In this document: in pieces, positions 1 through 64,000 of the stretch
How the letters are laid out: every line of letters starts with the position of its first letter
How positions within the stretch are numbered: position 1 is the stretch's first letter
Source: a virus
Taxonomy: Duplodnaviria > Heunggongvirae > Uroviricota > Caudoviricetes
IMG/VR virus record: IMGVR_UViG_2595698618_000001
Location: 79,136-143,135 of that record
Direction: 5' to 3' (one strand)
DNA: 64,000 nt
Program-made: the position numbers and the translations under genes
Notes under the pieces: generated by a model
Seen by the model: the letters and a program-made list of their open reading frames with translations, nothing else
The model's database searches: none
Told to the model about the DNA's origin: nothing

Positions 1-94
1 GTCAAGCAGTACCTTCTCTCCAAAGTCCGTCTCCACAATCTCCGTTGCTGTGATTGTCTCAGTCATTACAACCTATACTTGGACTCCCGACTAT

Positions 95-418
95 TTAACT
101 CTTTCGAATTTCTTCGATTACACGCATCGCCAGTTCGTAGCCTTCTCGAAGTTCATCACTCCAATTATCATTATACTCCTGATATGTTCCAATCAATTGC
201 GCCTGACCAGCCTCGTGATTCAACTCCTCGAACACACGATACCCTTTATGACCATCACGCTCGGAAAACTGCTCCTGCCACTCGTCAGTATTCGTATATG
301 CGGAGAGGTAGTATTCGGAACAGGCGAACGTGAATCCACAAAGGCGTGGCGAAATATCAGAGTTAGGCAACTCCCAGTAAGCCATCTCCATCAGCGCGAG
401 AAAGTGTTCTGGCTTCAT
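95..418 (-). CDS. hypothetical protein (107 aa)
   Basis: ORF-track ORF, ATG start. Confidence 0.45.
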   Translation of the reverse strand: MKPEHFLALMEMAYWELPNSDISPRLCGFTFACSEYYLSAYTNTDEWQEQFSERDGHKGYRVFEELNHEAGQAQLIGTYQEYNDNWSDELREGYELAMRVIEEIRKS

Positions 419-771
419 CCTGTAAACGTAAAGTTATCCGTGTTCACGACACGCTGTTCATCCTTCTTGCGGAACTCGAAGTCTGTCTCCTTCGGGTCAT
501 ACTCGCATATGAGAATACCGAAACGCACGCCTTCCTCGAAGTAGCCGCCGTAGTCTTTCACGAGGTCTTGTGCTTCTTTGCGAGCGGCGCTGGTATTACC
601 GTAAGGCCCATCAGCGAATATCGAGTATTTCTCGACAGCCGCGCCTACTCCTGCGAAGAACTGTTCGCGCTTGTTTTTATTGTCGTAGTTATTACGTTGG
701 CGCTTCAACTCGTTTAATCCTCGATTGATTGACGAGAAGAAGGCTTTGGAGTCCTGAATCTTCATACTCAT
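415..771 (-). CDS. hypothetical protein (118 aa)
   Basis: ORF-track ORF; tandem ATGs; 4-nt overlap with neighbour. Confidence 0.5.
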   Translation of the reverse strand: MSMKIQDSKAFFSSINRGLNELKRQRNNYDNKNKREQFFAGVGAAVEKYSIFADGPYGNTSAARKEAQDLVKDYGGYFEEGVRFGILICEYDPKETDFEFRKKDEQRVVNTDNFTFTG

Positions 772-772
772 A

Positions 773-1102
773 CTACGCCTCGGGGCAACTTAACTTTATC
801 GACTGAGCGAGAAACTGCTTCGCATCGTAGAATCCACGACGCGCCTCATCCTCATACTCGTATTGGATGTTGCTCTCCATCTTCTTTTCGTAGTTGGCGA
901 CTGCGTTCAAGCCAGCGCGATAGTCTCCCTCTCCTTTCATATGGCCTTCTATCCCGTTTTGGTAGAATAAACTGCACGGGAATGTGAAGCCTTCGACGTA
1001 TGCTTGTGCCTCTCGGTTGAGGTAGTTGCCTTGTCGTCTAAGGAGATTCCAGATTGCGGTAAATTCGCGTACTCGAATCTCGAATAGTTCTTTTCTCTCC
1101 AT
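773..1102 (-). CDS. hypothetical protein (109 aa)
   Basis: ORF-track ORF, ATG start. Confidence 0.5.
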   Translation of the reverse strand: MERKELFEIRVREFTAIWNLLRRQGNYLNREAQAYVEGFTFPCSLFYQNGIEGHMKGEGDYRAGLNAVANYEKKMESNIQYEYEDEARRGFYDAKQFLAQSIKLSCPEA

Positions 1103-1224
1103 AGTAGACTATTGGCACTACGGGGACTTAAGTGTTGTCAAAAGAATAGTCGCGGTCTGCGCCTTGGCCCACCTGCGTTTTTGCAGGGTTTGTTGATTGT
1201 TAGTCTGTGCGTGTAGGGGAGATG

Positions 1225-1755
1225 TTACATCCCGCCGAAGCGGGCGTTCATCTCCTGAGTCGTGGCGTCGGGGATGGGGGCGTGGCTCGCGGTAGACGCG
1301 GCACTTCCCTCATCAACTCCGAAGTCGCTACCACGTCGTGCGAGTTCGTTCACACCACAATGGCAGTTCGGGTTGTAGTCCATCGACGCGGCCTCGTCGT
1401 CCGACATATCGAACGAGTCAGAGGCACGGTGCTTGTTGGTGTCGTGCATATGGGCAAGCCCACACGTCGGACACTTGAAGCCAGTCACGTCAAAGCCCTC
1501 AGCCATCGAATCGAGAGCGGAGTGAAGGCCCGATGCCTCAACCTCCGTACTACCCTCGACCTGAATGGAGGACTGCATTTCCTCCTGCATCTGCTCAACT
1601 TCAGTCTGCTCAACTTCCTGAATGGTCTTCTGCATTACTTTGTCACCTCTATCTATTTCTTGTAGCCGTAGGTACTTAAGTGTTTCGTTTTGGCACTCTT
1701 TCTCACGGCTTGTCGAGTCCACTCGATTGTCGTCATCGTGGTCATACTCATACAT
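1225..1755 (-). CDS. acidic protein with Cys/His zinc-binding motifs (CPTCG...HCG)
   Basis: ORF-track ORF, ATG; CxxC + HxH motifs in translation. Confidence 0.5.
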   Translation of the reverse strand: MYEYDHDDDNRVDSTSREKECQNETLKYLRLQEIDRGDKVMQKTIQEVEQTEVEQMQEEMQSSIQVEGSTEVEASGLHSALDSMAEGFDVTGFKCPTCGLAHMHDTNKHRASDSFDMSDDEAASMDYNPNCHCGVNELARRGSDFGVDEGSAASTASHAPIPDATTQEMNARFGGM

Positions 1756-1958
1756 TAGTCCTCTCTACCCTTAAGTCTATCGAACACATTCCCGTGAATC
1801 GCCTCATACATCAGCATATTCCCAAGAATGTAGTAATCAATCGAACCATCCTCCATATCCTCAAACCAATCCACAAACGCATCCTCCTTCGACCTACGAG
1901 CCACACGATTCGCCCCATCAAACGCACCCTTCACGAAGTCTTCTTTCTCAACTCTCAT
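1755..1958 (-). CDS. hypothetical small protein
   Basis: ORF-track ORF 1755..1967 begins at GTG; in-frame ATG at 1958 forms ATGA overlap with stop of upstream gene. Confidence 0.4.
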   Translation of the reverse strand: MRVEKEDFVKGAFDGANRVARRSKEDAFVDWFEDMEDGSIDYYILGNMLMYEAIHGNVFDRLKGRED

Positions 1959-2188
1959 TCCATCCACCGTCTAATGGCTTCGTTCTGCTCACTATCTGAC
2001 ATTTCTTGGAAGATTGGATGCCCCTGTGCTATCAGGAGTTGGTCTGCCATCATCCAACCAGCGATATATGCCTCCTCGTAGTCACTTATCAGAGCGTCTT
2101 TAGGGTCCGAGCAGTATCCCTTTGCTGACGCCATCTTCATACCCCACGCAAAGCCTTCAACGAATTGCTCGAACTCAAGAGCCGTCAT
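1955..2188 (-). CDS. hypothetical protein (77 aa)
   Basis: ORF-track ORF, ATG. Confidence 0.45.
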   Translation of the reverse strand: MTALEFEQFVEGFAWGMKMASAKGYCSDPKDALISDYEEAYIAGWMMADQLLIAQGHPIFQEMSDSEQNEAIRRWME

Positions 2189-2804
2189 AGTCTCCCCACT
2201 TGTATTCGTATCCCGGTACAGGCGAGTCTACTGAATCGTAGAAGTCGCTCTGTGAGCGTTTGTTGAAACAAACTCCTCGATAATCTTGGCAGGTGTCAAA
2301 GCCATATGAATTTAACCAGTCACGCAATTCCTCAGAGTTTTCATTGTAACTTGCTATTTGTGGGCGATTGCTTGGTTTTTCCAAATGACCATCGGTGGCA
2401 TACCAATGTTTTAATATTGTTCCTGTTGGTTCTATCTCATTCAACGGGAATTTCTTTTTACCTTTGGGATACCACAAATCACGCATCTCCTTAAATGACG
2501 GATGTGCTACTGTTCTAAGTCTATATTGCAATCCACCAACAGATGTTTCACTTGATACAGGGTGGACCCCGCTCTTAGTAACCAGCCAATCAGGAAATTG
2601 TTCTTCCACATACTGTAGATACTTCTTCTCATTTACTGCAACACCAAACAGCCCACTCTTTTCAATATGTCCATCTCCCATAAGTATACCAGTAACTATT
2701 TCAATTACTTCATCTGATAACTCTGGATATTCACATTCTGTTTGAGCAATATGCATCCCAAGATTCCGCAATCCATCTTTTCCACAATCAGGGCAAGTTT
2801 TCAT
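2175..2804 (-). CDS. LAGLIDADG-type homing endonuclease-like protein with N-terminal zinc finger (MKTCPDCGK...ILMGDGHI...HWYATDGHL)
   Basis: Two LAGLIDADG-like motifs; paralog of 20411..21037; locally AT-rich; start trimmed from ORF-track 2987 to ATG at 2804, which has cgaaagg-TTTATATAG promoter 23 nt upstream. Confidence 0.6.
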   Translation of the reverse strand: MKTCPDCGKDGLRNLGMHIAQTECEYPELSDEVIEIVTGILMGDGHIEKSGLFGVAVNEKKYLQYVEEQFPDWLVTKSGVHPVSSETSVGGLQYRLRTVAHPSFKEMRDLWYPKGKKKFPLNEIEPTGTILKHWYATDGHLEKPSNRPQIASYNENSEELRDWLNSYGFDTCQDYRGVCFNKRSQSDFYDSVDSPVPGYEYKWGDYDGS

Positions 2805-2859
2805 ATGTATTACCATTATGGCTACAACTATATAAACCTTTCGGTATAGCCAGAACGGT

Positions 2860-3642
2860 TTAGTTACCCTGATAATCTCCGGGTTTTGCGTTATTCTTGG
2901 TATCCAAATACAACCAGAATGGCATATCTGGATGGTACTTCGTTCGACCGAGAATCCACTTGACTTTTGCGAGGAACAGCATCTCACGCTCGGTCAACTC
3001 GTGCTTGCTTCCGTTGATGGTCACAGTCACAGGGTCAGGAACGTCACCCGGTCGAAGCATCACCAACTCATACGACTTGTCAGTTTGGACAGCCTGACTA
3101 CCCTGACGCTCGTAGTCTCCCTCGTCGGGGTCGTCGTCTTTCGTGTAGAGATTGCCCTTCCAGTCCACGAGATAGAATCCATCGACCAGCCAGCCGTTCG
3201 CGGCTTTGGTGATGCGCTTCTTATCCGAGGCGCTGAACGTTTCGTAGAGCGCATTGATTAGCGTCTGACGAGCCTGTGTGCTGACAATCTCTCTATGGAC
3301 GCTCAGGATGGTACTCAGGTCGTTGTGTTCAACAACGTCCATCACTCCCTGTAGTACGCTCTCTGCCTGATTCGGCGTAGTCTCGACCGTGTGGCCGCGA
3401 ACTCGAAGCATATACGCATACTCCATTCCCGTAGGTGCGACGATAACTTCAGGGTCGTCGTCATTAAGGATAACAGCGTTATTGCCATTAAGGAACTCGT
3501 ACAGGCCGTGCTTGAATAGTAGGGTGTTCTCGGGAGTTGCGTTCTTCATTTCAGGCTCTCCGTTGTCCCAAATCAGAAGGAACGATTGCAACTCACCCGT
3601 GTTGCGGTCCCTGTTCTCGTCAACGATTTCGTAGTCTCTCAT
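2860..3642 (-). CDS. hypothetical protein (260 aa)
   Basis: ORF-track ORF, ATG. Confidence 0.55.
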   Translation of the reverse strand: MRDYEIVDENRDRNTGELQSFLLIWDNGEPEMKNATPENTLLFKHGLYEFLNGNNAVILNDDDPEVIVAPTGMEYAYMLRVRGHTVETTPNQAESVLQGVMDVVEHNDLSTILSVHREIVSTQARQTLINALYETFSASDKKRITKAANGWLVDGFYLVDWKGNLYTKDDDPDEGDYERQGSQAVQTDKSYELVMLRPGDVPDPVTVTINGSKHELTEREMLFLAKVKWILGRTKYHPDMPFWLYLDTKNNAKPGDYQGN

Positions 3643-3673
3643 AGTAATGTATTGGTCGGCTATCTACTTAAGT

Positions 3674-4018
3674 CTACCTAATCACCGTATCGTCAGGAAA
3701 GTCCGAAAGAGGCTTATACTCCGAGCCTGCAACGCCCATAATGAATAACTCGATGGTTCCATCAAGTTTTCCAGAAGCCGCCTCACTCTCATCGTATTTC
3801 ATCTCTCCCGTCTTAAACCCGGAGAATTGCGTCTCATCAGTTGATGAATTGTAATACTCGTGAATCTGATATTTAGCAATAACGGGATTTCCATCATCAG
3901 CAGTCCCGACTTTCTTGTAACCGTGATGTGTCTCAAGTCGCTCCCACTTGCGAGAGCCATCAAGACGCATCCATCCACGAGTCCACTTCTTCCCAAGTAA
4001 CTTCGTTAACAGTCCCAT
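3674..4018 (-). CDS. hypothetical protein (114 aa)
   Basis: ORF-track ORF, ATG. Confidence 0.5.
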   Translation of the reverse strand: MGLLTKLLGKKWTRGWMRLDGSRKWERLETHHGYKKVGTADDGNPVIAKYQIHEYYNSSTDETQFSGFKTGEMKYDESEAASGKLDGTIELFIMGVAGSEYKPLSDFPDDTVIR

Positions 4019-4057
4019 ATAGAGACTTACGTTACCGTGCTTAAAAAGAGTTTCGGT

Positions 4058-4429
4058 TTAGTAGCCGTCAGCCCGCTCGACTCGGACAAAGCCTTCCATC
4101 GCCATATCTGAAGTCGTCTCCAACCGCACTTCCAAATCGTAACGCCCCGACCTGAACACACGGTGAATCCTACTCGGAGAATCCTCGACAGGACTCTCCT
4201 TACGCTCGAACCCTGCCTTCACAGGCTCGCCGTCTACGACTGCCACGACAGTCTCCTCGTCGTCTAAGCGGGGAGGCTCTGCTCTAACCCAACCCTGTCC
4301 GTCTAAGTCGCTTAGAGCCACGACACACCCCACAATGCGATTCCGAGGAACCACACGGCTACACCAAGCCACCAGAGACTCGACACAGCAACGCCGAAAC
4401 TCACGAATTGGATGAAGATTCCAATCCAT
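4058..4429 (-). CDS. hypothetical protein (true start probably internal)
   Basis: ORF-track ORF; 5' third overlaps a better-supported TM ORF (4312..4470), so the start is uncertain. Confidence 0.3.
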   Translation of the reverse strand: MDWNLHPIREFRRCCVESLVAWCSRVVPRNRIVGCVVALSDLDGQGWVRAEPPRLDDEETVVAVVDGEPVKAGFERKESPVEDSPSRIHRVFRSGRYDLEVRLETTSDMAMEGFVRVERADGY

Positions 4430-4470
4430 TGAATGACGATGCTAATTCCTGCAAGGTCTTCCAGCATCAT
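4312..4470 (-). CDS. small transmembrane protein (~52 aa)
   Basis: Hand-found ORF MMLEDLAGISIVIQWIGIF...; ATGA overlap with stop of 4467..5141; strongly hydrophobic. Confidence 0.45.
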   Translation of the reverse strand: MMLEDLAGISIVIQWIGIFIQFVSFGVAVSSLWWLGVAVWFLGIALWGVSWL

Positions 4471-5141
4471 ACGAGCCTCCCAAGGTGGAATTTAATGGAG
4501 CGAATCCAGTCGGTGAGTGTGCCGGAGCGTCCGAGAATGTCTTGCCGCGTGTTCTCGGAGACGCCCATCCCCTTCATTGCACCGGGTGCAAGGCTCACGT
4601 CACGGAGTTTCTCCCATCCGAACAGTTCGCCAATCTCGTCGTATTCCTCGGTACGCTCGACGCCGATAACGGCATTCTCGTCGTGAATGTCGTGAACGAC
4701 AGCGACCTTATCAGGATGGAACGAACTGTATCCCATATAGACTTGCCCATTTGGATTAGCCGCGACGACGCTTGCAAGATACATCATATCGAATGCATCG
4801 TCGGCTTCGTTTTCGAGTGCAGTCTTGGGTGCGTCTCGTTTGACGACTGGGACGAAGCGGTTCAGCGCCTCGACGTATTCGGTTGCATCCTCGACGGATT
4901 CAGGCTCGACTATCGACAGAGCGCGAACCATTTTGATTCCGAGGTGAACGTTTGCGTCTACGTCCATCTCGTAATTGTCTGCGCTGTCTGGCAGGTTGTA
5001 GAGCATATCCACGAGGCGTGCCATATCGTCCGAAAGTTCGACGCCGTACAGTTCCTCCAAGCCGTGTGAGGCGTCGGTCCCGTAAGACTGGCCGCCAAAC
5101 TTCACGGCATACATCAACACTTGAAGGTCCTGCCGATTCAT
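4467..5141 (-). CDS. hypothetical protein (224 aa)
   Basis: ORF-track ORF, ATG. Confidence 0.55.
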   Translation of the reverse strand: MNRQDLQVLMYAVKFGGQSYGTDASHGLEELYGVELSDDMARLVDMLYNLPDSADNYEMDVDANVHLGIKMVRALSIVEPESVEDATEYVEALNRFVPVVKRDAPKTALENEADDAFDMMYLASVVAANPNGQVYMGYSSFHPDKVAVVHDIHDENAVIGVERTEEYDEIGELFGWEKLRDVSLAPGAMKGMGVSENTRQDILGRSGTLTDWIRSIKFHLGRLV

Positions 5142-6730
5142 TACTGAACCCGTGCCGTGCTTTCCACAAGGTTCTCAGGCTCCAGTTCGAGGATGGTTTG
5201 AAGCGGGTCGTTCGTGCCGTCAATCATATCGAACACGTCAACCACTCGACCTTCGAACTGGTCCTTGAACTGTGCGCCAACCCACTTCCAGAACACGTCG
5301 TGGCTCTGGAGACGGTCACGGTCGCTGGTCGGCTCAGGGAGAGTCAGGTCGCCCGACTCGCTGTGAATGTCGAAAGGCTCCAACTCGTCTTCGGGAACGT
5401 AGAGTTCCGCCCGACCAGCATCCATCGAATCCCACTCATCCTCGTCCACGATGGTCTTACCCTTGTGCGGGCCGAAGATAACACGAGCCTGACCCGGTTC
5501 GTCGTCTTCCGACAGGTCGGAGCGCGTGATGTAATCGTGAGGCGGGAGCGGGCGGTCAGCCGAAAGCGTGTCTTCCGTAACCACCATACTACCCTCATTC
5601 GGACCTTCCGCAACCTCCTGCCCAACAATGTCACCAGCATTGAGCAATTCTCGCGTGATGTACGGGTCCCGTGCTTCCTTCAGCATCTCACGGTAATCCG
5701 AACGCGGGCACGGCATCAGACCCTCGTACCCTTGGTCCGACTTAATAACCTTGCCGGATTCATCCAGCAGGCGAACGTCGAACGGGAAGGGAGCGCCGTG
5801 CTTCCCACCAGAGTCGTTCCGGTCGATGGGCATAGACAGCAGAAGCGTCTTCGTAGAGGCTTCCGCCGAACACGTTGCAACGAAGTCACCCTCCGACTTG
5901 AGTTCGAGGGTAATCATATTGGGGTCGTATTCATCCGTGAACTGCTTGTCACCCCAATCCTCGTTGAAGACCTCCTGACCCGTCTCGTCGTACTCTCGGT
6001 AGATTACGGGGACACGCATCCACTCTGCGAACCGCTCGACAGCGGAGCGAATGTCGAAATTGCCGTCCGGCGTCATCTGGAACTTCGTCCCGTACTGGTC
6101 TTCGGGGAGTTTCCCCATAATCGGCTCAGGACCAGCGAGGCTGACGTAAGTGCTGAAGTTCTCGTCAGTCTGGCGCGAGTGAGTCGTCATAACCATCGAG
6201 TTGTCCAACCCGATAAGTTTGACGAATGACAGCGCACCCATACCGAACTGACCGCTGTAACTACCCGTGTCACGAGCGGCGGAGTTGCCAATCTGACGGA
6301 ACACCTCGTCAACCTCCTTCGACGCCATACCGATACCATTGTCACGAATCTCGACCTTGTTCTCCGAACGGTCCCACGTAACCTCAATACGAGGCTCGTA
6401 GCCATCCTCCGTTCCATAGAGACTGTCCACGTTCAGCGTAGTCTCAGTCCCGTGGTCGAGGAAGTTCTGGACTCGGAGGCAGGCGGTTTCCGCATTCGCC
6501 AGATACTCACGAATCGTAGCCTCCCACGACTCATACAGGTCGTCAGCCACCTTTCGAATCAGGTGTCGCAAGTCAGCCTCAAACGAGAGCGGGTCTGCAC
6601 CGAGCGGGTGGTCGGACCCTGCCGCGTTGAGGTTCTTGTGCTGAACCGAAGTCTTGCCTTCTTGATAGACGGGGTTGAAGCCGTCGTCTGCCGTTTCCGC
6701 ATCTTCCGTGCTGTTATCTCGCTCACTCAT
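5141..6730 (-). CDS. GHKL-superfamily ATPase (Hsp90/MutL/TopoVI-B/MORC-like Bergerat fold)
   Basis: Motifs E-x-x-x-N-A-E-T-A, DNGIGM, GQFGMGALSF in N-terminal half; paralog of 17631..20243. Confidence 0.7.
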   Translation of the reverse strand: MSERDNSTEDAETADDGFNPVYQEGKTSVQHKNLNAAGSDHPLGADPLSFEADLRHLIRKVADDLYESWEATIREYLANAETACLRVQNFLDHGTETTLNVDSLYGTEDGYEPRIEVTWDRSENKVEIRDNGIGMASKEVDEVFRQIGNSAARDTGSYSGQFGMGALSFVKLIGLDNSMVMTTHSRQTDENFSTYVSLAGPEPIMGKLPEDQYGTKFQMTPDGNFDIRSAVERFAEWMRVPVIYREYDETGQEVFNEDWGDKQFTDEYDPNMITLELKSEGDFVATCSAEASTKTLLLSMPIDRNDSGGKHGAPFPFDVRLLDESGKVIKSDQGYEGLMPCPRSDYREMLKEARDPYITRELLNAGDIVGQEVAEGPNEGSMVVTEDTLSADRPLPPHDYITRSDLSEDDEPGQARVIFGPHKGKTIVDEDEWDSMDAGRAELYVPEDELEPFDIHSESGDLTLPEPTSDRDRLQSHDVFWKWVGAQFKDQFEGRVVDVFDMIDGTNDPLQTILELEPENLVESTARVQ

Positions 6731-6758
6731 TGTATTAGTTACTTTGTTGGATTACTAC

Positions 6759-7052
6759 TTAAACCTTTCGCCGCGTCATTTCATTCGCCTCAGAGACAGC
6801 ATCTCGAACGAGGCGTCGAATGTCCTCCTCCGAACGCATACTCTTGATAGCGTCGAACACTTCCGTCAGGGTGACAACATCATCCGTAGAGACAAGAGCC
6901 ACCTCTGCCTCGAAGTTATCACCAAGTTCGACATACATCGTGCTATCGCTGAACGAAGTCTCCTCCGAAACTGTTGCAAGGAAAGCCTCTCCCTCAAGGA
7001 TTTCCTCGGACTCTACCACTACATCTTGACCGTCAGTATACGTGCTTGCCAT
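6759..7052 (-). CDS. acidic hypothetical protein
   Basis: ORF-track ORF, ATG. Confidence 0.5.
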   Translation of the reverse strand: MASTYTDGQDVVVESEEILEGEAFLATVSEETSFSDSTMYVELGDNFEAEVALVSTDDVVTLTEVFDAIKSMRSEEDIRRLVRDAVSEANEMTRRKV

Positions 7053-7076
7053 ATCTTATAATACTCCGGTATCTAC

Positions 7077-7343
7077 TTAACTGTTTCGAATCGACTCAAC
7101 ACTCGCCTCAATAGACTCAAACTGCGTGAGTCCCTGAAACGAATCTCGCACAGTCCCGTCTTCCTCAACGACAATAAACGGGATTCCACGAACGTTGTAA
7201 TTATTAGCAACGCCCTGATGCTCATCCACATCAACACGCTCAACCTCAACGTCAAGTTCGTCTTCGACTCTATCAATAATCGGGTGCTGTGACTCGCAAG
7301 GACCACACCACTCTGCTGTAAACTGTAGAACTTTGATTGTCAT
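7077..7343 (-). CDS. trx: thioredoxin
   Basis: WCGPC active-site motif; size and topology typical of thioredoxin. Confidence 0.8.
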   Translation of the reverse strand: MTIKVLQFTAEWCGPCESQHPIIDRVEDELDVEVERVDVDEHQGVANNYNVRGIPFIVVEEDGTVRDSFQGLTQFESIEASVESIRNS

Positions 7344-7369
7344 ACAATTGTATTTCGCTCGCTATCCAC

Positions 7370-7675
7370 TTAAGGGTTTCGGTCCCAAGGCAATTCATCA
7401 ATCTCCCAATAAATCACATTATCGCCAGAGATAACCGCGCTCGGCTCGAATCCCACAAGATACATCACGCCCATCAGAGCGAGATTATTCCGCATAAATT
7501 CTATGTGGTCAAGAGCGTCGTCACTATCCGAAATGTTCAAATCTTGCTGAACGGCAAACTTCGTGCCATCAGTTTCGGGGAAGTCACACTCTCTCCATTC
7601 GAGTACGACAGGGTTTCCCCACAACTCAAAAACTTTCCGTCCTTTGTCAACTGTAAAGCCTAATGCGAATCCCAT
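7370..7675 (-). CDS. hypothetical protein
   Basis: ORF-track ORF, ATG. Confidence 0.5.
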   Translation of the reverse strand: MGFALGFTVDKGRKVFELWGNPVVLEWRECDFPETDGTKFAVQQDLNISDSDDALDHIEFMRNNLALMGVMYLVGFEPSAVISGDNVIYWEIDELPWDRNP

Positions 7676-7700
7676 ATTGGGATTTACGTGGCCCGTCTAC

Positions 7701-7931
7701 TTAAGGGTATCGACGTTGCACGTATTCGGTGAGTTCGCAATCGGAATCCGAATCGAAGAATAGTAGTTTGTGTACGCGCATATAACCCGAGACTGGGCCA
7801 GACACTTTGATGATTACTTCATCTGTCTCCTTGTCGTACCCCACTACGTCGAATGATGCTTCGCCACTAATATCCATAGTGACCGCACCATTCTCCTTTT
7901 GGAAGTTTACCTTACCAGAATGTTGTCCCAT
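7701..7931 (-). CDS. hypothetical protein
   Basis: ORF-track ORF, ATG. Confidence 0.5.
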   Translation of the reverse strand: MGQHSGKVNFQKENGAVTMDISGEASFDVVGYDKETDEVIIKVSGPVSGYMRVHKLLFFDSDSDCELTEYVQRRYP

Positions 7932-8016
7932 ATATAATAATCCTCCCGAGAGAAACCGCCTACTCTCCTTCCACTCCTTATTCTATATACGATACCCTAC
8001 TACTTAAACCTTTCGA

Positions 8017-8232
8017 TTACTCATTTGTATAATCCTCGGGGTCTATATCTTCGTAGTCTCGTTCCTCCATCTGTTCCTCGATTGACTCGATTGCCTGCTC
8101 CTCTTTGTGAGAAGTAGTATCGTCGTCCACGTCGCAAGAACAGCGAGGATAATCGCAACCAGTCAACGGCCTCGGGCAATCGTGCTTATAATCGTACTGT
8201 CCATAATCGCCTTGATTTGATGGGTTTGCCAT
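8017..8232 (-). CDS. Cys-rich acidic small protein
   Basis: ORF-track ORF starts at GTG inside promoter; ATG (MANPSNQ) has ggcgaaagaCTTAAGTG 22 nt upstream. Confidence 0.5.
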   Translation of the reverse strand: MANPSNQGDYGQYDYKHDCPRPLTGCDYPRCSCDVDDDTTSHKEEQAIESIEEQMEERDYEDIDPEDYTNE

Positions 8233-8248
8233 ACTGTTACTACTCTTG

Positions 8249-8566
8249 CTATTCACTTAAGTCTTTCGCCATACTCAACTCTCCAATTGGCTTCGTCCAA
8301 GCGACACACCGAGAACTGACCGTATACCGAATCGACCAGCCCATTCTGTCAAGAACCATCGTTTTCAGCATACGCTCGTGCGTCCATTGCATAAGTTCTT
8401 CCGTGGTACAGTTATTCGGAACTTTGACACTATCTTTGTGAATTGCTGTGCCCTCGACGTTTCGCATCTTTTTCCAATCCACTTCGAATAGGCGGTCGCC
8501 TAATTGGTATTTTTCGGTTCCCTTCAGAACCATTCTATCATCCTCGTCTCGTCCCCAATTAGCCAT
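8249..8566 (-). CDS. hypothetical protein
   Basis: ORF-track ORF, ATG. Confidence 0.5.
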   Translation of the reverse strand: MANWGRDEDDRMVLKGTEKYQLGDRLFEVDWKKMRNVEGTAIHKDSVKVPNNCTTEELMQWTHERMLKTMVLDRMGWSIRYTVSSRCVAWTKPIGELSMAKDLSE

Positions 8567-8963
8567 CGTGACGCTTGCACGTTTCGATGTAACGCTTACC
8601 CGAGGCGACGAGTTCTGGACTCACAGGAGCGTGACCGGCTCGCGTGTCGTACAGAACCTCCTCCCAGTTCTTGCCTTCCTTTACAGCGAGCATTGCCGTG
8701 ACGACAGCCGTGCTTCGACTGACGCCAGCCTGACAATGGACTAAGAGTTTGTCGCCCGCGTCGTAAGCCTGCCGCGCTTGGCGCACCGCTTGACCGAACG
8801 TGTAGTGGTCGTGTGAGCCATCGGCTATCGGGAATCTATAATCAGCGTTACCCGAATCGTAATCGTCAATTCGGACCATCGAAATGATGGTGTCAAACTG
8901 CTCGTGATGGTTCTTCGCATCAAGGCAGTCACCAATCCACAAGTTGTCTCGTACTTTTCTCAT
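8559..8963 (-). CDS. dual-specificity / tyrosine protein phosphatase
   Basis: CX5R P-loop HCQAGVSRS; upstream WIGD motif. Confidence 0.75.
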   Translation of the reverse strand: MRKVRDNLWIGDCLDAKNHHEQFDTIISMVRIDDYDSGNADYRFPIADGSHDHYTFGQAVRQARQAYDAGDKLLVHCQAGVSRSTAVVTAMLAVKEGKNWEEVLYDTRAGHAPVSPELVASGKRYIETCKRHDG

Positions 8964-9002
8964 ACGAGAGTATACGACGGATAGGGTAAAAAGAGTTTCG
9001 GT

Positions 9003-9866
9003 TTAAACTTGCCAATTATTTCCGCCATATTTCGGACCCACATCTTCCTGCGAGTCGTACATATCTTGGGCGGAGTCGTCCTGTTCTTCAGGCGGGTTCT
9101 TCGGCTGAAGCGTGCCCGTGACCTCACAATCCTGCCGCTCAAGCCAGTCCTGCCACTTATCGTGGGAGTCGCCGCGCTTCTTCTGACCGAACGACGGGAC
9201 ACTATCCGCACGCTTCTGCATATTCCACTCGATGAAGTTGTAGACCGGAACCATCGACCGACCAGCGGCCCACCGCTCCTCACGCTGATTCTGCGGAATC
9301 GGAATCACCAGAATCGGGCCAGCCTCCTCGTCATACTCCTGCGGTTCAGGAGGCAGAGTGCTGAACTTACCGTCGTCAGGGTCGGGAATCGGACGAAAGT
9401 TTTGCGGCATCATCGTCATCTTGAAATCCTGCATATCATCAGGCGTGTCATCATCCATCCCAACCTCGTCCTTCTTGACAGTCTTGACACCATTACCATT
9501 ATCACGCTCGGTCGGCTGTTGGTCATCGTCAGAGGACGGGTCCACGACTTGAGGACCACGTTCCTGCATCTCTAACTCAAATTCCGATAGAGCATCCCAC
9601 GGAACCATATGCCCCTCCGTCTCGATACAGAGGATAGCATCTCCTGCCTCGTGGTCTTCATCATCGCTGTCGGCAACACGCCAATGGTACGAGAAGAACT
9701 CGTTGTCACCGTACTCGTTCTCTGCGATACGCTCAATATCCGACTTGAACTCGTCGGAGAGACGGTAGACCTTGCCGTTAACGCAGACGCTCAAGGCCAT
9801 ATCCTCGTAGGCTTCCGGCTCCTTCTCGGGTTCGTACTCGGACTCTGAATCTTGATTCTCACTCAT
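9003..9866 (-). CDS. very acidic hypothetical protein
   Basis: ORF-track ORF; ATG at 9866 with TTTAAGTA promoter upstream (track start 9872 is GTG). Confidence 0.55.
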   Translation of the reverse strand: MSENQDSESEYEPEKEPEAYEDMALSVCVNGKVYRLSDEFKSDIERIAENEYGDNEFFSYHWRVADSDDEDHEAGDAILCIETEGHMVPWDALSEFELEMQERGPQVVDPSSDDDQQPTERDNGNGVKTVKKDEVGMDDDTPDDMQDFKMTMMPQNFRPIPDPDDGKFSTLPPEPQEYDEEAGPILVIPIPQNQREERWAAGRSMVPVYNFIEWNMQKRADSVPSFGQKKRGDSHDKWQDWLERQDCEVTGTLQPKNPPEEQDDSAQDMYDSQEDVGPKYGGNNWQV

Positions 9867-9904
9867 ACTCACTAATAGGGTAGGGTATTACTTAAACCCT
9901 TCGG

Positions 9905-10498
9905 TTACTGTCTCCAGAAATTCTCAAACTCTGCCTCGGAGGAGAATACGCTGTTGTCTCCTCGAATCAGGTCGAGTTTCTGAGACGAGCCGATGTTGTT
10001 CGTCGTCCCGCTACCATTCGACCGAGACGCCATCTTCCACTTTTCGTTGATGATAATATCCTCGATGGAAACCATATCAATCGTCTTCGCTTCAGGCTCC
10101 CATTGATACGCGAATAGTAGGACCCAATGCTCGTCGTAGGAATTATACGGATACTTAATCCACGGGCTGTCGTCGTCGGGACTACTAAAGTAACTCTTAC
10201 AGGTCCCGAGAGTCACACCGCCTTCGAGCGAGTCGGCATTCTTCATCTGAGCAGTCTTAATATCTAATGCTACTCGCTCGTTCGAATTGAAGGTTATGTC
10301 AGGATATTGGCGTGAGTGGTCTGGTCGTTCTATGTCGTGGACTAATTCAATCTTCTGAATTGCCAATTCCTCGACAATAGCCGTTACTGGATTTGACGTG
10401 CGTGGCACGTCTGAGACGAGGCCGTTTGTATGTAGGATTCCTTCAATGTCCCATTCGAACTCGTCAAATAGCGGCTCGATTTCTCGTTTAACGTTCAT
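9905..10498 (-). CDS. hypothetical protein (197 aa)
   Basis: ORF-track ORF, ATG. Confidence 0.55.
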   Translation of the reverse strand: MNVKREIEPLFDEFEWDIEGILHTNGLVSDVPRTSNPVTAIVEELAIQKIELVHDIERPDHSRQYPDITFNSNERVALDIKTAQMKNADSLEGGVTLGTCKSYFSSPDDDSPWIKYPYNSYDEHWVLLFAYQWEPEAKTIDMVSIEDIIINEKWKMASRSNGSGTTNNIGSSQKLDLIRGDNSVFSSEAEFENFWRQ

Positions 10499-10793
10499 AC
10501 GTTCTTACTTCGATTTTGTGCGGGATAAGTCTTTCGATGTATTCTGTATTGAGATATTCCTTCACTTCAAACTGCGGGCGTGGCTTAAGTGCAGACTGCC
10601 CATAAGTGAAGACAACCATCCATTTCGTCAAGCGGCTGGCATCTTCGAATGGGTAGGTCACGTCAACCAGTTCTTCGACTACAATCTGGTCGCCGTTTAG
10701 TGTTGGCGTAACGCCGACAGTATCGTGATGCAGGAATCTCTCGGTATTTCCGTCCTTCCATTTCACGTCGAATAAAATTCTATAATACTTCAC
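10488..10793 (-). CDS. hypothetical protein (GTG start, coupled)
   Basis: ORF-track ORF; GTGA overlap with upstream stop. Confidence 0.4.
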   Translation of the reverse strand: MKYYRILFDVKWKDGNTERFLHHDTVGVTPTLNGDQIVVEELVDVTYPFEDASRLTKWMVVFTYGQSALKPRPQFEVKEYLNTEYIERLIPHKIEVRTYER

Positions 10794-11077
10794 GTTAGTT
10801 CCTCGATGCGTTCGACTGTTAGTTCTTGCAGTTCGTCCTTAGAATCTGCAATGATTTTAATTTCCCGAGTGTGACCATCGGGGAGTGCCTGAAAGTATGC
10901 GTAGACTCGCTCGTTTTCGTCACGCAGTTCGGCAACCCATTGCTCTACCTCTCCGTAATCTCCATTTAATGCTTTCTTGTGGCGTAGCCTGCGGCCAAAT
11001 TGGACGAGCATCGACGCTCCTCCGACAAAAAGTGTGGCCGCCGCGCCACCAATAATTACAGTAGTTGCTCCTACCAT
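10790..11077 (-). CDS. hypothetical protein with N-terminal TM segment
   Basis: ORF-track ORF, ATG. Confidence 0.5.
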   Translation of the reverse strand: MVGATTVIIGGAAATLFVGGASMLVQFGRRLRHKKALNGDYGEVEQWVAELRDENERVYAYFQALPDGHTREIKIIADSKDELQELTVERIEELT

Positions 11078-11108
11078 AAATCGTAGTACGGCTTACGACT
11101 ACTTAAAT

Positions 11109-11399
11109 CTACTGGTAGTCGAATAAGTCGCCTTGCTTGTCGTCTATATTCGCACGCCTATCGACTTCTCGAATGACGACAACAAAGCCATCGTCTAAGA
11201 GTGGCTCAATCTTCCACGTTTCCAAATCAACGTCAAGTTTACTGGAAACTTTCCTGACTTGTGTGTAAAGCCAATCCCATCCAATGTCCTCGTAGAAGAA
11301 CATATGGTATAAATACCGAGAATCCTCTACTGACTTTTTAGAGTAACCCGCTTGAACTTGATTGTGCAGTTTAGTCTGCACTAAATTTGCGTCTGTCAT
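11109..11399 (-). CDS. hypothetical protein
   Basis: ORF-track ORF, ATG. Confidence 0.5.
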   Translation of the reverse strand: MTDANLVQTKLHNQVQAGYSKKSVEDSRYLYHMFFYEDIGWDWLYTQVRKVSSKLDVDLETWKIEPLLDDGFVVVIREVDRRANIDDKQGDLFDYQ

Positions 11400-11429
11400 T
11401 CATCTCACTATACTATATTTATCGCGCTA

Positions 11430-11660
11430 CTACTTAACGTTTTCGGCTACTACGGGTGGGGTGCGTTGTTCCATAATCCACCAGAAGACCATCCCGATAG
11501 TGGCGGTTACTGCTACAATCACCGCGCACATATGGATTGCCGCAATTATTGGAAGTGTTGCAAACTGAAAAATAACGAATGTTGCAAAAACAATAACTGC
11601 GCTTAACAGATACGCGACCGCACTCACCAACCCCACCGTCTTATGTAATGGTTCAGCCAT
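11430..11660 (-). CDS. small membrane protein (2 TM)
   Basis: ORF-track ORF; hydrophobic. Confidence 0.5.
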   Translation of the reverse strand: MAEPLHKTVGLVSAVAYLLSAVIVFATFVIFQFATLPIIAAIHMCAVIVAVTATIGMVFWWIMEQRTPPVVAENVK

Positions 11661-11663
11661 AAT

Positions 11664-11771
11664 TCATATTTTCGCTCCTACCGCCTTAAGTTTACCAACG
11701 AATAGTTGAACTCCAATCAACGTCCCGACTACAGGAAGTCCTATCAAGACTTTTAGAAGGTTTCGAAGCAT
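11664..11771 (-). CDS. micro membrane protein (35 aa)
   Basis: Hand-found ORF MLRNLLKVLIGLPVVGTLIG...; cgaaaggTTTATATAC promoter ~26 nt upstream. Confidence 0.35.
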   Translation of the reverse strand: MLRNLLKVLIGLPVVGTLIGVQLFVGKLKAVGAKI

Positions 11772-11835
11772 CCTTCCTATTGTGCTATACGTAATCAAGG
11801 TATATAAACCTTTCGATTTAGGCGGCCTCTAACTC

Positions 11836-12180
11836 TCACAACTGGATTCGCATCATATCCATTTCGAGCATTTCATCCAACTTGTCGATTACGTATTGTG
11901 GAATGTCAATATCTGCCTCCGATAAGTGTGCTTTATCCCAATGCACATCCTCGACAGTACGCCAATTCCGACGAGAAATCATCGAATCAGCCGAGCAACG
12001 CTTCTCAACGTAATGCATCAGCGTCCACTTATCCCACTCCTTAGCGTGACTAAACGTAAAGTCCTTCTCAACTAACTCGCCTTCTTCCTCATCACGAACG
12101 GTGAATGTGAAGGAGACAGTAGGCTCTCCGTACAAATGTCCATCATCATCCTGAAACTCAGTCGTATCCGTCAGTTTCAT
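11836..12180 (-). CDS. hypothetical protein
   Basis: ORF-track ORF 11836..12360 begins at TTG; internal ATG (MKLTDTTEF) overlaps ATGA with stop of TM ORF 12177..12353. Confidence 0.45.
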   Translation of the reverse strand: MKLTDTTEFQDDDGHLYGEPTVSFTFTVRDEEEGELVEKDFTFSHAKEWDKWTLMHYVEKRCSADSMISRRNWRTVEDVHWDKAHLSEADIDIPQYVIDKLDEMLEMDMMRIQL

Positions 12181-12353
12181 CGGAGTGCCAGTACCATCCC
12201 TGCGAGCAGACTTAGCACTAAGGCGATTCCACCAAGGACGAATAGCGTTCCTGACCCGAGTAGCACACCCAAGCCGATGAAAATCCACCCACCGACAAAG
12301 CCTCCGGCTAACGGGTCTGTGAATATCTCGGCCATTGCGGTAATCATATTCAT
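12177..12353 (-). CDS. small transmembrane protein (58 aa)
   Basis: Hand-found ORF MNMITAMAEIFTDPLAGGFVGGWIFIGLGV...; textbook promoter ccgaaaagTTTTAATA 22 nt upstream. Confidence 0.5.
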   Translation of the reverse strand: MNMITAMAEIFTDPLAGGFVGGWIFIGLGVLLGSGTLFVLGGIALVLSLLAGMVLALR

Positions 12354-12377
12354 ACCGCAATGTACGCCGTATACGTA

Positions 12378-12752
12378 TTAAAACTTTTCGGTTCGCGTTT
12401 CGATACCCTCACCGTTGAAGCAGATAAGCATTCCACCATCAACGTCGAGATTCGCATCTTCAGCGCCTAAGTTCAAGTAAGAACGCAACTGCTCCATACC
12501 TGCCTTAGAACCAGCCTTAAGTTCGACAATAATGAGAACATCGTCATTGTGACCTACCACAAGGTCAGGGCGGCGGTAGGCGATAGGCTTCCCTCGGTAC
12601 ATAATGGAGAAATTAGACTCAGAGGAAAACTCTACTCCTCTGTGCGAAAGTTCAGTCTCCATTGCATTATGATATGCTCGTTCTGAAAGTCCAGAACCAA
12701 GTTCCTCAAAGACCCGTTCTGCACTCTCCTCAATCTCCTCGTACAAAGACAT
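12378..12752 (-). CDS. PD-(D/E)xK nuclease, Holliday-junction-resolvase (Hjc)-like
   Basis: RRPDLVV...IIVELKAGS (D...E-x-K) pattern; ATG at 12752 has cgaaagATTTATAAG promoter 22 nt upstream (track start 12773 is GTG). Confidence 0.5.
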   Translation of the reverse strand: MSLYEEIEESAERVFEELGSGLSERAYHNAMETELSHRGVEFSSESNFSIMYRGKPIAYRRPDLVVGHNDDVLIIVELKAGSKAGMEQLRSYLNLGAEDANLDVDGGMLICFNGEGIETRTEKF

Positions 12753-12790
12753 ACGTGTGTTTACGTCTTCCACACTTATAAATCTTTCGA

Positions 12791-13015
12791 TTATCTCAAG
12801 TCTTCTCTATCGTACAACATAGCATACGCGACTCGAACCATCCCGCGCATTTCCTCCTGCTCACGCTTGGGAAAGTAGTGTAACGGTTGCTCCTCACGCA
12901 TTTCACGAACTTTACCCCTCGTACAAGAGAGGTAATGATAGCCGCGTGAAGTATCGAATATTAACGTGACCTTCTTTTGAGCCAAGTTATAGCGGAAGCC
13001 ATCTATTTGAACCAT
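12791..13015 (-). CDS. hypothetical protein
   Basis: ORF-track ORF 12791..13105 overlaps plus-strand gene; internal ATG 13015 has ccgaaaTGGTTATATAG promoter 20 nt upstream. Confidence 0.4.
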   Translation of the reverse strand: MVQIDGFRYNLAQKKVTLIFDTSRGYHYLSCTRGKVREMREEQPLHYFPKREQEEMRGMVRVAYAMLYDREDLR

Positions 13016-13039
13016 ACGAATAATTCGACGGCAGACTAT

Positions 13040-13089
13040 ATAACCATTTCGGCCAAAGATATAAGTACCCGTAGCGCGAATAGATTCAT
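13040..13089. promoter_or_regulatory. back-to-back divergent BRE/TATA promoter pair at strand-switch
   Basis: ccgaaatggTTATATAg (minus, drives 13015) and ccaaagaTATAAGTA (plus, drives 13090) share the same ~40 bp. Confidence 0.55.
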
Positions 13090-13200
13090 ATGAATCCAGT
13101 AACATTCATCAAAGAATTAGCACTCGGTATCGCAGTAGCCATCGGACTACTCGCAATCGCATTGTTCTTTATAATCGTACTATTAATCCTCGTACTATGA
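13090..13200 (+). CDS. micro membrane protein (36 aa)
   Basis: Hand-found ORF MNPVTFIKELALGIAVAIGLLAIALFFIIVLLILVL; promoter 22 nt upstream; ATGA junction with next gene. Confidence 0.45.
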   Translation: MNPVTFIKELALGIAVAIGLLAIALFFIIVLLILVL

Positions 13201-13433
13201 GAGTCCGAAAAGAACGTGAAGCGTGGCGCACCTACGATTTCGGAGTATACGGTGGCAAGCCAGTTGCACTTCAACAAAAGTGGGCGCTCTATTCAGTCAA
13301 AGAGCAAGAAACAAAACCCGCGCATCGTGGAAGAAACATCGCCATCTCTACCGATTTAGAAGCGTTCCCGACTGACGAATGGCGTGTCGTAGATATGCGC
13401 GAACTCGTAGACTACGATTTCCTCGATTCGTAA
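13197..13433 (+). CDS. hypothetical protein
   Basis: ORF-track ORF, ATG. Confidence 0.5.
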   Translation: MRVRKEREAWRTYDFGVYGGKPVALQQKWALYSVKEQETKPAHRGRNIAISTDLEAFPTDEWRVVDMRELVDYDFLDS

Positions 13434-13465
13434 CCTTTAAGGTAGTTGGGTCCTAATCTTTGAGT

Positions 13466-13798
13466 ATGGTTAGAAAGATTGCAACGTGTGAACACGAGCG
13501 GCAGTTTGTAAAGCAGGCGATTAAGAGCCTTCGAAATGACTTAGAGGAGAACGTCTCTGGAGTGCAGAAGGTACGTTCTGTCATCGGAGATGAATTTGGC
13601 GACGTGGAAGTTCGCCTCTCTGGAAAGGAGGCCGCACACGACGGAGACTGGATTAATATCTACGAGGTCGAGGAATATGCACAGAAGCATAACTTCAAGA
13701 AGGGGTCGGCTCACGCTTACAACGAGCCGATTCGTGGGCAGATTGATGCTCACGTCAGTATGACCTTCTTCTACACATTTCCCGAGGTGGCAGAATGA
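13466..13798 (+). CDS. hypothetical protein
   Basis: ORF-track ORF (track start 13460 is TTG; ATG at 13466 fits agtATG pattern). Confidence 0.5.
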   Translation: MVRKIATCEHERQFVKQAIKSLRNDLEENVSGVQKVRSVIGDEFGDVEVRLSGKEAAHDGDWINIYEVEEYAQKHNFKKGSAHAYNEPIRGQIDAHVSMTFFYTFPEVAE

Positions 13799-14070
13799 GC
13801 GACGATGGCACGAACGTAAACTTCGACTTCAGCCCGACTGACTTCATCGTGGGTCTGGCGAGTATTTACGTTCTGTTCAATTATGGTGCGTTCCTCGCGT
13901 GGGCGGCAGGACTCGGCGCACCCTTCGCTGGACTTGCGACCATCATCGTGTATCTGCTCATCATTGTCGACGTCATTGAGACAATCGCGCTGGCTATCAT
14001 TGGAATCATCGCAGTCTTGTTCATCGTCGTTGCGCTGTTCAAGATATTACAATGGATTGTTAATCGGTAA
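13795..14070 (+). CDS. membrane protein (2-3 TM)
   Basis: ORF-track ORF; hydrophobic. Confidence 0.5.
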   Translation: MSDDGTNVNFDFSPTDFIVGLASIYVLFNYGAFLAWAAGLGAPFAGLATIIVYLLIIVDVIETIALAIIGIIAVLFIVVALFKILQWIVNR

Positions 14071-14101
14071 GGTTAAGTAACCTCGACTCCTTTTCCCCAA
14101 T

Positions 14102-14419
14102 ATGAGCAAGAAAGTTCCATATTGGGAAACCATCGAATACATTGGTGGCGGCTACGTCTTGCAAAAGAAGATGGCCGCCAAACTCAATTCTGACGGCAAT
14201 GCAGTTAAAGAGCGAGAGCCATACTTAAAGGTAATGGACTCGAATCAGGTGACGAAGACCTATCACTCTCGCAATGGTCCGACTGATTATAAAGTAAACC
14301 AGATTGAGGAATTATCCTCGGTACATAGAATCGTTCACGCTTCTGAATTAGAGGGAGTGGATACGGACGAACTTGCGGCAGATGCCGTGAAACGCTTCGG
14401 TTCAGAAATGGAACTATGA
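14102..14419 (+). CDS. hypothetical protein
   Basis: ORF-track ORF, ATG. Confidence 0.5.
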   Translation: MSKKVPYWETIEYIGGGYVLQKKMAAKLNSDGNAVKEREPYLKVMDSNQVTKTYHSRNGPTDYKVNQIEELSSVHRIVHASELEGVDTDELAADAVKRFGSEMEL

Positions 14420-14793
14420 AGCGAACAAAGACAGAGTTCCGCGTAGAGTCGGAGGAGATTGAAGTAATGGATTGTGAGTTCTGTGGGCAGGAGGAGCCTG
14501 TTGACGAATTAAAAGAAGTGAAGATTAACCCTCGCGCTCACCTCGCAGTAGATTATAGCGACACGATGCAGAAAGTAATTGAAAAGAAGGAGAACGAAGG
14601 GTGGGTCTTTGAAGAACGAGCGCCAACGTGGGACAGAGACGAATATCCAACTCCGAAGATGCATTCGTACAATCCGGGGATGGTCAAACTCTCTGTGAAA
14701 GAGATGATGGAAATCTTCGACGAGGCGTTGCAGATGCACGACGATGGCTCTATGAAAGTCTGCGCCTTCTGTGCGAAAAACTTAAGTAGATAG
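14416..14793 (+). CDS. zinc-ribbon protein (CEFCG...CAFC)
   Basis: ORF-track ORF; two CxxC pairs. Confidence 0.5.
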   Translation: MKRTKTEFRVESEEIEVMDCEFCGQEEPVDELKEVKINPRAHLAVDYSDTMQKVIEKKENEGWVFEERAPTWDRDEYPTPKMHSYNPGMVKLSVKEMMEIFDEALQMHDDGSMKVCAFCAKNLSR

Positions 14794-14810
14794 CCCGCGT
14801 TTGACTGAGT
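14781..14810 (+). promoter_or_regulatory. BRE/TATA core promoter (aaaaaCTTAAGTAgatagc...gagtATG)
   Basis: Consensus element 22 nt upstream of ATG 14811. Confidence 0.5.
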
Positions 14811-15938
14811 ATGACTTGGATTACAGAGACGGCTGACCGAATCGAGGCAGAACGTGATGCGCCTTATGTCGTAAAGGGAGGCGTCTCTCCCTCGGGGACT
14901 ATTCACGTCGGGCACTTAAACGAACTTCTCTTGCCGTACTTCGTGGCAGAGGAACTACGCTCGCGTGATTATCGTGTCACACAGTATATGACTGTAGACG
15001 ACCTCGACCCAAATGTGGATAACGCAGACGCACACGTTGACGAGTTAGAACGAGTAATCAATGCACTCGGCATCGACGTTCACATCTGGCGAGCAAGCGA
15101 TGCTTACGGGGGCGGCGCACACTTAATTAACCTCTCCCACGCTCGAAAGAGTCGAAGCCGGATTGAAAGCATCGTCTCTGACTATCAGGATACTGAAGAC
15201 TTCCAAATCTTTGATGGCGAGAAGATGCCGTGGCGTCTCGAATGGGCGGCACAATGGGCTACCCTCGAAGTAGACTTTGAGCCTTACGGAAAGGACCACG
15301 CTGAAGGCTCCTTTGAAAGTGCGGCACGAATCGCAGAAGCCGCGTTTGGAATCGAGCCTCCTGTAGACTTCGTGTACGAATGGTTCACTCTCGACGGAGC
15401 CGCAATGTCTTCTTCGAGCGGCGTGAACGTCTCGGCAGAAGACGTGCTACGCTGGATTTGCCCACAAGACTTGATGGCACTCTTTCGACGGAATCCGCAA
15501 AAGCAACGCGACTTCTCCGTTGAAGACATTCCATCAATGGTGGGAAGTGTAATCGAGGATGGACCAACCTACAAGGAGGCGAGTCGCTACTGGCTTGGAT
15601 ATACGTCCCCGTCTCGAAACCTATTCCGCGAGCAATCGTGGAGTATGGATTACTTCCCGCGAGTCGAAGCCGCCGGTCAATGGGCAGAAGACTTCGGAGA
15701 AGACTACACGCTTGAATCAACCGAAGCGGATTCGGATGTGGACGAGGTAAACGCCCTGCTCGAATACGCAATGGACGGCTATTCGCCAGAAGACGTGCAA
15801 TCCTACGCATACGAGCAGGCGAAGGAGTACGGTGACGTGGGCGACTTCTTCACTCAACTGTATCGACACGTTGTTGGGCAAGATGACGGCCCGCAGGCAG
15901 GAGAACTACTCTCGGCAATCTATGGGAGTAACACTTAA
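14811..15938 (+). CDS. class-I lysyl-tRNA synthetase-like protein, truncated (catalytic Rossmann core only)
   Basis: VSPSGTIHVGHLNE resembles archaeal class-I LysRS HIGH region (ITPSGxxHxGNxRE); AAMSSSSG resembles its KMSSS(KG) motif; ~375 aa versus ~520 aa for full LysRS. Confidence 0.5.
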   Translation: MTWITETADRIEAERDAPYVVKGGVSPSGTIHVGHLNELLLPYFVAEELRSRDYRVTQYMTVDDLDPNVDNADAHVDELERVINALGIDVHIWRASDAYGGGAHLINLSHARKSRSRIESIVSDYQDTEDFQIFDGEKMPWRLEWAAQWATLEVDFEPYGKDHAEGSFESAARIAEAAFGIEPPVDFVYEWFTLDGAAMSSSSGVNVSAEDVLRWICPQDLMALFRRNPQKQRDFSVEDIPSMVGSVIEDGPTYKEASRYWLGYTSPSRNLFREQSWSMDYFPRVEAAGQWAEDFGEDYTLESTEADSDVDEVNALLEYAMDGYSPEDVQSYAYEQAKEYGDVGDFFTQLYRHVVGQDDGPQAGELLSAIYGSNT

Positions 15939-15962
15939 GTAGATAGCCACCAATGTTCTAAT

Positions 15963-16271
15963 ATGGTCAAAATCAATCTGGACGACTACGACAAAGCGGC
16001 AGAGTTCGGTCCTGTGACGAAGTTCGAGCAGACTGTTCGGACTCCCGGCTGGCCTGACGATGAGGCTGAGTGCCGTAAGGTGATGTACGAAGCCGGGCAC
16101 TACTTCAAGGTCGCACGAATCAGCACCCTCGGTTGGGGCGTCACGGAATACAACGAGAACGGGCGTCCAATTCGACGCAGTTCCAGCGAGAACCTCGGTT
16201 ACTTCGATAACGAGGAAGATGCTCACGCTCAGGCCCGAGAGTGGGTGGAGGAATATGTATCGGAGCAGTAA
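15963..16271 (+). CDS. hypothetical protein
   Basis: ORF-track ORF, ATG. Confidence 0.5.
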   Translation: MVKINLDDYDKAAEFGPVTKFEQTVRTPGWPDDEAECRKVMYEAGHYFKVARISTLGWGVTEYNENGRPIRRSSSENLGYFDNEEDAHAQAREWVEEYVSEQ

Positions 16272-16530
16272 GCCAAGCAAGGAATACGCTTGGGAGACTG
16301 TTGACGTGATGACGATTGGACAAACTGCTTACGCCTATCAGCAGAAGTATGAAGTTCGGCAAGAGATGGAGAAGAAAAGTGATAGGCCCTCGTACAGCGA
16401 TGGCCTTGGACTCGGTGTAGGTGTTGGCCTTACGATGGTCCCGACTGACGAGCATCGGTTGAAGAAGATGAAGGATACGCTCAACGAAGAAAGCATCAAG
16501 GAAGCAACGCAGGCGTGGGAAAATGAGTAA
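16255..16530 (+). CDS. hypothetical protein
   Basis: ORF-track ORF trimmed to ATG 16255 to reduce overlap. Confidence 0.4.
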   Translation: MYRSSKPSKEYAWETVDVMTIGQTAYAYQQKYEVRQEMEKKSDRPSYSDGLGLGVGVGLTMVPTDEHRLKKMKDTLNEESIKEATQAWENE

Positions 16531-16753
16531 GTATATCTGTAGCCAATGTACCGGGCGCTCTGGTGAGGAACACACGTTTCACCTGAGTCAGACGCCTAAA
16601 GCGTGCCCGTATAATGGTTGTCCCGAGCGATACATCAAGTCTATCGAAACGTATTTACGGGAGCAACTCGAAGATGCAGAGTGGGAAGCAGAGCGATGGG
16701 AAGACAAATACTACGAGTTAAAGGAGAAACAAGATGGAGATACCGATAACTAA
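16523..16753 (+). CDS. zinc-ribbon small protein
   Basis: CSQC...CPYNGC. Confidence 0.5.
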   Translation: MSKYICSQCTGRSGEEHTFHLSQTPKACPYNGCPERYIKSIETYLREQLEDAEWEAERWEDKYYELKEKQDGDTDN

Positions 16754-17441
16754 TCACCCGAACCTGCCCGAAGGCGTGCCGCTTGTTGCGGATTTCCACG
16801 ATATGCGGAATCGGTTGAGTTACTACTATCCAATCCTTCGAGATACGGATGGGGTTCGTACACCGATTACCCAATTTTACCGAATCGAGGGAGACTTCGG
16901 CTCATATCCCGAACTCGAATACCGCGAGATTACACGCTTTATGCAGGAACAGCAGATGCGCGAAGCGTTCGTGCGCGGAGATTATTCGAGTGCGAAATAC
17001 GACGAGTCAGGGAGACATATCGAGAGTCAGGACCCTTACGATATTGAGGGAACTGTCATTGAAATGATGCGACAACTCGCCCGAGGGAAACGGTATCTCG
17101 GTTCCCGAATTGCAGTACGGGAATGGGTTCCACCAGAGAAGGAGGTTCGCTACTTCTTCAAGAATGGACATATCTCGTATAAGGCAAGCCTTGACGACCC
17201 GATGGAGTTCCCCGATGAACAGGCCGAACGTGCGGCAAAGGCATTTGACAAGTATGCGTGGTCCTGCGATTTCATCAAGCACGAGGATACCGGAAAGTGG
17301 TATTGTATAGATATGGGACTCGACGGACTCTACCATAGCAAGAAGTACGGCTGGACTCCGCATAGTGAGCATCACGACGAGAAGTATTCCCCGAAGCAGT
17401 ACGTCGATGAGATGCCGAATCCGAAGGCTTTAAGGTACTAA
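16734..17441 (+). CDS. hypothetical protein (235 aa)
   Basis: ORF-track ORF, ATG. Confidence 0.55.
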   Translation: MEIPITNHPNLPEGVPLVADFHDMRNRLSYYYPILRDTDGVRTPITQFYRIEGDFGSYPELEYREITRFMQEQQMREAFVRGDYSSAKYDESGRHIESQDPYDIEGTVIEMMRQLARGKRYLGSRIAVREWVPPEKEVRYFFKNGHISYKASLDDPMEFPDEQAERAAKAFDKYAWSCDFIKHEDTGKWYCIDMGLDGLYHSKKYGWTPHSEHHDEKYSPKQYVDEMPNPKALRY

Positions 17442-17457
17442 GCGAGAATTGTAGAGT

Positions 17458-17595
17458 ATGCCAGCAAAATGCAAATACTGCGGTTACGAGATGAGCATCT
17501 GGACACTCATATGGGAGCGCATCAAGAGTGGTGCTATCCCTGTGTGTCCCGGTTGTGAAGCGAACGATGAAACTGTCGAAGTACGAATCGAGTAG
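17458..17595 (+). CDS. zinc-ribbon mini-protein (45 aa)
   Basis: Hand-found ORF MPAKCKYCGYEM...CPGCEAN; agtATG context. Confidence 0.4.
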   Translation: MPAKCKYCGYEMSIWTLIWERIKSGAIPVCPGCEANDETVEVRIE

Positions 17596-17630
17596 AAAGA
17601 GTTAAGTAGATACCCACCCAATCAACTAAT

Positions 17631-20243
17631 ATGAGTTCAGAACAAGACGCGGCCAAGACCGACGACGAGTTTGCACAGTACCGCTCCACCGCTGGAGCCG
17701 AGGTTAAGACGGCAGATGTTGCGAGTGATACGCACCCCCTCAAGGCAGAAATCGGGGACCAGAAGGAGCGCATCTATGACGCAAAAATCGCCGGAGAACG
17801 GTTCGTTCAGTTCTACGACGATAGTGCGGCGGCTATCCGCGAGTATCTTTCCAACGCGGAGACTGCCTGCATCCGTCGAGCGCGGCACGAGTTGCTGGAT
17901 GCTGGTGTCTCGGAGCAGGACATTCCGAGTAACGTGGCAGACCTCATCGAGATGGCGCAGGAGGTTGCTGGATACGAACCTCTTATTGAAGTGACGTACA
18001 ATCGCAAGAGCGACGAGACTCGCCTCGTTATCGAGGATAACGGTATCGGCATCTCTGTCGAGGAATATCAGGTGCTTCAGCGCATCGGCTACTCCACGTC
18101 TCACGGAAACGGTGAGCGTCTTGGGCAGTTCGGGATGGGCTTTATGTCAGGGTTCCAACTGACGAGTATTCACGGTGCGTTCCGTATGTTCACCCGGTCG
18201 TACCTCACGGAAGAAGCGTACAGCACGGTGGAGTACGTGGCAAACTGTGAATATCTGGATGGCGCACCCGAGACTTACGGGACCCGTTTCGAGTTCCCCG
18301 AGTTCGGTGAGGCGGCGAAGGAGATTCACATCCCCGCAAAAGTGGCAGAATATGCGGAGGGGATGCGCGTCCCCGTCCTGTACCGGGATTTCAACTCCTC
18401 GGGTCAGGAGACTGCGGAGAGTGACGACTTCCTTCCCCGCAATATCGAGGATGATTACAGCGATGATAGTCTCGTCGTTACGTTCGAGAACGACTACTTC
18501 AAGGCTGTTATGAGTCCTGATAAGCCGACGAACCGCCCCAACTCTCACGAACTTGTCACGTACAACGTGACGATGCCTATTCGACGCAACCTCGATTCGT
18601 GGAGTACGAACGACAAGTTCGAGGCTCCGTGGAAGTGGGACTTCCGTGGCAAGAAGGAAGACGGCCCCATCGTGAAGTGCGAGTCCGATGCCTCCGTCGA
18701 GGGTCTGGTTCCTGTCGAGAACAGCAAGTACGACAATATGATTCAGGAACAGCAGGCCAAGCATCTCCCGATGAGCGACGTTCCCGACGACGCAATCGTG
18801 ATGCCCGGTCCTGCGTCCAGCCGAGACTCCTATATGGGAGGCCACGACGACTTCTGGAAGTACGTGTCGGAGTGCCTGAACGAAGCGTGGGCTGAGATTG
18901 CCAAGGAGCGTTTCGAGAACCTCTCGTCGTGGGATGACTTCAAGGCTCTTGAGCGTGACGAGAAGAACGCGCTCTACCGCGCCTACAGCCAGTTCGGTCC
19001 TTCTTACGGGACGAACGACCCTGATAACATTCAGGAGACGCTCGAAGATGCATTCGGCGTCACGGTCCCGAAGGACGTGTGTGAGAAGATTGACAAGTCT
19101 CGCAAGAGTCTGATGGTGGTTCCACGAGGTCACAATCAGGCTCACCACAAGAAGCCTGCCAAGCGCAACAAGAAGAAGATTTGGCAGATTATTGACGAAG
19201 CGCCCGATGGCGTCTATATGGGCAAGTCCGTCAGTCAGAAGAAGGCGGAGATTGCGTGGGGTCTTGGCGATACTCACGTCATTCGGATTCAGCCTGACGA
19301 TGGGCAGACCTCTAAAGAGCGATACGCGGAATTGGAGGAACTGTGGGGCTTCAAGAAGTTGAAGGACCTTCCCAACTCGAAACTCAAGGAGCGTCTTCCG
19401 AATCTGGACGACGACGTTGCTGAGGAGTGGGAGAACGCGGATTACGTCAACAACACGTCCTCGTCTGGCGGTCGTCGGACGAGCCGTGACCCTACCACGA
19501 AGCGTATCAAGGTTCGTGTCGGGAAGCGTAGCCACCGCTACTTCAGCCGCTCGAAAGTGTCGTACATCGTGGACCAGTTGGAGAACGACGATGGGATTCG
19601 TGCAGGCAACTACACGGTGAAGAAACTCATCATCTACGACCAGACGAAGGTGGGTTCTACCCCAAGCACTCGGCACGCTGACAAGTACGGCGAGCCGGGA
19701 ATCGCTGTCGCCGCTGTCCCGAAGTACGTCTACAACTACCTCAAGGACAAGAAGAACGTCTACACGGACTACGACTCCCTCAAGGATGAACTGGTGCAGG
19801 ACGAGTTGGACGAGTATGACAATTCGGAGACGCTTATCTTCGCATCGAGCGAAGTGTTCAACGAGTACGAATCGAACGAGCAGGAACTTGTCAGCCTCCT
19901 GAACGAACACTCCGACGCTGGCCTCAACGAAGACGCAGACATTGAGGTTTACAGCACGAGTGACGCGAAGAACATCAGCCACGCACAGGGCACGGACTTC
20001 AATGCGAAGGTCGTCTCTGTTAACGGGAACCGTGCGGCTCGCGGCCTGAGCGAAGCCGACTACAAACTCAATCTGGTGGACCTGAAGTTCGCCCGAGAGG
20101 TTCCTGAGATGGACTTCGACGCGCCTGAGTTCAAGCAGGTCTTCGGTCGCAAGAAGTACCTCGACGCGGATTCCGCGAAGATGAACCGTGGCATCGAGAT
20201 TGTTAAAGCCTGCGGAGGTAAGTGGCCGAGTCAGCAGGACTGA
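17631..20243 (+). CDS. large GHKL-superfamily ATPase-domain protein (870 aa)
   Basis: N-terminal region paralogous to 5141..6730 (REYLSNAETACIRRA; IEDNGIGIS; GQFGMGFMSGF); long basic/acidic C-terminal extension. Confidence 0.7.
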   Translation: MSSEQDAAKTDDEFAQYRSTAGAEVKTADVASDTHPLKAEIGDQKERIYDAKIAGERFVQFYDDSAAAIREYLSNAETACIRRARHELLDAGVSEQDIPSNVADLIEMAQEVAGYEPLIEVTYNRKSDETRLVIEDNGIGISVEEYQVLQRIGYSTSHGNGERLGQFGMGFMSGFQLTSIHGAFRMFTRSYLTEEAYSTVEYVANCEYLDGAPETYGTRFEFPEFGEAAKEIHIPAKVAEYAEGMRVPVLYRDFNSSGQETAESDDFLPRNIEDDYSDDSLVVTFENDYFKAVMSPDKPTNRPNSHELVTYNVTMPIRRNLDSWSTNDKFEAPWKWDFRGKKEDGPIVKCESDASVEGLVPVENSKYDNMIQEQQAKHLPMSDVPDDAIVMPGPASSRDSYMGGHDDFWKYVSECLNEAWAEIAKERFENLSSWDDFKALERDEKNALYRAYSQFGPSYGTNDPDNIQETLEDAFGVTVPKDVCEKIDKSRKSLMVVPRGHNQAHHKKPAKRNKKKIWQIIDEAPDGVYMGKSVSQKKAEIAWGLGDTHVIRIQPDDGQTSKERYAELEELWGFKKLKDLPNSKLKERLPNLDDDVAEEWENADYVNNTSSSGGRRTSRDPTTKRIKVRVGKRSHRYFSRSKVSYIVDQLENDDGIRAGNYTVKKLIIYDQTKVGSTPSTRHADKYGEPGIAVAAVPKYVYNYLKDKKNVYTDYDSLKDELVQDELDEYDNSETLIFASSEVFNEYESNEQELVSLLNEHSDAGLNEDADIEVYSTSDAKNISHAQGTDFNAKVVSVNGNRAARGLSEADYKLNLVDLKFAREVPEMDFDAPEFKQVFGRKKYLDADSAKMNRGIEIVKACGGKWPSQQD

Positions 20244-20286
20244 GAAAATCGAAAGATTTAAGTAGTAGTGCTACGTAGTGCTATGT

Positions 20287-20418
20287 ATGGCACGAGATAA
20301 GAGTGTTGCAGTTTCAGAGTATGAATTAAATCTGCTTCGAGAGAAGCGGATGGAGTTATTCGGTACAGACGAAGTACCATATGGTGTAGTTATTTCTACA
20401 CTTTGTGAAGATGACTGA
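20287..20418 (+). CDS. small 'MARD' protein (43 aa), paralog of 40010..40156
   Basis: Hand-found ORF MARDKSVAVSEYELNLLREKRMELFGTDEVPYG; overlaps start of downstream endonuclease gene. Confidence 0.4.
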   Translation: MARDKSVAVSEYELNLLREKRMELFGTDEVPYGVVISTLCEDD

Positions 20419-21037
20419 ATGCCCTGCGTGCGGCAAGTCGTTTGAATCTATTGGTACACATTGGAGATACAATAACCATAGACCAGACTTTACTCCATAT
20501 CAACACGATGTTATTATAGGTTTACTTATGGGAGATGGTTCCATAAATAGAGGCGATAAGAATCCATATCTACAAGTAGAGATGATTACAGAGCCATATA
20601 TGAAATATTTGTGTGAGATATTTGATAAACTCGGCAGAGGGTACAGCATTTCCAAAGAATCAAACGGTAATCATAAAAAGAAGTTTCAGTTTACAACCAG
20701 AAATAATCCAAATTTAAAAGAGTATTCAGACTGGTATTCAACTGGCAAGAAGGTTTGGCCGAGTGATATTCATCTCACACCAACGGTGTTGACGCATTGG
20801 TATGTTGGGGATGGTCATTTTAATGAGAGTAATGCTACTCCATTTATTGAAATATCAATGGCTAATGAGATTGATAACAGAGATAAAGTGTGCGATATGT
20901 TCCGACGTGTAGATTTACCGGAGCCTACATTCAACTACTCATCAGCAAGGTGGTCTGTCAATGAATCTAAAGAACTATTTGAATATATGAACGACCCATT
21001 ACCCGGATTCGAGTATAAGTTCCCCTCGCAGAAGTAA
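20411..21037 (+). CDS. LAGLIDADG-type homing endonuclease-like protein with N-terminal zinc finger
   Basis: ECPACGK...GLLMGDGSI...HWYVGDGHF; strongly AT-rich relative to surroundings; paralog of 2175..2804; ATG 20411 (track start 20405 is GTG). Confidence 0.65.
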   Translation: MTECPACGKSFESIGTHWRYNNHRPDFTPYQHDVIIGLLMGDGSINRGDKNPYLQVEMITEPYMKYLCEIFDKLGRGYSISKESNGNHKKKFQFTTRNNPNLKEYSDWYSTGKKVWPSDIHLTPTVLTHWYVGDGHFNESNATPFIEISMANEIDNRDKVCDMFRRVDLPEPTFNYSSARWSVNESKELFEYMNDPLPGFEYKFPSQK

Positions 21038-21084
21038 CGCGAATCGAAACTCTTTTTAGGTAGTGGTGCGTCTGTAGAGACGTA

Positions 21085-21336
21085 ATGATACTCGAATTGA
21101 TTATCCTGATTTTCGTCGCTGGTGTCTCCGTATTCAACGTGAGTCACATCCGACGACAGTATAGACAGAATCGTGTGACCGCAGGCTGGACCTTCTGGTT
21201 GCTCTACGCCGTAGCCTTTGTGATGGTATTCTGGACGGCAATCACCGGAGCCTACATCCTGCTTCTTGCGTGGCTTATTATGCTCGGAGTGGACTCGCTT
21301 CAGGCGTACTACTACTTCGAGCAGGACGACGAGTAG
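21085..21336 (+). CDS. membrane protein (3 TM)
   Basis: ORF-track ORF; hydrophobic. Confidence 0.5.
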   Translation: MILELIILIFVAGVSVFNVSHIRRQYRQNRVTAGWTFWLLYAVAFVMVFWTAITGAYILLLAWLIMLGVDSLQAYYYFEQDDE

Positions 21337-21377
21337 AAAGAGTTAAGTACCCATAGCAACAATAATAGAGTGTAACA

Positions 21378-22394
21378 ATGAGTCGAGATTACAACCTAAG
21401 CGAACTGGCAGAAGCGGAGATTGTTCCCAATCAGGGCGGCCCGAATGCGTGGCTCGTCCGGTTTGGCGAAGGAGACTACGACCTCGTGAGCAAGACGGCG
21501 AAGCACCGCCTCATTCTTGAGGATGGCGTGCTGGACCGAGACTCGTTCGAGTACGGTGGTGTCACGGTCGGCGTGAACTTCCAGAACGACGAGTATACGC
21601 TGGAGCGAGGCGGCGATGAGGTGCGTGTTCCTACGGAGAAGCACGAACACGTTCTGTGGAGCCTCCACGACGAGGATGGCCCACGCCTCAACAAACTGTT
21701 CGATGAACTGCACGTCCCCACCGTCCGACAGGGTGTGATGGATATGCTGATGCCCCGCTTCCGTGAGGCGAAGACTGACATTCGCAAGACGGAAGACGGC
21801 TGGCTCGTCTCGGGAGATATTCTCGTCTCGTGGGACGGCTCGAACCACCCCGTTGACGTGGGACAGACTCACGTTGTTCGAGGCGGCGATGCAGTCGTCG
21901 CAGACGAGGATAAGCAGGCTCGTGAGATTAACTTCTCCCTTCCGTCTGATACGAGCGTGACGCTTCCGAATGGAACGAGTACGGACCTCGATGAAGTCGA
22001 GGTTAAGTTCCTCACCACGGTCGGCCTGATTCTCGGTCGAGGCACGCCCGGTCTGTACGACGATGGGCTGTCTCAGGCGATTCAGGATTCGCGCATCGTC
22101 GGCTTCACCGATACGAAGTCCGGCCTGCACCACGGTCACGGGATGAGCAAGCACACTCTCGATATGCTTGGCGTCACGGATGAGGCGACGGAACGCCTCT
22201 GGTACAACGAGTACGACCACGCTGGCGTCCACGAACTCTACGTTCGCCGCAACGAGTTCGAGACTGCCCCCATCGACGTGTTCGAGGATGCGGCCAACGA
22301 CGACCCCTCCAAATGGAGCAAGATTCAGAACACCTCTCGCAAGGCCCCCATCCCGAAGTCCGTTCGACAGGACCTCGAATCCCGCTACGAGTGA
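21378..22394 (+). CDS. hypothetical protein (338 aa)
   Basis: ORF-track ORF; consensus promoter gaaagagTTAAGTA upstream. The equally long antisense ORF has none. Confidence 0.55.
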   Translation: MSRDYNLSELAEAEIVPNQGGPNAWLVRFGEGDYDLVSKTAKHRLILEDGVLDRDSFEYGGVTVGVNFQNDEYTLERGGDEVRVPTEKHEHVLWSLHDEDGPRLNKLFDELHVPTVRQGVMDMLMPRFREAKTDIRKTEDGWLVSGDILVSWDGSNHPVDVGQTHVVRGGDAVVADEDKQAREINFSLPSDTSVTLPNGTSTDLDEVEVKFLTTVGLILGRGTPGLYDDGLSQAIQDSRIVGFTDTKSGLHHGHGMSKHTLDMLGVTDEATERLWYNEYDHAGVHELYVRRNEFETAPIDVFEDAANDDPSKWSKIQNTSRKAPIPKSVRQDLESRYE

Positions 22395-22432
22395 GGGAAA
22401 CACTTAAGTAAGTAGCGGCCCTCTCTTTCTGT

Positions 22433-23152
22433 ATGAGCAAAGTCTTAGTATTCAGCGACGTTCACGGCAACCTTCCAGCAATGGAGGCTGTTCTCACGGA
22501 AGGCTTAAACCGTAACGTCGATTCATTCGTTTCAGTCGGTGACACAATGGGCGTCCTCGGCTGGCCGCAAGACACGGCGAAACTCGTCCGTGACGTGACA
22601 GAACACGCCGTCTACGGCAACCACGACGCCTACTTCCGTAGTGACTTCAATTGGGTCCCACACCACCCAAGCCAAAAACAAGAGCATCGTGTCGTTACTG
22701 AAAATATGTACGGATGCGTCCAAAAATGGCTGGACGACCTACCCGAAGAAGTCTACGCCGAGTACGGCGATAAGACTCTCTACATCGTCCACGCTAATCC
22801 GTTCACACCTCGCCTACTTGACAAACGTTGGGGCGAGTATAAGTGCGGCTACCCCGCTGACGGCTACTGCGGCAAAGGAAAATATACCAAAGTCGCATCT
22901 TTCGTGGATGCAGATTACGTTGCCTTGGGACACACGCACCAGCAAGCCAAACTCGACTGCTCGAAATTTGGTCACGATACCATCGTGTTCAATCCCGGTA
23001 GTGTCGGCGCACCTTACGACGAACCTGCCCGCTTCGCAATCCTTAATACTACGGAGAACGAAGTAGAACTATGCTCAACGGAATACGACGTGGAGAAAGT
23101 CAAAACACGCTTCGAGGAATTGAACATCACGGAGGACGGTGATTACCCGTGA
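22433..23152 (+). CDS. calcineurin-like metallophosphoesterase
   Basis: VFSDVHGN...GDTMG...GNHD...GHTH motifs. Confidence 0.7.
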   Translation: MSKVLVFSDVHGNLPAMEAVLTEGLNRNVDSFVSVGDTMGVLGWPQDTAKLVRDVTEHAVYGNHDAYFRSDFNWVPHHPSQKQEHRVVTENMYGCVQKWLDDLPEEVYAEYGDKTLYIVHANPFTPRLLDKRWGEYKCGYPADGYCGKGKYTKVASFVDADYVALGHTHQQAKLDCSKFGHDTIVFNPGSVGAPYDEPARFAILNTTENEVELCSTEYDVEKVKTRFEELNITEDGDYP

Positions 23153-23406
23153 CTGTAGAGTTAGTCTGGAAGAACAAGGAATACCTCGGCAAAGGTCTTG
23201 TTCTCCAACGAGCAAACGTGTCAAATGTAAAGAGTTGCAGTTCCGGCAGTTACGAGAAGAACCCTGACCCTGCACTCAAGAGCGAGAATGGCGAGTACGT
23301 TGAGCGATGGCGCATCGTACACTTGTCAGAGTTCGTGGAGAACTATGACGAGATTGAAATGAACATCGAGAACCGAATCGGAGAATTGGTCACAGATGGG
23401 GAGTAG
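23149..23406 (+). CDS. hypothetical protein, tandem paralog A
   Basis: VWKNKEYLGKGLVLQ...RIVHLSEF resembles next gene. Confidence 0.5.
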   Translation: MTVELVWKNKEYLGKGLVLQRANVSNVKSCSSGSYEKNPDPALKSENGEYVERWRIVHLSEFVENYDEIEMNIENRIGELVTDGE

Positions 23407-23668
23407 TTACGTCTGGAAGGTCGAGAGATGGCTGGACAAGGGATTCGTCTTGCAACAGAAGTACGAGGCTAACACGAGCCGCAGAAGCGGCGTGAAAGAA
23501 GTCAAAGGACCAGCCTACCAAGAGACGGACGACAGTTCTCGATACAACCAAGAGTACGAGGAAGTATTCAGAATCGTACACATTTCGGAGATTGGTTCTA
23601 TCGACCGAGAAGAAGTCGAGGCAAAAGCCGTGGAGCATATCGGAAATGAAGTCCTCAAAGACGATTAG
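23396..23668 (+). CDS. hypothetical protein, tandem paralog B
   Basis: VWKVERWLDKGFVLQ...RIVHISEI. Confidence 0.5.
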   Translation: MGSSYVWKVERWLDKGFVLQQKYEANTSRRSGVKEVKGPAYQETDDSSRYNQEYEEVFRIVHISEIGSIDREEVEAKAVEHIGNEVLKDD

Positions 23669-23729
23669 CAAGACTCGAACTTGCGAGTGGTGCAAAAGAC
23701 TTAAGTAACAACTCCACGTATTACAAAGT

Positions 23730-23948
23730 ATGACAGACCTTACCGATGATTACAACCGAATCGTGGCAAGCCTCGAAGGGCGCACCTTAGAGGACGAATG
23801 GGAAGACAACCCCGAGCCTGAGAAGACAGAACTCGACGGTCGCGTTATCCTTGACACCAACATCGAAGGACAGGCGTGGCTTTGGCACTCGGAGAATCCT
23901 GACGCCAACCTCACCTACGTCGGAGAAACGATGGAGTTAAGTAGATAG
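23730..23948 (+). CDS. hypothetical protein
   Basis: ORF-track ORF. Confidence 0.5.
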   Translation: MTDLTDDYNRIVASLEGRTLEDEWEDNPEPEKTELDGRVILDTNIEGQAWLWHSENPDANLTYVGETMELSR

Positions 23949-23958
23949 CCCCACAACT

Positions 23959-24681
23959 ATGAGTATGCACAAAGCAGAACGCATCTACCGAGATTTCAGC
24001 AAGGAGCGTGGCCCCTTCGAGCAGATGGACTTCCCCGAGAAGCGCCTCCTCGATGCAGTCGGTGGCAACAACGAGTACGAAGACGCAATGCTCCTGACGG
24101 CATTCTCAACGTGCGATTACAACCGAGACGCAATGCAACTCACGGATAACCTCATCGAGTTGTACGAGGAGAGCGGCGTCTACTTCGCTCCCAAGACCTA
24201 CAGCAAGGACGGCTCCGAAGATGAACTTGCAGAAGTCCTCGAAGGCATCGGCTTCCGGTATCCAAACCGAGACGCCCACGCGCTGTTCGTCAATTACGAG
24301 ATTATCGCAGATAAGTACGGAACAATCCAGAATCTCCTCAAGGGAGTCAACTACGACGCACCCAAACTCGTCTACCGCCTCCGAGAAGACGACTTCCTCT
24401 GCGTCAAGGGAAAGAAGATTGCCCCTATGTACGCACGCTTCCTATCAGATTACATTCACTCCCTCGACCGCCTGTGGGAGTTGGACATTCCCGTGGATAC
24501 TCACATCCGACGCCTATCCCACGATATGTTCCACTCGGACCTCTCAGACGACGAGATTCGTCAGCGATGGCGGAACATCGGCCACAACACAGGAGTCTCG
24601 CCACACGTCGTAGACGGCGCTCTGTGGCTAATCGGAAACAACTGGGACGACTGGGGAGAAAACTACTGGAACGAGGTGTAA
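23959..24681 (+). CDS. HhH-GPD-type DNA glycosylase-like protein (EndoIII/AGOG-like)
   Basis: IPVDTHIRRL resembles the VDTHVxR motif of endonuclease-III family. Confidence 0.4.
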   Translation: MSMHKAERIYRDFSKERGPFEQMDFPEKRLLDAVGGNNEYEDAMLLTAFSTCDYNRDAMQLTDNLIELYEESGVYFAPKTYSKDGSEDELAEVLEGIGFRYPNRDAHALFVNYEIIADKYGTIQNLLKGVNYDAPKLVYRLREDDFLCVKGKKIAPMYARFLSDYIHSLDRLWELDIPVDTHIRRLSHDMFHSDLSDDEIRQRWRNIGHNTGVSPHVVDGALWLIGNNWDDWGENYWNEV

Positions 24682-24682
24682 A

Positions 24683-24913
24683 ATGGGAGTCTCAATGGAG
24701 ACGCGGGAATTGGAAACTGGTTGGATTACCATCAACTCCGCAGTAGAACACGGCGTCCTCTACGCAATCCAAGCGGAAGTAACCCTTTACGGAGTCGCGT
24801 GGTTCTCGATGAATATCAACGGCGCTGACGAGTTAAAACTACAACTCGTTCCAACTGGCAACGTTCGGACGAAAGAAGTCGCATCGAAAGACTTAAGTAG
24901 TGGGAGTGCGTAA
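24683..24913 (+). CDS. hypothetical protein
   Basis: ORF-track ORF. Confidence 0.45.
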   Translation: MGVSMETRELETGWITINSAVEHGVLYAIQAEVTLYGVAWFSMNINGADELKLQLVPTGNVRTKEVASKDLSSGSA

Positions 24914-24914
24914 T

Positions 24915-24950
24915 TCAAATAAGGCTTGAAAGGGGTGACGAGTCCCTTTC
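24915..24950 (+). terminator. hairpin (gaAAGGGgtgacgagtCCCTTtcggg) after gene. An inverted copy of this element is at 47103..47145
   Basis: 6-bp stem directly after stop codon. Confidence 0.3.
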
Positions 24951-24966
24951 GGGAGGATTATAATAT

Positions 24967-25149
24967 ATGATAGGCGCTTATATCGCAATCACAGCATTGG
25001 TAGTAGTATGGGGATACATCCTCTACAAAATTAACAAGAACACCTCGTGGCGTAAATTATACAAGTCACTACGACTATCCAAGAAAGACGTAGAACGTCA
25101 GGAGAAAGTCCACTACCGCAAGAAAGGATGGACGGATAGACTTGAGTAA
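24967..25149 (+). CDS. small TM protein
   Basis: ORF-track ORF; N-terminal hydrophobic helix. Confidence 0.45.
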   Translation: MIGAYIAITALVVVWGYILYKINKNTSWRKLYKSLRLSKKDVERQEKVHYRKKGWTDRLE

Positions 25150-25180
25150 GGTTTAAGTACGTACAACACGAAGGGATAGT

Positions 25181-25855
25181 ATGGAACTGAAAGACCTTGA
25201 AGTACGCAAGATGAACTCGTCTAAGGGGCGAGACTTCATCTTAGAGCATCACTACAGCGGCTCCTGTCACGGAGGCCCTATGTGTTGGGGTTTGTACGAG
25301 CAGGTAGACGAGGAAGACGCTCGCGGTAAGGAGTATAGCGAACGCCTCGTCGGAGTCTGCGCCTTCGCTACCCCAATCAGCGAGAACGTCCGACGCTCTA
25401 TCTGGCGAGACGACGTAGCAGAAGAAATGAAGAATCACGTCACGGAGTTGCATCGACTCGTCACCTTAGACGAGTGCCCAAAGAATACGGAGACGTGGTT
25501 CATCAGCCGCGCCCTCAAGGGATTGAAGGATTACAAAGAGAAGTATAAGGCTGTCATCAGTTTCGCAGATTCCACCGAGGGACACGCTGGCACTATTTAT
25601 CAAGCCAGTAACGCCATTTATTACGGCAGAACCGGAGAGAATACATTCTATCGAGACGGTGATGGCAACCTCCGAGCGCCTCGGCAGAACGGAGTCAACA
25701 TCTCTAAGAAGGAAGCACGAGAGCGAGGCTGGACTCCTGAGAAGCGTAAGGCGAAGCATCGGTATCTATTCCTGCTCCCTGACGCTTACGAAAGCAAGGA
25801 CGACGTTCGAGAGTTACTCGACGTTCCTGAACAAGACTACCCCGAGGGATTATAA
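25181..25855 (+). CDS. hypothetical protein (224 aa)
   Basis: ORF-track ORF. Confidence 0.55.
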   Translation: MELKDLEVRKMNSSKGRDFILEHHYSGSCHGGPMCWGLYEQVDEEDARGKEYSERLVGVCAFATPISENVRRSIWRDDVAEEMKNHVTELHRLVTLDECPKNTETWFISRALKGLKDYKEKYKAVISFADSTEGHAGTIYQASNAIYYGRTGENTFYRDGDGNLRAPRQNGVNISKKEARERGWTPEKRKAKHRYLFLLPDAYESKDDVRELLDVPEQDYPEGL

Positions 25856-26001
25856 TGGCTCCTGACATTTTCATCGCATTCTTAATCATTGGAATGTTCT
25901 TCCCTATCGTGTCGCTTATTGGAGCAATCCTGCTATTCCTCGATGGATTCGGCGGGGCGGCTCTCATACTGTTCGTTTGGTGGCTCTTGTGGGAAGAATG
26001 A
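25855..26001 (+). CDS. micro membrane protein (48 aa)
   Basis: Hand-found; TAATG junction; hydrophobic. Confidence 0.4.
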   Translation: MAPDIFIAFLIIGMFFPIVSLIGAILLFLDGFGGAALILFVWWLLWEE

Positions 26002-26036
26002 AAAGGTTTAAGTGGATAGCAACCTTCTAAAGAAGT

Positions 26037-26999
26037 ATGAGAAAGTATCCGAAGATTAAATATCCTAACGACGAGGAGGCTCGCGGCGTTTTCGCCAAGG
26101 GCGATATTGTCATTCAGGAGAAACTTGACGGTGGTAACTTTCGCTTCACACACGAGCGGAATTTGGACGAGGAATATCACACAGACTCCCGTGATATAGT
26201 GTTCGGTAGTCGCAACGTTCAGTTCAAGAATGTGCGCGATGAAAACAAGCAGTTCGAGCGACCGATGAACTACATTCGAGAGAACGTCAACCCTCAGCAC
26301 ATCCTCGACGTTGAGGATTGGTATGATGGGCGGCTGACGTTCTTCGGAGAGGCAATGACTCCCCACACGCTTGAGTACGATTGGGAGGAAACACCCGGCT
26401 TCGTCGGATTCGACGTGTACGACGAGGCTTCTGGTCGCTGGCTCAACCACACGGAACTCGAACGTGCCTTCGAGCATCTCGGCCTCCCGACTGCGGAGAT
26501 TGTAGATATTGTCTCCGCTGAAGCGTGGGACGATTACGAGGTCGAAGTTCCGCAGAGCGAGTACGGAGAAGTCGAGGCAGAGGGCCTGACCTTCAAGAAC
26601 TACGAGACACAGACCTTCTCCAAGTTCGTGCGAGACGACTTCAAGGAGAAGAACAAGAAGACGTTCGGCGGAGGCGGCGGCAATCCCAACAAAGAGCCGT
26701 CCGGTGCTGAGAAACTCTCGTACCAGTACGTGACGAACGCTCGTATCGAGAAGAACGCTCACAAGATGGTAGACGAAGGGCCGTTTGAGAGTCTCAAGAT
26801 GGAGATGATGCAACCCACGGATGGGCACGACGGCCTCCCGCAAGCGGTCATTCGTGATATGGCCGAGGAGGAAGGCGTGAACATCTTCCTCAACGAGCGA
26901 TGGGAAGTTGACATTGGCGAGTTCCGCTCCATCACGGCAAGCCGCTGTGCCGCTGTCTTGAAGCAGATGATTCAAAAGCGGGCGGTCGAGGAACTATGA
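26037..26999 (+). CDS. RNA-ligase-like covalent nucleotidyltransferase
   Basis: Motif I EKLDGGN; motif IV EGLTFK; ~320 aa, no OB/DNA-ligase C-terminal motif VI. Confidence 0.55.
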   Translation: MRKYPKIKYPNDEEARGVFAKGDIVIQEKLDGGNFRFTHERNLDEEYHTDSRDIVFGSRNVQFKNVRDENKQFERPMNYIRENVNPQHILDVEDWYDGRLTFFGEAMTPHTLEYDWEETPGFVGFDVYDEASGRWLNHTELERAFEHLGLPTAEIVDIVSAEAWDDYEVEVPQSEYGEVEAEGLTFKNYETQTFSKFVRDDFKEKNKKTFGGGGGNPNKEPSGAEKLSYQYVTNARIEKNAHKMVDEGPFESLKMEMMQPTDGHDGLPQAVIRDMAEEEGVNIFLNERWEVDIGEFRSITASRCAAVLKQMIQKRAVEEL

Positions 27000-27256
27000 A
27001 CAGCCTTAAGTGGACGGGCGACGAATCCATTGAAGACGTGCAAGAACCGATGCGAACGCTGGCACAAGAAGGTGAGGAACACGCTCTCACCAAAGAGATT
27101 TACCTCGCAATCAACGGACACGGCTCCGGCCACGAGTTGACGGACGATGGCTACGAATACGTGGGACCGACCTTTGATAGCGAGGAATTGCTAATCATTG
27201 CACTCGCGTATCGCAACGATGCAAAGAAAATGATTGAACTTGCCCAAAAGACTTAA
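26996..27256 (+). CDS. hypothetical protein
   Basis: ORF-track ORF. Confidence 0.5.
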   Translation: MNSLKWTGDESIEDVQEPMRTLAQEGEEHALTKEIYLAINGHGSGHELTDDGYEYVGPTFDSEELLIIALAYRNDAKKMIELAQKT

Positions 27257-27281
27257 GTAGATGACGCACGAAACTCGTAGT

Positions 27282-27680
27282 ATGGAGACAGATGCACACA
27301 AGCGGGGTCTTCCTATCCCGCTCAAACCCGGTGACAGAATCTATATGAGCAAAGATGGCGTGAGCGCACCCATCGAGTTCCGCTCCTACGTCAAAAAGAC
27401 CGGACTCGTCAGATACGTGATGCTACCAACTGACGAAGAAGTGGAGTCCGGCGTAGCGGCATTCTCAAAAATGCTGGAAGACGTAGACTTCAAGGTAGAG
27501 CGTAAGAGCAATCGCTTAGACGAGCGTTACAATCGCCTCATTCGTAACCTGTCAATCTCAGGAGAAATCCACGAGGAAACTGTCAGAGACGAATGCCCTG
27601 ACGGATTCATCGAGCGCCTACACGAAGACGAGCGCATCGAGTATTCCGAAGGCTATAAGTCGTTCGCCTACGTAGGCTAA
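27282..27680 (+). CDS. hypothetical protein
   Basis: ORF-track 27261 start abuts the TATA box; ATG 27282 is 21 nt after TTAAGTAG. Confidence 0.45.
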   Translation: METDAHKRGLPIPLKPGDRIYMSKDGVSAPIEFRSYVKKTGLVRYVMLPTDEEVESGVAAFSKMLEDVDFKVERKSNRLDERYNRLIRNLSISGEIHEETVRDECPDGFIERLHEDERIEYSEGYKSFAYVG

Positions 27681-27683
27681 GGT

Positions 27684-28130
27684 ATGCAACTACCCCTCGA
27701 CTTAGACGAGTACGGCTTCGCTTGGCAGGAGTCGGATAACGTTCAATTCGACCTACAAAAGTTGGACCACATCTGGAGAGTCCTCAAGTACGGTGAGCGT
27801 AACCGAAAATTCGAGGATTACTACCACGTTCAATACGGTGACTCGCACCTAATTATTTCAATGCGAGTAAACCCGTACATTGTGGGAGCATTCACAGCCG
27901 AAGAACTACCGGCAGTCCACGAAGGTTATGAGAACAGCAAGCACGCTTTAAGCAAGATGATGGAGCGACGAATCCACTCGAAAGACAGAACTATCGCTCT
28001 ACGCAATCACCTCGTGTACGACAGACTCGGCCACTACAAGTGGAAGTTGCTGTCAGTTATATCAGGAGAGCGTGTCTTCCTCGTTGTCGATTCGAGGAAC
28101 GAAAGAGTTATAACAATGTGGCGTGATTAA
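27684..28130 (+). CDS. hypothetical protein
   Basis: ORF-track ORF. Confidence 0.5.
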   Translation: MQLPLDLDEYGFAWQESDNVQFDLQKLDHIWRVLKYGERNRKFEDYYHVQYGDSHLIISMRVNPYIVGAFTAEELPAVHEGYENSKHALSKMMERRIHSKDRTIALRNHLVYDRLGHYKWKLLSVISGERVFLVVDSRNERVITMWRD

Positions 28131-28136
28131 CTAAGT

Positions 28137-28442
28137 ATGAGTGACCGACGATTTACCGAGGTTGTGCAGAATGGTGGCGCAACAGGGCACGGCGAGAAGG
28201 AGCGCGGCTATCGTGCAATCTGTACCGATTGCGGGAGCAACCACGTTTGCCGACGCAAAGAGTTCGGAGAGGAACGAGAGGCTTTCCGAAGCGAGTTCTT
28301 CTACGTACCACACGACATAGATATGGATGCCTTCAAGTACGTAGCACGAATGCGAGCGTGGAATTGTTGCAACGAAGGAGACACACCACTCGACGGATTC
28401 CCCGAGTGCCCCGAACCAGTAAAGACCTTCATCAAACGATGA
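28137..28442 (+). CDS. Cys-rich small protein
   Basis: CTDCGSNHVC...CC...C. Confidence 0.5.
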   Translation: MSDRRFTEVVQNGGATGHGEKERGYRAICTDCGSNHVCRRKEFGEEREAFRSEFFYVPHDIDMDAFKYVARMRAWNCCNEGDTPLDGFPECPEPVKTFIKR

Positions 28443-28687
28443 CGCTGGAATCCAAAGATGACGTGGAGAAATTCTTATGGAGTATTTGTCAGGGAGGATA
28501 CGATAATTACCGCTCGTCAAGTGACCATCACCGGAGGATTTTTGCTATTCGGATGATGCTCAAACGGCACGTCGATAGAGATACATATGATACGAAGTGT
28601 CGTGCCGAGTGTCGTGACGGGTCGCCTTGTCACCAGATGGTGAAGGTGTATCGGAAACGATGCAATCATCACGTAAGACTTAAGTAG
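28439..28687 (+). CDS. Cys/His-rich small protein
   Basis: ATGA-coupled internal start of ORF-track 28229..28687. Confidence 0.4.
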   Translation: MTLESKDDVEKFLWSICQGGYDNYRSSSDHHRRIFAIRMMLKRHVDRDTYDTKCRAECRDGSPCHQMVKVYRKRCNHHVRLK

Positions 28688-28708
28688 GTAGCCAACTAAG
28701 TAGATAGT

Positions 28709-30136
28709 ATGACGACGCAATCAGAATTACGAGACGCGCTGGACTACATTAAGAACGAGTCCGGCTCTGGCTCCAAGGCTCGCAAGCAGGAACGATTCGT
28801 AGACGTTTACACGGAGAACGTCGGCCACATCGTCACGGGAGAACGATACGACGATGCGGGAATTGGCAAGAAGACTGCGGAGAGCGCCGTAGAAGAACTC
28901 TACGGAGAACTCGACGGCCCTACTGTTAGCGAGTCTTTGCTCGATGCGTGGGGTGGCGATATTCAGTCGCTCGAAATCCTCGTGTCAGATTTGGACGAAC
29001 TTGCAAAACTGTCAGGCAACGAGCAGAAGGAGATGCTCGTCAATATGCTTGATGCACACGCAGAGCCAAGCCTCGTAACGCTGGCTCTCTTGGACGATGA
29101 AAGCATCGGCCTCGGGACAAGTCAGATGCGTGAGGCATTCTTCGACGGTACTCGTGATGAGCGGAAGCACGCTGAAGCCTTCGTAGAAACCACTACGGAG
29201 TTTATTTCACTCGCTCGTGACGAGGCACTTCCCACTCGGCCAATCGTCGGTCGTCCATTCGACCCGATGCTCGCGGTTCCTGAGAGTCGCGGCGAACCGG
29301 ATAATCCGATTGCACAGCGGAAGGTGGACGGATACCGTGTCCTGATTCACGTCAAGCAGGAGGAACTTGGCCCGAGAGCCTATGCCTTCTCCCGAGCGCG
29401 TAACGACGTTACAGCATCTCTCCCCGAGTTGAACGAAATCGACTGGCCGGAGCGTGGCGAATACATCCTCGACGGAGAGGTGATTGCGGAGAACGGTTCG
29501 TACAGCGACACGTCCTCGCGGGTTGGACGGAAGGCGGAGAACGTAGACCGCTCCACAGAGATGCACTTCTCTCTGTTCGACGTAGTGGTTCTAAACTCCG
29601 AGTACGTTGCCGAGCGTCCGTACAGCGATAGGTACGGTGGCCTCAAGGTCTTTATTCAAGAAGTCGATTCAGAGTATGTCAACCTTCTGGACATTTCAGA
29701 AGATGTTGAGGAAGCAAAGGACGAGGCTGTTGCGGCAGGCGAGGAAGGAATCATCGTGAAGGACTGGCACGCTCCTTACGAATTTGGCAAGCGGTCTACA
29801 TATTGGCAGAAGCGCAAGTTCGACGCAGAAACCGTGGACGTAAAGATTGTTGGATTCGATGAAGCCACGGGTGAAAAGAGTGGCACGCTCGGTGCTGTTC
29901 ACATTGAGAGTGCGGATGGCGTTCACGTCGGGAACAGCGGAAGTGGTTTCTCGGACGAACAGCGGCGTAAGATTTGGGAGAATCAGGACGACTGGATGAA
30001 CCGTTGTATTGAAGTCGAGGCTCGCGGTATCGGTACGCAGGGGAAACTGCGTATGCCCATCTTCAAGCGGGACCGTTCAGAGGATGGTGAGCCTGACTCC
30101 TACGACCGTATCTGCGAGATTATGAAGGAGATTTAG
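28709..30136 (+). CDS. lig: ATP-dependent DNA ligase
   Basis: Motif I KVDGYR, motif III FDVV, motif IV EGIIVKD, C-terminal motif VI LRMPIFKRDRSED. Confidence 0.85.
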   Translation: MTTQSELRDALDYIKNESGSGSKARKQERFVDVYTENVGHIVTGERYDDAGIGKKTAESAVEELYGELDGPTVSESLLDAWGGDIQSLEILVSDLDELAKLSGNEQKEMLVNMLDAHAEPSLVTLALLDDESIGLGTSQMREAFFDGTRDERKHAEAFVETTTEFISLARDEALPTRPIVGRPFDPMLAVPESRGEPDNPIAQRKVDGYRVLIHVKQEELGPRAYAFSRARNDVTASLPELNEIDWPERGEYILDGEVIAENGSYSDTSSRVGRKAENVDRSTEMHFSLFDVVVLNSEYVAERPYSDRYGGLKVFIQEVDSEYVNLLDISEDVEEAKDEAVAAGEEGIIVKDWHAPYEFGKRSTYWQKRKFDAETVDVKIVGFDEATGEKSGTLGAVHIESADGVHVGNSGSGFSDEQRRKIWENQDDWMNRCIEVEARGIGTQGKLRMPIFKRDRSEDGEPDSYDRICEIMKEI

Positions 30137-30171
30137 AAAGATTTAAGTAGATAGCGGCCCTCTTTTCGAGT
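30136..30171 (+). promoter_or_regulatory. BRE/TATA core promoter (gaaagaTTTAAGTAgatagcggccctcttttcgagtATG)
   Basis: Consensus. Confidence 0.5.
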
Positions 30172-30351
30172 ATGACGAAGATAGAAATCGAAGTCTCTGA
30201 CGACGACGTGGCGCTCGAAGTAGCGTATGGCATCCTCGGACGAGCGCAGGATATTCACGACAACCCTGACGACGAGTTCGAGGAAGTCGCGCTGGAACTC
30301 CGAGACGTGGGGCAGAACCTCGCGGCAGAGTACGGAGACAGTTTCAAATGA
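30172..30351 (+). CDS. acidic mini-protein (59 aa)
   Basis: Hand-found; promoter upstream. Confidence 0.45.
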   Translation: MTKIEIEVSDDDVALEVAYGILGRAQDIHDNPDDEFEEVALELRDVGQNLAAEYGDSFK

Positions 30352-30482
30352 GTCGTGGTATAGCGGTAGGACACCTCACCGGAGGGTTAATTATCCTCTG
30401 TGGAATCTTGCTTGGCGGCTCACCCCTCGCTCTTGCGGTGGGCGTCGTAACTGGTGGTATAATTGGGCTGATACTTGGATAA
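30348..30482 (+). CDS. Gly-rich TM mini-protein (44 aa)
   Basis: Hand-found; ATGA junction. Confidence 0.4.
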   Translation: MSRGIAVGHLTGGLIILCGILLGGSPLALAVGVVTGGIIGLILG

Positions 30483-30619
30483 TGCCATTCAACTTCAAAG
30501 ACGCTGATGGAAAGCAGGTCGTTTACTCGTGTCAAGAGTGTATCTACTGCTCGACGCGCAAGCACTTCCGAGAGGATGGAACGTGCGTCCTGTGTGGAGG
30601 TGAATCGAAGAAGATATGA
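30482..30619 (+). CDS. zinc-ribbon mini-protein (45 aa)
   Basis: CQEC...CVLCGG; in-frame inner start of track ORF 30227..30619. Confidence 0.4.
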   Translation: MPFNFKDADGKQVVYSCQECIYCSTRKHFREDGTCVLCGGESKKI

Positions 30620-30882
30620 ATCGGGAGAAAGCAGAACAAATAGCCGAAGAATATTTCGATGAGTATACTATCGACCATCGAATGTTCCAAGATGGCGACG
30701 AACGTTGGCTAATCGTTCACAATGTCGGCTGGTCGAGTAGTGATTACGTGACGATTACCATCTGGCTTACACGAGAGCGCGTTCAGGTCGAGTGGTTCGA
30801 GGATGATAGGCGCGTCTCGACGGAGTGGCACGACTTCTGGCATTGGGAGCGTGGCGACGTGTTCGGTAAGTACCGTGCTTAA
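30616..30882 (+). CDS. hypothetical protein
   Basis: ORF-track ORF. Confidence 0.5.
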   Translation: MNREKAEQIAEEYFDEYTIDHRMFQDGDERWLIVHNVGWSSSDYVTITIWLTRERVQVEWFEDDRRVSTEWHDFWHWERGDVFGKYRA

Positions 30883-30920
30883 TCGAAAGACTTAAATACC
30901 TTACCTACGTATATCGTGGT

Positions 30921-31121
30921 ATGGTAAACCACGCTACCCGATTTTGGTCGGAAAACGAGAAGTACCACGACCTCGTGGAAGAATACGAGAAGAACATCGA
31001 GGAATACCACCCCGGTAGCGTAACCTCGAAGCGAATGTGCGTCTGCCTCGATTACTGCTCCTATTGCGGATGGGCGGCAAGCAAAGTCACGTACTACCGC
31101 CACAACGGACCCAACTTTTAA
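30921..31121 (+). CDS. Cys-rich small protein
   Basis: ORF-track ORF. Confidence 0.45.
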   Translation: MVNHATRFWSENEKYHDLVEEYEKNIEEYHPGSVTSKRMCVCLDYCSYCGWAASKVTYYRHNGPNF

Positions 31122-31146
31122 ATAGGTGTAGTACGTATCTCCTACT

Positions 31147-31548
31147 ATGGGAGAAACGTATCAAGAGAAGGTCGATGAAGCCCTGTCACCCGAGCGGCTG
31201 GCAGACTTAAAGCCTTCGACTGAGGAACTTTTCGAGAACACGTATAGAGCAACGGTCTGGTATAATGAGTGTGTCTGGACAGCGGCGGCGCTGTTCGTCC
31301 AATCGGCGGATGATAGCGATATGTTCCGCCGAGCATTCCTCACCGAAGCACAAGTTTCCAAGCAGGTTGGAGATATGCAAGTCGAGGTAGATGCGTGGCG
31401 TGACACAATGGCAAAGGAATGTCCTGAGTTATACGAAGACCTGAATGCAATCGGCCTGTCTGCCTTTCAGGGTGGTTCGGCGGAACAGGTTGCGCGAAAA
31501 GTCATCCGAGGTTCGGAAGACTTAAGTAGTAATCACCCGAATAACTGA
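31147..31548 (+). CDS. hypothetical protein
   Basis: ORF-track ORF. Confidence 0.5.
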   Translation: MGETYQEKVDEALSPERLADLKPSTEELFENTYRATVWYNECVWTAAALFVQSADDSDMFRRAFLTEAQVSKQVGDMQVEVDAWRDTMAKECPELYEDLNAIGLSAFQGGSAEQVARKVIRGSEDLSSNHPNN

Positions 31549-31556
31549 GTGTAACA

Positions 31557-32459
31557 ATGAGTGCAAAACTGAAAGCGATTGGCGTTGGTATGGCCCTGCT
31601 GGTATTCTTCTCGATGATTGGAGGAGTGCTGGCGTATGAACAAATTCCCGAAGGTCACGTCGGGGTAGAGAAGGATTGGGGTGCTGTCAATGGAGACACA
31701 CTTCAGTCTGGTGCTAACTGGATTGTCCCTGTGATGCAGTCTTCGCAAAGCGTGGAGACTCGTGCCCGCACCTATACGATGAGTGCTACGCAGGGTGAAG
31801 GGGAGAAAGCCCGTGGTGATGCAATCGACGTGAAGACCGCTGACGGTAACTCTGTCAAGGTTGACATTACGGTGCGCTACCGCATCGAGGGAGACAAGGC
31901 AGACCAGTTCGTTTCGGACTGGAACAACGAGGAGCAGATGGAACGCCGCCTGATTCGACCGACGATTCGGACGGTCCTTCGGGACGAGGCATCTGGTCTT
32001 TCCACGACTGGTGACGGCGCAATCTACACGCAGGATGGCCGTGCGGCTCTCGAAGACACGGCTCGTGCCGCTCTGGAGAAGGACTTCGAGGGTGAGCCGA
32101 TTGTCCTCGAAGCAGTCCAGATTCGCAACATCGAACTCCCCTCGTCCATCGACCAGACGCTAAACGAGAAGGAGCAGGCCAAACAGCAGGTCGAAGTTGA
32201 GAAGCAGAAGGTCCAGCAGGCCGAGCAGGAGAAGCAACGTCGTATCGTTGAGGCAGAGGCCGAGGCAGAGGAAGTTCGGATTGCCGCAGAAGCCGACGCC
32301 GACGCTACTCGCATCCGTGGTGAGGCTCTGGCCGAGTACCCGATTGTGCTTGACCAGCAATACATCGACGCTCTCAAGGAGGGCAACACCATCTACGTCG
32401 GACAGGATGGCGTGACTCTCACGAAGGAGACGGACGACGAAGACGATAAGGACAACTAA
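31557..32459 (+). CDS. SPFH/band-7 (stomatin/prohibitin-like) membrane protein with Glu/Ala-rich coiled-coil tail
   Basis: N-terminal TM + SPFH-like core + EAEAEAE coiled coil. Confidence 0.6.
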   Translation: MSAKLKAIGVGMALLVFFSMIGGVLAYEQIPEGHVGVEKDWGAVNGDTLQSGANWIVPVMQSSQSVETRARTYTMSATQGEGEKARGDAIDVKTADGNSVKVDITVRYRIEGDKADQFVSDWNNEEQMERRLIRPTIRTVLRDEASGLSTTGDGAIYTQDGRAALEDTARAALEKDFEGEPIVLEAVQIRNIELPSSIDQTLNEKEQAKQQVEVEKQKVQQAEQEKQRRIVEAEAEAEEVRIAAEADADATRIRGEALAEYPIVLDQQYIDALKEGNTIYVGQDGVTLTKETDDEDDKDN

Positions 32460-32545
32460 GGGTTAACTCCCCTCTAACGAGTTACGGCGGGGCAGGTGCT
32501 AACTGAAGGCTCGATTCCTTCACCCGCCATTTGAGGTGAACAAAT

Positions 32546-32710
32546 ATGGTAGTCAAACTGGTGTTCGTACTGCTACTTCTCGTAGTGGTGCTGGCGCTTG
32601 CAATTGCGGCGGCGTATAGATACTTCGATAATCAGGCAGAACGGAAACACGAGAAGGAGATGCAGGAGTTGGAGAACACCGAGAAACTGTTCGAGCGAGA
32701 CGACCTATAG
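32546..32710 (+). CDS. small TM protein (54 aa)
   Basis: Hand-found downstream of SPFH gene. Confidence 0.4.
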   Translation: MVVKLVFVLLLLVVVLALAIAAAYRYFDNQAERKHEKEMQELENTEKLFERDDL

Positions 32711-32745
32711 AAAGAGTTAAGTAGATAGCCACCCTCTCTTTGAGT
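32711..32745 (+). promoter_or_regulatory. BRE/TATA core promoter (gaaagagTTAAGTAgatagccaccctctctttgagtATG)
   Basis: Consensus. Confidence 0.5.
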
Positions 32746-33198
32746 ATGAGCCGCAGACCCTACATCGAGAACCTCAAGATTGCCGACGAGTACCGTACCG
32801 GAGCAAGCAGTTCCTCTCGCCCGAGGGGATACATCTCCGGCTCTCTCAATAAAGAAGTTGTCGGAATGGATGGCCGCGTCGATTACTTCCGTGGAGACTG
32901 CCGCGAGTGTGGCCGGACGCACATCACACGACGTGGTGAGAAGTCCTCTCGATACTACGCCTGTCAGGAGTGCGGGACGTGGCATCACATTAACCGTGGC
33001 TTCTTCAATCACGATAGATTCGAGACGGTTCCGCTCAAAAACGACGAGTTCAGCGAGCAACTGTATCGCATCAAGATGGCGTACAGCAAGTCCTCCTTTG
33101 ACGACCCCGCGTGGTTCTACGGAAGCAAGGACTACCTTCGGGAGAAAGCACAGGGAGACTTTTGGGAGACGGTCGAGCCTATCGAGGAAGTCCAATGA
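32746..33198 (+). CDS. zinc-ribbon protein
   Basis: CRECGRTH...CQECGTWH; ATG 32746 (track start 32740 is TTG). Confidence 0.5.
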   Translation: MSRRPYIENLKIADEYRTGASSSSRPRGYISGSLNKEVVGMDGRVDYFRGDCRECGRTHITRRGEKSSRYYACQECGTWHHINRGFFNHDRFETVPLKNDEFSEQLYRIKMAYSKSSFDDPAWFYGSKDYLREKAQGDFWETVEPIEEVQ

Positions 33199-33356
33199 AT
33201 GAGCCAACCGGCGTGCTATACCTTATAGCAATCGTCCTGATGCTCGCCTCGTGGCTCCCCTTTGTACCAATGCTCGCCTTATGGATAGGATGGCTGTTCT
33301 TCGTGGTCGGATTCGCCTCAGACCTATACCACAACTATTATAAGGATGGGCGTTGA
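33195..33356 (+). CDS. TM mini-protein (53 aa)
   Basis: ATGA junction; hydrophobic. Confidence 0.4.
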   Translation: MNEPTGVLYLIAIVLMLASWLPFVPMLALWIGWLFFVVGFASDLYHNYYKDGR

Positions 33357-33365
33357 AGTAGGAGT

Positions 33366-34430
33366 ATGACGCGACAAAGTTTCAGGCAGGTTTGTGTAGA
33401 GCGAGACGGCGGTGAGTGCGTCTCCCCACATTGTAACAACCCTGTCACGAGCGACCCCGATGGACCGGGTGAGGTTCATCACATCATCGAGCGCAAACTA
33501 TGGGACGACGGTGGCTATATCCCCAACAATGGTGCATCCGTATGCAACGATTGTCACCGGATGGCAGAGGATAACATCATCCCACCACAAGCCTTCTGGC
33601 GATGGATTGGCATTGAGAATCCACCGCTCCCTGAAGGCATCGAGTCGATGCACATTGATAAATGGGGAGAACCGCTGGAAGAACCACCGTGGAAAGAGTA
33701 CCGTGAGAACATCAAGTATCCGAGTACCCGCCACCTCCCATTCAGCCACGAGCGAGACGCTGACGATACCGCACATCAAAGTGTTGACGTATTCCTCAAC
33801 ATTCCACTCGTCGCAACGTACAAGATGGACGGAGGAAACGCAATGCTCGTGAAAGATACCGAGAACCCCGTTCGAGCAAGGAACGGTCGCCAAGCCAACA
33901 AGGAACACTTCGATATGGCAAAGCAATGGTACTGGAGCGAAGGACTCTACGAGAAAATCCCCGAGCATCTACAAATCTTCGGAGAATGGCTCTACGCCAA
34001 GCACAGCATTCATTACGGCTGTGACTGCGAGGAAGAATGCGAAGACGTTGGACCAGCACTCCGAGATTATTTCCAAGTCTTCGGCGTGTACGATACTCGC
34101 TACGACTTATGGCTCGGCTGGATTGAGACGAAACGAGTCGCCGCAGAGTTGGGCCTGACGATGGCACAAGGCGTTGACGACCGAGAACACGAAGACAACT
34201 TCGCACCAATAGGAGAATTTGACAATCGCCAAAAGTTTTGGGATTATGCTTGGAGTTTGTCACAAAAGGCCGTAAACGAAGGACACGAGGGCATAGTCGT
34301 CCGTTCAGCCCTGCCTTTCCACTATGGACAAATCGGAGAGCGTCTTGGCAAATACGTTCGTCCCGGTCACGTCAAGGAGGGTGAAGAACATTGGTCGAAG
34401 CGACCCCTCGTTCAAAATCGACGGAGTTAA
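33366..34430 (+). CDS. HNH endonuclease domain fused to ligase-type nucleotidyltransferase (RNA/DNA-ligase-like)
   Basis: N-terminal HNH (C..C..HHIIE...NG..VCNDCH); then motif I YKMDGGN and motif IV EGIVVRS. Confidence 0.55.
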   Translation: MTRQSFRQVCVERDGGECVSPHCNNPVTSDPDGPGEVHHIIERKLWDDGGYIPNNGASVCNDCHRMAEDNIIPPQAFWRWIGIENPPLPEGIESMHIDKWGEPLEEPPWKEYRENIKYPSTRHLPFSHERDADDTAHQSVDVFLNIPLVATYKMDGGNAMLVKDTENPVRARNGRQANKEHFDMAKQWYWSEGLYEKIPEHLQIFGEWLYAKHSIHYGCDCEEECEDVGPALRDYFQVFGVYDTRYDLWLGWIETKRVAAELGLTMAQGVDDREHEDNFAPIGEFDNRQKFWDYAWSLSQKAVNEGHEGIVVRSALPFHYGQIGERLGKYVRPGHVKEGEEHWSKRPLVQNRRS

Positions 34431-34449
34431 GTAGGTAGACGAGAAAGAT

Positions 34450-34581
34450 ATGAGTATGAACATCAGAAACGTAGTCCGGCAAGAACTTGCACGCATCGAG
34501 GAAGAACACAACTTCTTCTTCGCAACACTCTACCTCCTGCTCCTTCTTCTTGGAGCGTTCGCGCTGGTGATGCTCCTATGA
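34450..34581 (+). CDS. TM mini-protein (43 aa)
   Basis: Hand-found. Confidence 0.35.
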   Translation: MSMNIRNVVRQELARIEEEHNFFFATLYLLLLLLGAFALVMLL

Positions 34582-34850
34582 CGGACGTGGAGCAAATCGC
34601 AATCGACATTCTCAACGAGATGTACGAACAGGCAGAACCCGGCCTCGACTTTGACGACCTTCGGGAAAACCCTGACGAGTATCCCGACGACTGGTATAGT
34701 CGGCACTACCTCTCCGACGAGGAATCGGAGCGGATTCTGGAGAAGCATATGGAGCAGTACGACCTGACCGAAAGCGAGCGCAGTTCATTGCGATGGGAGT
34801 GCATCCTCAACAAAGGCCCGAGCAACGTTCCGCCGGAGGAAAAGCCTTAA
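34578..34850 (+). CDS. acidic hypothetical protein
   Basis: ORF-track ORF. Confidence 0.5.
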   Translation: MTDVEQIAIDILNEMYEQAEPGLDFDDLRENPDEYPDDWYSRHYLSDEESERILEKHMEQYDLTESERSSLRWECILNKGPSNVPPEEKP

Positions 34851-34874
34851 GTAATGTCCTCACGTATTACGAGT

Positions 34875-35798
34875 ATGGAGAACGTACTTGATTTGTTCTG
34901 TGGCGCAGGCGGTCTGTCCCACGGATTCGAGCAGGCAGGCTATCGAGTCCTCGCAGGAGTAGACGTATGGGACGATGCACTCGAAACGTATCGCCTCAAT
35001 CACCCAAGCGTCGGCCTCGAAGTAGATATGCACACCGTCGAGCCATCGGAACTCCCGCTCTCCAAAGAGCAGGTAGACGTTGTTATTGGAGGCCCACCCT
35101 GCAAGGGCTTCAGTCTTGCAGGAGAACGAGACTCTGACGACGAGCGGAATCAACTCGTCGCACGGTTCCTCGATTACGTGGAGTATTTCGAGCCAGCAAC
35201 GGTTGTAATGGAGAATGTCGTCGGCATCCTCTCGATGGACCTACCCGGCTACGACGGGAGCGTTCCTGATTATATCCACGATAGGCTTCGCTCGATGGGT
35301 TTCGAGACGGACCATCAAACGCTGGACGCAACTAATTATGGTATCGCTCAGACGAGGCGACGTGTGTTCTTCGTTGGAACTCGCGGGCGGTTCCCGTCCT
35401 ATCCGAAGCCCACGACGGCTGATGTTACGATGCCAGTTGCAGGGGTCTTGGAGTATGACTTCACGGGTTTCCCGAATCACACGTACACGAACCATCAGCA
35501 GTCCACGATTGATAAGATGGCCGCCCTCGATTACGAGGAATCCGTGTACGATACATATCAGGAGGCGTGGAAGCGTCTGCATCCGTTGAAGCCTGCACCG
35601 ACGATTAAGGAGAATCATAACGCTCCATTCGTCCACTACTCGGAAGACCGTGTAGGTACTCCCCGAGAGTGTACGGCGATTCAGACCTTCCCAAATAATT
35701 ACGAGTTCCGTGGAACGAAGTCGAGCGTTCTTAAGCAGATTGGCAACGCCGTGCCACCAGAACTCGCACGACACGTTGCGAAAGCCTTAAGTGAATAG
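34875..35798 (+). CDS. dcm: C5-cytosine DNA methyltransferase
   Basis: FCGAGG (motif I), GGPPCKGFS (motif IV PC), ENV (VI), QIGNAVPP (X); start set at agtATG 34875. Confidence 0.85.
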   Translation: MENVLDLFCGAGGLSHGFEQAGYRVLAGVDVWDDALETYRLNHPSVGLEVDMHTVEPSELPLSKEQVDVVIGGPPCKGFSLAGERDSDDERNQLVARFLDYVEYFEPATVVMENVVGILSMDLPGYDGSVPDYIHDRLRSMGFETDHQTLDATNYGIAQTRRRVFFVGTRGRFPSYPKPTTADVTMPVAGVLEYDFTGFPNHTYTNHQQSTIDKMAALDYEESVYDTYQEAWKRLHPLKPAPTIKENHNAPFVHYSEDRVGTPRECTAIQTFPNNYEFRGTKSSVLKQIGNAVPPELARHVAKALSE

Positions 35799-35814
35799 CA
35801 ATCCAAGTAAGAGT

Positions 35815-36009
35815 ATGAGCCGAACTTACCAATACTACGCGAATCAGGTCTTCGAGCAGGCTATGCACGACCCTGACGTGAATGGACTCGATATGAATGA
35901 GGTGGTCGAGTATTCAGACGAGATTGCAGAGATGCTCGTCTTGGATAAAGACCGCCTTCGCACCGAGGTCGAGCGAATGGCAGAAATTCAGATAATGTCA
36001 CACTTCTAA
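35815..36009 (+). CDS. hypothetical protein
   Basis: Trimmed to agtATG. Confidence 0.45.
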   Translation: MSRTYQYYANQVFEQAMHDPDVNGLDMNEVVEYSDEIAEMLVLDKDRLRTEVERMAEIQIMSHF

Positions 36010-36011
36010 CA

Positions 36012-36263
36012 ATGGACGAAAGAATCGAAGTGGAGCAAAGCATCGGAACGTATAAATTCGTTGACGTAGGCCACGAGATAATCTTCCTCGGAGTCGAACA
36101 CGTCTTCGACGGATGGCAAAACGGCGAGGAATACGGAAGTGTCAGCACACCAGTCTACAACGAACTTCGCAAGAAGGTAGACCGTGAAATTAAGGCAGAC
36201 TTAATCCGCCACGGCGTCAACGGAAAAACCGGCGCGGAAAAACTACAAGAACAATTCAAATGA
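36012..36263 (+). CDS. hypothetical protein
   Basis: ORF-track ORF. Confidence 0.5.
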   Translation: MDERIEVEQSIGTYKFVDVGHEIIFLGVEHVFDGWQNGEEYGSVSTPVYNELRKKVDREIKADLIRHGVNGKTGAEKLQEQFK

Positions 36264-36454
36264 ACGAGCAAGAACGACTGTACGCAATCGGCGTACTTGA
36301 GCAGAGTCCACACGAGATTGACCACATTAGAGCGACGATACTCAAGCGACGGTCGAGCATTACGTTCAGCGATGAAGACCAACCCATCGGGGAGAAGGGG
36401 AAATGGATGGCGTTTGACACGACGCTCAAAGACTCACTCGAAACGCTTAAGTAG
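36260..36454 (+). CDS. hypothetical protein
   Basis: ATGA-coupled. Confidence 0.45.
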   Translation: MNEQERLYAIGVLEQSPHEIDHIRATILKRRSSITFSDEDQPIGEKGKWMAFDTTLKDSLETLK

Positions 36455-36474
36455 TTACCCGAGTAAGTAGAAGT

Positions 36475-36957
36475 ATGAAAATTTGGGAGAATATCAAACT
36501 GTTGCTCGTCGTACTGTTCCTGATTAGCATACCAATGACGCTGTTCGGTGCAGGTGCGGTGCTGGTCGGCGGGTTCTTCCCGCAGGAAACATCCTATCAG
36601 TACGAGGTGAAGGCACAACAGGTATTCGACGGCGATAGGGTCGAGGATAGCGACGTGACTGAGTTCGAGGAATTGTCAGCGGATGAACAGGATGTGCTGT
36701 TTCGAGCATTCAAGAAGTCTGACCACTTTATGGGAACCAGTCAGGTAACTGTCTATAATGGGAACGAGCGCCTCGATACGTTTACAAATTGGCGCACGGT
36801 TGAGAGCAACGGAGTCCTGCTACTGGTTGCAATCAACGAGCATCAGGAGACACAGCCCGATACCTCAGAGCATAAGTGGTATCATTGGATGGTCCTATAC
36901 TCGATGATATATTGTATGGTCGGGTTCTTCGTGATACTGTTCCTGCCGCCGATGTAG
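36475..36957 (+). CDS. membrane protein
   Basis: N- and C-terminal TM helices. Confidence 0.5.
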   Translation: MKIWENIKLLLVVLFLISIPMTLFGAGAVLVGGFFPQETSYQYEVKAQQVFDGDRVEDSDVTEFEELSADEQDVLFRAFKKSDHFMGTSQVTVYNGNERLDTFTNWRTVESNGVLLLVAINEHQETQPDTSEHKWYHWMVLYSMIYCMVGFFVILFLPPM

Positions 36958-36991
36958 AAAGAGTTAAGTACCTATCCCACGAAGTAGAAGT

Positions 36992-37762
36992 ATGAGCAAG
37001 GAAGTAGACCAAATGCTGTCGAACCTCAAGGCAATCAAGAACGGGGACGACCCCCGAGAATCGAAGGAGGAAGAAGCGGCAGTCCAGCAAGCAACGAGCG
37101 AGCCTGTCCCCGCATCGTCACAGCAAGATGATGCACTCGCTGTTGCGGAGAAGGAAGTGGACCGACTCTACGACGAGTACCCCGAGTTGGCAGACCACCT
37201 CCCCCGCTCGAATCTTCATATGGGCGTGGCTCGATGGGATGGACGCAATGGCTACTGCAAGTATAACACTCGCTTCGGTGGCAAGCGCCGGTTCAACAAG
37301 CGGGTGACGCAGACGAAGCATCGGAGCGGGCATCACATCAATGTCATCAACGAGAAGATTTTCGAGCAGGGCAACGTCGAAGACTTCCTCGATACGGTGC
37401 GCCACGAGGTAGCCCACGCCGTCGTTTACGAGATGCACGGCTCCTCGCAGAAGCACAACCACAACTGGAAGGCACTCGCCGCAAAGTTGGGTGCAGACCC
37501 GTCCTCGTGTCACTCCAAGCGGGACCGAAGCGACGAGTATAACTACTATATCGGATGCCCCAACTGTGGCTACAAGGGTGGCAAGACGAAGCGCAGTAAG
37601 GTCATCAAGCAACCGTTCAATCGGATGTGTGGCCGCTGTGGTGAGACGGGAATGGTGTCGTTTGATGCAGGCGATGAAATGCCTGACGAGAACGGTGTCG
37701 TCGCAGTCGAGTCAATCCCGTGGGATAACAAGGACGAGTGGTACGACGCAGGAATGCCGTAA
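36992..37762 (+). CDS. SprT-like zinc metalloprotease with C-terminal zinc ribbon
   Basis: HEVAHAVVYEMH (HExxH) + CPNCGY...CGRCG. Confidence 0.55.
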   Translation: MSKEVDQMLSNLKAIKNGDDPRESKEEEAAVQQATSEPVPASSQQDDALAVAEKEVDRLYDEYPELADHLPRSNLHMGVARWDGRNGYCKYNTRFGGKRRFNKRVTQTKHRSGHHINVINEKIFEQGNVEDFLDTVRHEVAHAVVYEMHGSSQKHNHNWKALAAKLGADPSSCHSKRDRSDEYNYYIGCPNCGYKGGKTKRSKVIKQPFNRMCGRCGETGMVSFDAGDEMPDENGVVAVESIPWDNKDEWYDAGMP

Positions 37763-37794
37763 CACTTAAGGTAGTGGCTCCCCTCTCTTTGGGT

Positions 37795-39075
37795 ATGGAA
37801 CATACGCTACCAGAACTACCATCCGAGTTTGACGGACTCCCAACGTTTGTCGTTGGTGGATGGGTTCGTGACGCCTTCCGAGAGGGAGTCGAGCCTTCGG
37901 ACGTTGACTTGATGGTTACGGAAGTTACGCCAGAAGAAATGCGTGAGCGTGGCTTCACGGAGATTGATAACTCCGGCAACGACACATTCGCCGTCTTCCT
38001 CGATAGCCTCGGCAGAGAGGTTGCGATAGCAAGAGAGGAAGTCTCCACGGGAGAAGGGCACACGGATTTCACGGTCGAGCCAGTCCCGGCAAACGTTCGC
38101 GCTCTTGAAGCAGTCGAGCGTGACCTTTTGCGTAGGGATTTCACGGTTAACAGTATGGCGGTTGACGCTCGCAGAGGAATCCTCCACGACCCTCACGGTG
38201 GACGCCAAGCCTTAGAAGACGGCACGCTCCGTCACGTCAACGAGTCCGGCTTCATCGAAGACCCGCTACGCATCCTTCGAGGGGCACGGTTCGCCGCACG
38301 ACTCGGCGCAGAAGTCGCAGACGAGACGAAGATACTAATGGCAGAAATGTCACCACGCCTCCAAGACCTGCCCGGTGAGCGAATCCGTATGGAATTGGAG
38401 AAGAACTTCAAGCAAGCGAAGAATCCACGCATATTCTTCGACGTTCTTGAAGAAGTCTTCGCACTCGAATGGGCATTCCCCGAGTTGATGGCACTCAAGC
38501 ACGTTCCGGCAGGACCACCCGAGTTCCACAATGAAGGCTCCGCCTTTGAACACACGATGCTCGTCCTCGAAGAAATGTTCGAGTTACGCGGAAACGACGA
38601 GTTGGGTCTGCTGATGGCCTTAGCCCACGACTTAGGCAAGGTCGAGACGCCCGAAGACGAGTTACCAAGCCACCGTGGTCACGGTAACAGAGACGCTCCC
38701 CTATGGAGAATGAGCGATAGGCTTAAGTTCAGCAACCGCCAAGAGCGTGCAATGAGTGAAGCAATGCACCACCATATGCGCCTCAAGCACATCGAGGATA
38801 TGAACGAGAAGACGCTATTCGACACGTTCACGCACGTTCACAATCCAGATAGGCTGGTTGACTTGATGATAGCCGACGCTCGTGGGAGGGACCCGCAAGG
38901 AGACTTCCCTGCCGAGACGCTCAGGGACGCATTCGAGCGAGCCGAGCAAGCCTGCGAGAACGTCACGGGCCAAACGCTAATCAACGCCGGAAAACAGCCC
39001 GACGAGATAGGCGGCGAGAAGTTCGGCAAGTTGCTCAGAGACGCACGCATCAGCGAGATGAAAAGGCTTAAGTAA
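37795..39075 (+). CDS. class-II nucleotidyltransferase (CCA-adding / poly(A)-polymerase head) fused to HD phosphohydrolase domain
   Basis: GGWVRD...DVDLMV polβ head; HD...LAHDLGK; domain order as in bacterial CCA enzymes. Confidence 0.7.
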   Translation: MEHTLPELPSEFDGLPTFVVGGWVRDAFREGVEPSDVDLMVTEVTPEEMRERGFTEIDNSGNDTFAVFLDSLGREVAIAREEVSTGEGHTDFTVEPVPANVRALEAVERDLLRRDFTVNSMAVDARRGILHDPHGGRQALEDGTLRHVNESGFIEDPLRILRGARFAARLGAEVADETKILMAEMSPRLQDLPGERIRMELEKNFKQAKNPRIFFDVLEEVFALEWAFPELMALKHVPAGPPEFHNEGSAFEHTMLVLEEMFELRGNDELGLLMALAHDLGKVETPEDELPSHRGHGNRDAPLWRMSDRLKFSNRQERAMSEAMHHHMRLKHIEDMNEKTLFDTFTHVHNPDRLVDLMIADARGRDPQGDFPAETLRDAFERAEQACENVTGQTLINAGKQPDEIGGEKFGKLLRDARISEMKRLK

Positions 39076-39096
39076 TCTCCTCCCCTCTGTTCAAGT

Positions 39097-39330
39097 ATGA
39101 ATCCAGCAAAGTTCCTCAAAGACTTCGAGGCAGACACGGATAGAGATAGACTCGTCAACCTCGTGTACGACGAGATGGTAGCCTACTGCCGCAAGGCAAA
39201 TATCTCGATAGATGATATATCCAACGACGAATTGGAACAACTCGCAGAAGCCTTTGTAGACAGAGGCTTCAGTCGCACGAGTGAGGAAGCACGGAAAGCA
39301 GACGAAAGGTTTAAGGTAGATAGCAACTAA
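39097..39330 (+). CDS. hypothetical protein
   Basis: ORF-track ORF. Confidence 0.5.
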   Translation: MNPAKFLKDFEADTDRDRLVNLVYDEMVAYCRKANISIDDISNDELEQLAEAFVDRGFSRTSEEARKADERFKVDSN

Positions 39331-39339
39331 TACGTAAGT

Positions 39340-39966
39340 ATGAGTCAAGAAGAATACCCCAGTTGGCGGAAGGCATTGTTCGGTCAGGACACCGTAGCAA
39401 ACATTCGATGTGCTGTCAAGTACGCGGTTTGGCACACCGGATACCTGCTACTCACCCTCGTCGGCCTACTCCTACTCGGAGTGGCTTACGTGGTCAAGGG
39501 CATCGGTCGCCTCATTCCCGGTGACGCAATCGGACGAGGCGCAGGGCGGCTCGCTGACGCAATCTTTCGCCCCATCGAGATTGCCGTGGATAAGTATCAG
39601 AACAGTAGCACGGCAAAGCGACTCGCAGAATACGGGGCGATGCTGGTCCTCGGACTCGCATTCCTCGCCGCAGTTGGCCTAATCGTGTGGCACATCTGGA
39701 TGTACCCGATGGTCGCACTCCAAGTCGCAGGCTTCATCGTCGGCCTCGCAGTAGTCGCCTTCGTCACCCTGTACGTCATCGGCTACATTCGAGAGGAAAC
39801 CAACGCTGGCGAGAACGTCAGTCGCGGCATTCAGGGAGCCAAGGAACGAGCCGTCGATACTCCCGGTGTGCGACGAATTTACGGGGAATGTCCTGTAGCG
39901 TTTGAAATCGAGCCTCGGTGGTTCGAGGCGATTGACGAGCGAATGGAGAAACTGATGAACGAGTAA
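39340..39966 (+). CDS. membrane protein (4 TM)
   Basis: Hydrophobic segments. Confidence 0.5.
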   Translation: MSQEEYPSWRKALFGQDTVANIRCAVKYAVWHTGYLLLTLVGLLLLGVAYVVKGIGRLIPGDAIGRGAGRLADAIFRPIEIAVDKYQNSSTAKRLAEYGAMLVLGLAFLAAVGLIVWHIWMYPMVALQVAGFIVGLAVVAFVTLYVIGYIREETNAGENVSRGIQGAKERAVDTPGVRRIYGECPVAFEIEPRWFEAIDERMEKLMNE

Positions 39967-40009
39967 GCAAACCGAAAGACTTAAGTAGTAGTAAACCGTT
40001 GTATACAGT

Positions 40010-40156
40010 ATGGCAAGAGACAATCTTGTGAGACTGTCAGATAGAGAGAAGAAATTACTCGAAGAAGTGAGGGATACGGAGTATGGAAGCGATAGCGTGC
40101 CTCTCGGTGAAGCCCTCGAAGTTGCGTGCGAGCAGTACCTCGAAAATGTCGAGTGA
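40010..40156 (+). CDS. small 'MARD' protein (48 aa), paralog of 20287..20418
   Basis: MARDNLVRLSDREKKLLEEVRDTEYGSDSVPLG; overlaps start of HNH gene. Confidence 0.45.
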   Translation: MARDNLVRLSDREKKLLEEVRDTEYGSDSVPLGEALEVACEQYLENVE

Positions 40157-40727
40157 TTGTCCATCGTGTGACAGGTCATTCGGTTCACAGAAAGGTATGA
40201 AGATTCACCACGCAAAAGCGCACGGTGAAAAGATTACCGAGAGCCACATCTGTCAAGAATGTGACGAACCATTCGAGCAAGAGTCATATATTCAATCTGA
40301 TAAGAAGTATTGCTCTCCCGAATGCGTCTACGAGGCTCGAAAAGATAGACTCACCACCGAGTGCGCTAACTGTGGGGAACCTGTCACGAAGAAACGCCAA
40401 CGCATCGAGCGAGTCGATACCGTCTACTGCGACGAGGATTGCTGGCGTGAGGCATTGCCAGACCCTTCATTCAGAGACAGCCAAGCCGCAAAGAACTTTC
40501 GAGAATCAGTTTTCGAGCGAGATGATTACATCTGTCAGGATTGTGACGAGCAAGGCGTAACGCTTAATGCACATCACATCGAACGAGTATCCGAGAATGA
40601 ACAACGAGCCTACGATACGGATAATGGTGTCACGCTGTGTGTGTCCTGTCACATCGAGCGGCACGAGTCTGCTGGTGAGAATAACGCGGCACGACTACTG
40701 CGGAGCAAGTACGAAACGCTTAAGTAG
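40146..40727 (+). CDS. HNH endonuclease with N-terminal C2H2-like and zinc-ribbon modules
   Basis: CPSCDRSF...HHAKAH; CQDCDEQG...NAHHIE...CVSCHIERH. Confidence 0.65.
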   Translation: MSSDCPSCDRSFGSQKGMKIHHAKAHGEKITESHICQECDEPFEQESYIQSDKKYCSPECVYEARKDRLTTECANCGEPVTKKRQRIERVDTVYCDEDCWREALPDPSFRDSQAAKNFRESVFERDDYICQDCDEQGVTLNAHHIERVSENEQRAYDTDNGVTLCVSCHIERHESAGENNAARLLRSKYETLK

Positions 40728-40748
40728 ATAGACCCCCTCTTTTCGAGT

Positions 40749-41321
40749 ATGATTACACACGCTTACAACATCCTACGCTCGTGGGTTACAACGAGCCGAA
40801 GAACGGAAATTCACGGAGTCACCGTCACCTACTCCGGTACACGAGAAACGTACTGGAACGAGTGGCAAGACGTACTCAACGAATGGCTCCCACGCTTCGA
40901 GGAAGCAGGATGGCTTCGCAAACTCAACGCTATCCACATCGACCGTGCCCGATTTATGGGAGACGGGACGGGTGAGTACCAATGGTTATTTAAAACCATC
41001 TGCCTCGACCCCAACCCACGAATGAGTCGAGGATACAATATGTCAACGAAGCGAGAACACATCCTCATTCACGAGATGGCACACCACGCACACAACCTCG
41101 AAGTAGGAGCATTCCCAAGCCACAAGAGCGAAGTAGTCTTCAACCGACACAAACGAATGTTCGAGCAACACGTCTCGGAATACGCAGGCACGGACTTCTA
41201 CGAGGCTGTTGCAGAAACGGCTACCGGAAGTGTCATCGGCCACGAATATCCAGACGAGTTGATGAACGCATACTGGAAGTTGGGCGGGCCAAAAGAGTTA
41301 AGTGCCTTGCGAGAGAAGTAG
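40749..41321 (+). CDS. putative zinc metallopeptidase-like protein (HExxH)
   Basis: ILIHEMAHHAH. Confidence 0.4.
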   Translation: MITHAYNILRSWVTTSRRTEIHGVTVTYSGTRETYWNEWQDVLNEWLPRFEEAGWLRKLNAIHIDRARFMGDGTGEYQWLFKTICLDPNPRMSRGYNMSTKREHILIHEMAHHAHNLEVGAFPSHKSEVVFNRHKRMFEQHVSEYAGTDFYEAVAETATGSVIGHEYPDELMNAYWKLGGPKELSALREK

Positions 41322-41325
41322 AAGT

Positions 41326-41478
41326 ATGCCCTGCCGAGAATGCGGCGAATCCGCAAAGAAGAAGCACGGTGGCATCTGCGTAGGATTATCCTACGACGAC
41401 GATGGCACAGCACGATACTGGTGTCTCGATTGCACCATTGAAGAATTAGAAGAATCCATAGAGGAAGACAATGCATAG
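41326..41478 (+). CDS. zinc-ribbon mini-protein (50 aa)
   Basis: CRECG...CLDC. Confidence 0.4.
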   Translation: MPCRECGESAKKKHGGICVGLSYDDDGTARYWCLDCTIEELEESIEEDNA

Positions 41479-41887
41479 AATGGAAGTCGTCCGAATGCTC
41501 GAACGCTATCAGAAATACCTCAAAGCAGACGGACGCTCAGGCAAAGCACAAGCAGTAGGACGAGCGGCACAATCAATCCGAGAAGCAGACTCAATCCCAC
41601 CCAATCCCGCAGAACTCGACGGAGTGGGACCAGCACTACGCGACGTAATTTCGGATTATCAAATCCGTGGAAGAAACGACGAACTCGAACGACTCAAACG
41701 AGAATACCCATATCTGGAAAACCTCACTCGCGTAAACGGCATCGGACCAGAAATGGCAAAACGAATCCACGAAGAATGCAACGTTTCAAAAGTTTCAGAA
41801 CTAATTGACGCCGATTTGGAAAGCGTCTACGGCATCGGAGATAAAACCGCAAACAAGATTCGAGGAAGCGCAAGACGACAGACTTAA
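41471..41887 (+). CDS. tandem helix-hairpin-helix DNA-binding protein
   Basis: LDGVGPALRD, VNGIGPEMAKRI, VYGIGDKTANKI HhH repeats. Confidence 0.55.
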   Translation: MHRMEVVRMLERYQKYLKADGRSGKAQAVGRAAQSIREADSIPPNPAELDGVGPALRDVISDYQIRGRNDELERLKREYPYLENLTRVNGIGPEMAKRIHEECNVSKVSELIDADLESVYGIGDKTANKIRGSARRQT

Positions 41888-41911
41888 GTAGATACCCGAG
41901 AAAGTAGAAGT

Positions 41912-42130
41912 ATGCCACGACAGACTGAACTTCACCACGACGTTGAGGGCAACGGAGTCCTCGGAGTCCACGTCAAACTCGACCGAACGAGTATGCCCTA
42001 CACAGTAGCCACGTTCGACGGAAACGAACGGCTATCCTCGTGGAAGGCGGCGTTGCAGAAGGACGACGAGATACTATTCGCCCAAGGCGTCCTCGCTGGC
42101 AAAACCGGAGAACAGGAGAGCAATTGGTAA
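41912..42130 (+). CDS. hypothetical protein
   Basis: ORF-track ORF. Confidence 0.5.
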   Translation: MPRQTELHHDVEGNGVLGVHVKLDRTSMPYTVATFDGNERLSSWKAALQKDDEILFAQGVLAGKTGEQESNW

Positions 42131-42364
42131 ATGAGCCACAACGTACCAGAAGACAAAATCATCGCACGCAAAGAAGGCCACATTAACGGACGAAAGGTAG
42201 AACACCTAATCGTAGACGTTCCCGGCCTTTCATTCAAAAGCCTCGTCTGCATCGAACAAGACGACGGGACAATGGGCGCACCAGTCTCCGCAGACAACGG
42301 AGCAATCGCCCTACTCAAACCCTCGATGCTAATGGGAGAGTACCGCCTCGGTCGAAACCTATAA
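42131..42364 (+). CDS. hypothetical protein
   Basis: ORF-track ORF. Confidence 0.5.
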   Translation: MSHNVPEDKIIARKEGHINGRKVEHLIVDVPGLSFKSLVCIEQDDGTMGAPVSADNGAIALLKPSMLMGEYRLGRNL

Positions 42365-42389
42365 ATACATACACCCCCTACTAAGAGAT

Positions 42390-42653
42390 ATGACGCAAGT
42401 TACAATCGCAGTCCCCACGTTCACCGGAGTCCACGAACAGTTCACCGTCGAGGTTGACACCACATACCCTGACGGGACAGACCTCCCCGACGAAGTGACC
42501 GCACTCGTTGGAGGCCGACCCGACAACTGGAACGACGAGATTCTCGGATTCATCGTCGGAGGCGGCGGCTCGTCAGCCCGAAGCGCAGACGAAATGCCCT
42601 ACCTCGCAGACGACATTCGAGCAAAACTCGCAATCCGAAGTATCACGGGATAA
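42390..42653 (+). CDS. hypothetical protein
   Basis: ORF-track ORF. Confidence 0.5.
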   Translation: MTQVTIAVPTFTGVHEQFTVEVDTTYPDGTDLPDEVTALVGGRPDNWNDEILGFIVGGGGSSARSADEMPYLADDIRAKLAIRSITG

Positions 42654-42720
42654 TGCTTTGGATACTCGGAGGCTTCATCGCATACGCCATCGTAACACTT
42701 ATACTACTACGACTGGAAGT

Positions 42721-42918
42721 ATGAGTATGAACTTCGAGATATTCCAAAGCACCACCGAACGCGAACCACGAGCAGGCAACCCACGAGTCCCTGCCTACGT
42801 GACCTACGTAGAGATTACAGCAAGCGGTCGGCATCTCGGCGTAGACAGCGTGATAGACTCGGACGAGGTGTGGAGTCGCGTGACAAACGAATACGGAGAA
42901 ACGGTGTTAATCGAATGA
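42721..42918 (+). CDS. hypothetical protein
   Basis: agtATG inner start of track ORF. Confidence 0.4.
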   Translation: MSMNFEIFQSTTEREPRAGNPRVPAYVTYVEITASGRHLGVDSVIDSDEVWSRVTNEYGETVLIE

Positions 42919-43139
42919 GTGAAACAATCGAAATTAAAGAACATCATATGGAAGGCAAAGTCGTGTACGAAGCGGCCATCCCCGGCTACGGAGACGTGAC
43001 AAGCCCGTGTATCGACCTACCAACCAGCCATATGACAGGAGTATGGATGGAGGCGGGACTCACACGAATGGAGTTTCCATCGAATGCCGAGTTTCACGTC
43101 GAAGAATCTGAGAACATAGTTCGGGTGTCCACCAAATGA
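42915..43139 (+). CDS. hypothetical protein
   Basis: ATGA-coupled inner start. Confidence 0.4.
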   Translation: MSETIEIKEHHMEGKVVYEAAIPGYGDVTSPCIDLPTSHMTGVWMEAGLTRMEFPSNAEFHVEESENIVRVSTK

Positions 43140-43173
43140 AAAGGTTTATACCCCATCCCCTCCAAATAGAAGT

Positions 43174-43416
43174 ATGGAACGAAAGACAATCACAGTAATC
43201 GCGCTCGTCCTCCTCGCAGGACTGGCTGGCTGTGTCGGTGGAGCAGAACAGGCTGACGCAAATAACGGAGACACGGAACTCACCTCGGGCGAAGAATACG
43301 ATACCCACACGTATCAGGCCGCAGGCACGGATAAGGTCTGGACCTGCATCGAGTGGGAAGACTACAACGGTCACAAGATGGAATGCGAACTTGTCAACTC
43401 GACGGAGGAATACTAA
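43174..43416 (+). CDS. lipoprotein (lipobox LAGC)
   Basis: Signal peptide + LAGCVGG. Confidence 0.55.
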   Translation: MERKTITVIALVLLAGLAGCVGGAEQADANNGDTELTSGEEYDTHTYQAAGTDKVWTCIEWEDYNGHKMECELVNSTEEY

Positions 43417-43685
43417 TGCGGAAAGTGTTCGCAATCTGTCTCGTCGCAGGGATGCTCCTGCTCGCAGGCTGTACGGGAGGCGGAAGCACACCTGAACCAA
43501 GCGACAGTTCGGACGTTACGGATAGCGGGTCAATCGTCTACGACGGCGTTCAAACGAGCAACGACGTTGTACGATTCGTGGACCACGAGGCAGGAGTCGT
43601 CTGCTACTACTTCGCGCACCCTGACGGGTATGCCGGACAGGGTGGCATCTCCTGCGTTCCCCTAAACCAGACCAACCTCGAATAA
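43416..43685 (+). CDS. lipoprotein (lipobox LAGC)
   Basis: MRKVFAICLVAGMLLLAGCTGG; TAATG junction. Confidence 0.55.
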   Translation: MRKVFAICLVAGMLLLAGCTGGGSTPEPSDSSDVTDSGSIVYDGVQTSNDVVRFVDHEAGVVCYYFAHPDGYAGQGGISCVPLNQTNLE

Positions 43686-43719
43686 ACAGACTTAAGTAGA
43701 TACACGAGAATACATAGAT

Positions 43720-43956
43720 ATGGAACTTGCAAAGACAATCGTTGGACTCGCGGTGCTGGTAGTAGCACTCGCCCTGTACGCAATCAGCGGGGCTGTATCA
43801 TTCGGAGTAGGAGCGGCTGTCATCGCGGCGGCCATCTACTTCCTCGGAATCGTAGGAATCGGCACAGCCAAGGCCGTCTTCCTCGCAATCCTCGCAGTCG
43901 GCGCAGTCCTCGGCGTAATCATCGGCATCCTACAAGCCGTCATCCTCACCAACTAA
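43720..43956 (+). CDS. membrane protein (Ala/Gly-rich TM)
   Basis: Hydrophobic. Confidence 0.5.
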   Translation: MELAKTIVGLAVLVVALALYAISGAVSFGVGAAVIAAAIYFLGIVGIGTAKAVFLAILAVGAVLGVIIGILQAVILTN

Positions 43957-44195
43957 TGCCAGAAATAACCTTCGGGCCAAGCGCAACCGAAACAATACTC
44001 GAAGTCTTCAACTGGCACGTCGATTCAGACGGATACGTGCGTGACGAAAACGGCGAGTACGCACCCGTCAAGGGAGACTCAAAGCGCGTCACCAAAGAAC
44101 ACGTCGGCGGCATCGTAAAAGGCGACGACGGAGAACCCGTAATACTCCGCGACAACTTTTGCGATATAGTCGATTACGTCGAAGACGAACGATAG
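43956..44195 (+). CDS. hypothetical protein
   Basis: ORF-track ORF. Confidence 0.5.
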   Translation: MPEITFGPSATETILEVFNWHVDSDGYVRDENGEYAPVKGDSKRVTKEHVGGIVKGDDGEPVILRDNFCDIVDYVEDER

Positions 44196-44225
44196 ACTTA
44201 AGTAGATACCCAAGTAAGTAAGAGT

Positions 44226-44690
44226 ATGGACGTAAACACTCGAACGCAGAACGAAGCCCGCCGCATCATCGAGGTAAACGACGTAGAGTTCTACGTTGAA
44301 AACCTCGTTCAACCCCTCGGCTGGCTACGCCACGGCTCAATCAAGGACGACCTCGTTGACACGAGCGTACTCCGTCGAATGAAAGAAGCCGGACTCGTCA
44401 GATACGACGACGGCACTCGAATGATGAGCCAAGACACCGGCCCGGCAAAATGGCACGACGTAGACGGCCAATGCCGAGAACTGTTCGATGAATTAAACGA
44501 ACCATACTGCCGCCTTCGACCAAAGGTAGAAACAGTCGGCCAAAACAAGTTCGGAATGTTTGACGAGAACGAAGACCCACAAGCACGACGAAAAGCAGAA
44601 CAAGTCCTCGCCAAACTCGAAGAACGCAACCCCGACGTAAAATTCAAATTAGACGAAGAAGAACTAAACGCAATCCCCATCCGAGAATAA
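44226..44690 (+). CDS. hypothetical protein
   Basis: ORF-track ORF. Confidence 0.5.
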   Translation: MDVNTRTQNEARRIIEVNDVEFYVENLVQPLGWLRHGSIKDDLVDTSVLRRMKEAGLVRYDDGTRMMSQDTGPAKWHDVDGQCRELFDELNEPYCRLRPKVETVGQNKFGMFDENEDPQARRKAEQVLAKLEERNPDVKFKLDEEELNAIPIRE

Positions 44691-44728
44691 ATCGACAGAC
44701 TTAAGTAGATACCCGAGAAAGTAAGAGT

Positions 44729-45127
44729 ATGGCACGAATCGAAGAAGACACGACCCACGAAGTGTATCTAACCGACGAGGAAATGCACCGAATCAACGAA
44801 GGCGGCGTAGCCGTCTTCGAGATTAACGGAGACGAAGTTAGAGTCGGCGCAGAACCGGAATACTTTGAAGAACCAGACTACCCCGTACCCAACGATGGAA
44901 TGCACGTCTTCGACCCCGAAGCCCCACGTTGGTCAAGCGGCGAGATGGAGGTTATCGAAGTGACCGACGTTCCAGCAGACGAATACGAAATTACGGTTAA
45001 GGGACGTGACACGACAGTATTCCGAGAGAATCCATCCTGCGACCCCGATGCTCCGGTCGTGCGAGCGCGGTACGTCGCTGGTTCCGACCGCATATACGCA
45101 TTCCCGTGCGACAGGCTCGATTATTAA
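44729..45127 (+). CDS. hypothetical protein
   Basis: ORF-track ORF. Confidence 0.5.
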   Translation: MARIEEDTTHEVYLTDEEMHRINEGGVAVFEINGDEVRVGAEPEYFEEPDYPVPNDGMHVFDPEAPRWSSGEMEVIEVTDVPADEYEITVKGRDTTVFRENPSCDPDAPVVRARYVAGSDRIYAFPCDRLDY

Positions 45128-45206
45128 CCAAAGTCTGTCAATTATTAAGACCTTCGCACAACACTCGAATAGACAGACTTAAGTGATAGTGCGATAAAGA
45201 CTAAGT

Positions 45207-45368
45207 ATGCACAAATGCGAAGAATGCGGGCGTCGAATTAGCCCGATGCAAGCCAACGACTCGTACAACGCGACGTACACAATTGGCGACGAGGGACGCT
45301 ACCTCTGCCGAAAGCATTTAGACCAGCACCGCCGGAACGAGTGGAACGAGGAAAGCCGATGGGTTTAA
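45207..45368 (+). CDS. zinc-ribbon mini-protein (53 aa)
   Basis: CEECGRR...CRKH. Confidence 0.4.
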   Translation: MHKCEECGRRISPMQANDSYNATYTIGDEGRYLCRKHLDQHRRNEWNEESRWV

Positions 45369-45392
45369 GTAGATACGGAGACAAGTAGAAGT

Positions 45393-45569
45393 ATGTACGT
45401 TACAGTCAAGATGCCGGACGGAGAAGCGCAGAACTTCAACCACGTCTCGTCCTTCTTCGATAGGGGCGACGTGCTTGAGTTGAACTTCCACGGACCTGAC
45501 GGCGAGGAATACGGCGAGCAGGACATTCCCGGTGGCGTGGTCTACTACGCCGAGGCGGAGGACCGCTAA
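45393..45569 (+). CDS. hypothetical mini-protein (58 aa)
   Basis: Hand-found; promoter upstream. Confidence 0.4.
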   Translation: MYVTVKMPDGEAQNFNHVSSFFDRGDVLELNFHGPDGEEYGEQDIPGGVVYYAEAEDR

Positions 45570-45850
45570 TGCGAGAACGCCTGACGGCAGACGAGGTTCG
45601 CAACGTCGAGGAAGGTGAGCATTTGGTCGTCCACCTCCACGAAGACGAATACTGGATGATGGGCGAAGGGAAAGTGCAGTACGTCTCGAAAGAGCAGAAC
45701 GGCGATACACGAATTAGCCTGCGTAGCCTGACTGGACACTCGTGTACGCTCAAAGTCCCAAGTGACGCCCGCGCTGGATTGAGGTTCGACGGTGCGGCTC
45801 GCGGTAGTCGAAACCTCCGAGTCAAGAGAGTCGAGTCGAAAGGGTTATAA
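45569..45850 (+). CDS. hypothetical protein
   Basis: TAATG-coupled. Confidence 0.5.
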   Translation: MRERLTADEVRNVEEGEHLVVHLHEDEYWMMGEGKVQYVSKEQNGDTRISLRSLTGHSCTLKVPSDARAGLRFDGAARGSRNLRVKRVESKGL

Positions 45851-45872
45851 GGATAGCCGCCCTACTAAGAGT

Positions 45873-46070
45873 ATGAAGGGAGAAGACTTCGACGCGATAA
45901 TCGCACGGCTCAACGAACTACAGGAGGAAGCGATTGAAGAACGCGAAGAACACGAGGGACCGAACGGCGAACCCACGTCCAAAGGAATGTATTTCCTCGG
46001 CAAAGACGTGGGCATCGCTCGGGCGAAAGCAGTCCTGCGAGAACGCATCGACGTAGAACGACAGCCTTAA
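45873..46070 (+). CDS. hypothetical protein
   Basis: agtATG. Confidence 0.45.
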   Translation: MKGEDFDAIIARLNELQEEAIEEREEHEGPNGEPTSKGMYFLGKDVGIARAKAVLRERIDVERQP

Positions 46071-46094
46071 GTAACCATAACACCTACTAAGAGT

Positions 46095-46247
46095 ATGAAG
46101 GACGCAACCCTCGAACTACACGGCGGCTTCGCTGGCGCAAAACTCGTGCTGACTAATCCCGAGACGGGCGAGGGAACGGTAGTCAACGTAAGCCCGAGCG
46201 TCACGCGAGAAATTGAGAGCATCTTTGAATTTGATGCACCCGAGTAA
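46095..46247 (+). CDS. hypothetical mini-protein (50 aa)
   Basis: Hand-found; promoter. Confidence 0.4.
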   Translation: MKDATLELHGGFAGAKLVLTNPETGEGTVVNVSPSVTREIESIFEFDAPE

Positions 46248-46309
46248 TACTCGCTCGTGGGAGGCCACGGGATGAACAGACTTAAGTAATACCACGATAA
46301 AGACTAAGT

Positions 46310-46519
46310 ATGAACGTAGACGCAATAGAACACCACCTCAACGAGAACGACTACACATACAACCTAAGCGAAGACGGCTTCGACATACTCGACCCTCACC
46401 TGACAAGCGATACCCTACTCGAAGTCGGGGCCTGCGACGGCACGGTACTCCACCGAGCAATCGGCTTCCGAATCGTGGATAAGGAGTATGCCGAGACTCT
46501 GACAAGTGGTGAAACCTAA
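46310..46519 (+). CDS. hypothetical protein
   Basis: ORF-track ORF. Confidence 0.5.
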   Translation: MNVDAIEHHLNENDYTYNLSEDGFDILDPHLTSDTLLEVGACDGTVLHRAIGFRIVDKEYAETLTSGET

Positions 46520-46671
46520 TCCGACAATAGGAGGTTTGAGGCTTACGAAATGGTTAAAACATCGAGTTTTCACCCATTATATAAGTCTTACGGTAAATAT
46601 AGAATTAGGCCCTTGCACCTCTCAGGACCCTGACAAACGAAAGGCTTAAGCCTGAATGAAGGTGTTTAGAA

Positions 46672-46775
46672 TCCGACAATTGACGAACTCGACTTCGACT
46701 AAACGGCGACTGTCGAAAAGGCGACACGTTGATTGACGAAATAGCGACAGGTCAAGTCTTCGACAAGAAGGAAAT
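46672..46775. promoter_or_regulatory. cluster of ≥8 TCGACA / TGTCGA hexamers in a ~400-bp noncoding island (candidate origin / regulator-binding region)
   Basis: Direct reading: ccgacaat, ctcgac, ttcgact, ctgtcgaaa, gcgacac, gcgacagg, ttcgacaag. Confidence 0.35.
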
Positions 46776-47308
46776 TGTCAAAGGCTTGGCCTATTTTTCG
46801 ACCACGTTTATTTCATGATGAAAGTGTCAGAAATCATGGAAGCGGCATGAGGAGTCTTATGGTATATAAAGATTGCGCCGAGCGCCGACCTCGCAAGAGT
46901 TAAGTAGTCACCCCTCCTACTAAGAGTATGAACACCTTAGACAAGATGGAGGCCGCGTTGAATCGCCAATTGGAAAAAGTGGGCGAGCATTCGGCAAGTC
47001 TTGAGCCACGGGTTAGGGGATGACAGCACCACACTACCTATCATATGATGCACCCCTATGGAGAGTATCCACTATCATATGACTACCACATATACAAAAC
47101 TCTCCCAAGGGAACCCTTTCGGGATACCCGTCACCCCTTCCAAGCCTTGTATAATATATGGGGCTACAGGTACTTAAGTCTTTCGGTCCCACGATTGACG
47201 AAGGGTATTTCGATAATTGTCTAATCGGTGGCTTTATATACCAAAAGGCTCGCCTTGCCCCGAAGGGCGAATCGACAGGTTTATAAGGATGTACCCCCTA
47301 CTATGGGT

Positions 47309-47521
47309 ATGGAAGGAAATTCCAACTCCGACGAGGAACAGGTTACGATGAAGCCCGTCTACGAGTTTACGTGGAGCGACGGTTCCACTCGGCGTACCGA
47401 CGAACTCGAAAACGACGGCCCTCACTTCCGCGAGGAGGGTGTCGAGTGTCTCGCGGCGATGGGTCGAGAAGACCCTGATTGCGAGGTGAAGATGGTTGGG
47501 CTTCAGCAGATTGGAGCCTAA
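47309..47521 (+). CDS. hypothetical protein
   Basis: agtATG inner start; degenerate copy of array repeat upstream (47225..47290). Confidence 0.45.
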   Translation: MEGNSNSDEEQVTMKPVYEFTWSDGSTRRTDELENDGPHFREEGVECLAAMGREDPDCEVKMVGLQQIGA

Positions 47522-47559
47522 CCGGAACCTTTAAGTAGTGGGAAGCCGTATCATAGTGT

Positions 47560-47841
47560 ATGGCGACTACTGCCAACAACAATTCGAGTGACGAGGTACA
47601 GTACGAACCTCTCGTGATGCTCACGGTCGAGCCTGACGGGACTGGTCGGTTCACGGTTAGCGTGGACGAGGAGGACCACAGGTTTGAAGTAGTTGCGGAA
47701 GCGGGGAGTGTCGAGATTGAGTATATCGAGACTCTGAGTTGGCGTGGACAGATTCGGACGAGCGACCCTGACGACGAGGTATACGACGTTCTGACCTCAA
47801 GTGAGGAGTTTCAGGACTTCGTGCAGGGCGTCCTCAACTAA
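47560..47841 (+). CDS. hypothetical protein
   Basis: ORF-track ORF. Confidence 0.5.
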   Translation: MATTANNNSSDEVQYEPLVMLTVEPDGTGRFTVSVDEEDHRFEVVAEAGSVEIEYIETLSWRGQIRTSDPDDEVYDVLTSSEEFQDFVQGVLN

Positions 47842-47886
47842 GGGCATACCGGAACCCTTAAGTCAATCCGGTGCGTATACAATAAT

Positions 47887-48261
47887 ATGAGTCAAGCACT
47901 ACAGTCGAGGCAGGAGCGAGCAGAGGAGATTACGTTTGAAGACATTCGCGTTATTGATAACGGCGATGGCGCGACTGTGTTCGAGGTGGATGCTGTCAAC
48001 GAGGAGGGGTATCTTCGAGAGAACCTGACCCTCATTCCGGGCATCCGTTACGAAGCGACTAAGGACGTTCGGTATCGTCACGACGAGGGTGTTATCGGGA
48101 AGTATACCCGTGCCCTCATTCGAGAGAACAGCACCGCAAGAGAGGAACTGCTGGCCTTCATCGAGGAGGAGCGCGACGAACTTCAGGAGAAGATTACGGA
48201 ACTGTCGGAGAAGGACACGCGCCTGATGGTCGCGGCAGTCGAAGCACGCGACTCGCAGTAG
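47887..48261 (+). CDS. hypothetical protein
   Basis: ORF-track ORF. Confidence 0.5.
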   Translation: MSQALQSRQERAEEITFEDIRVIDNGDGATVFEVDAVNEEGYLRENLTLIPGIRYEATKDVRYRHDEGVIGKYTRALIRENSTAREELLAFIEEERDELQEKITELSEKDTRLMVAAVEARDSQ

Positions 48262-48397
48262 GATAGGTCGAGAAACAAACACTTTTTCTGCAAGGGGAGT
48301 TACCCCTACTTAAATCTTTTCGCCACGGGGAGTCTGCCATTACTTAACTCTTACCGAAAGGTTTAAGTAGTAGCAAGCCCTCTGTAAGTACGTAATT

Positions 48398-48619
48398 ATG
48401 ACTGAAGAAAATGACCCTGCTCCGGCGATGGAACTTGATTTTGGAATTGGACGTATTTACGTAAAGGGAGACGAGGACACGTCTTTTGAAGAAGTAGTTG
48501 ATGAATTTAACCGTCAGAAGGATGATATGACTGAGACGATTCAGGAGTTGAAGGAGTTTGACTACGAGTTGCGGGAGGAGTACGATACAGAGACTCCGAG
48601 CGGTCCTTCGTTCTCGTAA
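48398..48619 (+). CDS. acidic hypothetical protein
   Basis: Promoter tTTAAGTAg 27 nt upstream. Confidence 0.5.
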   Translation: MTEENDPAPAMELDFGIGRIYVKGDEDTSFEEVVDEFNRQKDDMTETIQELKEFDYELREEYDTETPSGPSFS

Positions 48620-48788
48620 GCGACTCTCCTTTTTCGATTGGTGGAACTACGAATAACCCAATAGCGATTGCTGGAATGCCGACTACAGCGACTACGGCAA
48701 TTCCCGTCGCGCCAATTAGCGAAATGGCGACTGCGGTTCCAATTAGCGACAAGCCGACTATACCCAAGATTGCATCATAAACCTGCAT
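48507..48788 (-). CDS. membrane protein (convergently overlapping previous gene)
   Basis: Start MQVYDAIL has gcgaaaccTTTTTATAG promoter 24 nt upstream; 3' end overlaps plus-strand gene by ~110 nt. Confidence 0.35.
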   Translation of the reverse strand: MQVYDAILGIVGLSLIGTAVAISLIGATGIAVVAVVGIPAIAIGLFVVPPIEKGESLTRTKDRSESLYRTPPATRSQTPSTPESSQSYHPSDG

Positions 48789-49236
48789 ACAGTATACTAC
48801 GCGGGCCAACTATAAAAAGGTTTCGCTTTACGTACCCATAACTTATGAGTGACAGAAGCCCGTAGCGGGTTCTGCCAGAACTATGTTAGTTCTGGTCGCT
48901 CGTCAGAGCCAGCCAAATTGCGAACAGGATGACGAACAGGACTATCACCTCTACCACGGCATCACCTTCTGGTAGAGCATTCGGAGAGCGAAACGAATTT
49001 GGGGAAGGCTATGCGGCGTTAATAGGACGAGTAGTTCACCTGTTGCTTGGAGTTCGTTCATACTCATACTACGGGAGTGCCAACCTTAAACCTTTCGCAT
49101 CTACTGCCTCGACCCATACCTTTAAGTAGTAGGTGGCTCCTCATGCGAAAATTGTAAAAAGAGTTACTCTTTTGGGAAATGCCGAATATCGACAGTCGGC
49201 GGATTGGCCTTCCACGCTCGTCGGAAACGTGCGACC

Positions 49237-49485
49237 TTAATTCGACAATACGCTACGAGCCTTTTCGACAGACGGGGCTTGCTTTCCTGCACGAATGAGA
49301 ACACCTCCGTTTAACTCCTGACTGATTTCCGACAGGGGCTTGACGTATTCGTGATAGCCGTCTTTGGTCTTTTCAGCGACACGAACCTCGCCGTTAGCCG
49401 AATCGCTGATTATAGCCATAGCGACGACACCTTCGCCGTTGCCTTTGACTCCCTTGAACACGTCGAGTTTCTGGAATCCTTCCAT
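49237..49485 (-). CDS. array gene: hypothetical protein
   Basis: ATG + promoter gaaacCCTTAAGTC 22 nt upstream. Confidence 0.5.
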   Translation of the reverse strand: MEGFQKLDVFKGVKGNGEGVVAMAIISDSANGEVRVAEKTKDGYHEYVKPLSEISQELNGGVLIRAGKQAPSVEKARSVLSN

Positions 49486-49542
49486 ACTCGTAGTAGGGTA
49501 GCGACTGACTTAAGGGTTTCGATGCATTGGCTAATCGGTACA

Positions 49543-49596
49543 CTTATATACTTAAGCACTCCCCGTGCCACGAGGAGTATACCACTATAAAAAGGA
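49543..49596. repeat. array repeat copy 1 (TATA-like + palindrome CTCCCCGTGcCACGAGGAG + TATACCACTATAAAAAGG)
   Basis: Direct reading. Confidence 0.8.
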
Positions 49597-49619
49597 TTCG
49601 GTCTTACTCCGAGGTGGCC

Positions 49620-50048
49620 TTACTGGAGGAGGCCAGCCGCTTCGTCCTGCATCTCGGTATCTTCGCTCTCCTCCTCGAAGTCTTCCTCGGTGGCTCCGGC
49701 GAGGGAGAAGGGAATCTCCTGCGGGAAGTCGTCGGGGTCGGCGTCACCGTCAACGCCGAGGGTGTCTCGACTGATGTAGAGTCCCGTGACTGCGCCGGAC
49801 TCGGTTTCGTAGACGCCGTAGTTGCCAGTACCCGAACCGCTGACTGACGCGAGGTGGAGGGTCCCGGTGGCGTTCTCGGAGTTGAGAACGATGTTGAGGA
49901 ACTCGGGGGCCTCCTCTCCGAATGCCTCTCCCACGATGTAGGAGGTGCAGATGGCCTGACCCGAGGCGAGGCTCGGACTGGCGAACTCGTGCTTACCGGC
50001 GCTGGTCGTCTTCTGGTGCTGAGTCGTGATGGTGGTGTTGTCTTCCAT
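49620..50048 (-). CDS. array gene: hypothetical protein (142 aa)
   Basis: ATG + promoter. Confidence 0.5.
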   Translation of the reverse strand: MEDNTTITTQHQKTTSAGKHEFASPSLASGQAICTSYIVGEAFGEEAPEFLNIVLNSENATGTLHLASVSGSGTGNYGVYETESGAVTGLYISRDTLGVDGDADPDDFPQEIPFSLAGATEEDFEEESEDTEMQDEAAGLLQ

Positions 50049-50090
50049 TGTATTTGTATTGAGGGTCGCTATGGTTATAAGGCTTTCGAC

Positions 50091-50333
50091 TTACCGCTTG
50101 AACAGGCTGGCGAGACTCGTGGAACGCTCTGCCGGAATGTGCGCGACGAGAGTATCACCGAGGCGACGAGTCGTGGCCGTCTCCTGATACCCGTTCACGC
50201 GCATCGTCCGAAAGAAGGAACCCGCGTCCTCCTCCGAAACGGTGACACGAATCCCGTTAGCGAGGTCCGAGTCCTGAAACTCTGCCGAGTCGATACCGCT
50301 GAACGCCTTGTGAACTTCGTCTGTAGTCACCAT
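50091..50333 (-). CDS. array gene: hypothetical protein
   Basis: ATG + promoter. Confidence 0.5.
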   Translation of the reverse strand: MVTTDEVHKAFSGIDSAEFQDSDLANGIRVTVSEEDAGSFFRTMRVNGYQETATTRRLGDTLVAHIPAERSTSLASLFKR

Positions 50334-50394
50334 TGCAATCTATAGTAGGGGAGTATCTGTATTAAGTCTTTCGTCTCATCGCTTGAGCAGTAGG

Positions 50395-50445
50395 TTTATA
50401 TACTAAAACACTACTCGTGCAAGACGAGTATACACCTATAAAAGA
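50395..50445. repeat. array repeat copy 2 (variant palindrome TACTCGTgcaagACGAGTA)
   Basis: Direct reading. Confidence 0.75.
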
Positions 50446-50468
50446 GTTGTGGCCTATTCCCGAACGGC

Positions 50469-51206
50469 TTAGTGGATATGGATAGCCACGTCGGGGCCTT
50501 CGGGGTTAATACAAAGGCGACACTCGCCGCATTGAATACGCTCGTCGGCGGGGACACCTTCGCTTTGCTGGATACTGTTAGGACACCATACGGCGGAGTC
50601 CGGCTTTTCGGCGGCTTCGGGAATAGCCATAAACCGGCGGTTCCCGTAGTCAGCGAGTCCGTTACTCGCGTTAACGGTGAAGTTTTCCGCTAAGTCCCAA
50701 TTGAGTTTATGACTCGCGGAGTACGTGTAAACGTCCACGTCAACTAATTCCGCGATTCTATTCACCTTAATTATGTCGGCGTTACTCCGAAAGTCACCCG
50801 CTTCGGAAAAGCGAATACTGTCGAACGGCTTACGCTTTCGGGAATTGAGACTGTTGAAAGCCTCGGCCCACATTTCAGCCGTCATACAATCCCAAAGGTA
50901 TTCCTGACGACGACGGTACGGGAGCGTTTGGGGATAGATGTTTTCGGCTTTAGCCGCGTAACACGACTCTTTGGGAACCTGACATAAGCCAGTCTCCGAC
51001 TCGCCCGACTCGGCGGTTCCGAAATTCGGACAGTCGTGTGCGCTATTCATATTGAAGATAGCGGTCGTGTTAGTTATCTTAGTGTTCCCCGACGTAATGT
51101 AGTCGCTAAGGATAAACGACCAGTCGCGGTTTGTTTCAGCGTCGGCCATCCGCGAACGAAGGTCGTCAATTCCCGATACGTCGTCTATGTCGTAGTCGTA
51201 GGCCAT
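50469..51206 (-). CDS. array gene: hypothetical protein with C-terminal CxxC
   Basis: Track start 51293 is GTG inside repeat; ATG 51206 has cgaaacACTTATA promoter 23 nt upstream. Confidence 0.5.
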   Translation of the reverse strand: MAYDYDIDDVSGIDDLRSRMADAETNRDWSFILSDYITSGNTKITNTTAIFNMNSAHDCPNFGTAESGESETGLCQVPKESCYAAKAENIYPQTLPYRRRQEYLWDCMTAEMWAEAFNSLNSRKRKPFDSIRFSEAGDFRSNADIIKVNRIAELVDVDVYTYSASHKLNWDLAENFTVNASNGLADYGNRRFMAIPEAAEKPDSAVWCPNSIQQSEGVPADERIQCGECRLCINPEGPDVAIHIH

Positions 51207-51264
51207 ACCCTTATTTGGAGAGGTAGGCATATAAGTGTTTCGTCTCGTCAGTCGAGGGGATAGG

Positions 51265-51318
51265 CTTAAGTACCAAAAGACTCCTCGTGCCACGAGGAGT
51301 ATACCACTATAAAAAGGT
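51265..51318. repeat. array repeat copy 3 (perfect palindrome)
   Basis: Direct reading. Confidence 0.8.
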
Positions 51319-51326
51319 TCCGGCGT

Positions 51327-51578
51327 TTAGACTTCTGCGCGTCGTGCGCCTTCGGCCTTGTGGAAGTAGTCGCTTGCCAGCACATCCTCGTCCCACACGA
51401 CGACGCGGAATTGTACCGAGCCGAGTTCGGCGTCCCACGCTTCGATAGTGTAATCTGCGCCGTGCTTCATATCCTTCCAGAGTAGGCCCTGTGCGACCAT
51501 ACGCGCCTCCCACACGTTTGAGACGGGCAGTTCTACTTCGTACATCACGTCGAACACAGTATGTGCGTCCATATTCAT
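51327..51578 (-). CDS. array gene: hypothetical protein
   Basis: ATG. Confidence 0.5.
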   Translation of the reverse strand: MNMDAHTVFDVMYEVELPVSNVWEARMVAQGLLWKDMKHGADYTIEAWDAELGSVQFRVVVWDEDVLASDYFHKAEGARRAEV

Positions 51579-51603
51579 TGATAGGGTCGGGGGTACTTAT
51601 ATG

Positions 51604-51939
51604 TTACGCTTCTGCCTGAACGTCGGGTCCGTGAATCTGGACAGTAGCGGCGTAGCCGAGATTGTTCTCAAGGCCGCAATGCCAGATAGTCTTGTCAACC
51701 GGGAACTCCGGGTCACTCGGACTCGAACGCAGACCTTCGACTCGGGACAGGACTACCTCCTCTCCGTTGAGGTCGAAGTGCCAGATAGTCGTCTCACGAA
51801 CTTCACCCGTTCGGGGGTCGGCGTTGTGTTTCTCAATATCCGAACACGTCATATTGAGCGTGTCACCTTCCGTCGTCTCGATAGTCACGTCGTCGCCTTC
51901 TGCGATATTCCGAACGTCGTCTGTATGGGATTCGTCCAT
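51604..51939 (-). CDS. array gene: acidic hypothetical protein
   Basis: ATG + promoter. Confidence 0.5.
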   Translation of the reverse strand: MDESHTDDVRNIAEGDDVTIETTEGDTLNMTCSDIEKHNADPRTGEVRETTIWHFDLNGEEVVLSRVEGLRSSPSDPEFPVDKTIWHCGLENNLGYAATVQIHGPDVQAEA

Positions 51940-51996
51940 ATCTTATCATAGTTGGATACACGTATAAGTCTTTCGGCTTTCGCACGAGTCCAAGGG

Positions 51997-52047
51997 TTTA
52001 TATACAATAACGCTCCTCGTGCATGACGAGTATACGGGTATAAAAGG
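51997..52047. repeat. array repeat copy 4 (variant palindrome CTCGTgcatgACGAG)
   Basis: Direct reading. Confidence 0.75.
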
Positions 52048-52285
52048 TTGGGGTCAGTAGTCGCTCAACTCGCTCTGCTCGCTTGGCGCAGGCGGGTCGA
52101 GGTAGTAGCGCGGATTATGCTCAGTCGGTTCGTTCTCCCCGAAGTCGTGTAGTATCATTCTCCTGAATTTCCTCCATCCCGAAGCCGTATTCTTCTACAT
52201 CACGAGCGCCAATCGCGGTCTTACGGTAGCGGTTGAGTTCCATTGCAATCTATTGTATGCTGGCTATTACCTTAAAGGTGTCGAT

Positions 52286-52651
52286 TCACCACGGGGGACT
52301 CGGCGCACCTCTCGGGGCAGGAGCCGTGTATCGCTCGATGAAACGGTCGCCGTCTTCCATTTCGAGCGAGGACGGGTCTATCTCGATAGTGTTCCCGTTC
52401 ATCCCCGAATATCGCTCGTAAGCGAATACGAGTTTCTTCGGGCAGTCTTCGGCGTCTCGCGTATCGCACCACGAGGACTTCGACACGACTTCGACTAACT
52501 CGCATACGTCGCCAATCTCGGTATCGAGATAGTCGTGGCCGACCTTCCAGTAGGTTCCGAATAGCCGAATACCGTTCGGGCGAGAGTCGTCACTCGGGGG
52601 AGTTGCGTGGCTGGCGTACTGGGTTCCGGTTCCGGGTTCTGCTCCGTGCAT
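52286..52651 (-). CDS. array gene: hypothetical protein
   Basis: ATG + promoter. Confidence 0.5.
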   Translation of the reverse strand: MHGAEPGTGTQYASHATPPSDDSRPNGIRLFGTYWKVGHDYLDTEIGDVCELVEVVSKSSWCDTRDAEDCPKKLVFAYERYSGMNGNTIEIDPSSLEMEDGDRFIERYTAPAPRGAPSPPW

Positions 52652-52698
52652 ACTCTCAGTAGGGGACCTGTTGACTTAAGGCTTTCGCTATCGGTGGG

Positions 52699-52750
52699 TT
52701 TATATACCTAAACGATACTCATGCCACGAGGAGTATACCACTATAAAAGG
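52699..52750. repeat. array repeat copy 5
   Basis: Direct reading. Confidence 0.75.
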
Positions 52751-52909
52751 TTCCGCCTGAAGGCTACCGGGAGTAGGGTCCGTCGTAGTCGTCGAAGGCG
52801 GCGGCCTTCACGAACTCGGGCGCACACTCGGGACAGACGTGGCTCATCTTAGTCGTGTCGAGGTCTGTCTCTCGAAGCGGTGTGTCACACTTCGGACAGG
52901 TTCGGTCGC

Positions 52910-53176
52910 TCACTTCGTCCACCCCTTTTCGCCGTGAACGTCGTCCATCGTCTCGATGACGCTACCGGGAAGGCGTGCGCGAGATTGGGTCCAGTTGTGA
53001 GTCGGTTCGGAAACGTCGCCACGAGTCTTTAGCGACCACTTGCCCGAATCCTCGAAACGCTGAAACTCGTAGATAGAGCCAGCGTCAGTCACGACTACGA
53101 ACAGTAGCCGGTCGGGGCCGAACGACTGTTGAATCGGGTCACGGAACTCGACGGCGTGAGTCACTTCTTGTGCCAT
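52910..53176 (-). CDS. array gene: hypothetical protein
   Basis: ATG + promoter. Confidence 0.5.
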   Translation of the reverse strand: MAQEVTHAVEFRDPIQQSFGPDRLLFVVVTDAGSIYEFQRFEDSGKWSLKTRGDVSEPTHNWTQSRARLPGSVIETMDDVHGEKGWTK

Positions 53177-53224
53177 ACCCTTACTACGGGTCCCCCTATA
53201 TTAAGTCTTGCGGAATCGGTGGCT

Positions 53225-53276
53225 TTATATACCATAAGTCTCCCCTTGCCACGAGGAGTATACGGGTATAAAAAGG
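53225..53276. repeat. array repeat copy 6
   Basis: Direct reading. Confidence 0.75.
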
Positions 53277-53313
53277 TTGCGGTTACTATGAGGCTCCCCG
53301 CCGCTTAAGGGCC

Positions 53314-53619
53314 TTAGCCCTCGTACTCGAAGGTCACGACGTTTGGCGAGTTGTAGTTGTCGGTTCGCACCATCCCGAAGCGTTCTGCCAACAGGTCGAG
53401 GGCTTCGGGGAGGTTCTGGTCGATACGCACTCTGTCACACGACACCATCACGTCTCCTTCGAGACTGTAGAACTGTGCCCGGAATCCGGGGAGCGAACCC
53501 ACCGCCTCGATGAAGCGGTTATCTGCCGCGTTCGGGAGAGCGTAGGGTCCGGTGTTCTCCGAGTTGAAGGAGTCCTTGTCGTACATCGCGTGCGTCAGTC
53601 GGGCATTGTCTCGTGCCAT
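53314..53619 (-). CDS. array gene: hypothetical protein
   Basis: ATG + promoter. Confidence 0.5.
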   Translation of the reverse strand: MARDNARLTHAMYDKDSFNSENTGPYALPNAADNRFIEAVGSLPGFRAQFYSLEGDVMVSCDRVRIDQNLPEALDLLAERFGMVRTDNYNSPNVVTFEYEG

Positions 53620-53678
53620 ACTACACAGTAGGGGAGGTTCACGTATAAGTCTTTCGTGTCATTGCCTACACCCCAAGC

Positions 53679-53731
53679 CTTAAGTACCAAAAGACTCCCC
53701 TTGCCACGAGGAGTAAATCACTATAAAAAGG
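53679..53731. repeat. array repeat copy 7
   Basis: Direct reading. Confidence 0.75.
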
Positions 53732-53753
53732 TTCCCATCCGCCTCGGCTTCCG

Positions 53754-54167
53754 CTACTCCGTGCGTCCCTTTGAGGTACGGTTGGGAATCATATTCTTGT
53801 GACCCAGTTCACGGAGACTCTCGGGAGGCGTACCCACAGTCGGGCGAGTGGACTTCATCTCGAAGTCGCGCCCGGATTCGAGGAGGTACTGGATGAGTTC
53901 TCGCGTGTGCCGACGAGTGGTTGCCTCACCGCCGCCGTGGTACTCCTCCTCGAAGCGGCGTTGCGCCCAGTCAGCCCATCCGCCGAAGACGCGAATCTCG
54001 CCCTCGGGAGACACGTCAGCGATTTTGCCCCAGTTGTACGCGAGGAGCGCGAACGTCCCGTCAGGCAGTTCCGTCAGGTTCAGACTGTTCCGGTGGTTGG
54101 AACCGGGGAACGTCCGGTTCTTGAAGGCGCGTCGAATCTCGTCGTTGGTGTACGTAATTTCACTCAT
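53754..54167 (-). CDS. array gene: hypothetical protein, paralog of 56853..57266
   Basis: Shared NRT.P.S..N...L.NG..ALL.Y.W..IA.V.P.G.I pattern. Confidence 0.55.
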   Translation of the reverse strand: MSEITYTNDEIRRAFKNRTFPGSNHRNSLNLTELPDGTFALLAYNWGKIADVSPEGEIRVFGGWADWAQRRFEEEYHGGGEATTRRHTRELIQYLLESGRDFEMKSTRPTVGTPPESLRELGHKNMIPNRTSKGRTE

Positions 54168-54392
54168 TGTCTGCGTTTGTGTTATGGTTAGGGTTTGTAT
54201 TAAGTCTTTCTACTCGCCGCGAATCTCTCGCTCCATCTCGACGTAATCCCGAAACTCCTCGGGAGCCTGCTGTTCGTCTTGAGCGATACGCTGGTACTGC
54301 TCCTCATCCTCAGTCTCTTGGGTTCTTCGTCCCATACACTACAGTAGGGGACACCCTATATTAAGCCTTTCGCCTCTCGTGCAATCGGTGGC

Positions 54393-54444
54393 TTTAAGTA
54401 CCATAACACTCCCCATGCACGAGGAGTATACCACTATAAAAAGA
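54393..54444. repeat. array repeat copy 8
   Basis: Direct reading. Confidence 0.75.
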
Positions 54445-54461
54445 TTCCGCCTGCCCCTTCC

Positions 54462-54785
54462 CTACTCCCAACGCTCAACCACAGGTCCGTCAGTAGGTCC
54501 GTGGTAGAAAGCGTAGGAGAACTCATCCTTGTGGTAGTGTCGGCATTGCGGATTGTTGCAGTAATACCCAACGTCGTCTCTTTCGACAGGGCTGACGTGC
54601 CAATGTCGGAGCATCGTCGGGTGTCCACACTTCGGACAGTCGTGTTCGACTATCTGAATACGCTGGCCGCTGTCTCCGAGTCCTCGAACGAACGACACGC
54701 TATCCTTCGCTGTGCTGATAACTTCTACCGAGCGGTCTTCCTCACCGTAGTACCCTTCAATCGCGGGAGTGGCGCTTCGTGCCAT
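54462..54785 (-). CDS. array gene: zinc-finger protein (CPKCGH...CNNPQC)
   Basis: ATG + promoter. Confidence 0.5.
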   Translation of the reverse strand: MARSATPAIEGYYGEEDRSVEVISTAKDSVSFVRGLGDSGQRIQIVEHDCPKCGHPTMLRHWHVSPVERDDVGYYCNNPQCRHYHKDEFSYAFYHGPTDGPVVERWE

Positions 54786-54834
54786 ACACCTACTTGGAGA
54801 CGTACTGTATTAAGTCTTCCGGTTAACCGAAGGC

Positions 54835-54887
54835 TTTATATACCTAAACGATACTCATGCCACGAGGAGCGTAAGGGTATAAAAAGG
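54835..54887. repeat. array repeat copy 9
   Basis: Direct reading. Confidence 0.75.
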
Positions 54888-55039
54888 TTGCGTCGTTCAG
54901 ATGACGCTTTCGCCTTGCTTCTCGAAGTAGCAGACGATGGTTAATTCTTCTCGATGCTCGAAGGAAATATCCCGAGCGTTGTCGGGAATCTCTATCTTGT
55001 CACCGGAGACGACGGCCTTCCGTCGAAAGATGTATTCGG

Positions 55040-55360
55040 TCATCGTAGGTTGTGTTCGTCCACGAAGTCTTTCACGGCGACTAACTCTTGACCGAGGAAG
55101 TAGCCGTCAGCGAAGTCGTAGGCGACGGGATACTTCAAGTCCGTACCCTCGCGGTAGTCGCTCATCGAGTGATTCGACAGCGCACCGTAGAAATGCGTCT
55201 GGAAAGCCGACCACGCATCTCCCGAAAACTCGACTGCCGTATCGTCGATTACGAGAATCACGCCTCGACCGACACCGGGACGCTTTGCTACGAGAAACTC
55301 GCGGGACGAGTCTACTTCAATGGACGGGACGTGCGGGTTGATGGCTTCGTGTTCTGCCAT
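55040..55360 (-). CDS. array gene: hypothetical protein
   Basis: Start trimmed to ATG (MAEHEA) 21 nt after gcgaaaggCTTAAGTG. Confidence 0.5.
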   Translation of the reverse strand: MAEHEAINPHVPSIEVDSSREFLVAKRPGVGRGVILVIDDTAVEFSGDAWSAFQTHFYGALSNHSMSDYREGTDLKYPVAYDFADGYFLGQELVAVKDFVDEHNLR

Positions 55361-55407
55361 ACCTTTGCTACGCACCATACTCACTTAAGCCTTTCGCAAT
55401 ACGAGGG

Positions 55408-55459
55408 TTTAAGTACCAAAGACTCCCCGTGCCACGAGGAGTATACGGGTATAAAAGGT
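55408..55459. repeat. array repeat copy 10
   Basis: Direct reading. Confidence 0.75.
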
Positions 55460-55519
55460 TGCGGTCCTACTCCTTCTCGTCAGAAGGGTAGGCTATCTGA
55501 CTTAACCAGAGCCAGAATT

Positions 55520-55735
55520 TCATCGGAACAGGTACTCGTACTCTCCGAAGGGGTTTTGGCCTTCGACCTTCATTACAGCGTCCGTCTCCTCGCATATTTC
55601 ATCGAGGGTATCGAGCGGCACTTCCGAGTCTGCCGAGATTTGGACGTGAGGGCCGTAAGCGTCGTCGTACTCGATAGACGCACGCACTCCGGCAATCTGT
55701 TCCGCCTTCCGCTTGAGGTTGGTAAGAGAGGTCAT
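55520..55735 (-). CDS. array gene: hypothetical protein
   Basis: ATG. Confidence 0.45.
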   Translation of the reverse strand: MTSLTNLKRKAEQIAGVRASIEYDDAYGPHVQISADSEVPLDTLDEICEETDAVMKVEGQNPFGEYEYLFR

Positions 55736-55745
55736 CTCCGTTTAG

Positions 55746-55856
55746 TTAGAGGGACCACGACCCCTTAAGGGTTTCGATACGCCGCGCCCTTTCTTGCAGT
55801 CGCTTACACTTCTCACAATTCACGTCTCCACTCGGATGGCGTTTACAACTTGCCAT
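55746..55856 (-). CDS. array gene: zinc-binding mini-protein (36 aa)
   Basis: Track start lies in repeat (GTG); ATG 55856 has promoter ggaagACTTATTA 22 nt upstream. Confidence 0.4.
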   Translation of the reverse strand: MASCKRHPSGDVNCEKCKRLQERARRIETLKGSWSL

Positions 55857-55914
55857 ACACTCTACTACTCGCAACAGGGTAATAAGTCTTCCTACTTCGA
55901 GGCACACCAAAGGC

Positions 55915-55967
55915 TTTATATAGGTAAAGCCTCCCCGTGCCACGAGGAGTAAACCCCTATAAAAAGG
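55915..55967. repeat. array repeat copy 11
   Basis: Direct reading. Confidence 0.75.
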
Positions 55968-56032
55968 TGTCGGTTATCCTCCTGTGAGGGCGAGCCAAAT
56001 CGCAAAAAGTATCAGGAGGAATACAATTACCT

Positions 56033-56716
56033 CTACCACGCAACCTCCTTGAAGAATACCTTGTGGTCTGACGTGTCACCACGCTGATAGTCGAACAGCG
56101 CCCATTGGAACAGGAAGGAACTGCCGGTTTCTTCTACGAGGGTCGGGAAGTGCGACTTGATTTCATCGACAGCGGCCTCGTACTTTTCCACGACCACAGT
56201 AGTCGGGCGTTCCGTACCTGTAGCCTGCATTACATTAGTGTCGATACACATCTTTTCCGTAAACCCGAGCATCGCTAAGACGAACGGGGCTTTTGCAGGA
56301 CCAACACCCTTGAAATTATCAAGGACGAACTTGTGTGCCTTGTCTAATTCGTCCGACATTAGGAGATTAGCGACCTTCTCCCACTCGCGGCCAGACTGAA
56401 GCGAATCCATAATGTAATCCGCCTTATTCTTGTAGTAGTTGCACGACTTGATTGAATCCCGAATTTCCGAAACGGAAAGGGGAAGCCCATTAGCGAACAG
56501 GTTCCGAAACGCCTTTTCGTGAACGTTGACAGGTGTTTGAACTGACAGGACCGCCCAAGCGTGACTCTTTTGAAGCATTTCCACTTTGACCGACATATCA
56601 CTATTCTCGAATTTCTTGCGAGTGAATAGTAATTCGTTCCGAACCTTACGGTAGTGGGTACGGTTGCGGCGGAAGTGGTTCGTTGCGTGCAGGGCCGTTA
56701 TCGGGTCCATACCCAT
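56033..56716 (-). CDS. array gene: hypothetical protein (227 aa)
   Basis: ATG + promoter. Confidence 0.5.
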   Translation of the reverse strand: MGMDPITALHATNHFRRNRTHYRKVRNELLFTRKKFENSDMSVKVEMLQKSHAWAVLSVQTPVNVHEKAFRNLFANGLPLSVSEIRDSIKSCNYYKNKADYIMDSLQSGREWEKVANLLMSDELDKAHKFVLDNFKGVGPAKAPFVLAMLGFTEKMCIDTNVMQATGTERPTTVVVEKYEAAVDEIKSHFPTLVEETGSSFLFQWALFDYQRGDTSDHKVFFKEVAW

Positions 56717-56767
56717 AGTAGGGGAGTGACTGTATTAAGGCTTTCGGTTGGCTCCTCCGAGCGGTAG

Positions 56768-56820
56768 TTTTATATACCATAATCCTCCTCGTGCCACGAG
56801 GAGTATACCCCTATAAAAAG
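56768..56820. repeat. array repeat copy 12 (perfect palindrome)
   Basis: Direct reading. Confidence 0.8.
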
Positions 56821-56852
56821 ATGCCGGTGCGCCTTCGCGTTATTACCGGCTT

Positions 56853-57266
56853 CTACTTGCGGTGCTTGAGGCGGCGGTTCATCGTGGTTCGCACACTCTC
56901 CTGAGCGTTCTGCTCCACGGGGGAGAGGCTCTCGAAGTCGCCCACGTAGTTGCCAGAGTATTCGATAGTCTCCGGCACAGTACCGTCCACGGGGTTACTC
57001 TTGAGGGAAGTCAGGCGAGCGTCATCGAAGTGACCCTTCACTCTGTCGATGTGGTTGTCCGTAGTCTTCGACGTACCGTAGTGGCCCTCGTACACGAGAA
57101 TGTCGCCAGTAGGCGTCACTTCCGCGATACGCGCCCAATCGTAGGACAGAAGCGCGACGTTCCCATTACCGAGACGCACGGTGTTGATGGAGCAGGACGG
57201 GATGGTACGGTTCGGCGTGTGGTTGTCGAACGCTTCGAGCAGGTCGGCGGTGGTGTTGACGTACAT
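56853..57266 (-). CDS. array gene: hypothetical protein, paralog of 53754..54167
   Basis: Shared motif pattern. Confidence 0.55.
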   Translation of the reverse strand: MYVNTTADLLEAFDNHTPNRTIPSCSINTVRLGNGNVALLSYDWARIAEVTPTGDILVYEGHYGTSKTTDNHIDRVKGHFDDARLTSLKSNPVDGTVPETIEYSGNYVGDFESLSPVEQNAQESVRTTMNRRLKHRK

Positions 57267-57360
57267 AGTCGGATTTGTCGGAGGGCTTCTTTGTCCCTCC
57301 TTACTCTATCCAAAGAGAGGCATACGTATAAACCTGTCGCTTCTCTCGCCAGTCGGTAGT

Positions 57361-57413
57361 TTTATATACCATAATCCTCGCCATGTCACGAGGAGTAAAC
57401 CCCTATATAAAAG
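57361..57413. repeat. array repeat copy 13
   Basis: Direct reading. Confidence 0.75.
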
Positions 57414-57431
57414 TATCGCCCGCCGTCGCCT

Positions 57432-57899
57432 TCAGCCAGTCGGCGTCGTGCTTTTCGTAGCCGGGCACTTCTGGCACGAGTATTTCGTCGCTACCCGAGC
57501 GTTGTGCTTTTGGTGAGGATTCGTACACTTCCAGTCGTGCGAGTCACCGTCCGTACACGTCGCGTCACGGTTGGCACACTTGCCACACTTCACGCCAGCG
57601 AAGCCCGTGCTTACGTTGTTCTCGAACGGGAAGGTATCGCTACACTTCTTGCACACGAGTCGGTCTTCTGACACGAGCCACGACACGACTTTCTCAACTT
57701 CCGACACGTCCATCAGGTCAGACGGTCGAAACGCTTCGGGGACTATCTTCGGGTTCTCCTCGATTACGCTGAGATAAACCGCCTTACCGTCAATCCACGC
57801 ACCGGGTTCGGACGCACCCATACGTGAGTCGGGGCCACGGACTTGCTGGATAGTCACGTCTCGCCCGTTCGCTTCGTATTCTGCCTTGTAGTGAGGCAT
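57432..57899 (-). CDS. array gene: Cys-rich protein (multiple CxxC)
   Basis: ATG + promoter. Confidence 0.5.
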   Translation of the reverse strand: MPHYKAEYEANGRDVTIQQVRGPDSRMGASEPGAWIDGKAVYLSVIEENPKIVPEAFRPSDLMDVSEVEKVVSWLVSEDRLVCKKCSDTFPFENNVSTGFAGVKCGKCANRDATCTDGDSHDWKCTNPHQKHNARVATKYSCQKCPATKSTTPTG

Positions 57900-57957
57900 A
57901 CCCTACCTTGGGGCTATGGGTACTTAATCCTGTCGGTACGCTCGTGCGAGGGTAAGG

Positions 57958-58010
57958 TTTATATACCATAACGCTCGTCTTGCACGAGGAGTATACCACT
58001 ATAAAAAGGT
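57958..58010. repeat. array repeat copy 14
   Basis: Direct reading. Confidence 0.75.
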
Positions 58011-58030
58011 TTCGCCGCACCGCCCGCCCC

Positions 58031-58423
58031 TTACTTCAGGGGTTCGTAGTCGTAACGAGCCGCCCTTTCGTTCACCATCGTAGTGCAGTATTCTATGTCG
58101 TACTTCTCGATGGCCGCGCCAGCGTTGCGGATTTTTGCAGGACCGAACACTTCGAGGAGAAGCGGCGTGTTACTCCCGTCAGCGTGCAGGAATGCGTCGA
58201 ACAGGTAGCCCTTCCAGAGTTTCGTGAAGAAGCCGCCAGCCACCTCACACGGGTTCCGGCCTTCTTCGAGGACCGTACCACCGTATCCCGAATCGAGTTC
58301 CTGCCGAACGCTGTGCCGACCCTCAGCCGCCGACAGGTACACCGAGATGAACGCCTCACTCGCGCCAGCGTCTTTCAGGTCAGCCGTGCCAAACTTCCGC
58401 TCGTTGTTGGAGTGTTGCTCCAT
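58031..58423 (-). CDS. array gene: hypothetical protein
   Basis: ATG + promoter. Confidence 0.5.
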   Translation of the reverse strand: MEQHSNNERKFGTADLKDAGASEAFISVYLSAAEGRHSVRQELDSGYGGTVLEEGRNPCEVAGGFFTKLWKGYLFDAFLHADGSNTPLLLEVFGPAKIRNAGAAIEKYDIEYCTTMVNERAARYDYEPLK

Positions 58424-58480
58424 ACCCTTTCTTGGAGAGGTACTGTATTAAGCGTTTCGGTATGAAGCCGCGTCGAAGCC

Positions 58481-58532
58481 TTTAAGTACCATAACGCTCC
58501 TCGTGCCACGGGAAGTATACCACTATAAAAAG
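58481..58532. repeat. array repeat copy 15
   Basis: Direct reading. Confidence 0.75.
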
Positions 58533-58544
58533 ATTCCGGCTACC

Positions 58545-58811
58545 CTACCAAGGCTCAACCGTAGGGTCGCGTGTCATTTCATGCATCATTTGAGCCTGCC
58601 GGTCGCGTTCCATCTCACAGTACGGGCACTCGCCAGACGGGTACGGGCTTTTTCGCAGTTCATGAATCGTGCAACAAACGTCGGGGTCGTCGCTCGTGAA
58701 ACGCCCGCAGTCGGTGCAACGGTTCACGCCCTCGCCCGCAGGGTGTCCCTTGACGAAGCCGCAGGACTGGCAAAACGTCGCTACTTTGAGTCGGCCAAGT
58801 TCTCGGGCCAT
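58545..58811 (-). CDS. array gene: zinc-ribbon protein
   Basis: CQSCG...CTDCG...CPYC. Confidence 0.5.
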   Translation of the reverse strand: MARELGRLKVATFCQSCGFVKGHPAGEGVNRCTDCGRFTSDDPDVCCTIHELRKSPYPSGECPYCEMERDRQAQMMHEMTRDPTVEPW

Positions 58812-58868
58812 ACTCTGTATAGGGGTTAGGGGTACTTAAACCTGTCGCCATGAATCATGGTCGAAGGG

Positions 58869-58920
58869 TTTATATACTATAATACTCGTCGTGCCACGAG
58901 GAGTATACCACTATAAAAAG
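58869..58920. repeat. array repeat copy 16
   Basis: Direct reading. Confidence 0.75.
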
Positions 58921-58944
58921 GTTCCGCCCAAGCCACCGCTTGCT

Positions 58945-59190
58945 TTATCGGTCGTGCTTTGCCGCTTCTTTCACCGCCGCCTTTCGCGCCTTCGAGTGAG
59001 GCACGCCCTTCTTTTCCACGAGGCGGTTCGTGAGGCGCACGGCAAGGTCTTCTTGCCCTTCGGTGAGGCCAGCGTCGAACGAGGCGATGCGCGTGTGTCC
59101 GTCCCAATGGTCGGGCATCACTCCGGCCATACCCTCGTCCTGCTCGTTCGTGTAGGCTCTCATATCGAATCCGCTTTGGCTTTCTGCCAT
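58945..59190 (-). CDS. array gene: hypothetical protein
   Basis: ATG + promoter. Confidence 0.5.
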   Translation of the reverse strand: MAESQSGFDMRAYTNEQDEGMAGVMPDHWDGHTRIASFDAGLTEGQEDLAVRLTNRLVEKKGVPHSKARKAAVKEAAKHDR

Positions 59191-59247
59191 ACTCTATACT
59201 TATCGCATACCCACTTAAGTCTGTCGCTTCGAGGCGGCGTCGATACC

Positions 59248-59300
59248 TTTATATATCATAATACTCCTCGTGCCACGAGGAGTAAACCCATATAAAAAGG
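59248..59300. repeat. array repeat copy 17 (perfect 11-bp arms)
   Basis: Direct reading. Confidence 0.8.
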
Positions 59301-59314
59301 TTTCGCCCGCTCGC

Positions 59315-59752
59315 TTACCGGAGGTAACTGTATTCCTGTTCGCCCACTTCCGCGAGGTCGGGGTACTCTTTGGCGAGGGTACTCGCGTTGACGCTCACGA
59401 AGTCGTGGAAGTTGATGCCCTTCGCCACCGCACGCATCACCACAGACGTTTCATCTTCCGCGAGGTACTTCCGGTGGCTCTCGATGTGGCTGATTCCGAG
59501 GAGGCTCTCGCCCGGAGCCACACGCTCCTTGAGTTCGGCGTCGGCCACGTCTTTCCGCACAGACTCGCTCACTTTCTCCACGGCCTTGATAGCCTCACGG
59601 AGTCGGACGAGTTCGGTGTTCGTCATTGCCGCAACGTCCATCGCATCGAGCGAATCGAGTTCACTCTCGATTGCCCACAGGTTCGCCGTGGTGTCGCTGT
59701 TGTTCGTCGGCGTGGTGCTGGTTGACGCGATTGCGGCTTCGTTGTCTTCCAT
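59315..59752 (-). CDS. array gene: hypothetical protein
   Basis: Start trimmed to ATG (MEDNEA). Confidence 0.45.
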   Translation of the reverse strand: MEDNEAAIASTSTTPTNNSDTTANLWAIESELDSLDAMDVAAMTNTELVRLREAIKAVEKVSESVRKDVADAELKERVAPGESLLGISHIESHRKYLAEDETSVVMRAVAKGINFHDFVSVNASTLAKEYPDLAEVGEQEYSYLR

Positions 59753-59814
59753 TGCGTATGAACACAAGGGAGGTAGTGGTATAAGTCTTGTGGTGTGTTG
59801 TTACTACCACAACC

Positions 59815-59866
59815 TTTAAGTACCATAATCCTCCTCGTGCCATGCGGAGCATAACACTATATAAAA
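59815..59866. repeat. array repeat copy 18
   Basis: Direct reading. Confidence 0.75.
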
Positions 59867-60001
59867 GTACCGCCCGCCTACCTCAAAAGCCGCACTTGTG
59901 GCAGACGAGGACGTTCCCAACGCCTTCTCCCGCGTACATCGGTACGAGTTCCATCCGCTCCTCGCACCGCTCGCACCAGTCGTATTGAGTGAGCGTCGGC
60001 A

Positions 60002-60208
60002 TTATTCGATGAACAGAACGCCGCGTGCGTGCATCAGTTTATCCACCTGAACTGTCGCCTCGGGGAAGTGAATCTCCGAACCGTCGCCTAACGCGAGACG
60101 CTCGCCGTGGAAGTTGAGTGCGCCCGCGTCACCGATTGGCTCGCCCTCGTCCGAGTGCGCGACGTACTTGCCCGCTCGCTTCACGACCGAAGTGGCTTTG
60201 CTTGCCAT
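60002..60208 (-). CDS. array gene: hypothetical protein (~68 aa)
   Basis: Track start in repeat (GTG); internal ATG (MASKATS). Coordinates ±2 nt. Confidence 0.4.
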   Translation of the reverse strand: MASKATSVVKRAGKYVAHSDEGEPIGDAGALNFHGERLALGDGSEIHFPEATVQVDKLMHARGVLFIE

Positions 60209-60265
60209 ACCTTTGCTACGAGGGATAGGGTAATAAGTGTTTCGCCGTGTTGTTACTACCCGAAG

Positions 60266-60319
60266 GCTTAAGTAGGGTAATCCTCCTCGTGCCACGAGGA
60301 GTAAACCCCTATAAAAAGG
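60266..60319. repeat. array repeat copy 19 (perfect)
   Basis: Direct reading. Confidence 0.8.
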
Positions 60320-60328
60320 TTTCGCCCC

Positions 60329-60538
60329 TTACGCTTCTTCGCAGGGCGTGTAGGTGTCGCAAGTCGGGCACAATTCAGCCACGCCGCCGTACTCGCGTAG
60401 GGCGATGGCCTTGCCCCCGTAGGCTACGGGGAAGACGGTGTTACACTCTTGGCACTCAAGGGCGTGGGTCGCCCACAGGTCGGTGTCAGCGTCGAATCCC
60501 ACACGAGTCCTCTCGTCAGCAGTCTGGCTCTCTGCCAT
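60329..60538 (-). CDS. array gene: zinc-ribbon protein
   Basis: CQECN...CPTCD. Confidence 0.5.
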   Translation of the reverse strand: MAESQTADERTRVGFDADTDLWATHALECQECNTVFPVAYGGKAIALREYGGVAELCPTCDTYTPCEEA

Positions 60539-60597
60539 GATTCTACCTACGAGGGATAGGGTAATAAGTGTTTCGATGTTGGCTCATGAACGTAAGC

Positions 60598-60650
60598 CTT
60601 ATATACCATAACGCTCGTCGTGCCACGAGGAGTAATCCCCTATATAAACC
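60598..60650. repeat. array repeat copy 20
   Basis: Direct reading. Confidence 0.75.
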
Positions 60651-60698
60651 TTCCGCCTGCTTCTACTTCCGCAAAAAAGTGTCGCTTCTCTGAGGCTT

Positions 60699-60986
60699 CT
60701 ACTTCTCGACGTAGGCCACCTTGCCAATGTCGCTGTATCGCCCGAGGCCGTCGTGGTGTCCGTGGATGTACCCAATGTCGCTGTACCACGTATGGGTGTC
60801 CATTTCTGCCTGAAGGTTGCTCGTCGGCTTGAAGCACACGTCTCCGAAACTCGTGGAATCGACCGTCGCCTCGAAAGAGCGAACGCCGAGGTGTCCCGCC
60901 GCTCGGGAATTGACGTGAACGATAACCGTGTCGCCTGCTTCGAGGTCTTCCGCGCTAACACGTTCGAGGGTGGAGTTTTGCTCCAT
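60699..60986 (-). CDS. array gene: hypothetical protein
   Basis: ATG + promoter. Confidence 0.5.
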   Translation of the reverse strand: MEQNSTLERVSAEDLEAGDTVIVHVNSRAAGHLGVRSFEATVDSTSFGDVCFKPTSNLQAEMDTHTWYSDIGYIHGHHDGLGRYSDIGKVAYVEK

Positions 60987-61068
60987 ACTCTATACAGGAG
61001 GGGAGGGTATATAAGGTTGTCGCATCACATCTAATCTCATGAAATAAACCCTGCAAGTAAGGGTAACG

Positions 61069-61121
61069 CTTATATACCAAAAGACTCCTCATGCCACGAG
61101 GAGTAAACCCCTATATAAAAG
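61069..61121. repeat. array repeat copy 21
   Basis: Direct reading. Confidence 0.75.
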
Positions 61122-61145
61122 TTCCGCCTGACGCTCCGCCTCGCG

Positions 61146-61328
61146 CTATCGCACCACGCCGAGCCTTCGGTTCAGAGCGGGGCTTTCCAGACGCCGCTTC
61201 GCCGCCTCCGCCTCACGCTTGCTCTCGTGTCGCTCTAACACACGCTCCTCGACGCCGAAGGGCGTACTGGTGTGCGCGATTACCTTCCACTTGCCTTGCT
61301 CCGAGTTGATGGCCTTCTGTCGTGCCAT
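61146..61328 (-). CDS. array gene: basic small protein
   Basis: ATG + promoter. Confidence 0.45.
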   Translation of the reverse strand: MARQKAINSEQGKWKVIAHTSTPFGVEERVLERHESKREAEAAKRRLESPALNRRLGVVR

Positions 61329-61386
61329 ACTACTACTCTATCGGGTAAGGTAATAAGTCTTCTGGTGTGTTGTCGCTACCAATACC

Positions 61387-61440
61387 TTTAAGTAGGGTAA
61401 TCCTCCTCGTGCCACGAGGAGTAAACCCCTATATAAAAGT
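61387..61440. repeat. array repeat copy 22 (perfect)
   Basis: Direct reading. Confidence 0.8.
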
Positions 61441-61456
61441 TCCGCCCGAGTTTCCT

Positions 61457-61717
61457 TCAGCGTTTCGCGGGCTTGAAGTAAGCCACCTCGTCGTCAATCC
61501 CGTCAGCCCACCACGCTGTACCCTCCTCGAAGTCGTCGCACTCCGCTTGTGCCGCTTCCTTCGAGTGGAAGGCTTCGGTTCGGTAGAGTTCGTTCCCGTC
61601 CTCGTCAAACGCCGCGAGTTCCCACGGGGGAGCGTCCTGTTGCTCTAACCGCCGCATCTCTCGCATATGCTTGCGTTCCGAGGCCATCGACGCCATTCCG
61701 TCAGGGGTTCGTCCCAT
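61457..61717 (-). CDS. array gene: hypothetical protein
   Basis: ATG + promoter. Confidence 0.5.
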   Translation of the reverse strand: MGRTPDGMASMASERKHMREMRRLEQQDAPPWELAAFDEDGNELYRTEAFHSKEAAQAECDDFEEGTAWWADGIDDEVAYFKPAKR

Positions 61718-61776
61718 ACCTCTACCAAGGGTAGCTATCGTATTAAGTGTTTCGGTTCGCTCGCACGAGGGGAAGG

Positions 61777-61826
61777 TTTATATACCATAACACTACTCGT
61801 GCAAGGCGAGTAAACCCCTATAAAAA
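61777..61826. repeat. array repeat copy 23 (variant palindrome TACTCGtgcaaggCGAGTA, same type as copy 2)
   Basis: Direct reading. Confidence 0.75.
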
Positions 61827-61852
61827 CATTGCGCCTTCCGCAAGTTTCGCTC

Positions 61853-62104
61853 CTACTGCGAGCCGCGCACCATCCTCCGGCCAGTCTCAACCTTGCCCTT
61901 ATCTTCCACGTCGAAGCCCGCATCATACAAGTCCGTCAGGAGGTTGACGTAATCCTTCGCGTCACGGGCCGCCTCGATGAACACCGTCACGTCAGTCGTC
62001 AGACCACTACTGCCAACGTTAACCTCCATTGACACTTGGCTGACGTTCTCGTAATCCATCTTGATTTGCTGGACGGCCTTGCGCGGGTTGGTTGCTTCAA
62101 CCAT
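61853..62104 (-). CDS. array gene: hypothetical protein
   Basis: ATG + promoter. Confidence 0.5.
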   Translation of the reverse strand: MVEATNPRKAVQQIKMDYENVSQVSMEVNVGSSGLTTDVTVFIEAARDAKDYVNLLTDLYDAGFDVEDKGKVETGRRMVRGSQ

Positions 62105-62160
62105 ACTCTTACTCTATTTGCCAAGGGTATAAGTCTTCCGGTATCAAACGCCGTCGAAGC

Positions 62161-62212
62161 CTTTATGTATCATAACACTCCTCGTGCCACGGGGAGCAAA
62201 CCCCTATATAAA
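62161..62212. repeat. array repeat copy 24
   Basis: Direct reading. Confidence 0.75.
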
Positions 62213-62226
62213 TCCTGCGGCCAGCC

Positions 62227-62289
62227 CTAACTCGTCAGAGCCAGCCAAGCCGCAAATATCAGCAGGATTACAAGTCCTTCAACTATCAT
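62227..62289 (-). CDS. hydrophobic micro-ORF (MIVEGLVILLIFAAWLALTS), one of three conserved copies
   Basis: TAAATG junction after 62290..62562; similar peptides at ~48896..48965 and ~55985..56045. Confidence 0.35.
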   Translation of the reverse strand: MIVEGLVILLIFAAWLALTS

Positions 62290-62562
62290 TTACTCCACGA
62301 TTTCGTAACCCATTTTCTCCATCCGGTACTTCGCGTGGTCGCGCTTCTCCTCCTCGAATTTTGAGGCGATTCCCGCGAGTTCGCCCGAGGTGAAGTGGTC
62401 CACCTCCTGCCAGTCACGCGCCGCGTCGTAGACGTTGAACGAGTAGCCGCCGTACCAGACACACGCGAGGCCGTCGTCGTTGAATCCGATGAGTTTCGCG
62501 CCGTCCGTCGCTCGGGTAACTTTCTGCGCCATACCGCTTCTGGTTGCGTTGACTCCAACCAT
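62290..62562 (-). CDS. array gene: hypothetical protein
   Basis: ATG + promoter ggaaggTTTATACC 23 nt upstream. Confidence 0.5.
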   Translation of the reverse strand: MVGVNATRSGMAQKVTRATDGAKLIGFNDDGLACVWYGGYSFNVYDAARDWQEVDHFTSGELAGIASKFEEEKRDHAKYRMEKMGYEIVE

Positions 62563-62619
62563 ACTATACCATTATCGCGTTAGGGTATAAACCTTCCGGT
62601 TCGTCGCCCCGCCGGTAAC

Positions 62620-62672
62620 TTTATATACCATAATACTCCTCGTGCCACGGGGAGCAAACACCTATATAAAAG
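62620..62672. repeat. array repeat copy 25
   Basis: Direct reading. Confidence 0.75.
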
Positions 62673-62979
62673 CACCGCAAAGCCGCCCGCCTTTCTTACA
62701 GGCAGGCCGCGATAAATCCAATCAGGCCGATTCCCCACAACACCGCACCAAACAGGGCAACTTTCACTTGAGGTGTCATTTAGATGATGTGTCGCAGGGG
62801 GTTCTTGTGTTCGCAGGGGAAACCGCCGTCCACCTCAGTCTTGTTACCGCACGGACAAATTGGGTGTCCAAATTGGTCTTGGGTGAAGCCTTCGGGTAGG
62901 AGTTCGCTTGGTATCTCCATACTCTGTATAGTATCGGGGGTATATTAAGCCTTTCGGTTCGCTCGTCCGAGGGAAACGC

Positions 62980-63031
62980 TTATATAGGTGTTTCCTCCTC
63001 GTGCCATGGGGAGTATTCGGGTATATAAACT
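62980..63031. repeat. array repeat copy 26 (most divergent, terminal)
   Basis: Direct reading. Confidence 0.7.
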
Positions 63032-63052
63032 TTCGGGTAGGGGCCAAAATTG

Positions 63053-63122
63053 CGAAATACTGAAATGCTGACAGGATTCCGAAATGTCGAAATACTGAAA
63101 TGTCGAAAAGCCGAAATGCTGA
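63053..63122. repeat. ~8 tandem copies of 8-bp unit (c/t)GAAAT(G/A)(C/T)T
   Basis: cgaaatac tgaaatgc tgac... cgaaatgt cgaaatac tgaaatgt cgaaaagc cgaaatgc tgac. Confidence 0.6.
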
Positions 63123-63126
63123 CTAC

Positions 63127-63250
63127 TTGACAGATTGCTGACTGTCAACCGAATTTCATGAATCAGCCGACATATCAGCGAATTGATATGTTAGCTATTT
63201 CATGATTTTGGGAAGTGTCAATTCCCAAAGGGGTTATCCACCCCCTTTAT
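63127..63250. promoter_or_regulatory. structured noncoding region: palindrome TTGACAGattgctgaCTGTCAA, direct repeats ATTTCATGA, hairpins GGGAAgtgtcaaTTCCC and AAAGGGGttatccaCCCCCTTT followed by TATTTC
   Basis: Direct reading; shares the 'tttcatgat...agtgtca' motif with 46806..46835. Confidence 0.4.
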
Positions 63251-63251
63251 T

Positions 63252-63956
63252 TCAGAGGGAGTGGAACCACTCGTAATCTCGAAGGTCGTCGAAGTTAACC
63301 ATGTAGGTTTCCTGAAGTTTCTTCGTTACGTCGGTGTAGTCGTCGGACACAACGATTTTGTCACCGACCCAACCGTAGAAACGAAGTTCGGCGTTTCCGT
63401 CGAATTTCAGGCCGTGAATCCCGTGAGTGAAACTTTTCAGTTGAATGAACGTTTCACCTTCCTGAAAGTCCTGACCGGCGAGGTCGTTCGACTCCCAAAG
63501 TTTCGAGATTCCTGACATGTCGGCCACTTGACTCTCAGCCAGCCAACCCTTAGCGACGATGTATAGGTTGTATGACATAACGGCCTCCGCGACTTCGCGC
63601 GAAAGGTCGTCGTCGTATTCCATCAGGTTGCTGACAGAATCCTCGAATTGACCGGATTCTATCAGGTGGCTGACAGCCTCGGGAATCGTGTAATCGAAAT
63701 TAACGAACCGCGCCGTGAAGACCGAACGGTTAGTCTGATTGACAGCACCTTTTTCCGCCGGGAGCGACCACGAACGAAACGCCGCGTTTCCTTCACGGAC
63801 CTGACGGGCGAAATTAGCGAATGCCGGTTTTCTGACACCAATCATGTCAGATTCCAGAGGTGCGAAGAAAATGTCATTTTCCTCACAGATTTCGCTGACG
63901 GTCGCCGCGACGTTTTCCGCGCTTTTCTCCGCGTCGGCTTGGGTTATCTGACCCAT
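63252..63956 (-). CDS. hypothetical protein (234 aa)
   Basis: ATG + promoter ccggaaCACTTATAC 22 nt upstream. Confidence 0.55.
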   Translation of the reverse strand: MGQITQADAEKSAENVAATVSEICEENDIFFAPLESDMIGVRKPAFANFARQVREGNAAFRSWSLPAEKGAVNQTNRSVFTARFVNFDYTIPEAVSHLIESGQFEDSVSNLMEYDDDLSREVAEAVMSYNLYIVAKGWLAESQVADMSGISKLWESNDLAGQDFQEGETFIQLKSFTHGIHGLKFDGNAELRFYGWVGDKIVVSDDYTDVTKKLQETYMVNFDDLRDYEWFHSL

Positions 63957-64000
63957 ACACTACCCTACGAGGGATTCACGTATAAGTGTTCCGGTTGACG

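What the first reader, a model, noticed from the sequence alone, without database searches (positions are those of the whole stretch)
5141..20243. Two divergent GHKL-ATPase paralogs (529 aa and 870 aa) on opposite strands
Both proteins share a Bergerat-fold N-terminal module with conserved motifs: ExxxNAETAC (N-box), DNGIG(M/I) (G1) and GQFGMG (G2). They are otherwise divergent; the longer one has a ~600-aa charged C-terminal extension. GHKL ATPases act as molecular clamps (Hsp90, MutL, TopoVI-B, MORC), and several anti-phage systems and plasmid topo-VIII/Mini-A proteins use this fold. Two paralogs in one viral region suggests a replication, topology or counter-defence role rather than chaperoning.
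Basis: partly seen in the sequence, partly recalled or inferred. Interest (0 to 1): 0.6.

Follow-up and report, generated by a model that had tools for sequence, protein, structure and literature searches.

The report
Split and fused Hsp90-like viral ATPases
A virus of salt-loving archaea carries two related copies of an Hsp90-like ATP-driven "clamp" protein, one in a single piece and one split over two adjacent genes, each with a C-terminal part unlike any known protein; their job in infection is unknown.

Summary
The window is Halogranum tailed virus 1 (HGTV-1). gp172 (529 aa, 5141-6730 -) and gp203 (870 aa, 17631-20243 +) are true paralogs (33% identity over 388 aa, E 2e-42) and share all the GHKL motifs.

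The shared part covers about 440 aa, not only the Bergerat fold. It consists of an Hsp90-type N-domain, a beta-rich middle domain, an invariant P-x-P-x-S-x-R-D loop and a long helix. By sequence the N-domain belongs to the Hsp90 class (HtpG profile E 1e-17). It is not MutL, TopoVI-B, MORC or a histidine kinase. Neither protein is a bona fide Hsp90, because no Hsp90 middle/C-terminal homology is detectable.

The last ~420 aa of gp203 form two domains, C1 and C2, with no known relatives. No Toprim signature is conserved there.

A third gene belongs to the system. gp171, whose start overlaps the gp172 stop by 1 nt, is a C1 homolog (E 9e-19). In 13 related contigs the short ATPase is followed directly by a C1+C2 protein. 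gp172/gp171 is therefore a split, trimmed copy of gp203.

The closest viral structural matches are phage rIIA proteins.

gp172 was already annotated "HSP90 chaperone". I found no report of the paralogy, the split architecture or the C module. Function is inferred only.

The parts
17631..20243 (+). gp203 (HGTV1_203, 870 aa, annotated 'hypothetical protein'): the complete, fused form, N-domain + middle domain + C1 + C2
   Evidence: ORF; annotation; PHROG 23723 E=0; AF2 model with pLDDT 85.5; domain HMM hits NM, C1 and C2
17763..18395 (+). gp203 Hsp90-type GHKL ATPase domain (about residues 45-255): E71, N75, D136-x-G-x-G140, G165-x-x-G168-x-G170. The low-confidence stretch 153-167 is the putative ATP lid
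   Evidence: Pfam; PDB profile hits to Hsp90 N-domains, E 3e-15; hhalign vs HtpG E 1.5e-17; invariance; pLDDT profile
18396..18947 (+). gp203 beta-rich middle (transducer-like) domain and long helix (about residues 256-439). It contains the nearly invariant M-P-I-R-R319-N and the invariant loop P394-A-S-S-R398-D (18804-18827)
18948..19460 (+). gp203 C1 domain (about residues 440-610), an alpha/beta domain with motifs DGVYMGK, Y565 and GW/F-KKLK-x-LP; carries a basic patch
19488..20240 (+). gp203 C2 domain (about residues 620-870), two alpha/beta sub-domains, poorly conserved, with no known relative
5141..6730 (-). gp172 (HGTV1_172, 529 aa, annotated 'HSP90 chaperone'): the N-domain + middle half of a split form. 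GHKL is about residues 45-250 (5981-6598). The middle domain, with a 75-aa insertion absent from gp203, is about residues 251-440 (5411-5980). The invariant loop P465-E-P-T-S-D-R471-D-R-L-Q lies at about 5315-5341. A C-terminal helix follows
4467..5141 (-). gp171 (HGTV1_171, 224 aa, 'hypothetical'): a stand-alone C1 domain. It is the trimmed C-terminal half of the split form, and its start overlaps the gp172 stop by 1 nt (TAATG)
   Evidence: C1 HMM E 9e-19; Foldseek hit of the gp203 model to R4TMR3 (a 224-aa HGTV-1 protein, matching gp171 in length and origin), E 3e-5, TMt 0.48; collinear BLASTP matches to gp203 residues 440-488 and 520-580; overlap read
6733..6762 (-). Promoter-like element upstream of gp172: TTAAGTAG-N14-AACTAATA, ending 2 nt before the ATG
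17602..17631 (+). The same 30-nt element upstream of gp203, with identical spacing. This composite occurs only twice in the 64-kb window
   Evidence: (0 expected by chance)

Best explanation
The window encodes two paralogous units of a family of Hsp90-like GHKL ATPases found in haloarchaeal viruses and related plasmid-like elements.

A complete unit has five parts. (1) An Hsp90-type N-terminal ATP-binding domain. (2) A beta-rich middle domain of the kind that follows the ATPase in Hsp90, GyrB, MutL and MORC. (3) An invariant Arg-bearing loop (P-x-P-x-S-x-R-D) followed by a long helix. (4) Domain C1. (5) Domain C2. Neither C1 nor C2 has a known relative.

gp203 is the fused, complete unit. gp172 is the N+middle half of a unit that was split. 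In relatives its other half is a ~500-aa C1+C2 protein encoded immediately downstream. In HGTV-1 that half is reduced to gp171, which is C1 only.

Inferred mechanism: like other GHKL+transducer proteins, the N-domains bind ATP and dimerise. An arginine from the middle region (R398 in gp203, R471 in gp172; alternatively R319/R304) completes the active site. The C module holds the dimer together and/or binds the substrate. Both paralogs keep every catalytic residue, so both are probably active ATPases. They may work as separate homodimers or as an asymmetric heterocomplex.

Most likely biological role (inferred, not shown): a virus-supplied protein-remodelling, chaperone-like machine, made in a host lineage that generally lacks Hsp90.
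For: Shown.
- Paralogy.
- GHKL motifs invariant in 67 long and 70 short homologs.
- The N-domain is Hsp90-class. The listed PDB profile hits are all Hsp90/HtpG/TRAP1/GRP94, E 1e-13 to 3e-15. hhalign vs a 7-sequence HtpG profile gives E 1.5e-17 and 7e-17, and the alignment includes the Hsp90-specific N-terminal F-E-A-D/helix-1 segment. The best NCBIfam hits are HSP90 family and HtpG.
- Split architecture. gp171 matches the C1 HMM at E 9e-19, and 13 loci have a short ATPase directly followed by a C1+C2 ORF. The gp172/gp171 junction overlaps as TAATG.
- Both paralogs co-occur in at least 5 related viral contigs.
- Both share a distinctive upstream element.
- No transmembrane segments.

Context from papers: HtpG is absent from most Archaea (PMC1525184, PMC12874294). 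gp172 and HSTV-2 gp93 are already listed as 'Hsp90 chaperone' (PMC8651126).
Against: - There is no detectable sequence homology to the Hsp90 middle or C-terminal dimerisation domains: Pfam HSP90 is not hit, and hhalign of the middle, C1 and C2 regions vs HtpG gives E >= 0.27.
- NCBIfam scores are far below the equivalog cutoffs, 43 against 371 and 455.
- The equivalence of the S-R-D loop with the Hsp90 S-R-E catalytic loop rests on pattern only.
- Among viral proteins, rIIA matches better than a genuine giant-virus Hsp90.
- No client, co-chaperone or expression data exist.
- Basic patches in the C module and plasmid relatives sitting between primase and ParB genes would fit a nucleic-acid-related role.
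Confidence: 0.45

Rival explanations
1. rIIA-like host-virus conflict factor. The family would be the archaeal-virus counterpart of phage rIIA: an N-terminal Hsp90-like GHKL ATPase, a variable C-terminal module and an adjacent partner gene. It would protect infection from an abortive-infection or exclusion system, as T4 rIIAB does against RexAB.
For: - Foldseek against BFVD: after self and HSTV-2 gp93, the best matches are about 15 rIIA proteins, E 2e-13 to 1e-8, with alignments spanning most of both proteins. They rank ahead of Catovirus Hsp90 and phage topo II.
- hhalign vs an rIIA profile gives probability 95%, E 3-6e-8.
- rIIA PHROGs are hit by 16-21 of 70 short-form members.
- T4 rIIA has an A-P-S-R-E-A-L loop followed by a helix at the position of the S-R-D loop.
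- The gene-pair layout resembles rIIA-rIIB.
Against: - With the same database size, rIIA proteins score 8-26 bits against the family profiles, versus 45-59 bits for Hsp90 N-domains.
- TM-scores are only 0.26-0.43.
- The C module shows no similarity to rIIA C-termini or to rIIB, E >= 0.23.
- No rIIB homolog was identified.
- rIIA itself is about as close to HtpG (E 1.6e-10) as it is to this family.
Confidence: 0.25
2. DNA-directed GHKL clamp. This would be MORC/MutL-like, or an atypical topology or partition factor, in which the C module binds DNA and the ATPase gate entraps or remodels viral DNA during replication or packaging.
For: - Basic patches (pI 8-9) lie in gp203 residues 480-700, unusual in a halophilic proteome.
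- Plasmid/provirus relatives lie between an AEP primase gene and a ParB_N gene.
- The genes sit in a DNA/RNA-metabolism region of the virus.
Against: - By sequence the N-domain is Hsp90-class, not GyrB, MutL or MORC.
- The C module has no Toprim, WHD, nuclease or known DNA-binding domain and no conserved acidic residues.
- PADLOC gives only a faint MzaB hit.
- No topoisomerase A-type partner is annotated in the window.
Confidence: 0.15
3. Sensor histidine kinase or another signalling GHKL protein.
For: Only weak NCBIfam and Pfam HATPase_c hits, below cutoff.
Confidence: 0.02

Closest known systems
Hsp90 / HtpG / TRAP1 / GRP94 chaperones
   Different: No detectable middle- or C-domain sequence homology, and no Pfam HSP90 hit. 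NCBIfam scores are about 10-fold below the equivalog cutoffs. The middle domain is mostly beta. A ~420-aa C1+C2 module replaces the Hsp90 C-terminal dimerisation domain. The family exists in fused and split forms. It was found only in haloarchaeal viruses and plasmid-like elements.
Phage rIIA (T4 rIIA, 'protector from prophage-induced early lysis')
   Same: A large-virus protein of 640-840 aa with an N-terminal Hsp90-like GHKL domain, a conserved ~300-350-aa N-terminal part and a variable C-terminus. It is usually followed by a co-oriented partner gene. rIIA proteins are the best structural matches among viral proteins, and hhalign gives probability 95%.
   Different: Sequence similarity is weaker than to Hsp90. 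The C-terminal modules are unrelated. The partner gene (C1/C2) is unrelated to rIIB. Here the partner is demonstrably a detached part of the same protein.
HSTV-2 gp93 and other Mincapvirus 'HSP90 chaperone' proteins (PHROG 23723)
   Same: Same family and same N-M-C1-C2 architecture. Foldseek E 2e-39.
   Different: Only about 25% identical. Mincapviruses carry a single long copy and no short paralog.
GyrB/ParE, Topo VI-B/Topo VIII, MutL, MORC (GHKL + transducer proteins)
   Different: No family-specific sequence signal. No Toprim E...DxD, no catalytic-Tyr WHD, no MutL endonuclease domain, and no MORC CW or coiled-coil domain.

Membership tests
GHKL (Bergerat-fold) ATPase superfamily | Motif I (E-x3-N), motif II (D-x-G-x-G) and motif III (G-x-x-G-x-G) | tested here: met
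   Long form: E71, N75, D136, G138, G140, G165, G168, G170. Short form: E75, N79, D130, G132, G134, G160, G163, G165. These are invariant or >95% conserved in 67 and 70 homologs.
GHKL (Bergerat-fold) ATPase superfamily | Curated profile match and fold | tested here: met
GHKL (Bergerat-fold) ATPase superfamily | ATP-lid geometry between motifs II and III | tested here: inconclusive
   The segment is present, but the model has low confidence there: pLDDT <50 at long residues 153-167 and short residues 148-152. This fits a mobile lid, but model coordinates could not be inspected.
Hsp90 / HtpG | Hsp90-type N-terminal domain, including the N-terminal strand and helix 1 | tested here: met
   hhalign gives E 1.5e-17 and 7e-17 over HtpG residues 4-274. 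The top 60 listed PDB profile hits are all Hsp90-family N-domains.
Hsp90 / HtpG | Middle domain with the catalytic Arg in the S-R-E loop | tested here: inconclusive
Hsp90 / HtpG | C-terminal dimerisation domain; Pfam HSP90 (PF00183); NCBIfam equivalog score | tested here: not met
Phage rIIA | Homology to the conserved rIIA N-terminal ~300 aa | tested here: inconclusive
   hhalign probability 95%, E 3-6e-8. PHROG rIIA hits at E 1e-3 to 5e-5 occur in a minority of members and cover only motifs II-III. Scores are weaker than to Hsp90.
Phage rIIA | Adjacent rIIB partner | tested here: not met
   The downstream partner (gp171, or C1+C2 proteins) shows no similarity to rIIB, E 0.4. No rIIB is annotated in the window.
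Phage rIIA | Protection from Rex-type exclusion | not testable with these tools
   This is a phenotype and requires genetics.
Type IIB topoisomerase B subunit / Topo VIII | GHKL plus transducer domain | tested here: inconclusive
Type IIB topoisomerase B subunit / Topo VIII | Toprim (E...DxD) and a catalytic-Tyr winged helix, in the same chain or in a partner A subunit | tested here: not met
MORC / paraMORC / defence-system GHKL proteins | Family-specific profile match | tested here: not met
   PADLOC gives only MzaB at E about 1e-3, 15-16 bits. Structural similarity to MORC2/3 is at the level of the generic two-domain core.
Sensor histidine kinase | DHp/HisKA domain with a phospho-acceptor His upstream of the ATPase | tested here: not met

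The most novel reading that the evidence does not exclude
The family is the archaeal-virus counterpart of bacteriophage rIIA. On this reading rIIA-type proteins are a divergent branch of Hsp90-like clamps that share the S-R-E/D catalytic loop and were already present before bacterial and archaeal tailed viruses diverged. The fused, split and trimmed forms seen here would show that the 'variable C-terminus' can be exchanged or detached as a separate subunit. That would give a tractable structural handle on the long-unexplained rII mechanism.
Probability: 0.22. Interest if true: 0.7.

Novelty: new variant of a known kind. Interest (0 to 1): 0.5.

Why it matters
Hsp90 is generally absent from Archaea, so a family of Hsp90-like ATPases carried by haloarchaeal viruses is either a chaperone the virus brings with it or a repurposed clamp. 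The analysis makes three changes to the record. It turns one vague annotation ('HSP90 chaperone') and two 'hypothetical proteins' into a defined three-gene system with a clear domain grammar (N-M | C1 | C2). It identifies natural fused, split and trimmed variants that mark the domain boundaries for experiments. It also links the family structurally to phage rIIA, whose mechanism is still unknown more than 60 years after the rII genetics. Several things remain open: the biological function, whether the S-R-D loop is catalytic, what C1/C2 bind, and whether the two paralogs act together.

Tried and rejected
- Toprim / Topo VIII idea. I looked for conserved E...DxD motifs, Pfam hits and PDB hits in the C-terminal 430 aa. 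None were found, so the idea was rejected.
- Histidine kinase. Rejected on fold scores and the absence of HisKA.
- Defence-system membership. PADLOC gave only a faint MzaB hit.
- Middle-domain homology to Hsp90 and rIIA. hhalign of sliced sub-alignments was not significant, E 0.03-0.5. An early weak hit of C1 to the HtpG C-terminal domain (E 0.054) disappeared with a more diverse HtpG profile.
- C module vs rIIB and rIIA C-termini. No similarity.
- Single-sequence PDB search with gp203. Nothing was found; a family profile was needed.
- IMG/VR scan for short-form loci.
- Genome scan for diverse HtpG. It returned only >=89%-identical enterobacterial genes, so plasmid-borne HtpG genes were used for the profile.
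- A first attempt to scan all 67 long forms against Pfam exceeded the size limit.
- gp171 was compared with the ORFs flanking the short form in contig L008. No match was found, because that virus lacks a C1 partner.
Full report
IDENTITY OF THE WINDOW AND CHECK OF THE OBSERVATION

The flagged span is 100% identical to Halogranum tailed virus 1 (HGTV-1, KC292026, 143,855 bp; Halomagnusviridae). Window position equals record position minus 79,135.

The two ORFs are real:
- 5141-6730 (-), 529 aa, is HGTV1_172, deposited as 'HSP90 chaperone'.
- 17631-20243 (+), 870 aa, is HGTV1_203, deposited as 'hypothetical protein'.

They lie on either side of a divergent transcription point near 13.1-13.4 kb, and about 30 unrelated genes separate them. 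BLASTP between them gives 33% identity over 388 residues (E 2e-42), plus a second short conserved block. Both pass the Pfam gathering score for HATPase_c_3, and both belong to PHROG 23723, a family of unknown function.

HOW FAR THE TWO PROTEINS ARE RELATED

Each protein has many homologs in hypersaline metagenomes:
- about 850-890 aa 'long' forms (134 hits);
- about 505-533 aa 'short' forms (165 hits).

Profile-profile comparison of the two family alignments (A1, A2) gives probability 100% and E 4e-104. Short residues 15-523 align with long residues 10-447. The short form has a ~75-aa insertion (about residues 360-435). The long form has about 420 additional C-terminal residues. The common core is therefore much larger than the Bergerat fold, and the extension is about 420 aa rather than 600.

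WHICH KIND OF GHKL ATPase

Sequence evidence points to Hsp90:
- gp172 alone hits the HtpG N-domain (2ior, E 1e-7) and other Hsp90s in the PDB.
- With family profiles, every one of the top 60 listed PDB hits is an Hsp90/HtpG/TRAP1/GRP94 N-domain, E down to 3e-15 and 8e-14. The match stops at about residue 250 even in full-length chains.
- The best NCBIfam families are 'HSP90 family' and HtpG, but at 31-43 bits against cutoffs of 371-455.
- Against a 7-sequence HtpG profile I assembled from E. coli and plasmid-borne genes, hhalign gives E 1.5e-17 for the long family and 7e-17 for the short family. The alignment covers HtpG residues 4-274 and includes the Hsp90-specific N-terminal segment (G-x-E-x-x-x-F-Q/E-A/S-E/D ... 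L-Y).
- All catalytic and nucleotide-binding residues are invariant in both families, so both paralogs are predicted to be active ATPases.

The proteins therefore have the GHKL domain plus the second 'transducer/middle' domain that is typical of the Hsp90/GyrB/MutL/MORC group. Sequence places the ATPase domain with Hsp90. Fold alone does not discriminate the second domain.

THE ARGININE LOOP

Both families carry an invariant loop followed by a long helix:
- long: M-P-G-P394-A-S-S-R398-D
- short: L-P465-E-P-T-S-D-R471-D-R-L-Q

A second nearly invariant motif lies upstream: M-P-I-x-R-N, with R319 in the long form and R304 in the short form.

The loop resembles the Hsp90 catalytic loop, which reads L-N-V-S-R336-E-I-L-Q in E. 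coli HtpG. It also resembles A-P-S-R-E-A-L in T4 rIIA. In both of those proteins a long helix follows. This is a pattern-level resemblance only. Profile comparisons restricted to the middle region are not significant, E 0.03-0.5. I treat 'R398/R471 is the catalytic arginine' as an inference.

THE C-TERMINAL MODULE AND A THIRD GENE

An exhaustive HMMER search of 1.8 billion representatives found this module in 55 proteins. Most are long forms with the module at the same position. About ten are stand-alone proteins of ~500 aa.

One of these stand-alone proteins (P0237) is encoded 9 nt downstream of the 3' end of a short-form gene.

Separately, Foldseek of the gp203 model against viral structures hit a 224-aa HGTV-1 protein (E 3e-5, TMt 0.48). 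Its length and origin match gp171 (4467-5141 -), the gene immediately downstream of gp172. The gp171 start codon overlaps the gp172 stop (TAATG).

I split the module into C1 (gp203 residues 440-610) and C2 (residues 620-870), built HMMs, and scanned six-frame ORFs of 51 sequences (the window plus 50 fetched loci). Results:
- gp171 matches C1 at E 9e-19.
- In 13 loci the short ATPase is directly followed by a 500-550-aa C1+C2 ORF.
- In 11 loci with enough downstream sequence there is no partner.
- In two loci the short form carries a fused partial C1.

The 'short paralog' is therefore the N-terminal half of a split version of the long protein. In HGTV-1 its C-terminal half has been trimmed to C1 (gp171).

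Five viral contigs carry a long and a short form together: the window, L007/L008, L102, L103 and L136. In none of them does the short form have a full C1+C2 partner. Conversely, contigs with a full split pair and 8-10 kb of flank on both sides show no long form.

A rough NJ tree shows that partner status follows clades. This pattern therefore reflects few independent events, and the 10-kb flank limit means that absence is not proven. It is compatible with the C-less short form working together with the complete long form, but that remains speculation.

No acidic residue is conserved anywhere in C1/C2. The only invariant residue is Y565, and the best motif is Y-x(7)-G-W/F-K-K-L-K-x-L-P. That argues against a Toprim or nuclease active site.

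In an otherwise very acidic protein, gp203 residues ~480-530 and ~610-645 are strongly basic. This may indicate binding of nucleic acid or of acidic partners.

No transmembrane segment is predicted.

RELATION TO rIIA

Among predicted viral structures, the best matches after self and HSTV-2 gp93 are about 15 phage rIIA proteins (E 2e-13 to 1e-8). They rank ahead of a giant-virus Hsp90 (1e-10) and phage topoisomerase II. TM-scores are only 0.26-0.43.

hhalign against a 7-sequence rIIA profile gives probability 95%, E 3-6e-8. With the same database size, however, rIIA proteins score 8-26 bits against the family HMMs, whereas Hsp90 N-domains score 45-59 bits. rIIA is itself about as close to HtpG (E 1.6e-10).

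The C module is unrelated to rIIA C-termini and to rIIB. [quoted passage not shown]

I conclude that this family, rIIA and Hsp90 are three branches sharing an Hsp90-like N-domain. Whether the haloviral proteins are functional equivalents of rIIA remains open.

CONTEXT

Among isolates, only HGTV-1 has both forms. Mincapviruses (HSTV-2, HRTV-2/7/11, HCTV-6/15) have one long relative at about 25% identity, annotated 'HSP90 chaperone' or 'HTPG domain'.

More distant 974-aa relatives lie on a Halorarum plasmid and on similar elements. There they sit between an AEP primase gene and a ParB_N gene.

In the HGTV-1 window both genes sit among nucleic-acid-metabolism and auxiliary genes.

Each paralog has its own BRE/TATA-like promoter. 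A 30-nt composite, TTAAGTAG-N14-AACTAATA, occurs exactly twice in the 64-kb window, immediately upstream of the two start codons (0 expected by chance). In contig L102 the two upstream regions also resemble each other. This suggests co-regulation or an inherited upstream region.

[quoted passage not shown] HtpG is reported absent from most Archaea (PMC1525184, PMC12874294).

MECHANISM AND VERDICT

Shown:
- two paralogous, catalytically intact Hsp90-class GHKL ATPases with a second transducer-like domain;
- a novel C1-C2 module;
- fused, split and trimmed gene architectures, with gp171 as part of the system.

Inferred:
- ATP-driven N-terminal dimerisation, with an arginine from the middle region completing the site;
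- the C module acting in dimerisation and/or substrate binding;
- a role as a virus-supplied protein-remodelling machine (confidence about 0.45), with an rIIA-like conflict role (about 0.25) and a DNA-clamp role (about 0.15) as rivals.

The proteins fail the membership test for bona fide Hsp90 (no M/C homology, scores far below cutoffs), for type IIB topoisomerases (no Toprim, no catalytic-Tyr domain) and for histidine kinases.

One gene already carried an Hsp90 annotation, so the novelty is moderate. The new elements are the recognition of gp203 and gp171 as parts of the same system, the split/fused architecture, the uncharacterised C module and the rIIA link. I rate it a new variant of a known kind, interest about 0.5.

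Noticed in passing
window 47200-63040 (+ strand coordinates; the genes there are on the - strand): At least 21 copies of a ~68-nt intergenic element, one per gap between the small ORFs gp275-gp313. Each has a perfect palindrome CTCCTCGTG-CC-CACGAGGAG flanked on both sides by TATA-like boxes (TTTATATACC ... CTATAAAAAGG). It looks like a repeated promoter plus hairpin (terminator or operator) cassette.
   Followed up: no
window 16734-17441 (+), gp201: The gene two ORFs upstream of gp203, annotated hypothetical, passes the Pfam gathering score for an R2K-clade ATP-grasp domain: PF14243, 28.1 against 26.3.
   Followed up: no
window 21378-22394 (+), gp207: A 338-aa protein with no Pfam hit. Its 60%-identical homolog directly follows the long GHKL gene in contig L007. 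In HGTV-1 it is separated from gp203 by a LAGLIDADG endonuclease gene (20405-21037). It is a possible conserved neighbour, or this may simply be synteny.
   Followed up: partly
window 14811-15938 (+), gp197: A 375-aa class I lysyl-tRNA synthetase homolog (Pfam tRNA-synt_1f, E 2e-51, in three stretches). This is an aminoacyl-tRNA synthetase-like gene in a virus.
   Followed up: no
window, 18 sites (e.g. 6755, 7073, 8000, 11099, 17601, 20257, 23936 ...): The TATA-like box K-TTAAGTAG occurs 18 times against 0.6 expected. Most copies are on the strand of the local genes. It is probably one promoter class of HGTV-1.
   Followed up: partly
window 41969-42053 (-): A single tRNA-Gly(UCC) gene, on the strand opposite to the surrounding + strand genes.
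   Followed up: no
L009 (Halorarum halophilum plasmid CP058532, 11109-34033) and L010: Distant 974-aa relatives of gp203 sit in a conserved block of a plasmid or provirus-like element. The block also encodes a RecA/KaiC-like ATPase, an RNase H-like protein, a PadR regulator, an AEP primase and a ParB_N protein.
   Followed up: partly
phage records H66 (Escherichia phage vB_EcoM_KWBSE43-6) and others: Some rIIA homologs in GenBank are annotated 'HSP90 family molecular chaperone'. Annotation pipelines evidently confuse rIIA and Hsp90 N-domains. The 'HSP90 chaperone' label on gp172 may be of the same kind.
   Followed up: no

Follow-up and report, generated by a model that had tools for sequence, protein, structure and literature searches.

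The six genes of Halogranum tailed virus 1 (HGTV-1) that an earlier note had assembled into an RNA end-healing toolkit are, on balance, scattered auxiliary genes, four of which appear to serve tRNA supply and maintenance. Credibly directed at tRNA or RNA are those for a lysyl-tRNA synthetase (LysRS)-like protein, an Rnl2-like ligase, an HNH-ligase fusion and a class II CCA/HD enzyme, and the six together are probably a loose set that matures, charges and repairs tRNA, rather than a T4-style heal-and-seal pathway. Both the set of genes and its link to tRNA have been published before (PMC8651126; PMC7824862); Liu et al. 2021 (PMC8651126) give two ligases, the CCA enzyme, LysRS and RtcB as the tRNA-metabolism genes of HGTV-1. 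What this analysis adds is minor: the deletions in LysRS, an assignment of RlaP and the synteny that relatives conserve.

The window, a stretch of 64,000 nucleotides, corresponds to positions 79136-143135 of HGTV-1 (NC_021328). All six open reading frames are present on its plus strand and are 100% identical to the annotated genes 197, 208, 217, 223, 233 and 242, each of which already carries a GenBank annotation. The sole discrepancy is the start of gene 242, which GenBank places at a GTG at 37774 instead of the ATG at 37795. Apart from the HD hit treated below, the domain matches of the six genes stand well clear of chance. The relevant features, in window positions, are:

14811-15938, plus strand: gene 197, shortened class I LysRS of 375 residues (Pfam tRNA-synt_1f, 1.6e-51)
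16776-17441, plus strand: gene 201, R2K-clade ATP-grasp protein (PF14243 R2K_3, 2.4e-6; 28.3 bits, cut-off 26.3)
22433-23152, plus strand: gene 208, stand-alone calcineurin-type metallophosphoesterase of the YfcE/MJ0936/SapH kind (Metallophos_2, 2.8e-18)
26037-26999, plus strand: gene 217, Rnl2-type ATP-dependent RNA ligase (RNA_ligase PF09414, 3.4e-17)
28709-30136, plus strand: gene 223, ATP-dependent DNA ligase (DNA_ligase_A_M, 1e-25; OB_2, 1.6e-8)
33366-33680, plus strand: gene 233, N-terminal HNH (zinc-finger-type) nuclease domain (Pfam HNH, 4e-5, residues 23-68)
33708-34430, plus strand: gene 233, C-terminal ligase domain (PF09414, 1.6e-18, residues 147-331)
37774-39075, plus strand: gene 242, class II CCA-adding enzyme with C-terminal HD domain (PolyA_pol, 2.6e-17; PolyA_pol_RNAbd, 5e-9)
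about 37846-38232: gene 242, head domain
about 38311-38490: gene 242, RNA-binding body
about 38554-38811: gene 242, HD phosphohydrolase domain (Pfam HD, 0.011)

Gene 197 bears out the earlier description of a truncated class I LysRS. Aligned to haloarchaeal LysRS-I, which has about 545 residues, its product shows three blocks of deletions (columns 104-153, columns 212-269 and several blocks after column 384). The Rossmann catalytic core and the helical C-terminus are still there, while the Zn-binding insertion is gone, as is a large share of the anticodon-binding region; the protein's match to PDB entry 1IRX (2.3e-25) is accordingly split over four separate stretches. The active site is conserved between viral and cellular forms, with HVGH and the haloarchaeal-type AMSSS loop kept in the alignment. 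In GluQ-RS/YadB, which modifies tRNA-Asp, a GluRS catalytic core likewise lacks the anticodon-binding domain. Gp197 resembles it as a class I core with part of the tRNA-recognition apparatus missing and the active-site motifs intact, but differs in its C-terminal helical region homologous to LysRS-I; the likeness is an analogy only, and nothing in gp197 supports a changed reaction. The short form recurs in just three metagenomic proteins, and no size match ties their contigs to the large ligase-bearing ones, which argues that the set was not inherited as a unit.

The product of gene 242 matches the NCBIfam family of multifunctional CCA addition/repair proteins (NF008137) over nearly its full length (2.8e-70, residues 24-429 against 3-400 of 409; 237 bits, under the equivalog cut-off of 451). 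Its HD domain scores 16.4 bits, under the Pfam cut-off of 22, and we accept it because of this full-length match and because an alignment to Salmonella Cca shows the HD ligands (H...HD...H...D) to be kept; GGxVRD, DxD, RRD and EDPLR are kept as well. The class II CCA and HD assignment of the earlier note thus stands. E. coli Cca is collinear with gp242 over the full length and shares the head-domain motifs and HD metal ligands, the differences being an identity of about 35% and the origin of gp242 from an archaeal virus. Further matches are to phrog_2244 (4.5e-106) and to class II CCA enzymes in the PDB (1e-18), and no archaeal virus other than HGTV-1 is listed or named among the 422 phage records that match gp242. 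The host lineage employs class I CCA enzymes. With E. coli-type Cca as its best family, gp242 is of bacterial or phage type, and the foreign origin that had been proposed is reasonable.

CCA is encoded in 0 of the 36 annotated viral tRNA genes; three do end in these letters, only because stem bases precede the discriminator. Maturation of viral tRNAs is therefore sufficient to explain a CCA enzyme, and the repair role that the earlier note had invoked for it is not needed.

Both proteins with KxDG motifs fall into RNA-ligase families in profile searches, in agreement with their initial description as an Rnl-like nucleotidyltransferase and an HNH-nucleotidyltransferase fusion. Gp217 combines a nucleotidyltransferase domain with a C-terminal domain that is entirely helical, and is covered over its full length by phrog_548 (4e-37). 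T4 Rnl2 is its best match both by sequence profile against the PDB (2hvq, 1.3e-8, 2-264 against 4-301) and by fold, where full-length T4 Rnl2 (2hvr/2hvq, 9e-10) heads the Foldseek matches of an AlphaFold model with a pLDDT of 88.9. Nucleotidyltransferase motifs and a helical domain at the C terminus are common to the two proteins, whereas their identity over the structural alignment is just 13-14% and motif V reads K-F-V-R in gp217, not K-x-K. Residues E28, K29, D31, G32, N34, R59, E105, E182, G183 and K196 are invariant among 25 homologues. To our knowledge, the biological role of T4 Rnl2 has not been established.

Gp233 differs from T4 Rnl2 in having an N-terminal HNH domain and no C-terminal domain; its ligase part is a nucleotidyltransferase domain alone, without an OB domain. 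The HNH domain is modelled at pLDDT > 90, and C18, C23, H38, H39, N55, C60 and H64 are invariant among 24 homologues, as are K153, D155, G156, N158, R170, R172 and E207 of the ligase domain, where E308, G309, K329 and R332 are at least 90% conserved. The best Foldseek matches (1e-6 to 1e-4) are to the nucleotidyltransferase domains of Rnl3 (8uci, 5d1o, 2vug), Rnl5 (NgrRnl) and T4 Rnl2. The full-length fusion occurs in 445 metagenomic proteins and in jumbo phages of Caulobacter, Acinetobacter, Ralstonia and Salicola. Ligases of the PF09414 family are capable of acting on DNA or RNA:DNA hybrids, and the HNH fusion could hint at DNA.

The six genes lie loosely spaced among 46 annotated genes over 24 kb, separated by about 40 unrelated reading frames mostly of unknown function, and do not form an operon. 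A run of the four RNA-directed genes as short as the one seen has p ~0.014 in a naive permutation, a post hoc test. Gene 201, whose product may be a modifier of translation proteins according to the role predicted for the R2K family (PMC7824862), is a tentative associate of the RNA set. In a relative represented by a 72.7-kb metagenomic contig (L005), the order of the Rnl2, HNH-ligase, DNA ligase and CCA genes is kept within 9.5 kb, and in five cases the longest contigs with gp217 and gp233 homologues are equal in size, which suggests that homologues of the two ligases share contigs. Since gene order is common to relatives, the clustering reflects inherited synteny. In another relative the order is shuffled and runs DNA ligase, LysRS-like gene, Pol X-like gene, which speaks against an operon.

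Proximity might be nothing but the inherited order of a block of functionally unrelated auxiliary genes, with both ligases working on DNA: gp233 in nick-and-reseal or homing-type events, gp217 on nicks in DNA or RNA:DNA hybrids during replication. After an HNH cut, a ligase can directly rejoin the 3'-OH/5'-phosphate ends, and many genes of the block are directed at DNA (EndoIII, Mom, a DNA methyltransferase, SprT, a Pol X lyase/HhH protein, HNH and LAGLIDADG endonucleases). LAGLIDADG genes adjoin the ligase and CCA genes in L005, gene order differs between relatives, and the fold matches of gp233 to the DNA ligases of ASFV and T4 trail those to RNA ligases only slightly. We nevertheless consider this rather improbable, as both proteins match RNA ligases best in sequence and in fold, gp217 possesses the C-terminal domain specific to Rnl2, and jumbo phages rich in tRNAs carry the HNH-ligase fusion, which has been classed with RNA-repair ligases (PMC7824862).

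Moreover, a dedicated DNA ligase is already there. Gp223 comprises adenylation and OB domains and part of a DNA-binding domain, and matches phrog_114 (5e-67) as well as, under the curated cut-offs, the NCBIfam families LigA_Halo (6e-33) and NHEJ ligase (8e-31). The earlier note was right in its identity as a bona fide ATP-dependent DNA ligase, but its place in an RNA toolkit is not supported: EndoIII, the Pol X dRP-lyase/HhH protein, SprT and Mom genes surround it, in another relative it adjoins a Pol X-like gene, and the enzyme acts on DNA, outside any RNA pathway.

The recognisable RNA-repair core of HGTV-1 falls outside the window, 5-15 kb upstream, where RtcB (1e-64), an RlaP nucleotidyltransferase (7e-36), Ro60/TROVE (3e-22) and an HD protein are encoded. 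The virus thus does invest in RNA repair, as had been suggested; the specific parallel drawn with T4 is not supported and the analogy is only loose. Pnkp and Rnl1 of T4 repair tRNA-Lys cut by the anticodon nuclease PrrC. For HGTV-1, a counter-defence of this type would have gp208 and/or the HD domain of gp242 heal the ends of tRNAs cut by a host anticodon nuclease, gp217 or gp233 seal them and gp242 restore CCA. RNA-ligase, CCA/HD and phosphoesterase domains are indeed all present, in common with T4 the virus encodes ATP-dependent RNA ligase and phosphoesterase activities (here predicted), RtcB, RlaP and Ro60 are encoded as well, and a link to tRNA-Lys is conceivable, given LysRS and two viral tRNA-Lys species, of which the CUU species has G instead of A at position 37, possibly an evasion-type change of the anticodon loop. 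Such gene combinations in jumbo phages have been read as counter-measures to tRNA-cleaving defences, with calcineurin-like or HD phosphatases occasionally standing in for HAD phosphatases (PMC7824862), and phage tRNAs counter tRNA-targeting defences (PMC10264068, PMC11555353).

Against this, no real reading frame of the window contains a Walker A motif or P-loop kinase, the whole genome offers no convincing 5' kinase, and the ligases are of the Rnl2/PF09414 type, with no Rnl1-type ligase and neither a HAD-type 3' phosphatase nor a 2H phosphoesterase found. Breaks by metal-independent anticodon nucleases would require a 5' kinase before Rnl2-type sealing, which also counts against the tRNA-repair role favoured below for gp217, and 2',3'-cyclic-phosphate/5'-OH ends are already covered by RtcB alone. 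No host anticodon nuclease is known, nor does the 2026 host-genome paper mention one. Gp208 is correctly named a calcineurin-like phosphoesterase, whereas its casting as end-healer is not supported: it is a generic enzyme (TIGR00040 YfcE, 1.6e-13, under the cut-off), with PDB sequence matches such as 3rqz (9e-11) and 3qfm (1e-8) and no lambda-phosphatase or Pnkp-type chain among them. A tblastn search of the phage collection brought up no homologue outside the virus's own record, and the stretch of L005 that was read has no Metallophos-annotated gene. Gp208 is no obligate partner, and it is doubtful that it belongs to the RNA set. Overall, we regard a T4-like pathway as unlikely.

A role in tRNA splicing, with the Rnl2-type ligases joining exon halves of intron-containing viral tRNAs, is attributed to Sencilo et al. 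2013 in a suggestion quoted in PMC8651126. One or two viral tRNA genes do have anticodon-arm insertions (Ala-UGC, 103 nt; a 132-nt 'Asp' gene), too few to justify two extra ligases. The archaeal splicing endonuclease leaves 2',3'-cyclic-phosphate and 5'-OH ends. These are substrates of RtcB, which the virus encodes, while ATP-dependent ligases would first need a kinase and a phosphatase. The host lineage encodes RtcB too, which further counts against splicing, and we hold it to be very improbable.

Among the closest parallels to HGTV-1 is the RNA-repair and tRNA-provisioning arsenal of jumbo bacteriophages, which Burroughs and Aravind are said to have described in 2016. As laid out by Iyer et al. 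2021 (PMC7824862), it shares with HGTV-1 the many tRNAs, RtcB, RlaP, Ro60/TROVE, a class II CCA-adding enzyme, Rnl2-family ligases including N-terminal HNH fusions, occasional calcineurin-like or HD phosphatases, and the dispersal of genes without an operon. HGTV-1 differs in its haloarchaeal host, its genome of 144 kb, under the usual jumbo threshold, the missing polynucleotide kinase, HAD phosphatase and 2H phosphoesterase, and the added minimised archaeal-type class I LysRS.

Domain identities, conserved catalytic residues, the absence of encoded CCA and the synteny in relatives are shown; for the set of auxiliary tRNA genes that we favour, we infer from here on the substrates and any cooperation, as we would any tie to host defence. 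Gp242 would add CCA to the viral pre-tRNAs and rebuild shortened tRNA 3' ends. Yakunin and colleagues are said to have found in 2004 that E. coli Cca, which has an HD domain, is also a phosphatase, 2'-nucleotidase and 2',3'-cyclic phosphodiesterase; the HD domain of gp242 might similarly strip 2',3'-cyclic or 3'-phosphates from those ends. Gp197, presumably derived from the haloarchaeal LysRS-I, then minimised with its aminoacylation site retained, probably charges tRNA-Lys, the two viral species among them, and would recognise tRNA in an altered way. Gp217 may seal 3'-OH/5'-phosphate nicks in base-paired RNA, for instance in broken tRNAs, and gp233, a second ligase domain fused to an HNH module that cuts or binds, may perform a related task of breaking and joining or of repair, while gp223 would be the replication and repair DNA ligase. 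With RtcB dealing with 2',3'-cyclic-phosphate/5'-OH breaks, gp242, gp197, gp217 and gp233 would thus complement the RtcB-RlaP-Ro60-HD repair genes of the virus.

A 20-kb part of the region matches Halogranum tailed virus 1 (HGTV-1, KC292026 / NC_021328) with 100% identity. HGTV-1 is a myovirus of the Halomagnusviridae that has a genome of 143,855 bp and infects a haloarchaeon; subtracting 79,135 from a coordinate of its record gives the coordinate in the window. All six ORFs that the earlier note had named are found on the plus strand, and each is already annotated in the HGTV-1 record:

gene 197, plus strand: class I lysyl tRNA synthetase
gene 208, plus strand: NinI-like serine-threonine phosphatase / metallophosphatase
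gene 217, plus strand: RNA ligase
gene 223, plus strand: ATP-dependent DNA ligase
gene 233, plus strand: RNA ligase with HNH domain
gene 242, plus strand: tRNA nucleotidyltransferase

In the following, gp197 and so forth denote the products of these genes. Their connection to tRNA is also on record. Liu et al. 2021 (PMC8651126), who quote a suggestion of tRNA splicing by Sencilo et al. 2013, give 36 tRNA genes for HGTV-1, and Iyer et al. 2021 (PMC7824862) have described the same combination of enzymes in jumbo phages as an RNA-repair and tRNA-provisioning arsenal with which these phages counter attacks of the host on tRNA. For the tRNA genes of HGTV-1, a 2026 paper on its host, Halogranum roseipondis, arrives at a count of 34; it treats codon usage, not these enzymes. 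The finding is thus known already and mainly re-derives existing annotation: GenBank and Liu et al. 2021 contain these genes of this virus together with their link to tRNA, and Iyer et al. 2021 the toolkit concept. Our additions are modest: a deletion map of the LysRS, the assignment of gene 126 to RlaP, the observation that the viral tRNA genes encode no CCA, the conservation of a ligase-ligase-ligase-CCA synteny in metagenomic relatives, and the absence of a kinase.

The LysRS-like protein gp197 matches Pfam tRNA-synt_1f (1.6e-51) and, split over four separate stretches, the LysRS-I of P. horikoshii (1IRX, 2.3e-25); its score against TIGR00467 (131.7) is under the cut-off of 147.55. Its closest relatives are three equally short metagenomic proteins (59-74% identity), which make this a short family of four members in all; next come full-length haloarchaeal LysRS-I of ~545 aa (~30-40% identity). 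The Rossmann-fold core is present with its HIGH and KMSKS-equivalent loops, and in the alignment with LysRS-I the HIGH loop (HVGH), the AMSSS loop and other active-site columns are invariant. The same alignment shows deletions of a ~45-residue block, of the ~58-residue CxxC...GCGH zinc insertion and of several blocks, ~110 residues in total, in the C-terminal, tRNA-recognition half, so that gp197 lacks the full class I LysRS domain set with Zn-binding insertion and anticodon-binding helical region. Given these block deletions, which include the zinc insertion, next to invariant active-site columns, the earlier description of the protein as truncated is right, and its sequence indicates that gp197 probably still activates lysine. 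We also considered whether AMSSS is a degenerate KMSKS loop, and gp197 inactive, but rejected this because cellular haloarchaeal LysRS-I carry A(L/F)SSS at the same position.

Gene 201 (16776-17441 of the window, plus strand), 0.8 kb downstream of the LysRS-like gene and annotated as hypothetical, encodes an ATP-grasp protein of the R2K clade (PF14243, 2.4e-6, above the cut-off), a clade predicted to tag proteins of translation with aminoacyl or peptide groups (PMC7824862).

The CCA/HD enzyme gp242 has the head and body domains of class II enzymes, with matches to both PolyA_pol and PolyA_pol_RNAbd. NF008137, "multifunctional CCA addition/repair protein", aligns with it from end to end (2.8e-70), and it further matches phrog_2244 (4.5e-106) and class II CCA enzymes in the PDB. 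The motifs of its Pol-beta head (GGxVRD, DxD, RRD, EDxxR) read GGWVRD, DVDLMV, RRDFTVNS and EDPLRILRGARF; GGWVRD, DxD, RRD and EDPLR align with Salmonella Cca, as do the metal ligands of the C-terminal HD domain (FEHT, AHDLGK, HRGHG, ADARGR) with the corresponding Cca residues. The HD domain is intact and could heal 3' ends, and the HMM ranking, in which CCA families outscore PcnB by 237 to 80 bits, favours CCA specificity over an A-adding enzyme, a CC-adding enzyme or a poly(A) polymerase. Homologues occur in 422 phage records, and among those listed or named HGTV-1 is the sole archaeal virus. Because archaea use class I CCA enzymes, this pattern fits an acquisition from the bacterial or phage world, the foreign origin that had been suggested for the gene. 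A scan of IMG/VR for further relatives yielded distant homologues only (at most 38% identity), with no useful context.

The viral tRNA genes are located at record positions 42266-53420 and 70440-70571 (in L003 and L004, stretches of the record upstream of the window), with the main cluster at 42-53 kb. None of the 36 annotated genes encodes the 3' CCA tail, the three that end in CCA doing so only because of stem bases before the discriminator, and every viral tRNA therefore needs CCA addition. An 85-nt tRNA-Gly(UCC) called by ARAGORN at 41969-42053 (minus strand) is absent from the record annotation, lies antisense to CDS 250 and has no Rfam tRNA match at gathering score; it is a probable false positive. 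In our reading of the sequence, the anticodon loop of tRNA-Lys(CUU) (record 50195-50271, minus strand; L004 5195-5271) is C-U-C-U-U-G-A, which puts G at position 37, where tRNAs reading ANN codons are expected to have A37, the t6A site; tRNA-Lys(UUU) of the virus does have this usual A37. Anticodon-loop changes of an evasion type have been described for phage tRNAs (PMC10264068), and G37 might be one of these.

Single-sequence phmmer searches with the two putative RNA ligases, gp217 and gp233, against the PDB gave no match; with a family profile, gp217 gained matches, whereas the ligase part of gp233 was matched only via its structure model. gp217 matches PF09414 and, over its full length, phrog_548. 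Its 25-sequence profile had T4 Rnl2 as best PDB match (1.3e-8), in an alignment that extends into the C-terminal domain and reaches residue 301 of 2hvq. The top fold match of the AlphaFold model (pLDDT 88.9) is likewise full-length T4 Rnl2 (9e-10, 357-369 columns aligned), and residues 223-319 are helical in the model, so that the all-helical C-terminal domain, the signature of Rnl2, is present. The residues EK29xDGxN, R59, E105, E182-G183 and K196, which show no variation across 25 homologues, correspond in the alignment to K35, R55, E99, E204 and K225 of T4 Rnl2 and make up the covalent nucleotidyltransferase motifs I, III, IIIa, IV and V, catalytic lysine included. A further homologue with 65% identity to gp217 (P0037) is deposited as "Candidatus Nanosalina sp. 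J07AB43" and may be a viral or proviral sequence within a nanohaloarchaeal genome bin.

gp233 begins with an HNH domain, whose Cys, His and Asn ligands are invariant, followed by a PF09414 nucleotidyltransferase domain with an invariant K153 and conserved remaining motif residues. At 354 aa it ends just past motif V (K329, R332), and its model (pLDDT 85) contains no Rnl2-signature C-terminal domain. The fold matches of this model are nucleotidyltransferase domains, those of Rnl3, Rnl5 and Rnl2, and, scoring a little lower, DNA ligases; that gp217 and gp233 act on DNA is, in our judgement, quite unlikely. Fusions of the gp233 type have been placed under Rnl2 in the broad sense (PMC7824862). They are common in hypersaline metagenomes (445 proteins), and full-length homologues of gp233 are found in jumbo phages of Caulobacter, Acinetobacter, Ralstonia and Salicola and in huge uncultured phages.

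These assignments bear on the parallel that the earlier note had drawn to T4, where Pnkp and Rnl heal and seal tRNAs broken by host anticodon nucleases. A general theme of viral tRNA-pool protection is plausible and matches published interpretations of jumbo phages, but we regard a T4-like heal-and-seal pathway as unlikely, since its defining features, a polynucleotide 5'-kinase and an Rnl1-family ligase, are missing. In the fold search with gp217, T4 Rnl1 (5tt6, 2c5u) scored 8.7e-5 against 9e-10 for the top match, far under Rnl2, Rnl5 and Rnl3, and it is absent among the 50 fold matches listed for gp233. A Walker A scan of the window ORFs of at least 50 aa had matches in two frames only, neither of them an annotated gene, and genome-wide the motif occurs in one annotated protein, a 607-aa hypothetical without a Pfam family. 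Pfam scans, which included 39 neighbouring and upstream proteins, detected no kinase families, and this lack of a kinase argues against a T4-type pathway. PADLOC, run on seven proteins, returned nothing relevant.

The proposed role of gp208 as an RNA end-healing phosphoesterase is doubtful. It is a generic Metallophos_2 enzyme whose PDB relatives are the uncharacterised metallophosphoesterase 3rqz, SapH (3qfm) and YfcE, with no lambda-phosphatase or Pnkp-type chains among its PDB matches, and tblastn found no homologue in other records of the phage collection. A phosphoesterase of this kind, non-specific and not conserved, further counts against a heal-and-seal pathway, as does the fact that no host nuclease is known; the 2026 host-genome paper mentions no anticodon nuclease.

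The remaining enzyme, gp223, combines an adenylation domain (PF01068, 1e-25) with an OB-fold (PF14743, 1.6e-8) and matches several NCBIfam DNA-ligase models, every one below its curated cut-off; it is a real ATP-dependent DNA ligase, as claimed. The six genes are spread among 46 annotated genes, and the ORFs between them are mostly small and without a family. Those that can be identified are DNA-directed, comprising LAGLIDADG and HNH endonucleases and the following (window coordinates):

23959-24681, plus strand: EndoIII/AGOG-like glycosylase
25181-25855, plus strand: Mom
34854-35798, plus strand: DNA methyltransferase
36992-37762, plus strand: SprT
41480-41887, plus strand: Pol X fragment (135 aa), the 8-kDa/HhH part, contrary to the annotated nucleotidyltransferase domain

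The DNA-repair and modification genes interleave with the RNA genes; with the DNA ligase added, they resemble a set for base-excision repair. The product of gene 203 (17631-20243 of the window, plus strand), 870 aa long, bears a GHKL (HATPase_c_3) ATPase domain at its N terminus; the gene is distinct from the annotated Hsp90-like gene 172. Two metagenomic contigs related to HGTV-1, L005 and L008, encode comparable proteins (858-860 aa) that have Pfam matches of the GHKL family.

L005, a contig of 72.7 kb, conserves within 9.5 kb the gene order GHKL ATPase ... 337-aa protein ... Rnl2, LAGLIDADG, HNH-ligase, DNA ligase, LAGLIDADG, CCA enzyme; no Metallophos-annotated gene is present in the stretch of L005 that was read. 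In L008, the DNA ligase, a LysRS-like gene and a Pol X-like gene adjoin one another, which shows that gene order shuffles between relatives. The longest contigs of homologues of the two RNA ligases are equal in size in five cases, which suggests that these homologues share contigs; for the LysRS-like family, no such size match ties its members to the large ligase-bearing contigs. For the four RNA genes to lie within a run of 46, a naive permutation gave a p of ~0.014; this is a post hoc value, and the common descent of a block of auxiliary genes accounts for their proximity.

The CCA-enzyme gene of L005 (17988-19468) is divided into two ORFs, one for the head and one for the body/HD half, with the break precisely at the boundary. 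One frame of the 170-nt spacer ("...LVLLCNTHHPEIESL") resembles, in our own reading, the remnant of an HNH endonuclease, and a LAGLIDADG gene lies directly upstream. The insertion of a homing endonuclease could have left the gene in pieces.

Outside the window, the HGTV-1 genome has the make-up of the RtcB-centred RNA repair systems of Burroughs & Aravind, in which RtcB occurs with RlaP and/or Ro60 partners:

record 64543-74392 (L004 19543-29392), minus strand: RlaP/Ro60/RtcB/HD set as a whole
gene 126, minus strand: RlaP nucleotidyltransferase (PF10127, 7.2e-36), annotated merely as "nucleotidyltransferase"
gene 129, minus strand: Ro60/TROVE + vWA protein (TROVE 3.1e-22, Ro60 vWA domain)
gene 140, minus strand: RtcB (1.2e-64)
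gene 141, minus strand: weakly SLOG/YAcAr-like protein
gene 143, minus strand: HD-domain protein (HD, 2.3e-5)
record 70440-70571 (L004 25440-25571), minus strand: 132-nt tRNA-like gene between the Ro60-like gene and RtcB, annotated "tRNA-Asp + intron"

In the 132-nt gene, which matches the Rfam tRNA family with 45.7 bits, 71 nt replace the 13-nt anticodon arm. ARAGORN did not call it, and its fold does not stand out (z = -1.4). Two readings are conceivable: a tRNA with an intron, or a Y RNA of the tRNA-like YrlA type that partners the Ro60 protein. A use of the ATP-dependent ligases in tRNA splicing is very improbable on chemical grounds, since the ends left by the archaeal splicing endonuclease are of the kind joined by RtcB and not by an ATP-dependent ligase.

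The best-supported reading, and in our view the probable one, is that of a dispersed tRNA supply-and-maintenance set which serves the virus's own large tRNA complement. In such a set, gp242 would mature the viral tRNAs and could rebuild or heal their 3' ends, gp197 would charge tRNA-Lys, and gp217 would seal 3'-OH/5'-P nicks in structured RNA. A related role, cut-or-bind-and-join, may fall to gp233. Breaks with cyclic phosphates would be handled by RtcB and RlaP from outside the window, and gp223 would belong to DNA replication and repair, with gp208 left unassigned.

Much more speculatively, the virus might possess a self-sufficient, host-nuclease-resistant lysine-decoding unit, in which a minimised LysRS, independent of the anticodon loop, charges viral tRNA-Lys variants, one of them with G37, and Rnl2, HNH-ligase, Cca-HD, RtcB and RlaP mend the breaks inflicted by a host defence directed at tRNA. 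We consider this a long shot; if true, the conflict over tRNA-Lys in bacteria (PrrC, PARIS) would have its first counterpart in archaea. Should the enzymes work as proposed for the supply-and-maintenance set, RNA ligases adapted to salt and a repair enzyme of the CCA/HD type would become available for study, and the conflict over tRNA integrity, well documented for bacteria and their phages, would extend to archaea and their viruses.

Follow-up and report, generated by a model that had tools for sequence, protein, structure and literature searches.

Among the known re-purposed class-I aminoacyl-tRNA synthetase cores, which are without a C-terminal tRNA-binding domain, is GluQ-RS (YadB; PDB 4a91), a truncated paralogue of the class-Ib glutamyl-tRNA synthetase that glutamylates queuosine in tRNA-Asp. 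GluQ-RS keeps the Zn-binding connective-peptide (CP) domain, the domain that binds the acceptor arm in the class-Ib relatives, and is without the whole C-terminal domain. The class-I lysyl-tRNA synthetase (LysRS-I; EC 6.1.1.6) reportedly needs bound tRNA even to activate lysine (Ibba et al. 1999), so that impaired tRNA binding would abolish all activity. In viruses, host-related synthetases are found in huge phages and giant viruses alongside large viral tRNA sets and genes for tRNA maturation or repair; the role proposed for them is the charging of viral tRNAs or the upkeep of translation, and for huge phages the suggestion is that phage synthetases act on phage tRNAs (PMC7162821).

The stretch of DNA analysed here (the window; 64,000 nucleotides, position 1 corresponding to record position 79136) matches Halogranum tailed virus 1 (HGTV-1, KC292026/NC_021328) at 100% identity. 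The gene under study, whose translation includes both peptides quoted in the first-pass annotation of this DNA, is HGTV-1 gene 197 (AGM11494.1; UniProt R4T703). It is annotated in the record as 'class I lysyl tRNA synthetase', is named 'Lysine--tRNA ligase' in UniProt and figures in a single sentence of Liu et al. 2021 (PMC8651126), in a list that also holds 36 tRNA genes, a CCA-adding enzyme, two Rnl2-type ligases and RtcB; its identity was therefore already known. The synthetase goes unmentioned in a 2026 study of the virus and its host, Halogranum roseipondis (PMC13532342), and we found no discussion of the size or architecture of the product in the literature searched. New here are the compact architecture, its conservation under purifying selection in a viral clade of four members, and a rationale for its carriage in terms of lysine demand. 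The features discussed are collected in Table 1.

Table 1. Features of gene 197, its product and related loci. Nucleotide positions refer to the window unless stated otherwise; 'host' refers to the numbering of the 548-aa Halovenus salina enzyme.
Feature	Position	Strand	Basis or remark
Gene 197, CDS of compact class-I LysRS-like protein, 375 aa	14811..15938	+	ATG start
HIGH signature, H32-V-G-H35, start of first Rossmann helix	14904..14915	+	aligned to 1irx H35-V-G-N38
Deletion 1 junction, residues 67-73	15009..15029	+	alignments, host-model mapping
Deletion 2 junction, between residues 130 and 131	15198..15203	+	alignments, host-model mapping
Second Rossmann half, W141 to KMSKS-equivalent loop A198-M-S-S-S-S-G204	15231..15422	+	invariant columns, 120 sequences
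Deletion 3 junction, residues 276-279	15636..15647	+	host-model mapping
Retained C-terminal helical bundle, residues 279-375	15645..15935	+	aligns to 1irx 441-510
N-terminal loss, 18 aa	host 2-19		N-terminal extension
Deletion 1, 43 aa	host 86-91 and 98-134		hairpin/loop with near-invariant LRxxPR...IPDPFG..SYG motif
Deletion 2, 51 aa	host 192-242		all-β Cys/His (CxxC...CxH) insertion of CP region
Deletion 3, ~51 aa	host 382-387 and 391-435		2-3 helices of helical, presumed anticodon-binding domain
Smaller losses	host 471-475 and 541-548		latter takes in basic C-terminal tail
Insertion, 7 aa	viral 246-252		without host counterpart
Gene 196, small protein with CxxC...CxxC motifs	14416-14793	+	17 nt upstream of gene 197
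Gene 201, R2K-clade ATP-grasp domain (PF14243)	16776-17441	+	E = 2.4e-6, 28.3 vs 26.3 bits
RNA ligase	26037-26999
Gene 242, tRNA nucleotidyltransferase (CCA-adding enzyme)	37774..39075	+	record annotation, PMC8651126
tRNA-Lys(UUU)	record 48804-48876		outside window
tRNA-Lys(CUU)	record 50195-50271 (L006 5195-5271)	-	outside window
P0131, complete gene	L007 3373-4230		4.8-kb contig of GCA_003358065.1, among small unannotated ORFs

Family assignment and catalytic core

The gene 197 product matched PF01921 (tRNA-synt_1f) in three stretches with E = 1.6e-51 and 175.8 bits, against a gathering threshold of 27, and the runner-up class-I families in Pfam gave E > 0.04. The sole significant relative of solved structure found by sequence was 1irx, the LysRS-I of P. 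horikoshii (E = 2.3e-25). An AlphaFold2 model built with 120 homologues was compact and confident (pLDDT 87.5, pTM 0.82), being weakest at residues 260-310 (pLDDT 64-75); it places signature motifs of the HIGH and KMSKS type in a Rossmann fold whose closest structure is again LysRS-I. The first-pass annotation had proposed a class-I LysRS homologue, to be given up if the best match lay with the GluRS/GlnRS families or the catalytic geometry failed to appear in a predicted structure; with PF01921 and 1irx as the best matches and a confident model, the proposal stands, and the product is a class-I LysRS homologue. It nevertheless scores below the NCBIfam equivalog cut-offs, which denote the same function as the characterised enzymes (TIGR00467, 131.7 vs 147.55; NF001968, 90.1 vs 648), and this counts against its being a LysRS that is simply streamlined.

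Column invariance was scored over 120 sequences, four viral and 116 haloarchaeal. The invariant catalytic columns comprise K22-G-G, S26-P-S-G29, H32, G34, N37 and E38 in the first half of the fold, H32 and G34 being those of the HIGH signature, and W141, R142, E144, W145, Q148, W149, G160-K-D-H-A-E-G-S167, Y189-E-W-F192 and S200-S202 in the second; the region 131-205 is 60% identical to the cellular enzymes. Four of these residues – E38, W141, H163 and Y189 – align with E41, W218, H240 and Y268 of 1irx, residues reported to belong to the lysine/ATP pocket (Terada et al. 2002). A KMSSS-type loop had also been recognized in the first-pass annotation, and it reads AMSSSSG. Its 'degenerate' look might suggest inactivation, a reading that we rejected: ALSSSSG is the form of the loop in cellular haloarchaeal enzymes, and the viral loop is therefore a variant normal for the lineage.

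Lost and retained parts of the enzyme

At approximately 170 aa below the ~548-aa haloarchaeal LysRS-I, the protein is short, as the first-pass annotation had remarked. The missing parts were mapped through alignments with haloarchaeal enzymes and an AlphaFold2 model of the Halovenus salina enzyme (pLDDT 92.9). Both rule out a simple C-terminal truncation; the shortening is made up of an N-terminal trim and three internal deletions, the first two of which fall within the catalytic half and the third within the helical domain. The IPDPFG loop removed by deletion 1 is kept in every full-length LysRS-I compared. So is the CP β-insertion removed by deletion 2, which binds Zn in most LysRS-I and has six β-strands in the host model, one of the enzymes that keep it being without the Cys ligands. 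The exact placement of deletion 3 is ambiguous, because the region is just 15% identical to the cellular enzymes, and one alignment gives an alternative placement.

The viral protein has in common with the cellular LysRS-I both halves of the Rossmann core, the HxGH signature, the xMSSS loop, the segment that follows this loop and the C-terminal helical bundle, whereas it has lost the IPDPFG loop and the CP β/Zn insertion, two or three helices and, at the two ends, the N-terminal extension and the basic tail. Approximately 140 residues are kept downstream of the KMSKS loop, under purifying selection and some of them invariant with respect to the cellular enzymes; the invariant positions in the C-terminal bundle are R284, W291, Q330, A337, F347, Y351, G360, P361 and G364, and residues 279-375 are 61% identical inside the viral clade and 31% identical to the cellular enzymes. 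The first-pass suggestion that the anticodon-binding domain is missing is therefore only partly right: helices of the presumed anticodon-binding domain are lost in deletion 3, but the bundle that aligns with 1irx, whose domain boundaries are taken provisionally, is kept. The helical region is also shortened in some cellular-type enzymes of 467-495 aa (P0146, P0150, P0189 and P0243), which are without ~30 aa there, so that a short helical domain may be tolerated; all four retain the IPDP loop and the β-insertion. The comparison with a stand-alone core of the GluQ-RS type, also made in the first-pass annotation, does not hold for the architecture, the pattern of which is reversed: the viral protein has the C-terminal helical domain and is without the CP insertion.

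The losses extend to the surface. Over the 34 basic columns conserved in the cellular enzymes, the viral clade keeps 12, changes 12 and deletes 10, the C-terminal RLRRER tail being among the 22 that are changed or deleted; compared with other residue classes in the clade, basic residues show no significant excess of loss (p = 0.12). In the C-terminal half 70% of the hydrophobic core is kept, as against 33% of the basic and 19% of the acidic positions. The fold is thus preserved and the surface remodelled.

Distribution, selection and origin of the viral clade

A profile search of 5.8 billion non-redundant proteins found exactly four members of the compact clade, namely HGTV-1 and three metagenome proteins (373-380 aa, 59-74% identity), the next-best matches being haloarchaeal LysRS-I of ~547 aa. 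An exhaustive profile search of 1.84 billion representatives gave one cluster at 710 bits, after which the scores fall to 230 bits. No copy of the compact form was found in 185,579 species genomes, no further clade members in two scans of IMG/VR, and no short forms among the best 80 matches listed in a metagenome scan. HGTV-1 is the sole record with a relative among 50,697 phage and archaeal-virus records, and PHROGs has no family matching the gene 197 product, bearing out the first-pass remark that a viral copy is unusual. The gene resembles the synthetase genes of huge phages and giant viruses in that it lies in a bona fide viral genome with a viral tRNA cluster and is related to, but distinct from, the host-type enzymes; it differs from them in coming from an archaeal virus, in being miniaturised and in having no LysRS-I relative in the other deposited records. 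The one other viral class-I LysRS-like structure in BFVD, A0A345MNG5 (Foldseek E = 3.9e-19), is of full length at 511 aa.

The boundaries of the deletions are identical, and in frame, in all four members. Synonymous sites in the clade are saturated (pS 0.70-0.83; pN 0.17-0.29), dN/dS is at most about 0.06-0.19 where computable, and conservation is 52-76% in every region, the C-terminal helices included; the compact clade is under strong purifying selection. The contigs that carry the three metagenome proteins are all HGTV-1-like. One of them (L002) is collinear with window positions 4058-16271, whereas the other two (L003 and L004) have HGTV-1 genes in altered order and keep the LysRS-like gene despite the shuffled neighbourhood. 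In a neighbour-joining tree the viral sequences were monophyletic (100/100) and grouped with the haloarchaeal enzymes (98/100), as a long-branched sister of haloarchaeal LysRS-I to which they are ~40% identical over aligned columns. Taken together, the distribution of the clade, the shared deletions, the selection and the position in the tree indicate that the gene was captured from a haloarchaeon long ago and has since undergone reduction.

Beyond the viral clade, the CP insertion was missing only in a few isolated compact proteins – P0131 (285 aa), P0133 (313 aa) and P0206 (299 aa) – which likewise keep HIGH-like and KMSSS motifs. These belong to other LysRS-I lineages, and differ from the viral form in being true cores, which stop ~55 aa past the KMSSS loop and have no helical domain. 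They were rejected as a second family, P0131 being a singleton; closest to it, at 38% identity, come ordinary enzymes of ~495 aa. Two further candidates (P0122 and P0126, 391-397 aa) are database artefacts, frameshifted full-length haloarchaeal genes with Arg/Pro-rich out-of-frame tails.

Proposed function, rival explanations and gene neighbourhood

The same HGTV-1 genome encodes both tRNA-Lys isoacceptors, a CCA-adding enzyme, RNA ligases and RtcB. [quoted passage not shown] Both viral tRNA-Lys fold as a cloverleaf with A73, and, because neither gene encodes the CCA, the gene 242 enzyme is needed. Lysine makes up 4.45% of the predicted HGTV-1 proteome (genome 50.4% GC) vs 1.73% in haloarchaeal genes, the latter being 44 genes from two haloarchaeal genomes of 62-64% GC rather than from the true host; the ratio of 2.57 is the highest for the 20 amino acids, asparagine being second at 2.12. 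This over-use gives a concrete, and testable, supply-side reason for the virus to carry LysRS in particular.

On balance, we think it somewhat more likely than not that gene 197 encodes a streamlined LysRS of host derivation, still catalytic, that boosts the supply of Lys-tRNA. Lysine and ATP would bind the conserved Rossmann pocket (HVGH, the xMSSS loop and E38/W141/H163/Y189), Lys-AMP would be formed, a step that probably requires bound tRNA here as it does in other LysRS-I, and lysine would then be passed to A76 of tRNA-Lys, which could be the viral UUU and CUU species, that of the host, or both, the viral species having first been given CCA by the gene 242 product. Deprived of the IPDPFG loop, the CP β/Zn insertion and some of its helical domain, the enzyme would hold the tRNA through what it has kept downstream of the KMSKS loop, namely the segment next to this loop and the C-terminal helices. 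A viral proteome with ~2.6 times the lysine usage of haloarchaeal proteomes would benefit from the additional Lys-tRNA-Lys. Apart from the equivalog scores, the absence of the IPDPFG loop and CP β-insertion, both universal in the full-length forms aligned, speaks against a streamlined LysRS, as do the dependence of LysRS-I on bound tRNA and the change or deletion of so many conserved basic positions, although the latter loss does not significantly exceed that of other residue classes.

Several of these features would also fit a lysine-activating enzyme that has been re-purposed, one which still makes Lys-AMP but either charges a non-canonical acceptor – a modified tRNA base in the manner of GluQ-RS, a protein, a small molecule or viral DNA – or charges only the divergent tRNA-Lys of the virus through a new mode. 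The acceptor-side modules universal in the cellular LysRS-I compared are gone, the charged C-terminal surface has turned over around a largely intact hydrophobic core, the branch is long, an R2K ATP-grasp gene lies four genes downstream, and the viral tRNAs differ from the host tRNAs in sequence (PMC13532342). However, the protein has kept its post-KMSKS residues under purifying selection, unlike the GluQ-RS type, and has no conserved partner, genes 201 and 196 being without a counterpart beside the gene in L003 and L004; a trans-supplied Zn module was likewise disfavoured by the comparison described below. We accordingly regard re-purposing as the main rival, though an unlikely one. Slightly less credible still is that shedding the acceptor-side CP/Zn and IPDPFG modules and remodelling the C-terminal surface created a pair private to the virus, in which the enzyme would recognise only the divergent viral tRNA-Lys by a new mode, or would pass lysine to a non-tRNA acceptor; if so, HGTV-1 would keep decoding lysine when the tRNA-Lys or LysRS of the host is limiting or under attack.

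The lost modules could also be essential to catalysis on tRNA, in which case the protein would be a non-catalytic remnant that binds tRNA-Lys, or lysine and ATP, as a decoy, a regulator or a shield against host anticodon nucleases. tRNA-Lys is a classic target of such nucleases (PrrC), and the virus has a tRNA-repair toolkit in RtcB, the RNA ligases and the CCA-adding enzyme. The catalytic signature is, however, strictly invariant across the four viral members despite the saturation of their synonymous sites, and such invariance would be unexpected if binding alone mattered, which makes a remnant of this kind improbable. A decaying pseudogene, or an assembly artefact, of a captured host lysS might account for the shortness and the low equivalog scores, but is effectively excluded by in-frame deletions common to four independent sequences, by the low dN/dS and by the compact, confident model; the real frameshifted haloarchaeal copies, P0122 and P0126, look different.

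If the streamlined LysRS is active, it would be the most reduced LysRS-I in these searches and would mean that a class-Ib synthetase can do without the near-invariant IPDPFG loop, the CP β/Zn insertion and some of its anticodon-binding domain, with a bearing on ideas of minimal synthetases ('urzymes') and on the engineering of compact or orthogonal LysRS/tRNA pairs. Should it instead prove to be inactive or to have been re-purposed, it would add a case of synthetase neofunctionalisation with a domain pattern opposite to that of GluQ-RS. For virology, it pairs the sole LysRS-I relative among the deposited phage and archaeal-virus records with a large tRNA set.

Some details of the viral tRNAs and of the neighbouring genes may be added. 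In the anticodon loop of the viral tRNA-Lys(CUU), CUCUUGA, the residue 3' of the anticodon (position 37) is G; tRNAs reading ANN codons usually have A37. Both viral tRNA-Lys have G2-C71 rather than G2·U71, a pair reportedly essential for the LysRS-1 of Borrelia. An ARAGORN call of tRNA-Gly(TCC) at 41969-42053 (-), unannotated and antisense within gene 250, is probably a false positive; at the gathering threshold Rfam gave no tRNA anywhere in the window, and no regulatory RNA near gene 197.

The first knuckle of the gene 196 product, DCEFCGQE, gave a non-significant hhalign match over eight columns to the Zn knuckle VCQDCGQL lost from the viral LysRS. A split enzyme with its Zn module supplied by gene 196 or gene 200 was rejected on hhalign probabilities of 0.9% and 0.3%, respectively, and, for gene 196, also because no homologue adjoins the gene in L003 or L004; the homologue called in L002 begins past the first CxxC. 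Gene 201 is annotated 'hypothetical protein' and lies on the same strand as gene 197. The R2K ATP-grasp clade is predicted to consist of amidoligases. Functional coupling of gene 201 to gene 197 was rejected, as no counterpart was found in the L003 and L004 fragments.

Two proteins of the window have HSP90/GHKL-type ATPase domains (HATPase_c_3), the products of gene 172 (5141-6730, -) and gene 203 (17631-20243, +). Over its N-terminal ~380 aa the latter shares ~33% identity with the homologue of gene 172 in L002; the two genes are therefore paralogues, and both types are present again in the related contigs. Genes lie on the minus strand up to ~13015, on the plus strand from ~13090 to ~48.8 kb and then on the minus strand again, and both the GC skew and the AT skew switch sign at ~13015-13090 and at ~48950; because these changes of sign coincide with the switches in the direction of transcription, the skew tracks the coding strand across the window.
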